Source: Lytechinus pictus
Lineage: Eukaryota
DNA: 64,000 bases
Direction of reading: 5' to 3'
Assembly: GCF_037042905.1 (NCBI RefSeq)
Contig: NC_087250.1
Span: 5,582,001-5,646,000 of the forward strand
The notes below the pieces were generated by a model. The model worked only from the letters and a program-made list of their open reading frames with translations, was not told the DNA's origin and did no database searches. Shown here piece by piece: positions 1 to 64,000 of this stretch; the stretch's first letter is position 1, and every line of letters begins with the position of its first letter. Position numbers and translations under genes: made by a program.

Positions 1-852
1 ATATATACGTTTATCACGTTGGTACGGCATAATTATTACAGAAAAATCAGTCTTTGCAAATCACCTGGATTAAAACAATCAAGTAAATCTTTTTTTTAAA
101 TGAATAAATGGGTTTTTCATGTATTTATCCACCATCAGGTGATAGCGTCATCGAAAAGAAAAATTATTTATCGATAATATTTTCAACGATATTAATAATG
201 ATAATTATAATGATAATAATGTATAAGATGCCATATATCTTCACGGATGTTTCAAAGTAAGCATTCTTTCTGCATACATTGAAACATGCGGGTTAATATA
301 GTCGTGTTTGTTCCGCCTTCCTTGTTCCGCAATGTCAATTTATAAAATATTTCTCTGAACAAAATCATTATTTATTAGATAGTTATCCGAAATATAAATT
401 ATTGATATTCATAGGCGCGCAATCTCCAATAAATATCAGAGAGAGAGGAAGGGGTGCACAGAAAAACCCTTTTCCATTTCTGACACTTACATGTAAACGG
501 TTTGGAGGGATATCCACTCTGTAAATGCCCCCCCCCCCCCAACTCATCAATGGCACATGAATGAATAAATTGGGGCACCAATTCTTATGACAATAGCCCA
601 TTTCTTTTTCAATCAGTTATCAATCGATATTCAACGGGGTGCACCCGTTGTGATACTTCCTTTGTTTTGTCTCTAAAGAAAACTCCTTCACACCTCTTAT
701 AACTTTCAACCTCTCAAAGGACAGGTCTACGCTATTAGTATGGCGGCTTGGTGGGGGGGGGGGGGTGGCCTGTAGTGGTCCTATAGGCATATACGTACGA
801 ACATGTAACACGATTTCTGTAGTTTTAATTATACATGTAGTTCTTTATTATA

Positions 853-1671
853 CAGTGCGTCCCAGAAAAAACGAAACCGAGATTTAGCGATGATTTATCA
901 TAACTTAATCACAAATGAAATAGACAAATGACCTACCAATGTAAAGCTTGGAATCTCCTCTTTCATCTGATATTACTAAGATTATTTTTTCTTCACGCAT
1001 GAGTGAGCAAAAACAATTTGAAGAGGGGATACCAAAAAGTAATTTGGCTGGTTGTATCTGGCTTTCAAAAGGAAAACCACATTGTTAAAGAATTCAATAT
1101 CTGCCCTTTAATTTGATACCTCAATTACAGAAAATGGTCAAGAAATAACAAAGTTCTGGTTATTTGAAATAAGGCTTGAATTTCAATAATTTCATAAAAT
1201 TAAGAGGTTTTACAGGCTAGCGTTCAAACTCACTCGACACTCCGTTTTGTTTACGATCAGCCATGTATTAAGTCTTTTGTTAACCGTGCGATAGCTTATG
1301 TGGGAAACCGGTGAAAACAGTTTATTTAATGAAATTATGGAAATTCAAGCCTTATTTCAAATAACCAGAACTTTGTTATTTCTTGACCATTTTCTGTGAT
1401 TGAGGTATCAAATCAAAGAGCGGATATTGAACTTTTAAGACATGTGATTTTCTTTTTGAAATTCAGATACTCCCCTCCAAATGACTTTTTGGTATCCTTT
1501 CTTCAAATTGTTTTTGCTCATTCATGCGTGAATGAGGAACATTCTAAGTAATATCACATGAAAGAGGAGATTCTAAGCTTTACCTTGGTAGGTCATTTGT
1601 CTATTGCATTTGTGATTAAGTTATGATAAATCATCGCTAAATCTCGGTTTCGTTTTTTCTGAGACGCACTG
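853..1671. mobile_element. Non-autonomous Tc1/mariner-type element with long TIRs and TA TSD
   Basis: ta|cagtgcgtcccagaaaaaacgaaaccgag ... ctcggtttcgttttttctgagacgcactg|ta; inverted arms about 350 bp; empty paralogous site at 3388-3410. Confidence 0.9.
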
Positions 1672-4175
1672 TATATCGGACTATAATGTTTATCATGTTT
1701 ATAGGACTTTATAGTTTTTTTTTTTTTTTTTTTTTAACACCAACTACTTACGACATACTTTTCTTTCATAATTGGCAACGAAAGGCAAGTGGTATGATAT
1801 ATACATATATTGCAAAGCATGACTTGGAGAGCAGAAATTAATAACAGAACATACATTAGAGCGTGAACATCTCCGATGAAGAGATATAGATGATAAATTG
1901 GACAAGAAAAATAATTGTCTGTCTGTGAAAACAGTGGCGGCAAGGGGGCATTTATGCCCCCCTCCCCTGAAATTTGAAGAAAAAAATGTTTTGTAAATGC
2001 TGTCATGTCATAAGCATCCTATACTAAAGCCATGAAAGCTGTAAAACTATATAAACAAAAACCGTTTTCCACTATTCAGATAAAAAAAAAATTCTCATCA
2101 AAAAACAGAAAATAAATTATTCGAAGGTATTGAGTGCCTCAAACTACTTTATCGGGATTACGAGATTTTATATTATTTCATCTACATCATCTTTCACCTT
2201 GAAAAAATGGCAGCATTAGATAGTCTCGTAACAAGACACACACAACTATTTTCAAACAGAAATGAACTTCATTCCTCTCCTTACGAAAATAATTTGTCTT
2301 GTAATAACCGAAGAAAGAAAAAATATGAAAAAATACAGAAATCAAAGATGAATAAGGATTCATTGTAGATATAATAGGGTGATCCAGAACGAATGCTTCG
2401 CCCCGCCCCCCCCCCTCTACTTCCCCCCCCCCCCCCCCCCCGCCTCTCGCAGCGCCCCGAAAGAAATAAGAAAAAGAAAGAAAGCTTGCGTACTTTTTTA
2501 AATAAAAATTAGGATTTTTAATGATTCAACTTTGGAATCTGAAATAATGTGTTTACTTTAATAAAGAATTCGAAAGCTTTAGAATACGACAACTGGTCCA
2601 TGTGACAAGTAGAAGACGCAGTGTTTTACTGATAACTTGACATTTTGTTAAGTAAGCACTGTAATGAATCCTTGCCGTGATTAGCTGGAAGCAGGGTTCA
2701 AGTATAACAAAAATTATCTGATAGTTATCAGTCAGTAACAAATTGACCTTACAATATTTGAAATTAAGTTAATAGATAGTAGGGTCCAATGGGGCGCGAA
2801 AATAACCGAATTTTAATTATATTTTCCTGATATTTTAAACAATCACACTCAAACATCGTAATTGGCATTATTACTTTCTGATTAGATCTCGTAATCAAGC
2901 TTGTGTCTTGCAAATATGTGCGAAATTTGCAATTCATTGATTATCTGCTTCTTGACACAAGGAGTGTAATCTCATTTGCTGCAGTTGAAATCTATCAATT
3001 GTAAAATTATATCAGAATATTTGCAATTGGTATATAATCCAACAGCTACCAATGGCCCTTTTTAGGGCCACCAAAAAATCAAGAAAGAATACTGTCCTCT
3101 AGTATGGTAACAAATGACTACCACATAATAAGATAATTAATTAGAAATAAATCATTTGCAAATATGAACAAAAAACAAAGCAAATACATGTAGCCTAGTT
3201 TATTTCTATAATTGATTTATTACAAATCATATGCCCATATATACACTGGTACATACCCTTCTTGTTATACAATACAATTGTTAACAAAATCAAAATGGCC
3301 GCCAACCTGTCTATAGTGGCCACCTGTCTATAGTGGTCACTTTCTCTGCTTCCCTTGAGTGTCCACTATAGACAGATTTGACTCTTATTCTTTATTATAT
3401 ATCGGACTATAATGTTTATCAAGTTTATAGGACTTTATAGTTTTTTTTTTTTTAACACCAACTACTTACGACATACTTTTCTTTCATAATTGGCAACGAA
3501 AGGCAAGTGGTATGATATATACATATATTGCAAAGCATGACTTGGAGAGCAGAAATTAATAACAGAACATACATTAGAGCGTGAACATCTCCGATGAAGA
3601 GATAGAGATGATAAATTGGAGAAGAAAAATAATTGTCTGTCTGCGAAAACGTGGCGGCAAGGGGGCATTTATGCCCCCCTCCCCCGAAATTTGAAAAAAA
3701 ATGTTTTGTAAATGCTGTCATGTCATAAGCATCCTATACTAAAGCCATGGAAGCTGTAAAACTATATAAACAAAAACCGTTTTTCACTATTCAGATTTAA
3801 AAAAAAATTCTCATCAGAAAACAGAAAATAAATTATTCGAAGGTATTGAGTGCCACAAACTACTTTATCGGGATTACGAGATTTTATATTATTTCATCTA
3901 CATCATCTTTCATCTTTAAAAAATGGCAGCATTTGATTGGTCTCATAACAAGACACACACAACTATTTTCAAACAGAAATGAACTTCATTCCTCTCCTTA
4001 CAAAAATAATTTGTTTAGTAATTATAACCGAAAAAAGAAAAATATGAAAAATACAGAAATCAAAGATGAATAAGGATTCATTGTAGATTTAATAGGGTGA
4101 TCCAGAACGAATGCTTCGCCCCACCCCCCCCCCCTACTCGCGGCGCCCCCAAAGAAATAGGAAAAAGGAAGAAAA
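1672..4175 (+). repeat. Local direct duplication (~1672-2480 vs ~3398-4175)
   Basis: About 800 bp of near-identical text with scattered substitutions and homopolymer differences. Confidence 0.9.
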
Positions 4176-5267
4176 GAGATAAAGAGAAAAAAGGGAAGGA
4201 GTGGAAAAATTTGGACAAAAAATGGGAGTAAAAAAAGTAAATGAAATACATGAAAGGGAATGCAGGTGCGCAGATAGGTGGCGCTTGGAGCATTCCCCCC
4301 CCCCCCCAAAAAAAAAAGTTACAAAGGGGGGAGCTTGTATTGACACAAAATTTTTTCGCTCTTCTGGTCGGAGATGGTTAACACTACCATCTTTTTCCGA
4401 GTCCAGCAATTTTGGCAAGTATATGCTCTAATAAGGGGCAGGCATAAAATTTGTGCCGTGCTATACGCAAAATTATGTAGGATGAAACCTTATTTTATAT
4501 TGCTGCAAATTCATCTATAGCTGTTTTGCTCCATTAATTTGAATTTTGGAAATCACTCAAATTTCTTATGCCAATAGACAAAAGGAAGCGCATAATATTA
4601 TAGAAATCATACATATCTTAATCCAAAATAAAAACACAAAGGCTTCTGTGCTTGGCACGCTTCATTGAAAAGAAAAAATACCTCTCCTTGTATCACCCCT
4701 GTCCTATTTTGACTTTTAGAGATTAAACGTTTTTATATCATTTGAAATAAGAGTGTACAATAACTTTGAACCTCTTTTACTATTTGCATTCATCAAAGTA
4801 TTCTGTAGAATGTTTTAATTTTTAGGTTGAAAAATCTCAAAATGTAACTCCAACCTGTTCTTTTTCCATACATTCGGTACGGCATTCATTACAATATTAT
4901 ACTCTTGAAAAAGCTTGCGTACTTTTTTTTCAAATAAACATTATATTTTTTATAATGATTTAACTTTGGAATCTGAAATAATGTGTTTACTTTAATTAAG
5001 AATTTCAATGTGGAACCATATTTTGAAGAACAATACATCAATTATGATTTTTTTTTTATTCAAACCAAATACAGACTTTCCTTCTCGATCTGAATGTTTT
5101 GAAAACCTGTATTCTTTTGAACGGTTTGCTTAAAATTCAACCAAGCGTATTTGATCACCTTATAATAATATGACATTCTTATTTCATCTATATACTCTAA
5201 TTTTCTTCTCTGTACAGTTACTTTGTATTTCAAAATCAAATCCGATGATCTTTGCAAGGTTTGCATG

Positions 5268-5670
5268 GTGGAGTTTATAACGCGGCGAAGGTTTACGGTT
5301 CACCATGTGTAATGTGAAGAAGGGAAAGGAAATACAGGCAGAAAATTGAAATGGAAAGACGAGAAAGGATGAAAAAAGGAAATTAGAGGCACTCTTTACT
5401 TGAAAGTGAGAGAATTCCTGAAAACGACTGTAAAACCAAACGAGAAGAGCTGAATATGCCTTGGGTGGCAAAGATTTGAGTAGTTGCAGGTTAAAGTTCA
5501 ACCTGTTACAGTCCTTTTCAGGACTTCACTCACTTTGAAGAAAATATACCTCTAATTTCCTCTTTTTTCATCCTTTCTCGTCTTTCCATTTCAATTTTCT
5601 GCCTTTATTTCCATCCCGTTCATTACGTTACACATGGTGAACCGTAAACCATCTCCACGTAAAATTGATT
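5268..5670. mobile_element. MITE-like inverted-repeat element
   Basis: ggtttacggttcaccatgtgtaa...gaaattagagg is mirrored by cctctaatttc...ttacacatggtgaaccgtaaacc; ends approximate. Confidence 0.6.
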
Positions 5671-6289
5671 CCTCCATACTGAGAAAGTTGATCAATAATT
5701 CAACTAAATTGCGACGTTTTGTATTTATAATAACACAACATCCATTTCGATAAAAATGTTTGGAGTAACATATTAAAATCAACTATTTTTAGTCCATTTA
5801 AATCATATTGCATATAAACGAATTTGCTCTTTACTTTTTATATATCTTTCCATTCCATAGAAAAAAAGCCAATAAGGAGGTTAAACGCTTTCTACATACT
5901 AAATTACTGACTTTCTTGTGGATCGATAATTGATATACGGAGACCATTCCATTCCTTGTTTTTATTTGGCAATAAGTCATGATTGACTATTTTTGCCACT
6001 CACTATATAAAGAGTAGGGTAACAATTTTATTCATTATTATCATTATTATTATTTTTTTCTTTTTTTCCTTTTTTTATTATTTCTTGTATATTCATTTTT
6101 TTTTCTATGAAAAAACAAACAAAACAAAACATTTAATACATATAAAAAAAAAAGGATATAAGGTCGTTGATCTACGATCTATGTGATATTGTATAAGAGA
6201 AAATCATTCTAACAAGAGGGGCTAACATTTTAACAAGTTTTTCGGTACTTTGAATTTTCAGTGTACCAAGCATCATTTGTGATATATTC

Positions 6290-7124
6290 GCGACTTGGCT
6301 CTATCCTTGTCAGATAGTGGCTGAAACGAGACTAGTGGCCTACGAAGATAACTAGCGATAACTCTAGCAATGGCGATACCCGAGTGAACGCGCGAGCCGA
6401 ACGACTTGTCGTGAGGGCCGTTTGGAACCTGACTTTTTTCTTATGTTAACCATTGTTCCGAGTCGGAATTGCTACCTGAGAGGTAGCGGCCAATCAGCCA
6501 ACGATTATCGCATCACGTCAGCATATATGCTTGCATGCTGCAATGTAAATAAACTTCTCAGCACGTGAGCTTTGTCTTTTTTCGACACGTTTAAACTTTT
6601 TCTTCAACACTTACACAGCACTCACATTGTGAAATGTACGTAGTAAAAACAAACGTAACCCGTTGCTATTTACAAAAGGACTACACGCAAGACTAAAGAA
6701 TGAAGTCGGATCGGTTCATTTTATACAGAGGGAGGATAAATTAATTTCACTAAATATTTTCAGCTATGCTCGTTGAATCTTTCTTTGTTATTTTCATTTT
6801 CTTATTTTAAAGTATCTGCTAGATAACTTTAGTACCTTATTGAGCATCGTAAATAAAATATTATTTTCAATGGTTGCATTTTCTTACATGGCTTCACAAT
6901 GAACGAACCACAGTGTGAAGCTCCTGTTCGGATTGGTCAATATTCGGAGGGTGACTATAATTAGCATGCTCATGAATAATTCTTAGCAAGCGGTGAAACC
7001 CAGGTTCCAAAAGGCCCTCACGAAAAGTCGTTCGGCTCGCGCGTTCACTTGGGTATCGCCGGTTATTTTCGTAGGCCGCTAGTCTCGTTTCAGCCACTAC
7101 CTGACTAGGATAGAGCCAAGTCGC
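6290..7124. mobile_element. MITE-like element with ~130-bp TIRs
   Basis: gcgacttggctctatcct...tggaacctg (6290-6430) is the diverged reverse complement of caggttcca...aggatagagccaagtcgc (7002-7124). Confidence 0.75.
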
Positions 7125-7389
7125 AAGGGCCTTTACAAAAGCTACATTGTAACAAGATGTAACGGTAACAAGATGTAACGTACATGTGTTTTCATTTTTT
7201 TTTTCAAAATTGAGCCACCGACCGGAAATGGCCACTCACTTGTAGAGCGCTCGCGTCAAGGACGGGAGGTTATGGGTTCGAACATTTGAAAATTTTACCT
7301 AAAGAATGGAAATTCTAAGCCCTTTTGGTAACTTAAATATAATAACTCTATTCATATTTTGTAAATCATTAAAGGGTCTTTATTACATT

Positions 7390-8310
7390 AATAATGCGAG
7401 TGCAAAGTGCAGCCAGAAAATGTTTATATACGTTTAATTTGAACTGAACGAAAAGGTACCTGTTAAAGATTGCTTTTATCATGAAAAATCAAAGCGAGCG
7501 CGAAGCGTGAGCTTAAACTATTTGATACTCCGATTTGAAAAAAGAATAAATTTCAGCTATATATTTTAAGCACTTTGTAAGAAAGTTGGGAGGTGGATAT
7601 GGATCGCACTTAATAAAGCGCTGATATTTTTCATTATTTTTTTTAGTTTTGACATAGGATCGGGACATCGTTAAGACATGTGATATGAAAATGATGACTA
7701 TCTTCCTATTCCTCTTGCTAAGCGCGAGATGAAACAAAAGGGACAATTTAATAATTAAATTAATATATTATTTATCAATGCCTAATAAGGGCGAGAAATC
7801 TGATGACATTATGGCCTGAAAACTGGACATGTCAAGCACTTTTGTAATTATGAATTGAATGCATCAGTTAAAATATTTTTCAACCATTAATGCGAGCACA
7901 AATCGCGAGCCAATGTCTTTGATAAACTGTCATGAAAATCAATATTGAGACATACATCTCTCGCCAATCAAAATGAGAGCGAGTAGCGCTATCTGATATG
8001 TTTTGACAATCAGACTTGAAAAGGGGTATTTGTCAAACTAAATGGAATACACGAAAATAATAGGTACTTAATAAATCGAAATTTGCGAGCGCTCAGCGCG
8101 AGCAGAAAATGTCAATATTCAGACCATAAAGCTGTCATTTTTTACAGAGCACTTTTTAAAAATCAGTTTGTAAATCACACAAAATAATAAAAGTTCGATT
8201 TCCGAGGTAAAATATGTAATGTATATTTACTTCCAAACTTGATATTTAAGTTCCATATTGAACAATCACCTAACAGGCAATGCGAGCGCGAAGCGCGAGC
8301 AAAAAATGTT
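7390..8310 (+). repeat. Interspersed repeat with recurring GCGAGCGCGAAGCGCGAGC motifs
   Basis: Motif recurs about every 100 bp; related copies at 52290-53050 (minus) and 55200-56830 (plus). Confidence 0.65.
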
Positions 8311-11300
8311 ATATAGTGACATGAAAGATTATTTTTATTTTCCAAGTCTTCCCCTCATCTTATTTTATCTACTCTGGAAAATTTGACAAGCAAAAAAAGA
8401 AAAAAAAGGTTTCACCCAAAATGTAAGGTCATTTAGTCCAAAATACATGTATTATTTCGAGTGTGAATGGTGTATTTTTTCTCAAAAAGACCAGAAATAG
8501 TAGAAGGACATTTGATATTGTTTCCCCCTACTATTTTTGGTAGGGGGACACGTCCCCCTATCCCCCTGGGATTTCCGCCCACGGTTATAATGACATATTA
8601 TGTTATGCAAGGTCCACTAGAAGAAACGGTCACAGCTGAGAGTGACTATCATGCGTAGATAAGAGCTATTTTATAGTGCTATTATAATCATTACTATCAT
8701 TTATATTAATATGAGAAGAAATACGACACAATATGGAATTTGCCAATCGTAATTTCCGTCCAGGAACTTTGGCCAAAATATCAAACAGGCGTTCTACATA
8801 TATACCAATAATATTGAGGGTAAAAAATAATTGCAAGAGACGTTTTATATATGCTTTTTACGATGTTACATACAATTCAATAACAAAGTAAGCCTGATAA
8901 AAACTTAGATTTTCAGACAGTGATTCAGATAATACAATACAGTAGTGCTTACCGACTGGAACTCTCCCTGAGATTCCTCCCTCGGGATCCAAGATTACAA
9001 CGCACATAATTAAGATGTTAACGTATGAACTAAACATTTTGAGCTGCTAAAGTATGATAAACTTAACGAATTTGAACTAATTCTCTCTTACGAACAAACT
9101 TCGCAGATCTAAAGATGCCGGCGAAGAAATATGAAATATTCGTTAATTGATTGTTCGAGTAGAAGTCAATTCCTTAAAAACGATCTATTTTTATATAACA
9201 CAAGTCATAATCTATATTTGTTAAATCATAAATGCTAATTTGTGTAATTATTAACGAAGAAAAAAGATAGATAATTCTTTCTATACTCTAAGGATTCTCA
9301 GGATGACTGCCAGCTTAAACAAGAAGGGGGCGTGGTCGAAAGCTTTAGAATACGACAGCTGGTCCATGTATTACAAGTAGAAGACGTGTTTTACTGATAA
9401 CTTGACATTTTGTTAAGTAAGCACTGTAATCAATGCTTGCCGTGATTAGCTGGAAGCAGGAATCAAGTATCACAAAAATTATCTGAGAGTTATCAGTCAG
9501 TGACAAATTGACCTTACAATATTTGAAATGAAGTTAATAGATTAGTTAATGGGGCGCGAAAATAACCGAATTGTAATTATATTTTTCTGATATCTTAAAC
9601 AATCACACTCAAACATCGTAATTGGCATTATTACTTTCCGATTAGATCTCGTTATCAACCATGTGTCTTGCAATTATGTGCGAAATTTGCAATTCATTGC
9701 TTATCTGCTTCTTGACACACGGAGTGTAATCTAATTGGCTGCAGTTGAAATCTATCAATTGTAAAATTATATCAGAATATTTGCAATTGGTTGCAAATAT
9801 TTTATTGCAACACCCCCCCCCCCCCATATGCATACATGTACAAAATAAAAGAGCGCATGTTACAGTGTTTAATATAGTGACATGAAAGATTATTTTTATT
9901 TTCCAAGTCTTCCCCTCATCTTATTTTATCTACTCTGGAAAATTTGACAAGCAAAAAAAGAAAAAAAAGGTTTCACCCAAAATGTAAGGTCATTTAGTCC
10001 AAAATACATGTATTATTTCGAGTGTGAATGGTGTATTTTTTCTCAAAAAGACCAGAAATAGTAGAAGGACATTTGATATTGTTTCCCCCTACTATTTTTG
10101 GTAGGGGGACACGTCCCCCTATCCCCCTGGGATTTCCGCCCACGGTTATAATGACATATTATGTTATGCAAGGTCCACTAGAAGAAACGGTCACAGCTGA
10201 GAGTGACTATCATGCATAGATAAGAGCTATTTTATAGTGCTATTATAATCATTACTATCATTTATATTAATATGAGAAGAAATACGACACAATATGGAAT
10301 TTGCCAATCGTAATTTCCGTCCAGGAACTTTGGCCAAAATATCAAACAGGCGTTCTACATATATACCAATAATATTGAGGGTAAAAAATAATTGCAAGAG
10401 ACGTTTTATATATGCTTTTTACGATGTTACATACAATTCAATAACAAAGTAAGCCTGATAAAAACTTAGATTTTCAGACAGTGATTCAGATAATACAATA
10501 CAGTAGTGCTTACCGACTGGAACTCTCCCTGAGATTCCTCCCTCGGGATCCAAGATTACAACGCACATAATTAAGATGTTAACGTATGAACTAAACATTT
10601 TGAGCTGCTAAAGTATGATAAACTTAACGAATTTGAACTAATTCTCTCTTACGAACAAACTTCGCAGATCTAAAGATGCCGGCGAAGAAATATGAAATAT
10701 TCGTTAATTGATTGTTCGAGTAGAAGTCAATTCCTTAAAAACGATCTATTTTTATATAACACAAGTCATAATCTATATTTGTTAAATCATAAATGCTAAT
10801 TTGTGTAATTATTAACGAAGAAAAAAGATAGATAATTCTTTCTATACTCTAAGGATTCTCAGGATGACTGCCAGCTTAAACAAGAAGGGGGCGTGGTCGA
10901 AAGCTTTAGAATACGACAGCTGGTCCATGTATTACAAGTAGAAGACGTGTTTTACTGATAACTTGACATTTTGTTAAGTAAGCACTGTAATCAATGCTTG
11001 CCGTGATTAGCTGGAAGCAGGAATCAAGTATCACAAAAATTATCTGAGAGTTATCAGTCAGTGACAAATTGACCTTACAATATTTGAAATGAAGTTAATA
11101 GATTAGTTAATGGGGCGCGAAAATAACCGAATTGTAATTATATTTTTCTGATATCTTAAACAATCACACTCAAACATCGTAATTGGCATTATTACTTTCC
11201 GATTAGATCTCGTTATCAACCATGTGTCTTGCAATTATGTGCGAAATTTGCAATTCATTGCTTATCTGCTTCTTGACACACGGAGTGTAATCTAATTGGC

Positions 11301-14300
11301 TGCAGTTGAAATCTATCAATTGTAAAATTATATCAGAATATTTGCAATTGGTTGCAAATATTTTATTGCAACACCCCCCCCCCCCCATATGCATACATGT
11401 ACAAAATAAAAGAGCGCATGTTACAGTGTTTAATATAGTGACATGAAAGATTATTTTTATTTTCCAAGTCTTCCCCTCATCTTATTTTATCTACTCTGGA
11501 AAATTTGACAAGCAAAAAAAGAAAAAAAAGGTTTCACCCAAAATGTAAGGTCATTTAGTCCAAAATACATGTATTATTTCGAGTGTGAATGGTGTATTTT
11601 TTCTCAAAAAGACCAGAAATAGTAGAAGGACATTTGATATTGTTTCCCCCTACTATTTTTGGTAGGGGGACACGTCCCCCTATCCCCCTGGGATTTCCGC
11701 CCACGGTTATAATGACATATTATGTTATGCAAGGTCCACTAGAAGAAACGGTCACAGCTGAGAGTGACTATCATGCATAGATAAGAGCTATTTTATAGTG
11801 CTATTATAATCATTACTATCATTTATATTAATATGAGAAGAAATACGACACAATATGGAATTTGCCAATCGTAATTTCCGTCCAGGAACTTTGGCCAAAA
11901 TATCAAACAGGCGTTCTACATATATACCAATAATATTGAGGGTAAAAAATAATTGCAAGAGACGTTTTATATATGCTTTTTACGATGTTACATACAATTC
12001 AATAACAAAGTAAGCCTGATAAAAACTTAGATTTTCAGACAGTGATTCAGATAATACAATACAGTAGTGCTTACCGACTGGAACTCTCCCTGAGATTCCT
12101 CCCTCGGGATCCAAGATTACAACGCACATAATTAAGATGTTAACGTATGAACTAAACATTTTGAGCTGCTAAAGTATGATAAACTTAACGAATTTGAACT
12201 AATTCTCTCTTACGAACAAACTTCGCAGATCTAAAGATGCCGGCGAAGAAATATGAAATATTCGTTAATTGATTGTTCGAGTAGAAGTCAATTCCTTAAA
12301 AACGATCTATTTTTATATAACACAAGTCATAATCTATATTTGTTAAATCATAAATGCTAATTTGTGTAATTATTAACGAAGAAAAAAGATAGATAATTCT
12401 TTCTATACTCTAAGGATTCTCAGGATGACTGCCAGCTTAAACAAGAAGGGGGCGTGGTCGAAAGCTTTAGAATACGACAGCTGGTCCATGTATTACAAGT
12501 AGAAGACGTGTTTTACTGATAACTTGACATTTTGTTAAGTAAGCACTGTAATCAATGCTTGCCGTGATTAGCTGGAAGCAGGAATCAAGTATCACAAAAA
12601 TTATCTGAGAGTTATCAGTCAGTGACAAATTGACCTTACAATATTTGAAATGAAGTTAATAGATTAGTTAATGGGGCGCGAAAATAACCGAATTGTAATT
12701 ATATTTTTCTGATATCTTAAACAATCACACTCAAACATCGTAATTGGCATTATTACTTTCCGATTAGATCTCGTTATCAACCATGTGTCTTGCAATTATG
12801 TGCGAAATTTGCAATTCATTGCTTATCTGCTTCTTGACACACGGAGTGTAATCTAATTGGCTGCAGTTGAAATCTATCAATTGTAAAATTATATCAGAAT
12901 ATTTGCAATTGGTTGCAAATATTTTATTGCAACACCCCCCCCCCCCCCCCATATGCATACATGTACAAAATAAAAGAGCGCATGTTACAGTGTTTAATAT
13001 AGTGACATGAAAGATTATTTTTATTTTCCAAGTCTTCCCCTCATCTTATTTTATCTACTCTGGAAAATTTGACAAGCAAAAAAAGAAAAAAAAGGTTTCA
13101 CCCAAAATGTAAGGTCATTTAGTCCAAAATACATGTATTATTTCGAGTGTGAATGGTGTATTTTTTCTCAAAAAGACCAGAAATAGTAGAAGGACATTTG
13201 ATATTGTTTCCCCCTACTATTTTTGGTAGGGGGACACGTCCCCCTATCCCCCTGGGATTTCCGCCCACGGTTATAATGACATATTATGTTATGCAAGGTC
13301 CACTAGAAGAAACGGTCACAGCTGAGAGTGACTATCATGCATAGATAAGAGCTATTTTATAGTGCTATTATAATCATTACTATCATTTATATTAATATGA
13401 GAAGAAATACGACACAATATGGAATTTGCCAATCGTAATTTCCGTCCAGGAACTTTGGCCAAAATATCAAACAGGCGTTCTACATATATACCAATAATAT
13501 TGAGGGTAAAAAATAATTGCAAGAGACGTTTTATATATGCTTTTTACGATGTTACATACAATTCAATAACAAAGTAAGCCTGATAAAAACTTAGATTTTC
13601 AGACAGTGATTCAGATAATACAATACAGTAGTGCTTACCGACTGGAACTCTCCCTGAGATTCCTCCCTCGGGATCCAAGATTACAACGCACATAATTAAG
13701 ATGTTAACGTATGAACTAAACATTTTGAGCTGCTAAAGTATGATAAACTTAACGAATTTGAACTAATTCTCTCTTACGAACAAACTTCGCAGATCTAAAG
13801 ATGCCGGCGAAGAAATATGAAATATTCGTTAATTGATTGTTCGAGTAGAAGTCAATTCCTTAAAAACGATCTATTTTTATAGAACACAAGTCATAATCTA
13901 TATTTGTTAAATCATAAATGCTAATTTGTGTAATTATTAACGAAGAAAAAAGATAGATAATTCTTTCTATACTCTAAGGATTCTCAGGATGACTGCCAGC
14001 TTAAACAAGAAGGGGGCGTGGTCGAAAGCTTTAGAATACGACAGCTGGTCCATGTATTACAAGTAGAAGACGTGTTTTACTGATAACTTGACATTTTGTT
14101 AAGTAAGCACTGTAATCAATGCTTGCCGTGATTAGCTGGAAGCAGGAATCAAGTATCACAAAAATTATCTGAGAGTTATCAGTCAGTGACAAATTGACCT
14201 TACAATATTTGAAATGAAGTTAATAGATTAGTTAATGGGGCGCGAAAATAACCGAATTGTAATTATATTTTTCTGATATCTTAAACAATCACACTCAAAC

Positions 14301-14560
14301 ATCGTAATTGGCATTATTACTTTCCGATTAGATCTCGTTATCAACCATGTGTCTTGCAATTATGTGCGAAATTTGCAATTCATTGCTTATCTGCTTCTTG
14401 ACACACGGAGTGTAATCTAATTGGCTGCAGTTGAAATCTATCAATTGTAAAATTATATCAGAATATTTGCAATTGGTTGCAAATATTTTATTGCAACACC
14501 CCCCCCCCCCCCCCATATGCATACATGTACAAAATAAAAGAGCGCATGTTACAGTGTTTA
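8311..14560 (+). repeat. Tandem array of 4 near-identical 1561-1564 bp units
   Basis: Units start at 8311, 9872, 11433 and 12997. Differences I noticed: poly-C length (13,13,16,16), one G/A near 8656 and one T/G near 13882. Confidence 0.97.
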
Positions 14561-17500
14561 ATATAATTTTTTTTACATATCGTCAGTGATTTTACGCACC
14601 AGCTCAAAACTAATTTTTGGTCAAATTTTTTAAATGTATTTTTTTTTCAAATTCTGAAGGCCCGTGATTCACTCTATTAATTTGCCAAATTTCAGATTAA
14701 AATTTGTATCATTTAAAAGATAAGAGCATAATTTCTTATGAACCAGCTCAACCCCTTCTTAAATATTACGAACTGGCTCAAACCATTTTTTGTGTAGTAC
14801 ACTCTTAAACATAAGCACAGTGTGAAACATCGTGCTGTCACGCAGTAAAGACAATGCGATTATACTATGATAATACTTATGCAAAATAGGTCATCACGCT
14901 GAAATCAAACTGTGTTGAACAAATGCCAGACAGTCATTGGCGCATTATCCGTGACGTCATACTATTAAAGTGGGGGGTTGAAACAATTGATCATCCCCCC
15001 CCCCCCCCCCCCCCCCTGAACAGTAGATTCAAAGCTTGGATTACGCCAGTGCAGACAAAGGCTATCTTCTTCACAGTGTAGTCACTGTGAACTATATGAA
15101 TACACTGTGCTAAACGAATGTGAGCGTGTGAATCTTTCTTTCACGGTGTTGGCACTGTATGTGTAGAATTATATTAGCACACTGGCATGCTTCTGTAGTC
15201 ATATCAGGTTTAACTTAGACCACGGTCAAATTCTGTGCTAAAATTAAAGGGAGCCAGAAACAAAAAAAAATTGGTTGCATTGTATATATATATTTTATTT
15301 TTTAGTATTTTTTCCCTTTGCTTTTATAATGAAGAAAAATACCTCAGTTATCAATGATTTTAGTATCATGTGAGATGATTAATTAAACATTAATTTAACA
15401 TGTACTAACTGAGAGATTTGTGCCCCAATTGGCTATCCATAGTTAAACCACATTTTTAAACCAGGGTTTAATTTGAACCTGAGTTCAGAATACTGGCCAC
15501 TGTCTTTCATGAATACTATAAAGTGGCCACTTCTTTACGGTGTGGTCAATGTGTGCAACTAAAATATGAACGCACTGTCGGATGAATGCCACACAGTATG
15601 AATCTTCTCCATTACAGAATGGGATGCGCCTTTACTGTGTATGCACTGTGCGAACACACTTTTACATAATTTCACAGAGTTATACGTTTCTTACTATGTG
15701 AACAGAGTGTGTTGTAGTTATCAGACATGGGCGGAAAGGGGTCCCCCCCCCCCTACTCAAAATAGTAGAGGGACTCAGTATCAAATATCCCCCCTACTAT
15801 TTTATACATCATTCAAAATCGAAATAAAACGTGAATTTTAGGACGAGATGACCTTACTTTTGGGATGATAACCTTGTTGGTTTTTTTTTTTTTTGCTTGT
15901 CAACTTTATTTTCGTCCAATTGACCTTAAATTTGGGTGATAACCTTTTTTTTTGCTTGTCAAATTTTCCAGCCCCTTGTCCCCCTTACCTTTTGGGAGAG
16001 ATTTCCGCCCCTGCAGACATTAGCATTATAATAAAAATACAGGTGCTTTCTACGTGTAAATGCAATTCAAATCACAATGGACATCTAAGAGGTTTTTGTC
16101 GAAAGTTAGTGGAGCGGGACAGCAGATCGTCCGAAGATTCGGACCGAACGAAAAATTGCAGATTTTTTCGTTTGTCCAGAGTCCACCTGTCCAGGACGAC
16201 ACTTCTGTTTTAATTCAAATATTTTCGACAAAGGCCCTTATATCATTTAATGGCTTTTTACAAATGACTCTCTGCGTTATAGAAAACGTCCGCGTGGTAT
16301 TTGCGAACGTGCCCTAGTGAGAAATCGAGAATGCACAGTAAGAATGTGTTTTTCCTGTGGGCCAACTATGTATCTTATTTGACACACACTTTACACACTA
16401 TATTCACACTGTGTTCACACAGTAGTCTGTGTGTTGACTGTGTACTTACTGTGTTGACTCTTCGCAAGGGCAGAAAGCATGAGGACAGAATATATATGTA
16501 TATGGAGCTAAGTCGGTACAACATCGTCTATGACATTCAATTCAATTAAACATCGTTTTATTATCTCTTATAATGCATATTCTTCATCCCAATACATAAG
16601 TATCTTATTATACAAGCTTGTGCAAAATGTCGAGTTTCCAATACCCATTAGGAAAGCATTATATGTTATAATTTAAGATGTGCATACTCTTTGTTTTATA
16701 CCTGAAACCATATAGCATAAAAATTGGCTTAAAGTGTATTTGTTTAAAACAAATAATGTTATCATTTTCGACATAAAACTAATTGATAAGTACGAAACTT
16801 TGAACATGTTTGCGTGTGAAGTAGATGGTTTTAACAATTATTTCATTACCAAGAGTAAACATTTATGAACTTAGTTTATCTGTGACGATGCTTGACGATC
16901 AATCATTGACCCGGTCGGGGCCGACAATGATGAAGCATCTATTTATAATCGTTTTGTCAGCTATATATATTTAAGATAACAAATACATGTTAAAAAAAAC
17001 TTCTGCATATTTCTTTAAGGCAATAATCAAATTGGATAAAACAACAAATTCAACAGCGTTGTGCTAAGTCGTCAGAGAACAATAATATTCGACAAGTAAT
17101 GTATCATAAGGGATACAATATCTATGGATTTAGAATCATTTAAACCATAACATATTTTTCTCATTACGGATAAGTAAATAATTTTATCATGTAAGGCAAA
17201 ATTCGCGTAAGCATGGTAAGGGGATAATAGGGTTTACGTCAGTGATAAAATTGACCTAGAGATCAGGTATGAAAATATAGCGTTAGTTGGTACAAATTAG
17301 GCTACTGACACATATGATCGAAATCTTATCCCCAACTTCAGACACTAATGCAAAACCAGTTTTTAGCTTGTATTGGTACAAAGCTTTCAGATGCATTTCT
17401 TCATTAAGATTTTCCGCTTGTAAATACCCTATTTCTCTTAGATATATCTAACAAGTGGCGTAACGAGCCAAATCTTTTGAGGGGCAAGATAATGCGTATC

Positions 17501-18721
17501 GGGTGAGATTGATAAAAAGCTTCGTGCGAGCGAGCAAATATTTTGATAATTTTATTACAAAAATCTAATTTTGTGATAGATTTTGACTGAATATTTAGAA
17601 AATCATATATTTCACCTTCTCTCTTTCCTTTTCTCTTTTTTCAAAAGCCCAAGCTCCCCCTTCCCCATCCTCACCTGTACATTCCAGATACTAAATTTTT
17701 GGAAGTTAGAGATGTGATCATTATAACCCTCAAAATGCTATCATTGACTCTCTTCCAGAATTGTTGACACTATCAGGGGTTCTTTTAGGTTTTCCCGTCC
17801 AATTTAATGTATGCGTCACTTAAATTTATTAATGTACATTTAAATTCACGCGTTATCGTTTTAAAATGTTAAAATCAGACAATGGGCTTCATTTGAAGAA
17901 ACAAGAATTCATTTATGATCATTTCAATAAATATATGGTCAAGACTACATGTATCTCAAATTTGATCATTTCACCATTTGTCACGTGCTTTTGTTATCTT
18001 GACACATTGTATTTTTTTTCAGTTTAATTTCTTTTTCTTTACACATTATTTTCTTAGTATTCGTTCCTTTGATCGTGAAATGGTTAATGGTTAAGCAAAA
18101 TTTCATCATATTCCAAAAAATGAAATGCAGAAATGTGTCAAGAAATGTAATTTTAGCGAATTTGGCATCAAGCTCATTCAACCGTGAAATTCAGTGCAAA
18201 AGATCTTCTGTATGACAGAAACATAGCATGTGCTTGTAACCAAAATTTTGGCTTTAAACTATGAACATGCCCCTTCTCAGCGATTGGAACCAAACGATAT
18301 ACACTAAAGTCCAGCAGAGCTGTGATTCATATAATATACAGTTAAGAAATCTTACTGCTTTGGGGGCCTGAGCAAGTTAACTGAGCGATAGTGCTCCTTG
18401 GTAAGGCAATTGGACTAATTACCAGTGGCGGCCGCACAGAAGCGTTAATCCCGACCTTTCGCTGGAGAACGCGAACGCTTATTTACGACGGTAGTTGATT
18501 ATGGAAGAGACTTTTGGGCCCGTCGTCATGGTCGTAAAACTCTATCCTGCAATGCAAATTGTGTGACATGAGATTTTTTTTTCATTTCGCATCTGCAACG
18601 GATACATTCAATATGCGTTTCGTGTGCAAAATTCTGGATGCTACTATGGTAACATCGATATATCCGATTTAGGACGACTTTCCAGGGCCACATTTGGTTC
18701 CTCCCAGAGCTCGAGAGGCCG

Positions 18722-19019
18722 CCCGGGGGCCCACTTCCATTGACGAGTGGATACCAGGCGCGACCACGCGTTAAAGGGACAGAGTGGGCAAGTACGTTAC
18801 GTATAGGCCTATGTTACGTTAAAAGGGTGTTAAAAACGATGTTTAAAATACTGAAAAAGGGATATATTTCCGATACTTGAAGGGTTTTCCCAAGCCAAAT
18901 ACTTGTTAAGAGATGCATTTTCATAATCTGGAAAAGACTTGATTCCCTTGTTTAGGGTGCTTTTCTTAACCCCATGGTCGTGCCTGGTATCCTCTCATCA
19001 ATGGAAGTGGTCCCCCGGG
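18722..19019. mobile_element. Internally deleted CCCGGG-terminal TIR element
   Basis: cccgggggcccacttccattgacgagtggatacca ... tggtatcctctcatcaatggaagtggtcccccggg; same family as 57092-57612. Confidence 0.75.
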
Positions 19020-19785
19020 ATTTTAATCTAATCCCCCATTTCTGGGGAAAGTAAAACATAATGCCCGTTACATGTGCTAGAGGCATATCGTTTGTGTAGA
19101 AGGAGTAAACAAAAGAAAAAACCCGCAAATTCGGCTGGTGTTCAGACGTTTAGGCCTATTGCATATGTTGTGTACATATCAACGCATGCGAAATGGTTTC
19201 GGCTGGAGAGGTGATCTGACCCATGGAATCAATTGTCAGTGATCCACCAATAATCCACATTAAATGCAATATCGATTCGATGGACTGTAAAGATCTATAT
19301 CTAAACCTTAACTCTTTAAGAGCCATTGAGAGCTATAGTTGCCCATAGCCCTCTAGTGCCGTTGACAGCTAAAGTTGCCCAAGTAACTTTTTTTGTTTAA
19401 CCCATTTTACAGCCAGAAAATCAACACCATATTCTGTGTTTTCTATGTTGTTATATTGGCAAGGAATTCACAATTCATTTTGTCATATAAGAAATAGTGG
19501 TTTACATTTTTTGAGTAAAATTGCATTTTTGCATCATTATTTTGAAGAGTTGATTTCGGATATTGCCGCGATCTGAATCAAGATTTCCTCTATAGACACG
19601 TGTGATATAAAGGTTGTGTGTAGCAATACACGTACTTCTATGGGCAGAGCAAAGGCGAGTGTGCGAAGGCATTCAGCTCGGAATTGACCAATTACAGAGC
19701 GGTACGATGTCTCTCACCCAACGCTACTTGCCCATTTGCTATTGTTTTATGAATATTCATGAGCTATCGATCGGGTCTTTTGCTG

Positions 19786-19962
19786 TGTGTGTGTGTGTGT
19801 ATTTGAGTTTTGTCAGACGTGTATCAATCAGAAATGATTATTTACGTCTGGGACCGACCTTTAACGTCACCATCCGAAAGACGTGACCAGGGCTCGAACC
19901 TCTGCATCAATTTGTAACTTCCCCACATAGCTTGGATTACAGGCGCACGCCACAACGCCCAG
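19786..19962 (-). mobile_element. SINE-like element with 7SL/Alu-domain-like head, B box, stem-loop body and (CA)n tail
   Basis: Minus strand reads CTGGGCGTTGTGGCGTGCGCCTGTAATCCAAGCTA..., GGTTCGAGCCC (19890-19900), GTCTTTCGGATGGTGACGTTAAA, (CA)n. Direct repeat TTGCTG at 19780-19785 and 19963-19968. Confidence 0.75.
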
Positions 19963-20174
19963 TTGCTGGCCGGTATGGTAGTATTCTTGTGTCAAGGCTT
20001 TCTTCTGCCTGCAAATGTGCACGGTCTGGGGGGATTTTTTTTTTTTTTTGGGGGGGGGAAAGGTCTTATACTTTGTTTTTAGCATTCTCACAAAATTGTT
20101 CTCGTTATAAATATATGAGTAAAGAAGTCTGTCATTTCCAACTCTCATCCGCGCACTGCAATCATCACACTCAT

Positions 20175-20320
20175 TATTTATTTATTCATTTATTACTGTT
20201 ATTATTATTATTATCATTATTAGTATTACTATGATCATAATCATTATTATTATTATTGTTATTGTAATTATTATTATCATTATCATTATTCTTCTTCTTC
20301 ACCTCTTTCTTCTTATTATT
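20175..20320. repeat. Degenerate (ATT)n microsatellite
   Basis: Visible ATT/ATC/CTT triplet runs. Confidence 0.85.
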
Positions 20321-20322
20321 AA

Positions 20323-20880
20323 AGGGATGGTCCGGGCTGACAGTATTTATAGTTTTATAAATAGAGCAATATTCACTGAACAAAATACCGAAAATTTCAT
20401 CAAAATCGGATAACAAATAACAAAGTTATTGAATTTTAAAGTTTAGCAATATTTTGTGAAAACAGTCGTCATGAATATTCATTAGGTGGGCTGATGATGT
20501 CATATCTCCACTTGTTCTTTTGTATTTTATTTTATGAAATTAGGTTTATTCAATTTTTTTCCTCCAAGCGCTAGAAAAATTGAATTGACAACTGATTTAA
20601 TGCATTAGATATTTATTGCTGCAACTTATTTCATTATAAGGGAGACATTATTCACACAAGTATGAAATAATGAAAAAATTATGATTTTATCAATAACATA
20701 AGAAAACGGAAAGTGGAGATGTGACATCATCAGCCCACCTAATGAATATTCATGACGACTCTTTTTCACAAAATATTACTAAATTTTAAATTTCAATAAC
20801 TTTATAATTTGTTATCCGATTTTGATGAAATTTTCGGCATTTTGCTCAGTGAATTCTACTCTATGAATAAAGATATAAGA
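20323..20880. mobile_element. TTAA-associated MITE (Kolobok/piggyBac-like), right end eroded
   Basis: Left end ttaa|agggatggtccgggctga; arms ~20345-20520 and ~20700-20880 are reverse complements. Confidence 0.65.
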
Positions 20881-23599
20881 AGTAACGATGCCAGTGCTTG
20901 TGCTGGTGGTCGTGGTGGCGGAGGAGTGCTGTTTTCCCCTTGATTTCTTGTTATCATTCTCGATATTTTCCATGCCATCTTTACCATATCCCTATCATCA
21001 TCATCATCATTTAGATTACAGGAAATTTGACGCATATTGTCGATGCTAAATGTCTTAAAGTCGAAACAAATATTTTAATAAGAATTATGCATTTAAATGG
21101 CAATATTAAAGTCAATGGAAGGTGTTGGGGAAAGAGACAGAGGAATTTACATCTTGATCTCAACGGAGAGAAAAGCTATTGTTCGTATCGGAACCTTTGA
21201 AAGTATTCAATTGTCAAATCAAAAGACGCGCGCGTGGCCCGATTTCCATGAACATCCTGTGCTAAATTGCTCTCCGCCTCGATAATAGGTCAGGAGGGAG
21301 CGCGGATTAGACATTCCTCATGAAAGAGAGTTTGTGCATTTATTGTTCATGACTTGGTGGCATGAACAATAAAATGTAGTCGCTATCTGACAGGTGGCTA
21401 CTTTGGTTGAAGATTATTCTTTTTAATACCGAAGCAGATATAATGAATATTTCACCCCATCATGAAATGTCCACAGAGGGAGTGAATTTTACCTGTTATG
21501 TTTATCGTTCTTTCACTGTTCAGCTACGATTTTATATCAAATAGAGATCAAACTGGGCTTCCTGGCAGTCGACGAAGACCGTTGCCTTTTTTTTTCAAAC
21601 CGCTTGCTATGTATGCTCGCTCGCGGAATGAATGAAGCCTAAAGTTTGAAAATAATCAATTATTCAAAGACAAAATAAGCAATGAGGCCCTTTTCTTGTC
21701 TAAAATTGTCATTATATTTTCATATTTATATTGCATTATATTTTCCACACGAAAAAGAATATCCGGCATCTATTGTCCATTCCTTGGCATGTACGAGATG
21801 TTTAGTTGGCCCAGATTAATATCCTTTCATAGATGCGGTTGCAAAGATCAGATATGATCATATTTCAAAATATTTTTTTTCCCGAGAACTTTACCTCCTT
21901 CTCTCTATACAAATCATCTTTATTTCATAACAAAATAGAGAAGGTAAAATTTACCCAGATCCTTTGCCGGAAATAGTGGGGCAAAGTCCCCTTCACCGGT
22001 AATATGCAGGATATAGAGTATAAATATATATATATAGGTATATTGATATAAGACAATTAAACACATAGTGAGCTACGTACAGTGCATAAGAAATCTTAGT
22101 ATGCGGAGATGTGTAACTATAAAAGGAATTAATGTTTGTTGCCGACACTGGATAGAAATCGCCTACATTATCCAAAACAGTATATAGTTGAGTGCATCGC
22201 ACACCACAAATCGTATCCAGGTTACGATTTTTCTAAAACATGTTCTGCAAATCCTGCATTACGACAATATTGACAAGAATTGAAATGACATAAATTTTAC
22301 TCTGCACTAATAATTTTGTTTCCCCCATAGCGGTTGTTGCAGAATACCGCGCATTCTGAAAAATTACAGGGTCTTGTTTTGAAGACTACACGAATGTAAG
22401 GGTACGGTTGGCTGCACTGTGAAGATACATGGCTCTAATATATTATTGTGTGTGTTTGCGTGGGGATCGCAGATGTGCTGTGATTGGTCACTTGATCGAC
22501 GACAATGCCCTTTTTTTTAACAGGTCGGTTTCAATTGTGTGTGTATAAACCCTCTCGTATTTCAGAGGAAATAACTTGAATAGCAAAATAGTATTTCATT
22601 CAAAAGAGCATTATTTTTCATTATTTCTGTTTGTTCAATTTAATCATCAGATACGTCATTTGAAAGGGTAACATTGAACTTTCATTTTATCTTCTTAATT
22701 TCTTGGTACCTCTACAATTCCTCAGGTTATTTACTCTTTGAAATGTTCATGAAATCATAATTTTCTAGGTTTTACTTATTGAAAAAAAACGATGTAAAAT
22801 ATTACATTTTTTCTCCATTTTTCCAAACGAAAATATGAAAGGTCATAACATGATCATAAAGTCCATGAACCATGCATCATTTCATGTGTAGAAGGTTTCA
22901 TTATACAACGTACGGGTAAAGAGTTATGACCGTTTTAAAATCAGTCGCTGCTCACGTTTTGGTCAATTTAGGATTCCCTCGAATACCCCTGGCAGTAGAG
23001 GGGTATTGGGCCTGGCAGAGTAAGAGTTAACATCAACATTAACATGGAATCAAACACACCTCTCCACAAGCAAACACATAACAAATAAACAAACATGCAT
23101 GGGTATTTCAAACCATGTTGTCTCACAGAACCATCACTACCTAAACCACAGCAAAACATAAAAAATGAAGAAGCATTTGCTTTATTTGAATGGATTTTCA
23201 TCTCTATTGACACTGACAAAAGAATCATGATCTGTATTGACCATTCATGACTATTTCTGCTTGTTTTGCAGCTTTTCAATTCAGACCTCATCCAAAAATT
23301 TTGAATCTTGCTCTTTTTGTGATGGTATGATCATAACAAGCACGGTATCATTTTAAAGAGAATTAAATGATCTTTTGAATGATGTCAAATATGCATATTG
23401 TAAAACGGGGAGTTGGGATAAATAAATGGCCAAACTCAGATTTCCAAACTTTTTTTTGAGGGTTTCATATAAAAGTATCTGAGAAAGTATGCACTAATGT
23501 TCTTAATTAGGGCCTACATATTATCACATTTTTTGTACTTACAAACGAAATTGTAAATATTACTCCCACCACCATAAACAATTTGACATAAAGTTAAAG

Positions 23600-25445
23600 T
23601 TAATTAGAGACTTGGCATAATGTAATATCAGAACAAAGTGCGGAACAGGCTTTGAATACCTTTATGTTAAGATTTAATTGATACTTTGACAAAAATATCC
23701 CCAAAACGAACACTAAATTTTACAGACGAAATCGGCAAAATAAACCCTTGATAACAATGGGAATGTTGAATTCTATAAAAATAAGCAATCAATATTATAA
23801 GGCTAGTATAAAATATCCTACTATGAATAATATCAGAAGATGTAAAACTTATCGTAATAAATTAACATTTCTTATTAGATTGTCAAGAAAAACATCTTAC
23901 GGAAGAAAAATAGAAAACAATAATGGTAATATATCCACAACTTGGAAAGTAATTGATGATATTCTTGGTAGATCAAAAAGAATCTATTCCTACAAGTAGG
24001 TTTTCTCATGAAAATAAAGTATATTAACAACCTAGCGATATTGCAGTTGGTTTCAATTCATTTTTTGTGTAAATATAGGGCCTGAGCAAGCTTCAAAAAT
24101 ACAGAATACACCGTCACACTTATTCGGAATCAGCAGGAATCGAGCAGAAGCTGGAAAGAAAAAATATTCAAAAAATCTAGAATTTTTTGGGAGGAACTTA
24201 TGAATTCATCAAACTGGAGTTGAAATTCAGTAAATTGACCAGGTGTATCATCATACACTAGTCAAAATGAACCGCAATGGAATCAGATTGATAATTCGTG
24301 CTACGTTCTTGGACATTCTAGGGGCATTCTAAATATTCTGACTGCATTCTGAGTGCATTCGAAATATTTTTGTAATTTCTTTTGGCCGTCCCGAAGGTTT
24401 TGGTCATGTTCAAAACATTCGAAGGGTATTCTCGAACGATGTTGGAAGTAGATTTAAATGACCAATTGGTGGTCAAACAATAGTCCTTTCATTCAGGCCA
24501 ATTCTGCTTGATTCGGAATAAGTGTGATGGGGGCTTTAACAACACCATGTGATTCTTTTTTATTTTTCACCCCTACAACATTCATTAAAAATTTTCATAT
24601 AGTAAATTCATTTAAATCCAGTGATTGGATATGTCATGATGAAGTTAGTAATAATCTTTTGAAGAAAATAATTTTGACTATCGCATCGCCACTTACACCT
24701 TTTGTAAATTTGTCATAAAGCACAGGAGTTTTTCCAAGCAAAATGAAACTGCCAAAGGTTATTCCTTTATAATAAAATAAAAAATTATTATTCTTTAATG
24801 AGCAATTACAGACCCATATCTCTCCTTACAAGCTTTTCCCAGATCATCAAAAGAGTTGTTTATATTAGACTGTATAGTTGTTTAATGTCAAGTAATTTAC
24901 TAGCCTCTTCTCAATATGGTTTCAGAAAAAAAAAATCATTAGATGTAGCACTTATTGAACTTTGTGATAAAATCTCGTCTTATTTTTCTAGGAAAGAACA
25001 TGAACTTGGTGTATCATGGATATAAGTAAGGCTTTTAAAACACTTGATCATTCTATATTACTGGAAAATGTTAAATATTATGGTATACATGGAACCCCTT
25101 CTCGTGGTTCTCTAATTATCCTTCAGACGGAGAGCGATACATATCTTATTATAATTTCAATTCCCCAAGGTTCAATCGTTGGTCCTCTGTTGTTTCTTAT
25201 GTATAAAAATAATATTGGTAATTCGTCTTCATTACTTCAATTCATTTTGTTTGCAGATGACACGAATATATTTTCCCCATCATGACCTTCTTTATCTTAT
25301 TGAAACTATTAATACAGATCTACCTACAGTCTCCACGTGGTTCAGAAGTAACAAGTTATCATTAAATGTAAAAAAGAAAAATTATTTAAAAATCAACGCC
25401 CCAATATTAATATTCGGTCCTTTGATATTTTTATTGATAATATGA
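23600..25445 (+). pseudogene. Decayed LINE ORF2 reverse transcriptase (CR1/L2-like), frameshifted and interrupted
   Basis: Motifs spread over several frames: NYRPISLLTSFS, SQYGFRK, DISKAFKTLDH, PQGSIVGPLLFLMY, LFADDT, WFRSNKLSLNVKK; many stops. Confidence 0.9.
24111..24534. mobile_element. PIF/Harbinger-like MITE inserted in the LINE
   Basis: TIRs ccgtcacacttattcggaatc ... gattcggaataagtgtgatgg; LINE-like sequence continues on both sides. Confidence 0.65.
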
Positions 25446-25939
25446 AAATCGATGATTTCCTGCGACCTGATGATTTGGTGGGTTTTTTTTAGAAATGGCA
25501 TTCATTCAATCTGCATAGACGAAAACGCTACATTAAATATTATTAAGTACAATAAAATAACATTTTCTTAACATTTTCATTTATTTCTCTTTAGTAAAAA
25601 AAGTGAGTAAAAAAATACATAAAAACAAGTACTGACGAAATATTATTTCATTAATTTACTATTTCGAGCCCCAGGGTTGCCATTCTATATTCAAAGGTGT
25701 AGCCATGATCAATATGACTGCAAAAGGATTTTTTAAGGGAGGGGAGTTGACATGTTCGTGATTTGAATGAAAATGATTGCTCTTAAATTGTACTTGAAAG
25801 AGAATATCGTTCTCAAAGCTGTGAAGATTTTTTTTCTTCTTCCTGGTATTACTTTGCCATATTCGGTTTTGACTTATGAAAGTGCTCTTGGAATGCGAAC
25901 ATTTGCTGATGTTTATGTGTAATATATATAATTTAAAAG

Positions 25940-25940
<1 letters not shown>

Positions 25941-25989
<49 letters not shown>
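25941..25989. repeat. (TA)n microsatellite
   Basis: Pure TA run. Confidence 0.95.
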
Positions 25990-25992
<3 letters not shown>

Positions 25993-27546
25993 TTATATGT
26001 AACAGCTTTCTGCATGGCTGTAAGCAAAAAAAAATCGGTAGGGGTAGCACGCATTAACTTTTTCGAAAAAGAAAATCGAAAACGATAAGCGGAGCGACTA
26101 AGTTTGGTATTGAGCCGCTTTTGCAACCCCCCCCCCCACGTGCATACGGCCATGTATTTCTGTAATACGGAGGTAACATTAATGGAAAGGTACTTGAGAC
26201 TCTATATACGAGTCAATATTCTGACTGCATGTCTTCATGGTCATAGGCACACATCAAATTGAACATACTAAACAGCAGGCGGAGTTTCACAAAATAGTGT
26301 TTTTCCATTAGATCCACTTGAAAGCAACAATTTGTCAATAAGCGTCTGGTATTTACCCATTGGCCAAGTATATATTACGATACTAATAAACATGATTTTG
26401 TGAACAAAACGAGTTACTGTCTGATGCACCCCAAGTATATGTCCCATGAGATTGGAGGGTTTGAAATGTGACCCATACATATCGCTACGTCTAATACAAA
26501 ATATATAAATGTATCTGAGAAAGTACACACTAATGCTCTTAATTAGGGCCTACATATTATCATTTTTTTTGTACTTGCATAAAAATATTGTAAATATTAC
26601 CCCTACCACCATAAACAATTTGACATGAAATTAATTACACGACAAATTCATCAAATACATGTATGTATGTATGTATTTATGTATGTATGTATGTATGTAT
26701 GCATGTATGTATGAATACAAAAAAGCAGCCAAAATTACAATTCTTAATTGCAATATATATAAATACACGACTAGTATTTAATGTAATGGCTGCATGTGGA
26801 TTGGCTCGTACCAAAAGGGTAGGTGAGGTCGCGCGTTAAGGGGAACATCAACCTTCGCCCAGCCCCCATTTAAACAAAGTAGGACTGATCAGATGAAGTG
26901 CTTATTACACCAAATGGTTATTAGACCAACTGATATTAGACCAAATGATGGTAGATCAATTGCCTATTAGACCAACTGGCTCTTGACCAAGTGGTAATAA
27001 ACCCACCCGGACGATAGCCTCTTTGAAATATTATGGCTGTTTGAATGTTGACTATAAATAATGTTTTTGCTTAAACGAGTTCTTGATTACTAAAAACTTG
27101 GTGAAACTAATAACAATTGCAAATTAAGAAATAAAGGCCCCATGCACTCTTCCATTAAAATCGTGAAGGGGGGAGGGTGATCAAAGGTTGTGGTCCCCTT
27201 AACCCGACGCGATGCGCCGTCACACCCTTTCGGTACAAGCCCTGGTAATCTCGATTTGTTATCAGAGGCTCGAATGTTCGAATCCCACTGCGGAATTTTG
27301 TTTTTGTAATTTTTGTAATAGCCCTTCAATGACAAAAAAGCCTTTGTCAAAAATCGGTTAATCAAATCAGCAGAGTCGTCTAGACTCGGGACAAACCACG
27401 TATTTGAAATCGTTCGTCCAGTCCGAATCTTCCAATAATATGCCGTCCCGGTCCACCACCTTTCGACAATAACCTCTCAGCTGTCCATTGTGATTTGACT
27501 TGCATTTCGAAAGGAATTGATGCGTATCTAGCCCTTTAAGAAATAA

Positions 27547-27890
27547 TTACATCAAGATATGCGAAATTATAAACTGGTATCTAGCCCTTATAAGAAATAA
27601 TTCATACAGTTAATTTCCCGTTGATACCAGCTGAAAAAACACAATACACAATGATATATATACACTATACATACAGAAAATATATGATTACATCAAGATA
27701 TGCGAAATTATAAACTGGTATCTAGCCCTTATAAGAAATAATTCATACAGTTCATTTCCCTTTGATACCAGCTGAAAAAACCCAATACACAATGATATAT
27801 TTATACACTATACACACAGAAAATATATAATTACATCAAGATATGCGAAATTATAGACTGGTTTCTATCCCTTATAAGAAATAATTCATC
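27547..27890 (+). repeat. ~141-bp tandem repeat, about 2.4 copies
   Basis: attacatcaagatatgcgaaattata recurs at ~27547, 27687 and 27830. Confidence 0.9.
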
Positions 27891-28031
27891 TAAAACAAGG
27901 TATACTATCTATGATTATGCCAATTTGAGGTAATTTCCATTTAAAAATAAAGGAAGAAAAAATAGGTGGCTTTTCAACTGCTTAAACCTCTGGGGATAAA
28001 TTTGTATTAAGCGAGGGCTTTAAAAATATCA

Positions 28032-28037
28032 TTTATT
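28032..28037 (-). promoter_or_regulatory. Candidate polyadenylation signal AATAAA
   Basis: tttatt on the plus strand about 370 nt past the stop codon; AT-rich context makes a chance match possible. Confidence 0.4.
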
Positions 28038-28069
28038 GCCAAGTCAGTGACATTAAATGATAAATAATA

Positions 28070-28322
28070 TCATCCACACAGTGCCCCTATCAACCCAGGA
28101 GCCCAACAGGTACCCGACAGGAAGTGAACGTCATTGTAGCCTGTACAACATTTTGTGCGCCTCACTGGCGACTAGCTCGAATACTCCACACGGAGTGGAG
28201 AATCCGCAAACGTGGTGTGCGGGAATGACTGATTGAATCCGGTGACATGGAAATCTAAATCTGTAAACCCTCAGATAGGTACGATGTATGTCTTAAGCGC
28301 ATCATAGATACCCAGATTATTT
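28070..28322 (+). mobile_element. Probable SINE body/tail remnant, antisense within the predicted 3' UTR
   Basis: GC-richer island with acccagga...ggtacccgacaggaagtgaac and a taagcgc...attatt tail-like end; recognised by resemblance only. Confidence 0.4.
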
Positions 28323-28403
28323 CAAGCGTGAATTGTTTATCTAGGCCGAAGAGATCGATTAATCTGTGTCTGATTGTAAACCGTATTAATCAAAGTTTAC
28401 CAG

Positions 28404-28832
28404 TTACTCTGAAACCGTCAACAGGACCTCATCAAAAGTCTTGGTAAGATCCTGAGCAGAAGGGCGTTTCTTTGGCTCTCGGGTGAAGCAGCTCATGAGG
28501 GCGTCCTTTATTATCTGGTTGTCGAGTGTGGAGATGGTGTCGGGTACGAAATCGTCTCCACACAGTCTAGTGTTGACTTCCCTCTCCGAAAGCTCTTCAC
28601 CTTTATCGTCCTCCCACACGTGATGCCCTGTGAACAGCTCCAGGAACAAGCAGGCCAGAGACCAGATATCTCCTTCGGGTGTGGCTTTGTAACCCCTCTC
28701 ACAAGACTCCGGAGGACACCACTTCTTAGTCCCTCCTCGCTCCCCGGAAGTGATCTCTGTTACCGCTGAATGGGTGAGTCCGTGGGCCAATCCTAAATCA
28801 CAAACGAACGGTTCGTTGTCTGTCTTCCTAAT
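28404..28832 (-). CDS. Terminal kinase exon (subdomains VII-XI) with TAA stop
   Basis: ccccatacag|ATTAGG...; VCDLGLA, GGTKKWCPPE, GDIWSLACLFLELFTG, CFTREPKKRPSA; stop at 28404-28406. Confidence 0.95.
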   Translation of the reverse strand: MRKTDNEPFVCDLGLAHGLTHSAVTEITSGERGGTKKWCPPESCERGYKATPEGDIWSLACLFLELFTGHHVWEDDKGEELSEREVNTRLCGDDFVPDTISTLDNQIIKDALMSCFTREPKKRPSAQDLTKTFDEVLLTVSE

Positions 28833-31800
28833 CTGTATGGGGGGGGGGGGGGTAGAAAACACAAGTACAAAACCTTTTGTCCGAAAGCTCCCCAGGGAAT
28901 GGAGAAATTACACGATTTGCTTGCTTGCAAGCCATCTTTGGAGATCGGGGTATACATCTGCAAATTAGATACAAGAGTGCTTACTGCTTAGACGTGTTGT
29001 TACGGTTTATTGAGCACTATAAAAGCGGAATATCATTTTCATTATAAAACAGATTGTTTTAGTAGTGGAAATGACTACAAAGTATATTCGAAATAAAACG
29101 ATGACATTTGGAATGTAGATTTTGTCGCAAGTCTTTGTTAATTTTCCTTCGATCCCTTTTGCCGAATGACAAATAAACATTTAAAGAAAGATGAGGACCC
29201 CCCCCCCCCCCCCCTCATTCACCAACACCTTTGAAATGTGTATATCCTCAATAAGAGATACGTGCAATTAGCAAGTTTAGGTTCTTAAATAATAATTGAA
29301 ACGTTTTGTCGTGTGATAGAAGAAACAAAATGCGATTTTGAAGAAGTTAAAACTAGATGCTTGATAATTATTTTATATAAATGAACTACGTCCTACCAAT
29401 ATATTGTCGGATTTGATGTCCGAATGAGTGCATTTCTTGGAGTGGATGTGTGCGATTGCATCAGACACCTTACGGGCAACGGTAAGTTTCCCACGAAGAG
29501 ATTCCTGCAAATAAAAATTAAGTAAAGGGCCTCTGACAGTCTCGCCTGCCTTACGCTTTGAAAACAGTTATTGAATAACTATTCACAAAAGACACATTCA
29601 TATGATAATAAAATACTATGCATGTCCATGGATCCAAAATGACCTTTGACCATGATCATGCGACCTAAGACGTGTGCTAAGCAACCATTCATACTTGATT
29701 ACCTTTATGTCTACATTTCATGAACTAGATCCATGAGTTATGCTAATTAAAAAAAAAACACACACAGCCAATGTTCATTGGTCTTAAATAACCTATGATC
29801 TTGGTCATATGACCCGAAACGCTCACATGATCTTTAGAGATACATAATTGCTCTTGTGTTCAAGTTTCATGAACTAGATCTATTAAGTTATGACAATCCC
29901 GCAAATGCCCCCAAACAGTACCAAAGTTCGTTGACCAAAAATGACCTTCAGCCTTTTTCATGTGACCTGAAACTCGCATGTACAGGATGTTTAGGAATAC
30001 TTCCTTAATTTTATATCCAAGTTTCATGAACTAGATCTATACAGTTTCAAAGTTATGATGACATTTCCATAATACTCCCAATATGAAAATAGTTATTTGA
30101 CCATAAGTGACCCTTGCAACTGGTCAGGTGACCTGAATCTCAGGCAGGATCTTCAGTGATACACTGTACACTAATGTTTAAGTTTCATTAACTATATAGG
30201 TCCATATACTTTTGAAGTTATGAAGACATTAAAAAAACTCAACCGTGGTTATGATCTCGATATTGATTCCTTAACATGGTCTAAGTTCATTGACCCTAAA
30301 TGACCTTTGTCATGTGATCCGAAACTCACGGATGTTGAGTAATACTTGATTATCCTTATGTCTAAGTTTCATGAACTAGGTTCATTTACTTTTTGAGTTA
30401 TGATGACATTTCAAAAACTTATGCTCGGTTAAGATCTAAGTGTTCATTGACCCTAAATGACCTTTGACCTTTGTCATCTGACCCGAAACTCATACAGGAT
30501 GTTAAGTAATACTTGATTACCCCTATGTCCAAGTTTCATTAACTAGGTTCATTTACTTTTGAAGTTATGATGACATTTCAAAAACTTAACCTCGATTAAA
30601 ATTTAAGTGTTGCCTTCGCCGCCGCCGCGCCGTCGTCGAAAAATCGGCGCCTATAGTCTCGCTCTTCTATGCAGGCGATGCTACAATTTCATTTTTTACG
30701 CTTAAACTCATTGGCTCGTGTTCTGATAGCCTGGTTTACCTTAACCCTAGTCTAAGTTTGGTAATAAACCGCCATATTTAAACATAGCTTTAAGTTTTGT
30801 ATTCTGATAGCAAGGTTTAAGTTAACCCTGGTCTACATGTAAGTGTGGTAATAAATCCTCACAAAGGTAGACTCGCGCAGGGGGTAGCTTAACCCATGGC
30901 AAACAAATTTTTAGAATTTATACCTATCTTGCATTTCCAGCTATTTCCTCAGATTTTAACCGATTATCTTGAAATTTTGAAAACATATTGGTCTAAAGGT
31001 TATGAGGTGTAAGAAACATTTTCTTTTCTTTTTTTACTTTTTCGGAAATTGTGTTGCGATGGTAACGGTATATATTATGGCCAAAATTTTGCCGTTTAAA
31101 ATACTTCATCAGTTTCCTACCAATTCCCAAGAAAGTTGGCTCACACATTGATTTTGAGGTGAAGATGTGCAAAAGACATTTTTGCATTGTCGAAAATTGT
31201 GTTGCCATGACAACGGTATATTATGGCAAAAATTATGTAAAAGTGTTGCAGTACCAACTACTTCTTTAGTTTTTAACCACTTCTCATGAAATTTGGCACA
31301 GAGAACAGATTTCGTGCTTATATCAGAAATCGGGACACCGTGGTTACAACATATAACGAGAATTGACTCTGTATGTTTAATTAACTTTGTAGATTAGGTG
31401 CATGCCCACCTTAGTGAAATAGTTCCGTTTAAACGCAACTTAAGAACAAGCCCAATTGTGCGAGTCTTTTATTTAATTGGTGGGAAAACATGTTGGATAT
31501 GCTTTTTAAGAGTTGTATTTGATTAAAACTCTTCAAGCAATGGGCCCCTGTTCGAATTGGCTGGCTTACCAGATACTCCAAATTTTCTTCGAATAGAGCA
31601 TCCTTTAGAGTGGAGCCTTCGATGAGCTGGAGGATAAGATCGAAGCATGAATATTTGGTTCGTATTCCTTGTTTATACTTCGAGTATGCATACAGCATTA
31701 CAATGTTGGGATGTTTGACCAATCTGGAAAAGAAGATATGAAAACGTGAATTACATGGAATATCCTTTGCGCGTATAAGACTAAGCATAGATCTTAACAA

Positions 31801-34800
31801 ATATATTTCACACTATATATGCGTCTAGATCCCAGAAAGTAACCTTTGACCAGATGACTCAAAAAACCTCATCACGCCATTATCATTCCAATATGGAAGA
31901 GCCATTAATTTTCATAAAGCTTATTCCTCAAAACTGCAAAAATTGTTGATTTTCGCGAGAATACCCCCTTGACATTGACTTGACCATTGTACTCGCTACC
32001 AAACCGGCTTTAGAAATTCCAATTAAAGTAGAATGCTGATATAGGCATCAATAAAAGTGTTGCATTATTTGATGTAAGGCTCAAGTCACAACTCAGAGCG
32101 GCGATCGATCGATTAGTAGCCTGGTCGGGCGCCGCTGGAATTTAGGCATCGCCGAACTATTTTTGTAGAAGTCGAGCGGGCTGCAAAAATAATTAGCGGT
32201 GGCCGAGCAGTGCCCGGTCGATTACCCATTACTCAAGGCCGAATCTAGGTCAAATTGGGGAACTTATCTGTTTGGCGTCTGAGCAGTGATCGACTGACAA
32301 CCCACCGAATCCCGGGCGGTCCCCCACCGGCCACCGGCCTATTTTTAGGTAATTGCCCGCCGGTCCGATCTTGAATTCGCCGCGAGATCATCGACCGATC
32401 TCTGACCGGCCAGGTCGGCCGATGACCGCTCGACAGCTGTCGATCCAACGAGTTTCGTTCGACGGCGACCGCTCGATTACGTCGGCTGCCGGAAGCGAAA
32501 GTATTTTTCCCATCGCAGTTCTGATCTGGAACATAATAGGAATATTCATGACTTGCGTCTTCGGAATAAAAGTACGCATGCGCGTGGATTAATTGTCGGT
32601 GCCTCGATCAGTGGTCGTTAGCGTTCACGTTTTCACGAATGAACATGATGAATCAGCACCCTCAAATTACCGATGCCCATACATAGTTATATAGGCCTTA
32701 TAGGCTTAGATCTATATCTAGATCCAGTTCTTAAACAATTATCAAACTAGCTGTCATTAATCATGTTAATGACAAGACAAAATGATAGGTTAGGGCTAGC
32801 TTAGGCTAGCCCATTAACTTTACCTCAAATCTGGACCTGTCTAATGCCTATTACTAGTAGCCAACCAATGCCATGGTTAACTTCGAACTGATTAATTCCG
32901 AACTTTACGTTTAATTAGGTTAGACCAATTAGCTTAGTAGCCATGGTTTAATAAGTCTAGTCTTTATATACAGAACCAGTCCTAGATCTAAATAAATTTA
33001 TCTTAGATCTAGTCTAGTCTCTAGATCTTGATAAACTCTGATCTAAGCTGTATCAGCATGGAACGTATTCTGACGTCAGGCACAAATTAACGTCAATGAG
33101 CAGGACATAGCCTACATTAACGGTTTAACGCACGCGGCTCTGCAATCGCAGAGTAAACTCTCTTGATCCCCGTCTTGATCAACAATAGATCGATCTGCAT
33201 TTTCTTTTCCAGTTATTAAGCTCTAATTGATTTCCCGTGCTCCAAATCGGGAATTGTGTTACTAGTTCTATACCCGGACGAGACCTATTTAACCAAGGCG
33301 ACCATAGCCTCTTGTCGAGGCCCTGTCGGCTGCTTTCCGAGCGAACATGGCAAAGCAAGGGAGAGAGCGAAGCAGAGCGCCGCGAGACAGGGCCTCTTGA
33401 CATCTGTGCCGAATTCCATCGACTTTCTTTTGTTTTTTGTTGTTTTTACCAATTCACCGACCAAAAACTGGTCGGTGAAAATCATCCAATGAGAGCGCGA
33501 GCTGCTATGACGTCATATTAAATATTCATGAGCTCATCTTGAATGGCTACCCTTGGATTCTTGGCGAAGAGTGACGACGAAATATCAAAGAGCACTGTAT
33601 ATGCCTCTAAAATGCTGAATATTGACCGATATAAGGATTTGCAATTCGATGAAATTAACTCTGCACTGAAAGGACGAGATATCTTTGTAAATCTACCCAC
33701 AGGATATGGAAAAAATGTAATATTTAATGCGATTCCACCGGTCGATCCGGGGCGTCGATTATCGATTAAGTGCAGTGCAGTGAGGGAAGCTGGGGTGGAG
33801 TTGCTGGGAGTTGACTCGAGTCTGACCAGCGGCTGAGAAGTATCTCCCGGGAAGTTTCGGGGCGGTGATGGGTCTGTTACGGCCAGTAGTAATAGTAGTA
33901 GTAGTAGTAGTAGTAATAGTACCACTACTTTTAGCATTTTGCTGGTTATATCCCCTTTAGTGTCCCGCAATTAAATGAATCCCCTGCAGAATAGTGGACT
34001 ACTATATAGTATTCCGAACCCAAGACGAAACAGCTCTGACATTTCATTGGTTTACTCGGTGACCGGTAATATCATGACTCATGTATATTCATTAGGAAGA
34101 CGTTCCTCATGAATATATAATTCAGTTCAGATGTCAAGAGGCCCTGGCTCGCGCCAGGGCCTCTTGACATCTGAACTGAATTATATTTGATGCGTGTTTA
34201 AGCATTGGATCTAGATATAGATCTTACCCAGGTAACAATACAGCGTTGGACCAACGTTGGATCAACGTTGGGAAATTTTTTCCCAACGTTGCCTCAACGT
34301 TGGCAGGCCAACGTTGCATCATCGATAGAAGTGCACGCGCATACATCGTCAGACCAACAACATTTCCAACGTCAGTTCAACGTTGTCCAGCAACAATGTT
34401 TCAACGTTGTCTGGCAACGTTGATCCAATGTTGGCTAAATAGTCAAATACAACATTGCTACAACGTTGGTAAGCAACGTTGCATCATCGATAGAAGTGCA
34501 CGTCCATACATCGTCAGACCAACAACATTTCTAACGTCAGTTCAACGTTGTCCACCATCAATGCTCCAACGTTGGTATAATGTCGGCTGAGTCATCAATA
34601 ACAGCATTGCTGCAACGTTGATGGGCAACGTTGAAGCAGCGATGGACGTGAACTTGCATACATCGTCAGTCCAACTATGTTTACAACGCTGGTTCAACGC
34701 TGTCCAGCAACAATGCTCCAACGTTGTCTGGCAACATTGCTCCAACATTGTTACAACGTTGTCACAACGTTGCTCCAACATTGCTCCAACGTTATTCCAA

Positions 34801-37800
34801 CGTATGGCAGTAATTAACAAAACATTAATTGGTTTCAAGGTGAAGTCCACCATTACAACTCTTCACTCTAATCTTTATCATCATGTCTTATCCTATCCTA
34901 AAATCCTACATCCTAATCCTATATCCTATTCCTATCATCCTACACCTATCCACTGTATCCTGTCATTGACTCCTATATATAGAGCAACTTTGCTATACTT
35001 GGCAGAATACAGTTAATATCATTTTCCACACTTAACCTTGAATATTTCACTTAGAATAATATGTTTTGATTATAAATGATATGGTAATGGAGCCACATAC
35101 TTTTCTGAAACTTTTCATGGTGGAAATATTGAATAAACATAAATACTCTAATTATTATAGCAATATTACCTAAAATTTTTGTCATTTACTGATGTAATGA
35201 ATATTCATGAGTGCATAATCATTGTCCAGATGAGGCAGGTTTGGCAGCGTTGGTCCAATGTTGGTCCAACGTTGGGTGACGTTGATCCAACGTTGGTATA
35301 ATGTTGGTCCAATGTTGATGGAAAGTTGATTCAACTTTAGTCCAATGTTAGCGTAAACGTTGATTCAATGTTTGTCTAATATCGGTTAAATGTTGTTGTA
35401 ACGTTGATTCTTTGTTGGTCTAATTTTAAACAAATCCAACGATGCACCATCTCCATCAAACAGTTTTCAACACTGTGCCATCATCATCTGTAACCTGTTC
35501 ATGATTCTATCAAAAAACATTACAACTATTATTACAGCTATTTATTTCTTTTCATTCTTTCTGTTACAAGTCTCTTCACATAATTAAGAGGAGTCAAGAG
35601 AATTACGTGTGATATTTATTTATCACAAAAACTCACATGTGTAATTGCAGTCTCTCAGTATTTACAAAATCTAAAAGGGAGGTCGCGTAACTTGGCCTCA
35701 CTCAGAGTAACGTAACTACTGCCTACTGTAACTAAAGAGTGCCTCTTTTTTATTAAGATAGAAGTCAACTGATATCTCAATATGCATGGCCATGGCCCAG
35801 TCTCGCTCGTGCCATAACTATTAAATGATATTTCAGCGTCAAGTGTAGCATGCCTCACATAGCAACTACAGGTTTGACTGCAGTTGGAAAACACTCGGTC
35901 CAGGCTAGGCCAGGCAGGACCGACCAGGTCAATTCAAGGCAGCGTATAATAAATAAGGCAGGAATGCCAGGTAGCAAGTCATTGGGTGATTTAAAGTACG
36001 GTGTACGGTGTTGAGAGCGTGAAATGGCTGCTGAACTGAGCTCCAACACCAAGCGTAATATTATTTTTCATTGAAATGTATTAAAACTCTAATTATTTGC
36101 TCTCATCTTAAATGTAAAAGATAATTTTACGGAGATGGTTCGTCGTGTTCGCCCCCTGTTCGTGAGCTACAGTTCATCAACACCAACACTGAACTTTAAA
36201 TCACGATTTTCCCAATCCCTGGGGGCCGGTGTTGCTGAATGGGGAAATTGCTTGTAGATCATCAACACCATGCAGCCATAGTGCAGTGTTGGGTTCAGCA
36301 GATGACAATCAACACCAGCCTTCAACACAAACTGCCGGAAATACACCATATTTTCCAAGGTCAATCTCAACACCAGCCTGATTCAAGTACGGTGTTGTCA
36401 CAACTCCAACACCAGATTTCAACACTGTACTTGAAATTATTGAAATCACCCAATGACTGTTGCCTTGCCCTTGGTATCGCATACTCGTTCCCACTCACAC
36501 GTATTGCGAGGTTAGTATTATATTAGTCACTCACACAAGCTAATTACGAGGTTAGTTAGTATGTTATACTGTGCAGTGACTGGTGTTAAGTACTACTTTA
36601 CTACTACTTTACTACTACTTACACGAATATAGTAGCGTCGGACTGTACGCGCACAGAAGCTGACTCCGGGATCTTTCGGAGGGGATCAATGGCTGCAGTT
36701 ACCGATTATCTGCAAGTGCAAAGAAAATTCCACTGTAGATTGTAGGTCCTAAATATGCAGCTTATAAGTACTGTTCCAGATCACTAGATATTCTGGAATT
36801 CAATTGTCTATATCCACTATCCAGTCCAAATTCTACCAGATTCTTCAAGTTCAAAATTGAAGGAAGCAGACTACACAGACATGACAGAAGGAGTCCGACG
36901 TCGAGACTAATTCTGCGCATCAGAATAGTATGGTATTTTTAAATAGGCACATTTGATGCTTGTATTTCCTTCTTCAATTTCTTCTAGTTATGTGACGGTA
37001 GGCCTATGAATTATCTCGTACTTACTGTGAAAGGCCGAGCCAGCTGCAAAGGACGAGGGCGTTTCTGGAAATTCTGGTCTTGAACTACATTTTTTTTCTT
37101 GTTTTTCTCCTTTATTTTCTATATTAATCGACACATTTGCATCCCCCGGTGCATGCGCAGCCTCTCTATTCTACCCCATCTTTATTTTTGTTTTCCCCTT
37201 AGACTTAGTTTTAGTTCCTCTTTCCCTTCCCATTATTTTCCTTCTCTCTCGATTTCTTTTCCCCTTATTGCTGGGGGATACCAAGGGTGACATGGATAGA
37301 CAAGCAAACTTACTTGATCGACCCCCCCCCTTGGCCCCATTAATAATTATGCGAGTAGTCGTCTGTATATCATTATCAATTCTCCAATGAACCAGTTTCT
37401 AACGTTCTCAACACTGTATATATTATGCCGGGATATTATGTTGACTGTCAAACAAATATCCAACAAACTATAGTTTCCAACATTGTGTCAATGTTAACTG
37501 TCAACAACTCTCCAATAAACTATTCCAATTACGCTGTCCACGTTGTGCCATTGTCCGTTGTTCAACAACTCTCCGTCAAACTAGTTTCCACTCCTTTGTC
37601 AACGTTGTGCCATTGTCGACTGTCCAACAAATCTCCAAGAAAATAGTTTCCAACGTTGTTCCTTTGTCGGTTGTTCAGCAACTCTCCATCGAACTAGTTT
37701 CCGACGTAGTCAACGCTGTGCCTTTGTTGGCTGTTCAACACCTATCCAATCAAACACGCGTTTCCAACGTTGTGACGTTGTTGGCTGTCCAGCAAATCTC

Positions 37801-40800
37801 CAACACACTAGTTTCCAATGTTGTGCCATTGTCTGTTGTTCAACAACCTTCCAACGTTGCCAACGTTGTGTCATCGTCGACTATCCTACTGATCTCCAAT
37901 CTACCAGTTTCCAACGTTGTGCCAGTGTCAGTTGTTCAACAACCTCCCATCTAACTAGTTTCCAGCTTTATCAACGTTGTGTCATTGTATACTATCTAAC
38001 TAATCTCCAATCTACCAGTTTCCAACGTTGTGCCATCGTCGACTATCCAACAAATCTCCATCGAACTAGTTTCTAGCTTTGACAACGTTGTGCCATAGTT
38101 GGTTGTTCAACAACTTTCCATCGAACTAGTTTCCAACGTTGCCAACCTTGTGTCATCGTCGACTATCCAACTAATCTCCAACCTACTAGTTTCCATCGTT
38201 GTGCAATTGTCGACTGTCCAACAACTCTCCAACTAACAAGTTTCCAACGTTGCCAACGTCGTGTCATTGTTGATTGTTCAACAACTTTCCAGCGAACTAG
38301 TTTCCAACGTTGTGCCTTTGCTGGCTGTCAACAACTATCCAATCAAACGTGTCTCCAACGTTGTGACATTGTCGACTGTCCAACAACTCTCCAACTTACT
38401 AGTCTCCAACGTTGTGCCATTGTCGACCGTCCAACAAATCTCCAACAAACTAGTTTCCAACTTTGTCAACGTTGTGCCATTGTCGGTTGTTCAACAACTT
38501 TCCAGCGAACTAGTTTCCAACGTTGCCAACGTTGTGCCTTTGCTGGCTGTTCAACAACTATCCAATCAAACGTGTTTCCAACGTTGTGACATTGTCGACT
38601 GTCCAACAACTCTCCAACTAACAAGTTTCCAACGTTGCCAACGTCGTGTCATTGTTGATTGTCCATCATCTTTCCATCAAACTAGTTTCCAACGTCGATT
38701 CAACGTTAATCCATCAAGTTTTTCCAACGTCCAACGACTTTCAAGTTTCCAACGTGGAGCCAACGTTGGCTTGTTACCTGGGTAGCATATAAAGCCTATG
38801 TAAATAATGCAAGTGTACCGGTAATTTGAGGGTGTGATTCATCTATGGCAATGTGAACGATAACGTACGACCACGGTCACCGAGTGAATTAAATTTGTAA
38901 AGATCCACGCGCATGCGTACATGTATTCCGAAGACGCAAGTCATGAATATTCATATTTTGTTCCAGAACTGCGGTGGAAAAAATAACTTTGCTACCCGGA
39001 CGGCCGCCGGTCGGTTCTCGGCCGAAAGTGGATTTGTAACCTTAGACTTATCTCCGTATTTGTTACTTATTTGCTTGTGGATAATGGCTGAGAGGCTGTT
39101 TAAATAAGACAAACTTACGCATTTATCTTGATCTCCCTTACCAGAACGTCTGCCATCTTATCTTCAACACAATTTACCCGCTTTATGGCCACCTTCCTGC
39201 CATTCCAATTTCCCTCGTACACATCCCCGTATCCTCCACGAGAAATCTGGTCTAAGGTCGTAACTTCGGATTTATCGATTTGTTTGATTTCTGAAAAAGA
39301 GAATGATTTATGAATTTACAAAACATTGTTAAAAAATTTCCCATATACGATCGAGGGAACATACAACATATGGGTTGTTGCGTCTCGCCCAATGTGGAAA
39401 ATATAAATTTCATGCGATGTTTCTCAATTTCCTTTCTTCTCCTTCCACCGTTCTCCAACCCGGGAAAGAAAAAAAAAATCATTTTTTACGTGTGTCAAGG
39501 ACACATGTAAAAAGTAGGCCTTCTCAAAACCAAAATCACTTGCACTATGAGCAGGCCTTTATGGTTGGTACTGGCGGACAGATAGGGGGGGGGGCTTGGG
39601 GTCATTCCTCCTCCCCCCCCCCCCCGAAAAAAGGGGGAAATGTAAGGAAATTGGGTGAATTGTATTATTTTGTAAAAACTGAAGAAAAAAAAGACTTTTG
39701 TTTTAAAAAGGTCCAACTTTTTCCTCGCGCACTCGCAGCTTTGAAAAATTTGGCTCCATACGACATGTCTGGGCCCCTATTTCTTTTTTTGTGCTTATTT
39801 CGCCACTTGTAGTTAGACATCATGTTTCGTTGTCACAATTCACGTAGTAAATACAATGCCTACACCCACACCAAGTACGTACCAAATGTGACTGCCATGA
39901 ACAAAAAATGGGCTTTTGGGGCCCGGGTGCGCTTCACATATCCGTGTTAAATGTCCCTATCGCGAACGGGTAAGACGTCTAAATGGAAGAGGAAGCCCAG
40001 ATAGTACAAGAGCATTAGGCCAAAATAGGCTTAAGAAAGGAAATTTCAGGTAACAAGCTGATTTTTTCAGTATAGGTCCAGGAATATGTCTAGAATAACA
40101 TACTAAAAGTCCTCATATATCCTCATTGAGGGTTTTCCGTAATCCGAAATGGCGTCCAAAATGGCCGCCATTACAGAAAATGGCCATAACGCTCTCATTA
40201 TCCAACCTAGACTCCAAATTTTGGTGCATATTTCATGGCTTAAAGGTTTAAAAAGAGCTATTGATACAGGTTAGAGTGAACATAAGCAGACCAGTATACC
40301 TAAAAATCCAAGATGGCGTCTAAAATGGCCGCCAAAGCTTAAAAATCCACAATCTATCTATGGCTTATGTTAGTATCTTTAATTTTGTTTCTATTCAATG
40401 GTTTTAAGGGTCAAGTAGTACATTTGGACAAGTTTCAAGGACAGTCAGTGGTCAAGTATGTCCAAAAATCCAAGATTGCTTCCAAAAATGGGGTTTAAAA
40501 AGGCCTCTATTACTTACGAATGGACATAGTACATTTAATATCTGCCTGGATATATGATTGTGGTGCACGTCTAAACCATGGTTTGAAGGGTAAAAATAAT
40601 ACATTAGGACAGGTTAAAAAGACACTCAGTGGTCCAGTATGTCCAAAAATCCAAGACGACTTCCAAAAATGGAGTCTAAATTGACTGCTGTTTCTGAAAA
40701 ATTGGCATAAAATCAAAGACGGCTTGTAAAATGGAGCCAAAATTGACATAGTTCATCTAATATCTACCTGAGAGATAATATTTTGGTGTCTAAACCATTG

Positions 40801-43800
40801 TTTAAAGGGTAAGATAATACATTAGGACATGTTAAAAGTACATGCAGTGGTCCTGTATGTCCAAAAATCCAAGATGGCTTCCAAAAATGGAGTCGAAATT
40901 GACTACTGTTATTGAAAAATTTACATACTTCATAAAAAAATCCACCCGAGAGATATGACTGTGGTGTCTAAACTATGGTTTAAATGGTCAAATGATACAC
41001 CAGGACAAGTAAAAAGGACTGCCAGTGGTCCAGTATGTTCAAAAATCGAAGACGGCTTGTAAAGATGGAGTCTAAAATGGCTGTTGTTACAAACAAATTT
41101 AATATCTGCCTGGGAGATGACATTGTGGTGTCTAAACCATGGTTTAAAGGGTCAAATAATACATTGCGAGAAGATAAAAGGACACTCAGTAGTCCAGTAT
41201 GTACAAGAAATCAAAGATGGCTGCCAAAAATGGAGTCTAAAGTGGCTGCTATTACTTACAAATGGACATTAGTATATATTAAAGCTGCGTGAGAGATACA
41301 TGTATAACTAGTATTTTGGTGTCTATAGTTTCAGGGGTCAAACAATACTTTGGAACACCTCACAATGATATGCAATTGTCCATTTTGCATTTTAAAATCC
41401 AAGAGGGCTTCCAAAATGGCGTGTAACTCCCATCACGTATAAACAGTCATACTTCATATCCACCTGTGAGAAGTGAATTTGCAAATATAGGACAAGACAG
41501 TAAACAAGGATGTTCAGCTTTTCATTAAGTGCAAAAATCCAAGGGGGTAAAATTATTGAAAAATGCCTGTTGTTACCTGCCCCTGAAACCATAAGCCATA
41601 GGATCAGTTTTCCCCAATGCATTTAAGCGTTGATACCGCAATTGTTCCTTACAGGTGGATACTGTATGAATTAACACTATTTTCAAATGATGGAAGTTAT
41701 TGAGACGCCGTTTTGGAAGCCGTCTGGGATTTTTAGGCAAAATGGACAACTGCATATCATTGTTAACAGTAAAAAAAATATTATTTGACCCTTGGAAACA
41801 TAGTATAGACACCATAATCATATCTCTCCGGTGGATTTTTGATAAATTTGTCAATTTTTTCAGTCACAGCAGTCAATTAAGATGTTATTTTTGGGAGCCA
41901 TCTTGGATTTTTGGACAAACTGGATCACTGGTCGTCCTTGTAACTTGTGTCAATATATTATTTGGCTCTATAAACCATGGTTTACACACCAAAATCATAT
42001 CTGCCAGGCAGATATTAAATGAACAATGTCCATTAGTATGTAGAAACAGCCATTTTAATCTCCATTTTTATTAGCTGTCTTCGATTATTGGACATACTGG
42101 ACCACTGACTGTCCTTTTAACTTTTCCTAATGTATCATTTGACTCTTTAAACCACAGTATAGATACCACAATCATATCTCTCAGGTGGATTTTTAATGAA
42201 GTATGTCCATTTCCAGTAACAGCAGTCAATTTAGACTCCATTTTTGGAATCCATCTTGGATTTTTGGACATGCAGGACCACTGACTGTCCTTTGAATTTT
42301 CGTAATATATCATTTGACCCTTTAGACAATGGTTTTGACACAAAAATCATATATCCCTGGCAAATATTAAAATAATGAACTTTGTCAATTTGTAAGTAAA
42401 AACATTCGTTTTAGACTCCATTTTTTGAAGCCATCTTGGATTTATGACATACTGGACCACTGAATATCCTCTTAACCTGTCATAATGCATTATTAGACCC
42501 TTCAAATCATGCTTTAGACCCCAAAATATTATCTCCCAGGCAGATAATTTAGACTCCATTTTTACTAGCCATCTTCGATTTTTATGTAATTTTTTCAGTA
42601 ACAGCAGTCAATTTAAACTCCATTTTTGCAAGAAATCTTGGATTTTTTGACATACTGGACCACTGGCTGTCCTTTTAACCTGTCCTAATGTATTATTTGA
42701 CTCTTCAAACCATGGTTTAGACACTGAAATGATATATCTCACGCGGATGTAAAATTAACTATGTCCCTTTGTAAGGAATAGCAGCCACTTCAAACTTCAT
42801 TTTTGGCAACCGTCTTGGATTTTTGGAAATACTGGACCATTGAAACTCCTTTTAACCTGTCCTAATGTATTATTTGACCCTTTAAACCATGGTTTAGATA
42901 CCACAATCATATATTTCAAGCAGATATTAAATGTACTATGTCCATTTGTAAGAAATAACAACCATTTTAGACCGTTTAACTATGTCCCTTTGTAAGGAAT
43001 AGCAGCCACTTCAAACTTCATTTTTGGCAACCGTCTTGGATTTTTGGAAATACTGGACCATTGAAACTCCTTTTAACCTGTCCTAATGTATTATTTGACC
43101 CTTTAAACCATGGTTTAGATACCACAATCATATATTTCAAGCAGATATTAAATGTACTATGTCCATTTGTAAGAAATAACAACCATTTTAGACCGTTTAA
43201 CTATGTCCCTTTGTAAGGAATAGCAGCCACTTCAAACTTCATTTTTGGCAACCGTCTTGGATTTTTGGAAATACTGGACCATTGAAACTCCTTTTAACCT
43301 GTCCTAATGTATTATTTGACCCTTTAAACCATGGTTTAGATACCACAATCATATATTTCAAGCAGATATTAAATGAACTATGTCCATTTGTAAGAAATAA
43401 CAACCATTTTAGACCCCATTTTTGGAAGCAATCTTGGATTTTTGGACATACTTGACCACTGACTGTCCTTGTAACTTGTCCAAATGTACTACCTGACCCT
43501 TAACACCACTGAATAGAAACAAAATTTAAGATACTAACATTAGTAATCGATGAATTGTGGATTTTCAGGCTTTGGTGGCCATTTTAGACGCCATCTTGGA
43601 TTTTTAGGTATACTGGTCTGATTATGTTTACTCTAACCTGTATCAATAGCTCCTTGTACACCTTTAAACGATGAAATATGCACCAAAATTAGATGTATAG
43701 GGTGGATGATGAGTGGGTTATGTCCATTTTCTGTGAATGGCGGCCATTTTGGACGCCATCTTGGATTACGGAAAACCCTCAAGGAGGATATATGAGGACT

Positions 43801-45923
43801 TTTAGTATGTTATTCTAGACATATTTATGGACCTATCTGATTATGTTTACTCTAACCTGTATCAATAGCTCCTTGTACACCTTTAAACCATGAAATATGC
43901 ACCAAAATTAGATGTCTAGGGTGGACGATGAGTGGGTTATGTCCATTTTCTGTGAATGGCAGCCATTTTGGACGCCATCTTGGATTACGGAAAACCCTCA
44001 AGGAGGATATATGAGGACTTTAAGGACGTTCCACAGTTACGTGTGTGCGCATTATGATCTGCGCATAGTTTACACTCTGCGCGCTGACGTCACAATGGAT
44101 AAACAGGTAATTAATTAGCTGCGGGTATGAGCTGATTTTTCTCATCTTCTGCACTTTAACTGCAGATACGATGCGTTATCTCATGAAGCTAAAAAATTGA
44201 TTTATTCCATGGACCATTCAATAAAATATCCTCTACAATTTCAAAATACTTTACTCTGCAGTGCTGCCAAGAATCACGAACATTACCCCGAGTTTGAATA
44301 AATGGTAGAGTGGTTTTGATTTTTTCTTCACATAGATACTAAGCATTCGGCGCATTTTTGGTGTTTTAAAAAGCACATTTGCTGTAATACAAATGCTGAT
44401 AGTTTAAAAACAAGCACATGAACCCCTATTTTTTAATGTTTGTACCTCTTAGGTATACCTTCCTCTACAACTCTGCAAATTTTTGTGAAAATGACATGGA
44501 TTTTGAATAAAGTGCAGCATTTATTGTACGTTTATAGTTTGTTACTAAAATTTTAAATTTTTTAAATTGGGATTTTGTTATCTTTTACGCCATTTTTAAG
44601 AACTGACAGTGCTGTTAAACTTAAAATTGCAAACAAATAGCACTATAAATAGATTCTCCATTCTAACGATACAATTATTAACTCTATTGCGAAATTTGAT
44701 GACTTTTTCATGTATTTTGACGGAGTAATAGAGGTTTAAACTCATTGTAGTAATCTTGGGCGGTCTAAAAATGCCAAATTCTTTTGAATGCGCATTTCTT
44801 AAGAACATCAATTTGAGTGAACTTTGAAGCTCTATAGCAAAAGATCAAGCACATGGACCTATGTTAATTTTTGCATATTTCGAATATTAAGGTTCTAAAG
44901 TATCTATGTGCAAAGTTTGGTGAAAATGACATGGATTTCACTTTAACTGTGGAACGTCCTTAAGTATGTTATTCTAGACATATTTATGGACCTATCCTGA
45001 ACAAATCAGCTTGTTACCAAAAATTTCCATGTTAAACCTAATGCTCTTAATTGGCCTAAGAGAAGGAACTGGAAAAGGGGTTTTGTGTGGGCGCGTGCAT
45101 CGAAAGTGCATGCGTGCAGTTTGTAATGAACTTAGTTCTACTGGGGACATTTTTCAAAAATATATTTTACCAATCAACTTGGGACGTCCCCGGTCCAGAA
45201 TTCCCGACCTTTCGTTGGAGAACGCGAACGCTTATTTGCGACGACAGTTGATTTTGGAAGAGACTTTTGGGCCCGTCGTCATGGTCGTGTGCAAAATTCT
45301 GGTTGCTACTATGGTAACAGCGATATATCCGATTTAGGACGACTTTCCAAAGCCACATTGTGTTCCTCCCAGAGCTCGAGAGGCCGCCCGGGGGCCCACT
45401 TCCATTGAAGAGTGGATACCAGGCGCGACCACGCGTAAAAAGGGAAAGATTGGGCAAGTACATTACGTATAGGCCTATGTTAAGATATGCATTTTCATAA
45501 TCTGGAAAAGCCTTGCTTCCCTTGTTTAGGGTGCTTTTCGAAACCGCATAATACCCATTACATTGTGTGCTAGAGGCATATCGTTTGTGTAGGAGTAAAC
45601 AAAAGAAAAATAGATCATAACAGTCCATCGAATCGATATTGCATTTAATGTGGATTATTGGTGGATCACTGGCAATTGATTCCATGGGTCAGATCGCCTC
45701 CCCAGCTGAAACCATTTCGCATGTGTTGATATGTACACAGCATATGCCATACGTTTGAACTTGCATGTTTCTTTTGTTTACTCCTTCTACACAAACGATA
45801 TATACTTCCATTGATCAGTGGATACCAGGCACAACCATGGGGTTTCGAAAATTATCTAACAAGGGAAGCAAGTCCTTTCCAGATTATGAAAATGCATCTC
45901 TTAACAAGTATTTGGCTTGTAAA

Positions 45924-46001
<78 letters not shown>

Positions 46002-49000
46002 TTTCAGTATTTTAAACATCGTTTTTGACACCCTTATAACGTTACATAGGCCTGTACTTGCCCACTCTGTCCCCTTTTACGCGTGATCGCGCCTGGTATC
46101 CACTCATCAATGGAAGTGGGCACCCCGGGCGGCCTCTCGAGCTCTAGGAGGAACCAAATCTGGCTTTGAAAAGTCGTCCTAAATCGGATATATCGCTGTT
46201 ACCATGCATAGAAGCAACCATAATTTTGCACACGAAACGCAAATTGAATGTTTCTGTTCCAGATGCGAAACGTAAAAAAAATCTCATGTCACACAATTTG
46301 CATTGCAGGACAGAGTTTTACGACCATGACGACGGGTTCTTCTAACGAAAGGTCGGGATTGTCAGTGCAGCTGCTCTACATGAATTGGCTTTGATATCAT
46401 GAACAAAATAGACCCAAAAAAGGAAGAAAGAAGGGCGTACTCACACAGATGGGCGTACTCGACAGTCGATCCTGCCCCCGCCTCTCTTTTAGTTTCAATA
46501 ATACTCTAGAGAAACTATCAGCATTCGGCATTTGCACACCCTTGACCCGAGAATTGCGTCCGAGGCCGAGGATTAACCTCCATCCTCGGGGACAATGCCG
46601 ATTATGCGGCCTCAAGGCCGAAGCCGGCCTCGAGACTCACAACACTGGTGTAGGCGGTAGAAAGCGTCCCCGGTAAGGGACTTTATGTCAGAAAATGAGC
46701 TACTTAGTGGTTAAAATTCAAACAAATAGACTGCACACGCACACACTATAGTCCCCACTTTGTCGATTAATGATAAACGAGTCCCGACTGTGCGTGTGTG
46801 GGGGGAGGGCATGGGCGGAAATCCCAGGGGGGACAGGGGGACGCGTCCCTCCCTACCCAAAATAGTAGGGGGACATAATATCAAATGTCCGCCCTACTAT
46901 TTTTTGTATTTTATGATGGAGCAAAATACATCACTTTACAATCGAAATAATACATGTATTTTGGACTAAATGACCTTACATTTTCGGGGAGAACTTTTTT
47001 TTTTTGCTTGTCAAATTGTTTTGATAAAAATTACCTTACATTTTGGGTGAAAACCTTTTTTTTATTTTTGCTTGTCAAATTTTCCAGGCCCGGTCCCCCT
47101 ACCTTTGGGGACAGATTTCCGACCATGGGAGAGGGTGTACACATACGTTTATGTAAATGGGTATGTGTATGAATACAACAAATAAATTACCTCTTCTTTG
47201 TATAGGCCTACGACCAACTCCATCTCCAGATTCTAAACAGAAGGAAGAGGACAACAAAGTTTAACACATTATCTACATGATCTACATTATGTATAATTTT
47301 GAATGTAAAAAACAAAACGCTTAAATCGTCATCAAAATTACACAACTCCAAAAAGAAATAGATTTTTATTGAAACAAATAGGTCCATGATTTAAACCGGG
47401 GGTTGAAATAACTATTACGACAAAATGCAAAACAAATAGGGAATGTGTGACATCGCTCGCTCTCATCTTTATGTTACCATGCAGCGTGATGACTATCTGT
47501 GCGAAACAATTAACATGTCGTTTTCATCAGGGGTCCGTTGCAGAAAGAGTTGTCTTTAAACGCAAGTCAAAAAATCAACTGCAAGTCCAAAATGCACGCT
47601 GTTGATTGGTTGAAAATCAAGTTGTGCATGATTTTTAGAGTTGCGATTGATTGCAACTATTTCTGCAACGGGCCCCAGTCTGAATTCGATGACGATGAAA
47701 TTTCCATCGGCTTCTTTGAACATCGCTATTAATTCAAATCTACTCTTCACTGGGATGTGTTGAACTTTAAGCTATGCTGTATACAAAATTAGTTGTAGTT
47801 TGTGCGTACGTGTATGTGTGTGAGTGTGAAATATGCAACAAATAAATTAGTTAGTCTTTGTTTCCGTCTAAGCATGTTTTCAGTTTCTAAGCAATTCATT
47901 TGATCACGCCGCTCCCACCCCCCCCCCTGAAAAAATATCAAATTGAATATAAATAAGTTTAAAAGATTAGAAGATAAACATTACTATTATGATAAATGAA
48001 TAGATAGATAAATAAACAATGAGTTATTCATTATGAGAAAAATATATAAATGAATTAAATAACAAAATATCTACATAATCTACTTTTGTGTATAATTTAC
48101 TTATGCGCAATTACCAAATGCGACCAGACAATATTGGGTTATAATATACAATGCACACTTTATTTTACAAACATCAAAGATGCTTACGAAAATAATTATC
48201 TGACTATTTTCACATACCATACATAAATTAGGATTAACCGGAGTGCAGAATGCTTGAGTATTACGATGTTAATATGTCTACTGACCTTTTGCAATGGTAG
48301 AAGTTTCTTGGACACTGAAAGACAGAGTCGTCTTAGATTCAGTTGCATCTTCAGGCGGTGAAATGTCGGGAAAAGAATATGTTGTGTCTTCTTTGATAAC
48401 TGGTCGCGTAACTGGTTCTGGTGACTTGAACTTTGCTGCTAAAGCACAGGGTTTTCCTGCATTGGATGAAATGCACATAGAAACACACGAACAAAACTGA
48501 TAACAGATTCATTAGGTACGTCCTCCCCCCCCCCCCTCCTTCTTTTGTTTTCTTTTGAGGACTCAACTGATGCAAACTTTCGACCCGCAATGCCGTGCCT
48601 ATTCGGATTTCCTTGAGGGTGTACCTCAAGGCGCCGTCAGCGCACCCTTCCTCTTCCTGGTATAGGCCACACTTTCAAAGAAATGCACATTCCAAATAAA
48701 TGTAGCATAATTCCAAGTAATTCACACGTCCAATCTATAATAATATCTATGGTAATGAAAATGATATTTCGCTGAGATATCATGACTTGTTTGTCCCCCA
48801 TTTCAACATTATTTTGATATGCCGAATCTGTTAAGCATAAACAGACTTTCAAGTGATAAGGACATGCGTCTACACGACGCCTGGCTAGCTCATAGTTGAC
48901 AAAAGATGTGGGAGGTATTTAATTATTACAGAATAATCCTTAGGTGGGTTCCCTGTTATTCTTTTTACCTGAAAAAATACAAATGGAGCATAAAATGACC

Positions 49001-52000
49001 CCCTCCCCTACCCCCGAACTCCCATTGCTTGACCAGAGGGTGTTTCACAAAATTTATGTACGACTCGCACTTAATATGCCTAGTTGCGAGCGCTATAAAA
49101 GGCATGACGGTATTGGTCAGATCATGCCAAGACGACGCTTACTGTACAAGAGTAAGCGTTGCATGTAATATACGCACCGGCATTCAAGTCATAGGCCTAC
49201 TTATATATTTGTGAAACACCCCTGATCCCAGGCCCAAGGGCTCGTTGCAAAATGAGTTGCGCTTAAATGCAACAAAAATATAAATCACAAGTAATGAATC
49301 ACATGTCCTGCATGCGCAATCAGAATCAAATAAATGGTGGTTTTTTGTGCACTGGATACACTATAAATCTCATATTCGAAATTACCGTTCACATTGAAGT
49401 AATTACCATATAGCACATGACATATATTTATTGATACACATTTAAAAAAACTCACTGTCTCTTGCCGTCATTTTCCCCTTGACTTTGATGCTCAATTTCC
49501 TAATGCTGGTTTGCGTCAGAGGTGGTTGGAAAGAACCTCCAGCAGGAGATGAATCTTCAATCTGTATTGAAACAGGGGCGGTTTCTTCATATTTGTAGTC
49601 GACGTTGTTCTTTTTGGGAAGACTGTCTTGTATCCTTCGTGGGACGTCCAAAACTTCTATCTTGAATTCGTCAGTTGGCGGTGCACGAGGATCTACAGCG
49701 TGTTCTAAGAAGTAGGCAAGAGATCTGGTCAAGATGTCCGATGGGGACAGGATCAGAAGCCTTTTCACCAATGGATGCAGGACATCATTAAGACGACCAT
49801 TACTTCTTGATTCGTAGTTCAATGCAAGAATGAACTCGACCATATACTGGTATAGCCCACGATCGGCATGCCAAATGATTCTTTCCCCTTCCTTTGCGTT
49901 TAGGCCAACATCTTCTGCGAAGGCCAAGGTAAGATCAACCATATGGCTTACGATAGTGCTTGCCGCATCGACAGATTCTCCACAAGAAAACTGCATCAAA
50001 TTTCTGAGAGAAAGTGCCTCCTCCATGGAACTTATCTTCTGGAGACTTGTGTGAAATGATTGTTTCTCTTCGGCGTTTCCATGGAGGAGTTTGGAGAAGT
50101 GTTTAGCAGCAAGCCTCTGCTGAAATGGCCCATTAAGGAAGCTATAGATCTTTCCTTCACATGCTACATGAGTAGAAGGAATAAACTCCTCCTGTACAGA
50201 TTTCACCAAGAGTCCTTTACGAATTCCACTTGTAAGTACTTCTGTTTTTAAGTCACCGCAAACATCAAAGTCGCTTTCACACAAGTGAAATTCTTCTTGC
50301 TGACCGTCCTTCAAATAGCAATTGAATGCTACGACTGACAAATGCGCCATCGTTTGGTCTTTTGAGAGTGTAGGCCTCGTCCCAGTCTGGAAACTCATGT
50401 TGCTTCTCAGCGAGCTTGGACTTGAGACTGAATGTTCGATTGGTTCGGTATTCAGAGATGGATCTGCATGCCTCATGATGCAATCGATGGACTTGTCTAT
50501 TAATGCTGAACTAGTTTTTAGCTCACCAAGTGATGCAGGGTTATCATTCCATTTCAGGATCTGGCACATTATGCAAAGGAGCACTGGTGACGCCACCATA
50601 TCACGCAGCAATTCTGTGTTCATAATATATTCCTTTACCTTTAACCCAAAGTCTTTTCTTTTGTCGAACACCTTCCCAATGTAGGTACCAACTGAGGTTT
50701 TACTTATTCCCTCCACTTTCACATGGTCATAATTTCCATACACTTCACGGAAATCCCCGATCCCACCGGATTTCGTGGCAACCAAAATGGTTAGATGTGG
50801 AAATTCTCGAAGGAGAACCATATCTTCGAGGGAGCTAGTATTTTGCTGACACGCCGGCTGACCATTTATTTTCCATTTCGTGTAGTGGTCAAGGATAACC
50901 AATATCTCATCAGGGCATTCTTTGCACATGTTCTCGATATCCTTTGGAGTGAAACGGGTGTAAGCCGGCAAACATTGGTCATTGATTGCTTGGCCGAGAC
51001 TAGTTCCAATTTCAACTTTCACTCCGTCAATGTAAAAAACAAGGCTGAAATTCTTCAGTGGACCTTCCTTTTGACACCATTGGGATAGCCACATCTTGAT
51101 TTCGGTTGTTTTACCGACGCCAGATGGACCAAAGAAGAGAATTCTTTTTTTGTTAAAGTGGGGACTCTTAAAGAGGTCTATGGCCTCTATCTCCGGCATC
51201 CGCGGAAGATCTGGGGAGATTTCACTCTTCTTTAGTATCACCGGGACATGAAGATTTTCTACACTATAAATTTTGGTTTCAGTAGAAGGAGGGAGTGTTA
51301 TTTTTAATGCATTGCTGCATTTCGTGTATTGTTGTTGTAACTGTTCCCGACACATTTCGATTGGTCTAATGCAGATATAAGAGAAGGAAGAGAGAGAGAG
51401 AAAAAAATGCAATTGTCATTTCTTCGAAACCACAACATAATAGACAGGCTCCGCAGTAGCGGAGGCGAAGGGGAAGACCCCCACCCACCGGCCGTCCGAC
51501 AGAATTTTGATGATATTTTTATTATTTTTATCATTTTCTAGTGGATGGGCGGGGCTTGTCAGAAATTGTTTAGGTTGATTGGTTTCATTAATGGTTAATT
51601 AATCTCAGCCTTTTCTCAGACTAGAACATGATAAGGATCACGAACGCTAATCACAGTCACGATTACAGAGCAATCATCATTACAATGATGATTCAAGATT
51701 CACGTGTGATAAGGCCCTAAGGCCCTTTTTACACGTGAATTCTAAGGGCCTTTTCACACGTGAATCTTGAATCATCATTGTAAAGATAATTGCTATTGTA
51801 ATCGTGACGGTGATTAGCGTTCGTGATTCTAATCATGTTCTAGTTTAGTTTCACACATGCTAAATATTCGTCATTAGCCTTATTTTTTTTACTGGAATCA
51901 TCATTCAAATTACAATTTTTACCGTGTGAAAGGAATCAAAGGATGGCACACTTTGCCGTAACAAAATCACATCGGCTAAACGTGTTGTTTACCTTATTTC

Positions 52001-55000
52001 TGTGTGATTACCAGTTGGTTTAAGATCTACATAGTAAAATTCCCACTTGGTGCCGTTTGGTATAATTTCATTTCGTTCAATAGCCATTTTGTCCAAAGCC
52101 AGTCAGTTTAAGAGAAACTTCGTCTAAGTGCCTCTTCGTCCAATAAACACTTCTTCAATAGCCATTTCGTCCCATAGCCAGGTGGGCCACTTTGTTCAAT
52201 AGCCATTTTATATAATTTCGTTCGGTCCAATATTACTACCTAATTAATAAATAAAAAAATTCATGAATTCATAATAATTAAATTGTCCTTTTTTCAGAAT
52301 GGAATATCTCGCGCTAAGGAAGAGAAATAGCTAGAGAGTCATCATTTTCATATGAAAAAAAATCCTCAGAATGTCTCGGTGCTACGTCAAAACGATAATG
52401 ATAAAAATATCAGCTTGCGCCTCGAGCTTGCATCATTTATTAATTGCGATTATTAAGTGCGATCCAATTATCCACTTCACAATGTGCTTGAATCAGTGCT
52501 TAAATTAACCCTTTCAGATCGAAATATCAAATATTTTCAGCTCGCGCTTCACTCTCGCATTATTAATTTTAATGACAAGAATGTATTTAGAATGCCCATA
52601 TAAATCTAAAACACACACACGCATGTTTATTGAGGTACTTAGCTTGTTCTTCTTTGAAAACATGTGCTTTAAAAAAACAGTTTCAGATTAGAATGGGCTC
52701 TATCAAAAAAATTCTGCTCACGATTCGCACTCACATTATTAGTGCATGAATCCCAGTTACCAATCCTTTTCGTGATTTTCAAAACATCAATAGAGTGACC
52801 CATTTATAGGTCCAAATCTCAATTTTTTTCCGCTCACGCTTCGCGCTCGCATTGTTTTGTTATATACCTATCCTGTTCATAAAGAAATTGTGCATAGAAT
52901 GTTAATTTTTAGGTCGGAATGTCAAACGTGTACGCTCGCTTTATTGATTGTTGAAATATGTATCGTCAATATCATAATGGCTAACTACAAACAGTCCTTA
53001 ACAAGTTCCTTTTCGATCAGTTACATGTACACATCTTGTTAAGGATTCCCAAACATTGCCCTCAATGTTCACTTTTGAGGAAAAAATACATGAAATTTCT
53101 CCCAAAAAATGTTTTGTAATAGTGACTGTTACGAATACCACTTCAAAAAAAAAAAAAAAAAAGAACTTTGTGCGGCCGATCGGTGAAAATGTGGGTGACA
53201 TTTTTTTCGCCCCCCCCCCCCCCTTGGCAAAAGCTGGATCCGCCCCTGAACTTAGGCCTACTTCAGCAACCCCAGCCAAAAAATCGTTCCCAGGGCCCTG
53301 CCCTCCACCCCACACACACACACGCACGTTCACCCCTTTTGTGAACACTATTGAATTTCCAATTTCAGATTAACAATTGAAAATAATGTTCTCTTCAGAT
53401 GTTGAGAAATTCAACAAATTAAATGAGGAAACAAATAATGAAACCATTGATATCTGATTAGATATATATCAGATAACTCTTTTAAAGACCTTTATCAATT
53501 TCAAGCTCTAAGCTTAAGATGAAGGTCTCCCACATTTCAAAATGTATTATGTCGATATAATATATATAATTTTTTCTGCTTTTTTTTTAACAATAAATTT
53601 TTTTTTTTATATATTTCAATTCGATTATTAGATGGTATATATGCATATGTTATTAATTATAGCCTTTGCTTATTATGTTATGCTAAGAAAAATGATTACA
53701 CTTGTATATGCTTTTGTTATTGGAATGTGGAAATAAATAAATCAAATCAAATCAAGAGAGAGAGAGAGAAAGAAAAGGGAGGGGGAGAAATCAAAGATAT
53801 ACACATATTGTTTTGTTTTGCTTTTGTTCTTAAAAATTACAGGGGTGAAGCCAAGGGTATGCAGGTATGACTCAAATTTAAGTGTCAAATTTGCAAAACG
53901 AGAAGAATAAATTTCAACACCATAAGTGGAAAATTTGAGAATGATGGGCATAAGTTAAATGCGTCGCAGAGACGGTATTTAAAATCAGGCTAATAAATTG
54001 CTATTTGATTCTTTTTCATCCTTTACCGTGGAGTGTCTCTTTTCTTTTCCATTTTCTTACGGGGGTTGGTGACCCCTGTATCCGTGCCTGCTCCCGGTAA
54101 CGCTTATTAGAACAAGTGGGAATTGGACCAAAGAGGTACTGGGCTAGGTAGGTATTGAGCAAACTGTTATCTGGACGAAGTGGTTATTGGACCAAAATGG
54201 CAATTAATGAAGTAAGACGAGCTGGCTATTGGATGAAGTGGCTTTTGGCCCAATTGGCTATTGAGTGTATATTAAACATTGTGACATTTAGACGAAGTAG
54301 CTCTTAGACGAAATGGCTCTTGTACCAAATGACTATTGAAGTAAATGATATTGGACCAAATTTGTATTAGACAACATGTTCATATAGGACAAAATGACGT
54401 TGGGCGTAGAGGCGAATCACCCGCACCCACTCACCAACGAGCAATACCCACGCCGTATAGCGACGGCCTTCTGTGATAAACATGTAATGACATTAAAATT
54501 TGTCTTTACTGTTTTTTTACGTCGTAACCATGAAAACGCAGTGCCAGGCACACTCGAAATTTTTGTAATGTTTGTCTCTTATCACTTACCACAATCATCA
54601 ACCTTTACTCCACAGTAATGGTCAAAAATCGTTTTTAAGCTATGTTACCAAAATGTGCATATTGTCCAAAATGTGCAGGCACATCACATTATAACTGCAC
54701 ATTTTGGTAACACACAATCACGTCTGGCATAGGTGAGCCATGGACCTATGAATGAGAGATGGACAATTATCGCGAGCATTTCTTTGATCCAATGATAGCC
54801 ACCGTCACCATGGCCACCTGGTTATGTGCATCTTCATGACAGGGGCGGATCCAGCTTTCACCAGTAGGGGGCCCGAAAGTTTTTCACCGTATTTTACCCG
54901 ATCAGCCGCTCAAAATTGATTGAAGAGGTAGTCCTGACAGTCACTATACATTTATTATTTTAAAATTCAAATTCAAATTCATTTATTTCACATCTCTAAA

Positions 55001-57916
55001 AAACATACAAGATACAATATATCGAGATCAATCAAAATGATTCCATAGGAAAGGAGTAATGAATATTGTAAAATGACAAATTAACAAAAATAACAAAATA
55101 TGTGTGGGTGCGGGTGATTCGCCTCTACGCCCAACGTCATTTTGTCCTATGAACTGAGCAAATTTGGTGATCCTGAGCAAGATTAATGTGTAACTAAATA
55201 AGTAGTGCGAACGCGAAGCGAGAGCAGAAAATTAGGTTTTAGCCTGCTTGAAAGGGGACCTGATAAAGACTGTTTGCAGTTACATAGTTCAACAATCTAA
55301 TTATGATTTTTTTTTTACCTTCTGATCTAAGTACCTTTTTGTGATCATGAACAGGATAGGTATTAGGATTGGTGCGACCGCGAAGTGCGAGCGGAAAAAT
55401 TGAGATTTAGACCTAAAAACGGGGCACTCTATTCATGCTTTGTAAATAATGAAAACTGGGCAATTGGGTATCCTCCTACACTGTAAAAAAGAATTAGTAG
55501 AAATTACTTAATAAAATTGTGGCAAAAAATTGCCTTAATTTTTTCAAGTATTTATGACTTTGGCAGTTTTAAGTAAAATTTACTTATTTTCTTTGCTTCC
55601 ATTTTACTAAAGAAAATTAAGTTACAACAACTTAATTCAATTAAGTAAAACAATCAACAAAATATTTGAAAATATCAAATGGGGGAGTGGACTTTCGTGA
55701 TTCGAAAGTCCGCTCCCCTATTGTCCCACGTTTGGTGGCATCATTTTCATTTTAGACATGTTTTATCCAAATATTAGACTTTGTGAATTGTCACTTTACC
55801 TGTACATGTATAGGTACTGACATTTATATTTATACGCGATCGTTTCATTCTTACAAATAAAACAGTGAGAATAATTTTCTGCTAAATGACTATTTAATAT
55901 TGCCTTTTCATTGATTCAACAAAAGAATACAATAGTTAGCACACCCTTATCCAAAACAATTTCAAACACAAATAGATATGACATTTATTTAAAAAAAAAA
56001 AACATTAACTTGCTCTAATGAATATTCATGCATTATTTAAATATGGCGTTAATTGAAAAATATAAGTACATTCAACATGATTTTATAAGTAACAATCATC
56101 TTTGCCTAATTGAGTTAGATTTACTCAATCAAAGCAAGCTATCAATACGTGAATTTTCTTAAATGTATATTGAACCCAAATAAATCAAGTAAATTAAAAG
56201 ACAAGTTGAAACTACTTAAAAACAACGAAAAATAATTACAAATTGTAAATTCTACTTAAATACATTAAGTGTTAACTACTGATTCAAAGATTTTTTTTTA
56301 CAGTGTACATACATAATGCTAATGTGAGCTGAACATTTTTGACATTCTGATCTGAAACTAGATAATTCAAGTACGTTTTGAAGAAAGAACAAGCTGCGTA
56401 TCTCAATAAACACGCATGTGCGTGTTTTAGATTCATACCTAGAATTTGAGCATTCTAAATAACATTTTTTTATCATGATATTCAATAATGCAAGCGCGGA
56501 GCGCGAGCTGAAACTTTTTGATATTCCGATCTGAAAAAGGGGTTAATTTAAGCACTCTTTCAAGCACTGTGTCGGAAAATTGTGAAGTGGATGTGGATTG
56601 CACTTAAATAAATCATGTAAGCGAAGCGCGTGCTGATGTTTTTTCTTTTAGTTTTACCTAGGACCGGGACATTCTAAGGACATTCGTTATCATATGAAAT
56701 CGATGAATTTCTACCTATTTCTCTTTCTAAGCGCAAGATGTGATTATGAATAGGATGCATGGGCAAATGTGTTTTCAAAAATTGAAGCGAGCGCAAATAA
56801 CGAGCAGAAATGTTTCTTTGATATCTGTCATGAAAAGGGAATTTTTAGATTCAACTGCGCATACAGTCTGTGAAATATAAAGTTCCAATCACGAATTGCT
56901 TCAGGCCCTTCTCAAGGTAACGGTCCTTGGACCAAAGTAGACTAGTATGAAGAGAATATTATACAGATGACAATTACAGTCACCTGTTCGTGAATTCATT
57001 ATCTATGCGATGAATGGCAATTCATTCATAGGTCAATGGGTGAACTATCGGCACATTTTGGTAACAAAATTGCCAAAATGTGCCGTAACAGCCCGGGGGG
57101 GGGGGGGGGGGCACTTCCATTGACGAGTGGATACCATGCGCGACCATGGGGTCTCAAAAAGCACCCTAAACACGTATTTTCCATATTCTGAAAATGCACC
57201 CCTTAACAAGTATTGACGTGTGAAACCCTACCCTTAACAAGTATTGGAAACAAAACGATACTCTTCGCAAGTAGTCCCTGAAATAAACCCCGAAACAAGT
57301 ACAGCGATATTTATTGTTATGTCACGGGTCCGCCGGTCGGCCCCACACCTTGCGCAAATCGGACTCTAAACACGTAATGTTCGGGGCAAAAAGGACATCC
57401 TTTTAATTTTGTTTTATCATCCCCGCAAATTTGACCCTAAACACGTAGCTTTCCTAGCGAAATAGATACTCTTTTTCATTATTTTTGTGGTTTTGACACT
57501 CTTTTCACGTTACGTACGTAACGTGCCCTATCTTGAAAAAGACATCCTTTTTACGTGTTTTTTGGTCGCGCATGGTATCCACCTAAGTGCCCCCCCCCCC
57601 CCCCCCCCCGGGCGTAACAGTCGCCTATGTGAACACACCGTGATCAGACACTGTTCTTCCCAGCATGGTATTACCGTTTTAAGAAATCAAGCATCAAAAA
57701 TCATAAATCTCGTATTTTGCATCGGATTTTGCTTACGTTTTCAGCGTAAGGCTTGCATGATTTGTTATTGTTGTTGTTCAAATGAACTTCTTGTTAGGAT
57801 TGAATTACCATTTGCTAAGATTAAAATGGTCCTTAAAGAGACTTACTCCATTGATCTTTGCCTGGTGCCATGAACATTTTTTCCAGTCGAAGGAGGAAGA
57901 GATAGACGTGGTCGAC
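28404..57916 (-). CDS. Multi-exon gene encoding an NLR-like NACHT NTPase fused to a C-terminal TKL-like Ser/Thr kinase (~996 aa from ATG 57849-57851; true 5' end uncertain)
   Basis: Eight exons with AG/GT boundaries and intron phases 2,1,1,1,2,0,0 join into one ORF (5+1910+171+42+172+154+108+429 = 2991 nt including TAA). NACHT and kinase motifs occur in the correct order. Confidence 0.85.
29397..29504 (-). CDS. Kinase exon (subdomains VIa-VIb, catalytic loop), absent from the ORF track
   Basis: tttgcag|GAATCT...ATATTG|gtagga; ESLRGKLTVARKVSDAIAHIHSKKCTHSDIKSDNIL. Confidence 0.93.
29525..30685 (+). mobile_element. Non-autonomous element with internal ~140-bp tandem repeats (Helentron-associated HINE/Tsp-like)
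   Basis: Subterminal inverted repeat tctcgcctgc / gcaggcga, repeats of tgacctttgacc...catgaactag, (GCC)n near the 3' end; second copy at 58082-59276. Confidence 0.7.
31570..31723 (-). CDS. Kinase exon (subdomains IV-V)
   Basis: ttttccag|A TTG GTC AAA CAT CCC...TAT CTG|gtaagc; LVKHPNIVMLYAYS...LILQLIEGSTLKDALFEENLEYL. Confidence 0.92.
33543..33745 (+). pseudogene. RecQ-like SF2 helicase N-terminal fragment inside a small TIR element
   Basis: YKDLQFDEINSALKGRDIFVNLPTGYGKNVIFNAIP resembles RecQ motifs 0/I (GRDxFVxxPTGxGKS); similarity stops after motif I. Confidence 0.75.
34227..38782. mobile_element. Non-autonomous EnSpm/CACTA-like element (CCC termini, TA TSD) with CAACGTTG subterminal arrays
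   Basis: ta|cccaggtaaca ... tgttacctggg|ta; dozens of caacgttg motifs at 34240-34810, 35240-35420 and 37390-38770; no transposase ORF. Confidence 0.85.
39119..39290 (-). CDS. Kinase N-lobe exon (subdomains I-III), absent from the ORF track
   Basis: tctttttcag|AAATC...AAATGC|gtaagt; translates EIKQIDKSEVTTLDQISRGGYGDVYEGNWNGRKVAIKRVNCVEDKMADVLVREIKINA (G-loop, VAIK, alphaC Glu). Confidence 0.93.
42757..43420 (+). repeat. Three near-identical 221-bp tandem units inside the foldback arm
   Basis: taactatgtccctttgtaaggaatagcagcc at 42757, ~42977 and 43198. Confidence 0.9.
44024..44959. mobile_element. Non-autonomous Kolobok-like element (TTAA TSD, GG...CC termini) nested in the foldback element
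   Basis: ttaa|ggacgttccacagtta ... taactgtggaacgtcc|ttaa; host sequence resumes on both sides. Confidence 0.88.
45203..46357. repeat. Direct plus inverted copies of the 18450-19290 segment, with a (TA)n expansion at ~45928-45996
   Basis: 45203-45610 matches 18450-19120 forward with deletions; 45618-46357 matches pieces of 18450-19290 in reverse complement. Confidence 0.85.
47191..47232 (-). CDS. Linker micro-exon (42 nt, phase 1-1)
   Basis: cctcttccttctgtttag|AATCTGGAG...AGAAGAG|gtaatt; reads ESGDGVGRRPIQRR. Symmetric, so the frame does not require it. Confidence 0.65.
47530..47676. mobile_element. Short MITE
   Basis: ggggtccgttgcagaaagagttg ... caactatttctgcaacgggcccc. Confidence 0.75.
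48286..48456 (-). CDS. Linker exon (171 nt, S/T/P/E-rich, phase 1-1)
   Basis: tgcag|GAAAACCC...GCAAAAG|gtcagt; translates KPCALAAKFKSPEPVTRPVIKEDTTYSFPDISPPEDATESKTTLSFSVQETSTIAK in frame with the NACHT exon. Confidence 0.8.
49036..49224. mobile_element. Short MITE
   Basis: ggggtgtttcacaaa ... tttgtgaaacacccc. Confidence 0.7.
49456..51365 (-). CDS. Large NACHT exon (pre-NACHT helix, NACHT, HD1, winged helix, HD2)
   Basis: Within 656-aa ORF 49442..51412. Walker A FFGPSGVGKTT; Walker B-position ILVILDHYTK; sensor-1-position ILVATK; HD1 ASPVLLCIMC; WHD YSFLNGPFQQRLAAKHF; HD2 LMQFSCG. Acceptor pyrimidine tract...cattag|, donor |gtgagt. Confidence 0.95.
51620..51933. mobile_element. Harbinger-like MITE with an adjacent inverted partial copy forming a ~225-bp palindrome
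   Basis: 51620-51718 is the diverged reverse complement of 51746-51845; termini ggccttttcacac ... gtgtgaaagg next to TAA. Confidence 0.65.
55479..56305. mobile_element. Non-autonomous CACTA/EnSpm-like element (CACTG termini, TA TSD)
   Basis: ta|cactgtaaaaaa ... tttttttacagtg|ta; interrupts the 55200-56830 repeat. Confidence 0.8.
57092..57612. mobile_element. Non-autonomous DNA element with CCCGGG-poly(G) TIRs and 8-bp TSD
   Basis: CGTAACAG at 57084-57091 and 57613-57620; TIR cccggg(g)n-cactt...gtggataccatgcgcgacca. Confidence 0.9.
57847..57916 (-). CDS. Putative upstream exon; contains candidate start ATG (57849-57851)
   Basis: attaaag|GTCGAC...TCAATGGA|gtaagt. GA plus the first A of the NACHT exon gives GAA (M-E-P-I-E-M-C-R), matching the required phase 2. 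All three frames are open, so support is moderate. Confidence 0.6.
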
Positions 57917-58081
57917 CTTTAATGAATAATGATAATATTTTGTATTTAAACATGGATATAAGAAAAGAGAGGGAGAAACACGCCACACTAAAAGTAATTT
58001 AAACGGAAAATATGAACTTTGGTGGAGATAAACAAAATAATCATAAGCAAGAAAACGGTATATTTTTTGTCACCTAGTTGT

Positions 58082-59276
58082 AAAAAGTGGAACGCCTCTG
58101 GCAGTCTCGCCTGCATTACGCAATTTAATATAGCAGCAGTGCTAACTTTGAAAACTACTATAAAATAATCATTCACAAAAACATCATTCATATAATGACA
58201 TAATACCACGTTCATTGACCATAAATGACATTTGAACGGAGACTTAAGACTGTCAACTACACCCATGTCCACATTTCATTCACTCTATCCATAAACTTTC
58301 AAAGTTATGATGGCACTTCAACAATTACCCCAACATGGCCTAAGTTTATTGACCTTAACTGACCTTTGACTTGGTTTTGTGACCTGAAACTCACAGGGGA
58401 TGTTCAGTGATGCTTGATTACTCTTATATCCCAAGTGTTATGAACTAGATCCATAAACTTTCACAGTTAGGATGGTAATTCAACAAATACCCCCAACATG
58501 GCCAAAGTTCATTGACCTTTAATGACCTTTGAACATGGTCATGTGACCTGAAACTCGTACAGGATGTTCAGTGATACTTGATTACTCTTATGTCCAAGTT
58601 TTATGAACTAGATCCATAAACTTTCAGAGCTAGGATGGTAATTTAACATATACCCCCAACACGGCCAAAGTTCATTGACCTTAAATGACCATTGACCATG
58701 GTCATGTGACCTGAAACTCGCACAGGATATTCAGTGGTACTTGATTAACCTAATGTCCAAGTTTCATGAACTAAATCCATAAATTTTCAAAGTTATGATA
58801 GTAATTCAACAAATACCCCCAACTTGACCAAAGTTCATTGACCCTAAATGACCTTTGACCTTAGTCACGTGACTTGAAACTGGAGCAGGATGTTCACTAA
58901 TACTTGAATAATCCTATGCCCAAGTTTCATGAACTAGGTCCATATACTTTCTAAGTTATGATGTCATTTCAAAAACTTAACCTTCGGTTAAGATTTTGTA
59001 AATAATTTTCCCAACATGGTCTAAGTTCATTGACCCTAAATGACCTCTGATCTTGATCATGTGACCTGAAACTCAGGCAGGATGTTAAGTAATACTTGAT
59101 TAATCTTATGTCTAAGTTTCATGAACTAGGTCCATATACTTTCTAAGTTATGATGTCATTTCAAAAAGTTAACCTTAGGTTAAGATTTGATGCCGCCGCC
59201 GCCGTCGCCGCCGCCGCCGCCGCCGTCGGAAAAGCGGCGCCTATAGTTTCGCTCTGCTATGCAGGCGAGACAAAAA
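58082..59276 (+). mobile_element. HINE/Tsp-like element with internal tandem repeats (more complete copy)
   Basis: gtctcgcctgcat ... atgcaggcgagac inverted repeat, several ~160-bp units, (GCC)n, terminal A-run. Confidence 0.75.
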
Positions 59277-59353
59277 CGTGATCAATCGATCATGGATAAA
59301 TAGTTATTAATCATGAAATGACAATAACACTACGTTTTATAGCGATCAATGAT

Positions 59354-60173
59354 CACTGTAAAAACTGTGGTGTTAAAACTGGCACCAGTTGGTGTTTCTG
59401 TTTCTGTTTGTTTCTGTTTGTGGTAACTCCCGTAGGAACTCAGCAGGACAGCATTTTGCTGGTAAACGCCAAGCTGGTATACAACCAATTACCTATGAAA
59501 CGTTTTACGACAGATATCACTCTCGGGCCTTTTTATCAAAGTGGAGACAATAGCAGAGTTGGGATTCGAACTCACAACCTTGCGATTATGAGTCCAATGC
59601 TCTAACAACTGGACCACACGACCCATCAACAGAGGTGTTAATAGAGGACCACATCCTGAGGTGTTAAAACTACACCCTAGAGATTGAACATAACACCAAA
59701 GAGTGTATGAACACTGATATTGCTAGTTAGCACATGAAATTTATACATGTATCATGTGTACATTTCCATTTTCATTTAAATTTACTTTATCATGTTTATG
59801 GGAGTATTTATGTCTTTTTTTTTAATGATTGACTTTTCTTTGGGTTTTGCTTTATAAGTGGTGTGTAATGCTTATTTGGTATGCTGCAGTATTTATGTTT
59901 CGGTGTTTTATATGTTTTATTATTATTCTTATCATTATTGTTATTTATTTTTGCTGCTTTTTTTTTTTGTTACATGTATATTGATTCGATGATTGTAAAC
60001 CTTTGAAAATCAATAAAACATGTAAAAAAAACACCAAAGAGTGTAAATATAACAACCAAACGTGTTGTAATAACACCTATGGGTGTAAAACTAACACCAC
60101 CAATTTAACACCGGTGTAAAACAACTGGTGTGGTCCTCTATGTACACCGATTAACACCACAGTTTTTGCTGTG
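59354..60173. mobile_element. CACTA/EnSpm-like MITE (AT TSD) carrying nested insertions
   Basis: at|cactgtaaaaactgtggtgttaa ... ttaacaccacagtttttgctgtg|at; repeated acacc motifs. Confidence 0.75.
59393..59624 (-). mobile_element. tRNA-derived SINE nested in the MITE
   Basis: Minus strand GGGTCGTGTGGTCCAGTTGTTAGAGCATTGGACTCATAATCGCAAGGTTGTGAGTTCGAATCCC (A box, B box), then body and CAAA/CAGAAA tail. Confidence 0.8.
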
Positions 60174-61438
60174 ATCAGTGAAACTTACCCTGCTACAGTA
60201 ATCAGATTCTGACTCTTTTTCTTTTTCCGAGAGATGAGAAATACAATTTTGATCATTTTCATTTAATTTGACAGAAAAAAATAACAATAAGATGATATTA
60301 GTCAGACATTATTCGTCACAAAAATTTCAGCACAATAAGCCAGTTCGGAGTTCCATTCCGCGCATGATCAGAAGAAGGTAATTCGGACAAAAAGTGACTT
60401 GGTGGTTCAATATCTAATGAGATAAGCACTAAATTTGATGTCTTTATTATTCATATATTTCGGGTTTTTTTCATTAGATCCACAAAAATAACAATGCGTC
60501 CAGTAGCGACTGGTATTTCACAGTTGGCCAAGTACATTGTCATATCAACCTGTTAATGCATTCAAAGTAAACATGCAACAAATACTTTCATAGAGTGTTC
60601 ATTGGTGTGCTATTCTAGTCACCTGGTCAATAACATTTCTGCAGCCAGCTCTTAAATTATATCTTGCTTTGAAATCTGCCTATCATAATGAAAGAAATGA
60701 AAGGTTATTCGACCATAAATGCCCATAAGGTAATACTGAAATGGTTTATTCGTAATCCCGAGTAAAATACAAAAACAAATATTCCTAGGCAGTGTATGAA
60801 TTGTTGATATTTAAGATAGCTCATCTTTTCTCTTTACAGTATTGTCCGTGAATATACAACAGATAATTCACGAGAACATTGGGGACACTGTGAGGAAACC
60901 TTAGATTTACTTACAGATCTTCAAGCGAATTGCAAGAGTGAAGCGACGATCTTTCCCCTCTGTACTACAGTTGCCCCCCCCCCCCCCAAAAAAAAAAAAA
61001 AAAAAAAAAACTAGACACTTGAAATTGCTGCCAAATAAGAAATATATCTCTTTTGGGGAAAACACTTACATATATGGAAGCCAATAAAGTCAACTTTCAA
61101 ATGACACCAAAAAGTTGGAAAACTATTCATGCTTGAGCGAGCACTGCCCACTGAAACAAAGGGTATGATCATTAGGCTGGGCCGGAATTAGCCTTTCAAT
61201 TTCTGTCATTTTTTTACAGGCAAATCCTTTGGAACTTGCAAAGTTAAGGGGGTTGTGATGAATTAATGATCAACCGTGGCCAGTTTTGGTTAAGCAAATT
61301 TCTATTAAACTGAACGTTAATGCATGAGTGAACACAAATTACACTTTTTGGGGCATCATTTCAACTACATGTATATCCTGTGGATCTCAGTAATGTGTTC
61401 ATGGGAACCGGAAAAATAGAGAGTGAGATAGGACTTAG

Positions 61439-63840
61439 TAGTCCAGGATAGGCTCCATAGAAACTTGACCAAACCTTGTTTTTTTATATATACAATATTT
61501 TTTTATGGTTTCTTGTCAATTCGAGGGTGCTGATTACGAATCTGGATGATGCCACTCTTGTAACCTTGAGCATTTTCCGCAAATTGGCAAAATCCAATAT
61601 GGCCGCCAAAATATGCAAATTACCTATGAAAATCATAAAATTGTCCGCACATTGGCTATGAAATGCATGAAATCGTGTGGCAGGAGTGAAATACTCTCTG
61701 AAAAAAAAATTGGACAAAATATTTATTTTCCTGATATTCAAAATGGCCGCCATAGGCCCTTGTATACTATATTATGTACAATATGAATAGGGAAAACTAA
61801 TTTTCACAAAAATTAGCACTAAACCGCAAAAAATCGCGATGTACGAACGAAGTAATACATGCAAATCATCATTACTAACGAGATATATCATTTATTATGT
61901 CATATATGGGGACCTTGCTGTATTTTGATATCTAAAAGCCGCCCGACTGGCCCAAAGAGTATTATGTACAATGGCAATGGCCTGGGCCCAAAAAATGACA
62001 AGAGTGATCACCAAAGTACATATTATTAAGATAAACGAGTGGAATACTGACTAAAAACATCATTGCCATTAATATACCATTTATGTGATAAATGCTGTAT
62101 TTTGACATTCAAAATGGCCGCCATAGGCCATGTACAATGCGAATGGAGAAACTAATTTTCACAAGAGTGAGAATCATAAAATGCATATAACTGTGATATA
62201 CGAGTAAAAATATTGTCTTAAACATGATTTCTAAATGAATACATCACATATTGGTCGTGGAGGTAATAAATGCTGTACTTTGAAATCCGAAATGGCTGCC
62301 ATAGGTCCTAAAAGTATTGTGTACACTGTATTTTGTACATTGTAACATGGGACATATAATTTTGACAGAATTTGGCTTTGCTTGACTTTAAATATTGCAT
62401 ATAATTGTGAATTGTGAATTGTGAAAGGGTGAAATATTGTCTAAAACCATGGTTTCTACCGAGATATATCATATCATGTGTAATTAAGTTGATAAATGCT
62501 GCATTTTAAAATTGAAAATGGCCACCATAGGCCCTTATCGTATAATATACAATTTGAGTGGAGACAAATAATGTTCACAAAAAGGGCATATGGCAGTCAT
62601 TTTGAATGTTGAAATACAGTATTTATCACCTAAATTACATAGGATATGATATCTTTTGTTATAAATCATGTTTTCAGACAATATTTCACTCATACATCAC
62701 CATTTGGACAAGCAAAGCCAAATTCTGTTGAAATAATTTGTTTCCATTCACATTGTGCATAATACCATAAGGGCCTGTAGCGGCCATTTTGACTTTCCAA
62801 TAACAGTATTTATCACCTAACTGACAGAATAAATGATATATCTTAATAGAAATTATGCTTTCAGACAATATTTTACTCATAGATCACTATTACATGCATT
62901 TATGGTGCTCACTTCTGTGAATATTGGTTTCCCACTTTGCATTGTACATGATACTGTTAATGTCTATGGCGGCCATTTTGAAAGTCAAAATACAGTATTT
63001 AACACAAACTTGAAACCTGAATGTATATTTCGTTAGAAAATATGTTTTAGACAGTATCCCATTAATTTATCACATATATATGCATTTTAGTGCTCTCTCT
63101 TGTGATTTCTTTGCTCCTCTTTCTCATTGTGCATAATACGTTTAGGGCCTTTGGCAGCCATTTTGAAAAAATCAAAATAAAACATTCATCACATACATGG
63201 CATATTAATAATATATTTCTTTAACAATTATGTTTTTAGTCAGTATTCCACTCGTTTAATCTTAATAATATGCATTTTAGTGATCACTCTTGTGAATTTT
63301 TTGGCCCCCATTGCCATTGTACGCAATAATGTTTGGGCCAGTGGCGGCTATTTTAGATATCAAAATACAGAAATGTTCCCATATATGACATAATAAATGA
63401 TATATCTCGTTGGTAATGATAATTTGCATATATTACTTCGTTCATACATTGCGATTTTTTGCACTTTAGTGCTCATTTATGTGAAAATTAGTTTTCCCTA
63501 TTCATATTGTACATAATAGAGTATACAAGGGCCTTTGGCGGCCATTTTGAATATCAGGAAAATAAATATTTTGTCAAAAATTATTTTTTCAGAGAGTATT
63601 TCACTCCTGCCACACAATTTCATGCATTTCATAGCCAATGTGTGGACAATTTTATGATTTTCATGGGTAATTTGCATATTTTGGCGGCCATATTGGATTT
63701 TGCCAATTTGCGGAAAATGCTCAAGGTTACACGAGTGGCATCATCCAGATTCGTAATCAGCACCCTCGAATTGACAAAAAACCATCAAAAAATATTGTAT
63801 ATATAAAAAAACAAGGTTATGTCTCTTCTATCCTGGACTA
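61439..63840. mobile_element. Foldback non-autonomous element with TAG...CTA termini and 4-bp TSD (Academ-like)
   Basis: ttag|tagtccaggatag ... ctatcctggacta|ttag; long inverted arms built from aaaatggccgcc-containing repeats. Confidence 0.85.
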
Positions 63841-64000
63841 TTAGTGGGAGAAGTAGGTTGAGGGAATAAGGGTAAACAGAGCATATACCCCCCCCCCCTC
63901 CCCTTCCTCTCTCCCGCCCTCCCCTCCTGTTGAAAGACTGATTGCTATTGTCATGTACGAGTCCAGAGCAGAATGCTGATTCAATGATAAATTCTGAATT

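Follow-up and report, generated by a model that had tools for sequence, protein, structure and literature searches.

The window analysed here, a stretch of 64,000 nucleotides from the sea urchin Lytechinus pictus with a G+C content of approximately 35%, contains a genuine retroposon of approximately 178 nucleotides on the minus strand (19963–19786), lying inside a 6-bp direct repeat. An earlier note on this DNA had suspected an invertebrate-type host, correctly, as the host is a sea urchin and the window holds a sea-urchin gene. This gene, composed of multiple exons on the minus strand (57923–28407), encodes a protein with NACHT and protein-kinase parts (P0001, 1,097 amino acids, ‘uncharacterized’) with relatives in both L. 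variegatus and S. purpuratus. Over 97% of its length, the long NACHT exon shows 100% identity to a protein of Lytechinus pictus, as against 92% to one from L. variegatus, which points to L. pictus or a very close relative as the host. The retroposon lies 8.4 kb past the final mapped exon of this gene.

A dispersed repeat (18449–19298), situated just left of the retroposon, is 75–94% similar to 45202–46336 and 57105–57250. Further to the left, four tandem units of approximately 1.56 kb each (8311–14565) are 99.7–99.9% identical, and part of this unit matches 2570–3031 at 93%; the array is either a recent duplication or an assembly artefact. Long, near-perfect inverted repeats at 34115–34186 and 1154–1372, which matched plant miRNA-like hairpins below the gathering score, are probably transposon-derived. 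Rfam also detects a histone 3′ stem-loop on the plus strand (3049–3095; 36.9 against a gathering score of 34), with no histone reading frame evident among the open reading frames of at least 110 amino acids.

From its 5′ to its 3′ end, the retroposon consists of a 7SL 5′ Alu domain, a B box, a Deu fragment, a stem-loop tail and a (CA)n stretch, placed between the two copies of the direct repeat:

19963–19968, minus strand: 5′ copy of the 6-bp target-site duplication, whose last base is also the first one of the head
19917–19963, minus strand: 5′ Alu domain of 7SL (SRP RNA), 47 nt, from the alignment to Rfam RF00017, with the closing stem, two hairpins and the conserved motif between the hairpins
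approximately 19959–19950, minus strand: A-box equivalent within the 7SL-like head
19901–19916, minus strand: linker, either the 5′ strand of a tRNA variable/T-arm or a continuation of 7SL
19880–19900, minus strand: candidate 3′ end of a tRNA-like head, comprising the B box (19900–19890) and an acceptor-like strand (19886–19880)
19846–19883, minus strand: 5′ fragment of the Deu domain, approximately 35 nt, placed by visual comparison with the supplementary Deu alignment of PMC7245038 (excerpt)
19814–19850, minus strand: 3′ tail stem-loop, present in both the MFE and the centroid fold
19786–19813, minus strand: A-rich spacer and (CA)n tail; the related metagenome loci L028 and L037, described below, end alike
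19780–19785, minus strand: 3′ copy of the 6-bp target-site duplication, beginning with the last CA unit

Both the (CA)n tail and the 6-bp duplication had been noticed earlier and were recovered, the former as (CA)8 at 19799–19784 on the minus strand and the latter with its copies at 19968–19963 and 19785–19780. In a control in which a 6-mer common to two junctions 183 nt apart was sought with a slack of ±2, 117 of 8,946 control sites in the window (1.3%) had such a repeat by chance; as the duplication extends into the element on either side, the support that it lends to target-primed insertion is modest. Of the features by which SINEBase defines a SINE (PMC3531059), the element shows a length below 1 kb (178 nt), RNA polymerase III promoter boxes, a body and a simple-repeat tail of (CA)n; it also has a target-site duplication, 6 bp long and overlapping both ends.

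The 7SL-like head

The earlier note had likened the head to the 5′ end of human 7SL and had named the Rfam model Metazoa_SRP as a means of checking the likeness. This model is the best Rfam match of the head, extending from 19963 to 19877 with a score of 29.5 bits and an E value of 1.3e-5 in a 1-kb search, or 8.1e-4 when the whole window is searched against all Rfam families. This falls far short of the gathering score, 70, as would be expected of a fragment. Aligned by eye, the head is identical to the Rfam consensus at 30 of the 35 model positions 1–35, with one inserted base, and the likeness stands; the 28 of 35 given previously referred to human 7SL.

Of the 14 model pairs in the 47-nt head, 12 are canonical; another is non-canonical, as it is in the consensus, and the remaining one is broken. 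In the closing stem, two of three pairs differ from the Rfam consensus on both sides and still pair, a compensatory change, and the loop bases and the motif between the hairpins equal the consensus. Presumably, this motif and these loop bases serve SRP9/14 binding and loop–loop pairing. The A box of the head differs from that of human 7SL at 2 of 10 positions.

Past position 47, the SRP alignment degrades, with 5 of 13 pairs non-standard and low posterior values, and a 3′ Alu domain is therefore not convincingly present. As judged from the alignment, the 7SL share of the element is limited to its 5′ approximately 47 nt. The earlier description of the element as ‘Alu-like’ and 7SL-derived thus applies to these nucleotides, but the 3′ 7SL part that Alu, B1, Urop and the hagfish SINE1 retain is not convincingly there.

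The 5′ part, which in a SINE1 is 7SL-derived, has Metazoa_SRP as its best match here and keeps the pairing; its 7SL-like length of approximately 47 nt falls short of the SINEBase threshold, which is at least 60% identity to tRNA, 5S or 7SL RNA over at least 60 nt. A tRNA-derived 5′ part, the mark of a SINE2, was not found, the first 47 nt being SRP-like and yielding no tRNA call: ARAGORN detected no tRNA gene in the window, and Rfam gave no tRNA match to the head at E ≤ 10. An Rfam match to mir-1268 over the head (E = 0.0056) was set aside as weaker than that to Metazoa_SRP on the same stretch; this miRNA derives from Alu.

Body, tail and relatives with tRNA-like heads

Metagenome contigs were scanned with a pattern combining the B box and Deu. 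The scan returned 45 loci, of which 43 were unrelated and were dropped, and two (L028 and L037) were kept. SINEs that carry the same body and tail under tRNA-like heads do exist: body and tail of the urchin element are 92% identical to L028 over 111 nt and 83% identical to L037 over 116 nt. After the acceptor strand, 76 of 80 positions are identical to L028, a count that includes 9 positions fixed by the search pattern. The heads of the two loci differ from that of the window element and look tRNA-derived, and in L037 a perfect A-box motif precedes the B box by 32 nt and the 7-nt ends are complementary. Rfam lists no tRNA for either head at E ≤ 5, so that the term ‘tRNA-like’ rests on the box motifs and the acceptor complementarity.

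The SINE at L028:351–511 and L037:290–490, tRNA-headed and with a very short Deu fragment, a stem-loop tail and a (CA)n end, was matched to no family described in the literature examined. Scans with body and tail patterns gave 0, 0 and 1 matches in viral sequences and 0 and 0 in prokaryote genomes, urchin DNA being expected in neither collection. The single viral locus (L046) was rejected as a chance match with no SINE context around it.

The Deu-domain core proposed in the earlier note was recovered in part. The Deu-like stretch equals AmnSINE1_HS in 21 of 24 columns, compared by eye in the Deu alignment (PMC7245038, supplement, excerpt), but the domain is present for approximately its first 35 nt only and the rest is absent. 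By comparison, the Deu domain spans 70–330 bp in described DeuSINEs (PMC4824008, excerpt). Stretches similar to the fragment occur in bivalve and snail SINEs. No sea-urchin consensus turned up in those published supplements that were searched with the motif.

The tail stem-loop (19850–19814) is predicted in the window element, in L028 and in L037, and its outer seven pairs are invariant in L028 and L037. As the pairs of the tail hardly vary, they carry no covariation signal. Folding of the body is no better than that of shuffled sequences (z = −0.30 for the whole body of the window element, with further values of −0.47 and −1.42). The stem-loop is presumed to act as a recognition signal for a LINE reverse transcriptase.

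The B box (GGTTCGAGCCC), also reported in the earlier note, is present at 19900–19890 on the minus strand, but it appears most likely, from its sequence surroundings, to stem from a tRNA-type SINE rather than from 7SL. The A box of the 7SL head lies 49 nt before it. No T4 stop is found inside the element, the first one occurring at 19520, beyond the 3′ end. A tRNA origin of the B box is favoured by the spacing of 11 nt between the B-box core and the start of Deu, equal to that in L028 and L037, and by the strand at 19886–19880, which is an exact complement (7 of 7) of the first seven nucleotides of the tRNA-like head of L037; in L037, this complementary 5′ strand lies 52 nt before the B box. 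On the other side, the linker (19901–19915) is no closer to L028 and L037 than are shuffled sequences, 1036 and 1255 of 3000 of which reach its score. Between the B-box core and the start of Deu, only 6 of 11 free positions match L028 and L037, far below the agreement in the body. A 36-nt segment beats its shuffles in comparison with the metagenome loci (2 and 0 of 3000 reach its score), with a significance that is inflated because the loci were chosen by a pattern inside this segment. Owing to the 6-of-11 match and the linker at shuffle level, the junction between head and body is bracketed between 19917 and 19900 rather than pinned to one position.

Possible origins of the chimera

We consider it quite likely that the element is one full-length member of a sea-urchin SINE family that arose when its head was replaced. 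Most likely, template switching put the 5′ domain of 7SL in place of the front part of a tRNA-type SINE, whose B box was retained; a replacement is suggested because the body and tail also exist under a tRNA-like head, in L028 and L037. The chimeric 7SL-headed SINE envisaged by the earlier note is borne out as a chimera, by the SRP match and by the body and tail shared with these two loci, but the contribution of 7SL is narrower than had been thought.

In the proposed mechanism, the reverse transcriptase of a LINE would have been at work on a tRNA-type Deu SINE and, immediately upstream of the B-box arm, would have changed to 7SL RNA as its template. The resulting chimera would possess a hybrid RNA polymerase III promoter, with the A box of 7SL and the B box of a tRNA 49 nt apart, and given this promoter and the lack of an internal T4 the element could be retranscribed. 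Its 47-nt head is predicted to fold, bind SRP9/14 and carry the RNA to ribosomes, where the account would continue with the tail stem-loop recruiting the partner LINE enzyme for target-primed insertion and, in time, with the multiplication of the chimera into a family. Related events have been described: the hagfish SINE1-1_EBu arose when 7SL and an older tRNA SINE formed a chimera (Kojima 2020, PMC7245038, excerpt), and heads made of 5S and partial tRNA are ascribed to template switching (PMC4824008, excerpt). Cut down to 46 nt, a 5′ Alu domain still binds SRP9/14 and drives a single round of retrotransposition but has no B box, and this minimal domain is necessary for Alu retrotransposition (PMC11760393, excerpt).

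It is unlikely that the whole head, through the B box, came from 7SL by internal deletion in the manner of an Alu monomer, with the Deu fragment and tail supplied by a tRNA SINE. Published 7SL SINEs all arose by central deletion (PMC13023118, excerpt), the linker is not significantly like tRNA-type heads, and cmscan matches 19894–19877 to the 3′ terminus of the SRP model. That 3′ alignment, however, is the one with non-standard pairs and low posterior values noted above, and the distance from B box to Deu agrees with L028 and L037, as does the acceptor-like strand with the 5′ strand of L037 that it complements. An origin as a one-off chimeric retrocopy, in which a single template switch between 7SL and a SINE, as in U6/L1 chimeras, gave a product that never amplified, seems quite improbable. 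Such chimeras are a known class (PMC11760393 and PMC7245038, excerpts), the 64-kb window contains one copy of the element, and none of the 45 metagenome loci is 7SL-headed, although the search pattern would fit a 7SL-headed form. Yet both promoter boxes are present, and the 7SL piece stops where the 5′ domain closes. Family status is proposed because the promoter parts are intact, the direct repeat is there and the odds of a chance unique chimera are low: in 64 kb taken at random from a large genome, we would expect to meet a unique chimera far less readily than a member of a family.

The likeness to 7SL is very improbably a product of chance, the remnant of a decayed tRNA head or a sign that the stretch is human Alu contamination. 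The match is short and lies under the Rfam gathering score, but its E value is still 8e-4 for the whole window and all families, there are compensatory pairs, no tRNA matches, and the SINE body that follows the head is not human and stands in a window that carries an urchin gene. The replacement of a tRNA-like head by the 5′ domain of 7SL in a SINE family is the reading that we prefer.

Relation to known SINEs

The hagfish element SINE1-1_EBu (Eptatretus burgeri) resembles the urchin element in having a 7SL head on an older tRNA-derived SINE and a tail that is not of L1 style and ends in a microsatellite, and in being independent of Alu (PMC7245038, excerpt). It keeps 96 nt of 5′ 7SL together with the 3′ part, that is, the whole Alu domain with its own B box, whereas the urchin element has 47 nt only; it has an RTE-derived tail and target-site duplications of approximately 17 bp, in place of a Deu fragment, a 6-bp repeat and a B box that is apparently of tRNA origin (PMC7245038, excerpt). 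Alu, B1, Tu and the shrew-mole Urop likewise carry a 5′ Alu domain with an A box but, unlike the urchin element, show a central deletion of approximately 183 nt, retain both 7SL ends and are mobilized by L1 with poly(A) (PMC13023118, excerpt). The published trait of SINE1, in which both 7SL ends flank a central deletion and the full Alu domain is kept, is not seen in the urchin element. A possible precedent for a hybrid head, mentioned in PMC13023118 (excerpt), is a left unit from the tree shrew that has a dual 7SL/tRNA origin.

The 5S-headed DeuSINEs (AmnSINE1 and SINE3) are similarly assembled from a foreign RNA polymerase III 5′ piece, a partial tRNA and Deu; their donor is 5S rRNA, whereas that of the urchin element is 7SL, with only approximately 35 nt of Deu (PMC4824008 and PMC3747384, excerpts). 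In the same host group, the sea-urchin SINE2 families comprise SURF1/SINE2-4c_SP, SINE2-3_SP (with Deu), SINE2-1/-2_SP (with Meta) and SINE2-6/-8_SP (PMC3747384 and PMC4824008, excerpts). SINE2-3_SP shares the Deu domain with the urchin element, but all of these families are tRNA-headed according to their descriptions, which sets them apart from the 7SL-headed element (same excerpts). The synthetic SA46/AY46 constructs of Moldovan et al. match it in having a 46–47-nt 5′ domain without a 3′ domain; SA46 has no B box and depends on an external promoter, in contrast to the urchin element with its downstream B box (PMC11760393, excerpt).

The element is best filed as one that would work like a SINE1 but stands outside the Alu/B1 and hagfish lineages; it is kept apart from these because it lacks the trait of both 7SL ends and does not reach the 60-nt overlap of SINEBase. 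It is probably a new variant of 7SL-derived SINE. On balance, we lean towards regarding it as a 7SL-derived SINE family that would be the first in an invertebrate and also the first in nature to be built on only the minimal 5′ Alu domain of 46–47 nt, self-renewing by means of a tRNA B box. The hosts of 7SL SINEs are given as supraprimates, hagfish and shrew moles only, with both ends of the Alu domain kept in all (PMC13023118, 2026, excerpt), and an account from 2024 names only supraprimates and hagfish (PMC10886601). The excerpts of PMC4758252, PMC5786205, PMC8615465 and PMC11481361 hold nothing on an urchin 7SL-headed family, and an invertebrate 7SL-derived SINE is absent from the literature searched, the scope of which excluded most subscription papers and Repbase Reports.

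A 7SL SINE in an echinoderm would represent a further independent origin of such elements, and the first outside vertebrates in the literature examined. If this is true, ribosome docking based on SRP9/14 would have been reinvented outside vertebrates, together with a non-L1 LINE partner that reads a stem-loop. The urchin element would then put to a natural test what was found in cell culture, namely that 46 nt are enough and that the 3′ domain is required solely because it supplies a B box (PMC11760393, excerpt).

Follow-up and report, generated by a model that had tools for sequence, protein, structure and literature searches.

A Lytechinus pictus gene joining an echinoderm NLR-type NACHT module to a C-terminal MAP3K-like protein kinase

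The window (the whole stretch of 64,000 nucleotides of Lytechinus pictus DNA that was analyzed) contains most of a real gene, LOC135154507, in which a NACHT module descended from echinoderm NLRs is followed in a single open reading frame by a complete Ser/Thr kinase. We read this fusion as a lineage-restricted variant of known STAND-kinase fusions. The explanation that we tentatively favor, as the most likely of those considered, is that the protein is a self-contained MAP3K activated by oligomerization.

The gene model was established with a script that tested GT/GC-AG bounded exons, near the coordinates proposed in a first-pass annotation, against the RefSeq protein XP_063956828.1 (P0001; LOC135154507; 1,097 aa, labeled "uncharacterized"). 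A single exon combination translated to residues 81–1097 of this protein. Its eight minus-strand exons, with GT-AG at every junction, were letter-identical to the RefSeq sequence, and the seven introns in the window were all gt..ag. The junctions 49456/48456, 48286/47232, and 47191/39290 and the ends 28404 and 57916 of the first-pass annotation were recovered at the same places; its 996-aa protein was too short, since the first 80 residues are encoded beyond the window (all 13 of the 8-mers tested from this part, 13 of 13, were missing in six frames). The features are as follows:

57847..57916, minus strand: exon 1 of the window, residues 81–103, end of the N-terminal region; ag acceptor and gt donor, exact mapping
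49456..51365, minus strand: exon 2, 1,910 nt, residues 103–740; pre-NACHT, NACHT NTPase, helical/winged-helix modules, and C-terminal tail
50663..51142, minus strand: NACHT nucleotide-binding domain, residues 178–337 (Pfam NACHT, 1.5e-10)
51104–51130, minus strand: Walker A motif GPSGVGKTT, within the NACHT domain
49931..50050, minus strand: NLRC4 helical domain match, residues 542–581, directly after the winged-helix motif (Pfam NLRC4_HD, 1.2e-5)
48286..48456, minus strand: exon 3, linker, 57 codons, phase 1-1, poorly conserved; exact mapping
47191..47232, minus strand: exon 4, linker micro-exon, 42 nt, 14 codons, phase 1-1; exact mapping
39119..39290, minus strand: exon 5, kinase; glycine loop GGYGDV, VAIK lysine, and alpha-C glutamate (subdomains I–III)
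31570..31723, minus strand: exon 6, kinase; subdomains IV–V, HPNIV; exact mapping
29397..29504, minus strand: exon 7, kinase; catalytic loop HSDIKSDN (non-RD); exact mapping
28404..28832, minus strand: exon 8, kinase; DLG, activation segment, PPE, DIWSLAC, and KRPSA; coding 28832–28407, stop codon 28404–28406

The phase of introns 2, 3, and 4 is 1 throughout, which makes in-frame cassettes of exons 3 and 4. Together they make up the linker, which is disordered; the L. variegatus model lacks the micro-exon. We found no other coding content between the NACHT exon and the kinase exons in a scan of 146 of the 210 window ORFs (≥62 aa); the other 64 repeated a 1.56-kb tandem array, lay over exons of the gene itself, or were, in some cases, overlapping frames. 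The only hits of the scan were two reverse-transcriptase fragments (24747–25282) and one low-complexity match in a tandem repeat.

From its N-terminus, XP_063956828.1 consists of a region with no assigned domain, the NACHT, the helical domains, the poorly conserved linker, and the full kinase, with NACHT, linker, and kinase in the order first proposed. Pfam Pkinase matched residues 822–1086 (2.3e-39), covering positions 3–259 of the 263 in the profile, and exon 8 by itself gave 1.7e-14. The proposal that no LRRs follow HD2 also held: Pfam detected no LRR family at E ≤ 1, and the only match to the pattern L..L.L in 1,097 residues lies within the kinase. The N-terminal region is short, fast-evolving, and helical. 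Its topology aligns with the Death-domain helices of relatives, and this likeness alone is not significant (E 0.24).

The NACHT module descends from echinoderm NLRs. With the helical part, it aligned to Death-NACHT relatives at an hhalign probability of 100% (columns 49–659), and it matched the NLRC4 structure 8fw2 in the PDB at E 1.1e-6. The nearest relatives were an L. pictus Death-NACHT protein, the S. purpuratus NACHT-LRR protein "NLRC4", and NLR-like proteins of Asterias and Amphiura. Homology was clear with the S. purpuratus "NLRC4" XP_011677849, L. pictus LOC129282110, and the Asterias "NLRP3-like" protein (phmmer, 1e-54 to 1e-56). In a quick tree the fusion NACHT nested among echinoderm Death/LRR-type NLRs, with the kinase-bearing proteins forming one clade (SH-aLRT 100). 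No kinase was present in 149 other NACHT relatives, among the matches listed, or in 33 relatives scanned by Pfam. Echinoderm NLRs have Death, DED, or TIR N-termini and either LRRs or no domain at the C-terminus, whereas the fusion has a kinase there; the kinase occupies the place where related echinoderm NLRs bear LRRs. The motif columns also differ. The fusion retains the P-loop, but it has lost the two acidic residues that follow the Walker B Asp and the sensor-1 Arg (Lys in Lytechinus, Thr in S. purpuratus), each kept in 14 of 16 relatives, and the winged-helix column of NLRC4 His443 is Asn. The NACHT of the fusion may not cycle as that of a classical NLR does.

The kinase, which is of the non-RD kind, most resembles Raf/CTR1-type MAP3Ks of the TKL group. 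A profile made from the urchin sequences matched CTR1 (9.6e-32), B-Raf (1.2e-29), and C-Raf (about 1e-29) best among solved structures, followed by ASK1 and TNIK by a small margin (about 1e-27). The urchin kinase carries HSD and DLG instead of HRD and DFG, and Pfam found neither a Ras-binding domain nor other Raf regulatory domains in the fusion. The glycine loop, K847, E863, D948, N953, D967 (DLG), E997, and R1078 were invariant in all four full-length models, and the C-lobe fragments P0171–P0173 also keep the catalytic residues. The kinase thus looks catalytically competent. The closest non-orthologous kinases, at 32–34% identity, belong to sea urchin "MIB2-like" proteins (P0005–P0007), which share the non-RD catalytic loop, DLG, PPE, DVWSLAC, and KRPSA and form the sister group of the fusion kinases in a C-lobe tree. 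Their scaffold of MIB_HERC2, ZZ, SH3_15, and ankyrin domains is unlike the NACHT of the fusion (Pfam).

The fused ORF is modeled in four current or recent RefSeq proteins of three urchin species: P0001 and P0191 (L. pictus), P0002 (L. variegatus), and P0186 (S. purpuratus, 1,113 aa). All four have Pkinase with NACHT or NLRC4_HD alongside (Pfam). The family is small and is known so far from camarodont sea urchins only. Between genera, the kinase exons 5–7 are 53–75% identical and the NACHT and helical part 58–67%, so that the kinase is conserved about as much as the NACHT; the N-terminus (27%) and the linker (26%, S. purpuratus) are far more divergent. The whole linker is 49% identical to that of the second L. 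pictus copy, and exon 3 is 84% identical to that of L. variegatus. Between the two Lytechinus species, the parts from pre-NACHT to the end of exon 2 are each 91–100% identical, compared with 67–83% for the kinase exons. The P0002 kinase is closer to that of the second L. pictus copy (86% identity) than to the one in the window (77%), and the kinase copies group by genus in the C-lobe tree. Much of the within-genus divergence is thus due to paralogy or to sequence exchanged among the copies and does not represent rapid change in orthologues. In all three species, extra C-lobe genes (P0171, P0172, and P0173, with accession numbers 2–20 from those of the full genes) adjoin the full genes, and the automatic NCBI names of these fragments are of MAP3K type.

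RNA evidence for a single transcript was partial. Exons 3, 4, and 5 were joined in the 799-nt contig X2 record 25, which spans exon 5 (39119–39290) with exact borders (6 of 172 letters differ) and continues through 47 letters, fitting the 42-nt micro-exon, into exon 3. Three contigs ended precisely at 51365, the exon-2 acceptor, with 30–585 further letters. The exon-2-to-exon-3 splice (49456/48456) was not found among the contig joints listed, a listing that left out 208 joints and 7,766 pieces, and forms with intron 2 unspliced were present. In contig X16 record 23, the sequence continues past the donor of exon 2 to 49062, contiguous with intron 2; X16 record 22 covers 47985–49060 unspliced; and X2 record 25, although spliced downstream, is not spliced at the exon-3 acceptor and reaches 48509, 53 nt into intron 2. 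Two further features lie in this intron:

49427..49444, minus strand: stop codon and AATAAA past the exon-2 donor; TAA at 49442–49444 after four extra codons, AATAAA at 49427–49432, 10 nt past the stop
48476..48478, minus strand: intron-2 ATG in frame with exon 3, seven codons before it; stop codons precede

Failure to use the exon-2 donor could give a NACHT-only isoform, and the ATG, which X2 record 25 extends past, could start a kinase-only product, so separate products are possible. That these are the two main products, a NACHT protein ended by read-through of the donor near a poly(A) signal and a linker-kinase from intron 2, with the fused model a minor isoform or artifact, we regard as quite unlikely. 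In the S. purpuratus cluster, two ORFs derived from Logan (P0189 and P0190) do stop just beyond the equivalent donor, and kinase fragments are annotated as genes of their own. Against this, a single ORF is maintained in four RefSeq models from three species, across a linker whose identity has dropped to 26–49%, phases agree across three successive junctions, and exon 5 has no start codon before the glycine loop and requires a phase-1 upstream exon. A 42-nt micro-exon would be unlikely in a model without RNA support, and pre-mRNA, DNA, or the paralogue may be the source of the unspliced contigs (over 2,304 bases, X16 record 23 and the window differ by 122 letters and 20 gaps). In the reading that we favor, the fused mRNA would be the main product.

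The kinase could instead be an integrated sensor or decoy, disturbed by a pathogen factor able to bind or modify host MAP3K-like kinases, which would free the NACHT and let the N-terminal region signal. Its C-terminal position, where 9 of 33 scanned relatives have LRRs, its divergent, multi-copy exons with adjoining C-lobe genes, the lower Lytechinus identity of the kinase exons, the Death-like topology of the N-terminal region, and the existence of integrated-kinase plant NLRs are all consistent with this. We nevertheless consider it unlikely, as every copy keeps all catalytic residues, conservation between genera is no lower for the kinase than for the NACHT, the copies cluster by genus, with much of the within-genus divergence due to paralogy or exchange, and the Death-domain likeness is not significant. 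It is improbable, too, that the protein is a non-immune scaffolded MAP3K, in which a NACHT that binds and barely hydrolyzes nucleotide serves a stress-related or developmental kinase as a constitutive oligomerization platform. The intact P-loop beside the lost Walker-B pair, sensor-1 Arg, and winged-helix His, the MAP3K-type kinase, and the one or two full genes found per species, against large urchin NLR expansions, would fit such a role; the nearest relatives, however, are NLR-type proteins with Death, DED, TIR, or LRR domains, and kinase exons that are locally duplicated and exchanged are typical of fast-turnover loci.

In plants, NLRs with integrated domains likewise carry a kinase away from the effector position of a STAND immune receptor, as in barley RPG5 and an Alopecurus NB-ARC+LRR+kinase protein (P0016). 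Decoy function has been shown for some of them. They have an NB-ARC and retain LRRs, whereas the urchin fusion has a NACHT and no LRR. Kinases occur in fungal and bacterial systems as well: PKinase is among the domains annotated in fungal NLRs (in passages of PMC4986451), and bacterial NACHT proteins include a protein (S/T/Y) kinase among their effectors (in passages of bioRxiv 10.1101/2022.07.19.500537). Both groups likewise fuse a NACHT/STAND NTPase to a eukaryotic-type protein kinase, and the nearest large ESM-Atlas clusters were bacterial Pkinase+NACHT proteins (score 0.90–0.93). In the usual layout of such proteins, the kinase is N-terminal, in the effector position, and repeats are C-terminal, while the urchin kinase is C-terminal with no repeats. 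Because the urchin NACHT descends from animal NLRs, the fusion arose independently of these.

The vertebrate NOD1/NOD2-RIPK2 pair, a parallel implied by the first-pass annotation, likewise combines a NACHT switch with a TKL-group Ser/Thr kinase; that kinase is activated by induced proximity, as the urchin one would be. There the kinase is recruited in trans by CARD–CARD contacts (in passages of PMC3879445), whereas the urchin version is one chain. The parallel is weakened in that the kinase ranks with Raf/CTR1/ASK1-type MAP3Ks, RIPK is absent from the best 60 solved chains matching it, and Pfam found no CARD in XP_063956828.1.

If the protein is an oligomerization-activated MAP3K, as we favor, its NACHT module would open and oligomerize, bringing the C-terminal kinase domains together. 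Raf-type kinases are activated by dimerization. The clustered urchin kinases would become active by dimerization and trans-phosphorylation and would feed a MAPK-type cascade in defense or stress, presumably with a role in immunity. STAND proteins usually carry their effectors at the N-terminus and have the sensor at the C-terminus, so the place of the kinase counts against this reading, as do the missing NACHT motifs, the RNA forms with intron 2 unspliced, and the fact that we identified no sensor domain in the fusion protein.

The architecture was at first not recognized as a named animal family, and we found no description of a NACHT-kinase fusion in animals in the literature searched; the proteins themselves were already in RefSeq as "uncharacterized protein". 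The public annotations of three urchin species thus carry a NACHT-kinase layout without a name, in which one urchin chain would do the work that vertebrates divide between two proteins, NOD1/2 and RIPK2.

The window is AT-rich eukaryotic DNA. Two of its open reading frames carry the NACHT region and the end of the kinase:

49442-51415, minus strand: 657-codon open frame encoding a NACHT domain and an NLRC4-type helical domain
28404-28907, minus strand: 167-codon frame encoding a protein kinase C-lobe

The remaining kinase subdomains lie in three more minus-strand frames. When the NACHT frame was searched against 5.8 billion proteins, four matches were obtained; the top one was the 100% identical product of LOC135154507 of Lytechinus pictus, an "uncharacterized protein" of 1097 aa (XP_063956828.1) for which the precomputed Pfam annotation lists NACHT and Pkinase. 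Exons were searched with a script that considered every GT/GC-AG bounded combination near the approximate matches. A single combination translates exactly into residues 81-1097 of XP_063956828.1, and the coding DNA for residues 1-80 lies outside the window. The junctions and end points that the first-pass annotation had proposed for a NACHT-kinase gene at 28404-57916 coincide with this unique combination.

Within the window, LOC135154507 comprises eight exons, and its seven introns (564 to 7900 nt) are all gt..ag. Introns 2, 3, and 4 are phase 1 throughout; therefore, exons 3 (48286-48456, 57 codons) and 4 (47191-47232, 14 codons) are symmetric cassettes that lead from the NACHT exon (exon 2, 49456-51365) to the kinase (exons 5-8). 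No other gene was found among these exons in the 146 scanned of the window's 210 ORFs of at least 62 aa; in the same set, scores came only from a degenerate fragment of a reverse transcriptase (24747-25282) and from a tandem repeat with a low-complexity match. The former, on the plus strand and downstream of the gene, is a decayed retroelement fragment made of two adjoining frames with partial RVT_1 matches (1.9e-5 and 3.4e-9). The repeat is located in intron 5 (37600-38755); it is degenerate, with periods of 51, 60, 111, 171, and 213 nt and long plus-strand open frames, and its low-complexity Pfam match (GBP_PSP, 0 stretches) is spurious. Elsewhere, a tandem array (8247-14600) comprises at least four copies of a 1561-1564-bp unit with 99-100% identity, and every copy has the same short ORFs, none of which matches Pfam. 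An Rfam histone 3' UTR stem-loop was detected at 3049-3095 on the plus strand (36.9 bits, gathering score 34), and no histone-like ORF was seen upstream of it among 15 ORFs of at least 30 aa judged by eye.

Pfam analysis of the 1097-aa protein gave NACHT at 1.5e-10, above the cut-off, and NLRC4_HD at 1.2e-5. The NACHT domain keeps the Walker B Asp and the Walker A motif GPSGVGKTT, the latter in all three orthologues. The winged-helix and helical domains that follow the NTPase in NLRs are represented by NLRC4_HD and by matches of the NLRC4 and NAIP5 chains to exon residues 366-480, and the hhalign match to Death-NACHT relatives reaches column 659. LRRs were sought in three ways: Pfam showed no LRR family at E<=1 over the whole protein, the L..L.L pattern occurs once in the 1097 aa, within the kinase, and tblastn with 15 NLR relatives revealed no LRR relic in the introns (beyond the NACHT exon, the best E in the window was 0.02). 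These results bear out the earlier claim that the protein lacks LRRs.

Several positions of the nucleotide switch differ from those of the relatives. The acidic pair after Walker B is DE in 14 of the 16 relatives and TK or PK in the fusion, and the sensor-1 position, an R in 14 of 16, is K or T. In NLRC4, a winged-helix His holds ADP; in the fusion, the column of this residue (His443) is occupied by N or S. Judging from these residues, the NACHT switch may bind nucleotide without classical NLR cycling.

Conservation is lowest in the N-terminal region, with 27% identity between genera. There is no Pfam match in residues 1-177 of the 1097-aa protein and no usable match in the ESM Atlas for residues 1-105. 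The whole-protein hhalign alignment begins within the Death domain of the relatives and hints at a likeness to it; the N-terminus alone, compared with a Death-domain profile, gave a sensible topology with a nonsignificant E of 0.24.

The kinase half matches Pfam Pkinase at 2.3e-39, covering profile positions 3-259 of 263. The glycine loop, the VAIK Lys, the alpha-C Glu, the catalytic Asp and Asn, the DFG Asp, the APE Glu, and the subdomain XI Arg are invariant in the four full-length models, and the fragment copies likewise keep the catalytic residues. The catalytic loop HSDIKSDN indicates a non-RD kinase with a loop Lys of the Ser/Thr type; DFG is replaced by DLG, and APE by PPE. The family was judged by rank against solved structures, using a profile built from 11 urchin sequences. 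The top ranks were CTR1 (9.6e-32), B-Raf (1.2e-29), and C-Raf, followed by ASK1 and TNIK (~1e-27). PAK1 ranked first with a wider profile (A3), whose 16 sequences were partly from outside urchins; this profile was disregarded because the additions were judged to have skewed it. The HSD and DLG motifs presumably resemble those of RIPK1. A RIPK-like kinase was rejected, since no RIPK chain appeared in the best 60 rows with either the single sequence or the urchin profile. Pfam detected no CARD, Death, or RHIM family in the protein and, at E<=1, no Roc or COR family of the ROCO (LRRK) type.

Outside the family, the nearest kinases (32-34% identity) are found in sea-urchin "MIB2-like" proteins with a terminal kinase. 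Three of these, from S. purpuratus and L. pictus (P0005, P0006, and P0007, named "E3 ubiquitin-protein ligase MIB2(-like)"), contain MIB_HERC2, ZZ, SH3_15, and ankyrin domains followed by a full kinase, which shares its non-RD DLG/PPE family with the NACHT-linked kinase; their Pfam matches include no RING-type family. They represent a second unusual kinase fusion in urchins.

Besides the protein of the window, the NACHT-kinase architecture is modelled in three more proteins.

Table. Other models with NACHT and kinase domains.
L. variegatus, XP_041467436.1, 1087 aa: NACHT and kinase model
S. purpuratus, XP_030849513.1, 1113 aa: NACHT and kinase model; the older XP_011679536.1 is garbled at the C-lobe
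L. pictus, second protein, XP_054757404.1, 797 aa: N-terminally truncated; nr record only

The second L. pictus protein shares with that of the window 86% identity in the NACHT/helical region, 49% in the linker, and 82% in the kinase. Short kinase-only proteins occur in L. variegatus (P0171), L. pictus (P0172), and S. purpuratus (P0173), near the full genes judging by their accession numbers; the window itself has no extra kinase copy. Between the models of L. pictus and L. variegatus, identity is 87-92% in the N-terminal parts and 91-100% in every segment from the pre-NACHT region to the exon-2 donor, but only 67-83% in the kinase exons. Identity to the L. variegatus kinase is 86% for the second L. 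pictus copy and 77% for the kinase of the window. In a tree of the C-lobe, the NACHT-linked kinases all fall in one clade (100/100), and the copies cluster by genus. This pattern points to local duplication with exchange of kinase exons, or to partly chimeric models. A single NACHT gene with alternative 3' kinase cassettes had also been considered; this idea was largely replaced on finding the second L. pictus copy and the complete S. purpuratus model.

Parts of the NACHT exon were present in 16 sequencing runs; none is recorded as RNA, and the kind of run was guessed. Contigs of four runs were compared with 31500-51499, and uncovered parts were not counted as evidence. One contig of 799 nt from organism B (run X2, record 25) contains 39119-39290, which is exactly exon 5, with 6 other letters; next come 47 letters, consistent with exon 4 (42 nt) and 5 exon-3 bases left unaligned, and then 48291-48509. 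This contig is a spliced exon 5-4-3 chain. Three junctions had been named in the first-pass annotation as needing transcript support. The contig fits splicing at two of them (48286/47232 and 47191/39290), whereas the third, 49456/48456, is absent from the 15 joints and 30 pieces listed (208 joints and 7766 pieces lie beyond this list). At the other side of the NACHT exon, two X2 contigs (records 29 and 30) and one of run X16 (record 23) have matches that end exactly at the exon-2 acceptor, 51365, with 30 to 585 further letters.

Some contigs cross splice sites unspliced. Record 23 of X16 runs from exon 2 across the donor to 49062, record 22 of the same run covers 47985-49060, and record 25 of X2 extends 53 nt beyond the exon-3 acceptor. 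Without splicing at the exon-2 donor, the NACHT frame stops 4 codons on, with an AATAAA 10 nt past that stop, and an ATG in frame with the kinase lies 7 codons ahead of exon 3. From the unspliced contigs and these signals, it is possible that NACHT-only and kinase-only products exist alongside the fused protein. The X16 contigs are ~5% different from the window, so they may originate from a paralogue, pre-mRNA, or DNA. We consider it quite likely that a single fused NACHT-kinase protein is made, because there are four models, the linker is in frame and diverged, no start codon precedes the glycine loop in exon 5, and there is a micro-exon.

The same contigs revealed variation in the NACHT exon. 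In organism A, a second version differs by ~5% (X16 record 23, with 122 other letters and 20 gaps in 2304 bases, 49062-51365) and occurs alongside contigs that are nearly identical (X1 records 6 and 7). In organism B, the 5' end of the exon exists in two versions (X2 records 29 and 30, with 18 and 34 other letters in 338). A paralogue, or alleles of high divergence, could account for these versions.

The NACHT exon was compared by HMMER with 1.84 billion cluster representatives; 400 proteins reached E<=0.001, and 12 of them E<=1e-30. Among the 150 relatives listed of these 400, a phmmer search with this kinase found a kinase in only one, the L. variegatus orthologue, and none in the other 149. 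In a set of 33 relatives analyzed with Pfam, NACHT was present in all, LRR families in nine, Death in four, DED and TIR in one each, and a kinase in none. The relatives that carry a name are NLR-type proteins from echinoderms (L. pictus, S. purpuratus, Asterias, and Amphiura). In a NACHT tree inferred by a quick method, the proteins with a kinase formed a single clade (SH-aLRT 100), sister to two ENA single-ORF proteins (P0004 and P0023); an S. purpuratus NACHT-LRR "NLRC4" came next outward (SH-aLRT 90), all of them inside echinoderm Death-NACHT groups. Annotated proteomes and single-ORF gene calls were the basis for judging the distribution beyond Lytechinus and Strongylocentrotus.

Among large ESM-Atlas clusters, the nearest consist of bacterial Pkinase+NACHT proteins. 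In bacterial and fungal kinase-NACHT proteins, the kinase generally sits N-terminal of the NACHT domain and repeats follow at the C-terminus; in contrast, the urchin kinase is C-terminal, there are no repeats, and the nearest NACHT relatives are echinoderm NLRs. Plants have NB-ARC-LRR-kinase proteins, one of which was found in the database search. In the accessible parts of two reports, a protein kinase is among the listed effectors of bacterial NACHT proteins (bioRxiv 10.1101/2022.07.19.500537), and PKinase is among the annotated domains of fungal NLRs (PMC4986451). The available text of another paper describes the N-terminal effector domains of sea-urchin NLRs as limited to death-fold domains (PMC3879445). 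Surveys, as far as their accessible sections go, define NLRs as NACHT plus LRR (PMC8662601, PMC5094078) and therefore overlook LRR-less NACHT-kinase proteins by design.

A literature search found no account of an animal NACHT-kinase fusion; a sea-urchin kinome survey could still mention the gene. The search also found no paper naming the LOC/XP identifiers of the family, "NACHT-kinase," or an integrated decoy in invertebrate NACHT NLRs. No animal NACHT-kinase appears in the accessible portions of PMC5094078, PMC8242945, PMC13133943, PMC3879445, PMC2575513, PMC8662601, and PMC11932488, and the word "kinase" is absent from the available text of one supplement of PMC8662601. The first-pass annotation had not recognized the architecture as a named animal family. 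This agrees with the literature searched, but the protein was already modelled in annotation as "uncharacterized"; the gene is thus annotated but uncharacterised. The architecture is new, independently evolved, and lineage-restricted, while kinase-STAND fusion as such was already known.

Based on general knowledge of NLRs and Raf-type kinases, the most likely mechanism is proximity activation: the NACHT domain would drive oligomerisation, oligomerisation would dimerise the Raf/MAP3K-like kinase, and the dimerised kinase would trigger a MAPK-type response. The main rival takes the kinase, which occupies the LRR position of the relatives, for a sensor or decoy. Kinase exons that are multi-copy and exchanging would suit this role, and in architecture, with a non-canonical domain at the sensor position, the protein resembles plant NLRs with integrated decoys, which mimic a host protein targeted by pathogens and trigger the receptor when modified; however, the catalytic residues are intact, and the kinase is as conserved between genera as the NACHT domain. 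In its full form, this explanation would make the protein the first NLR of an animal to carry a kinase integrated at the sensor position. There, a catalytically intact MAP3K-like domain would lure pathogen factors directed against the kinase cascades of the host, and it would have diversified as kinase exons were duplicated locally and exchanged among neighbouring copies. We regard this as improbable; if true, animals would have a parallel to the plant NLR-ID strategy, independently evolved within the echinoderm NLR radiation. A third explanation is a non-immune scaffolded MAP3K, in favor of which are the degenerate hydrolysis motifs of the NACHT domain.

The fusion indicates that the large echinoderm NLR radiation tried C-terminal domains other than LRRs. 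Fusions of a kinase with a STAND NTPase arose independently in bacteria, fungi, plants, and now an animal, and this repeated origin suggests that the pairing is mechanistically favoured. Animal NLRs are not known to reach kinases by any route other than contacts with adaptors. As a "Rosetta stone" protein, a natural NACHT-kinase fusion would offer a direct test of whether NACHT oligomerisation alone switches on a MAP3K.
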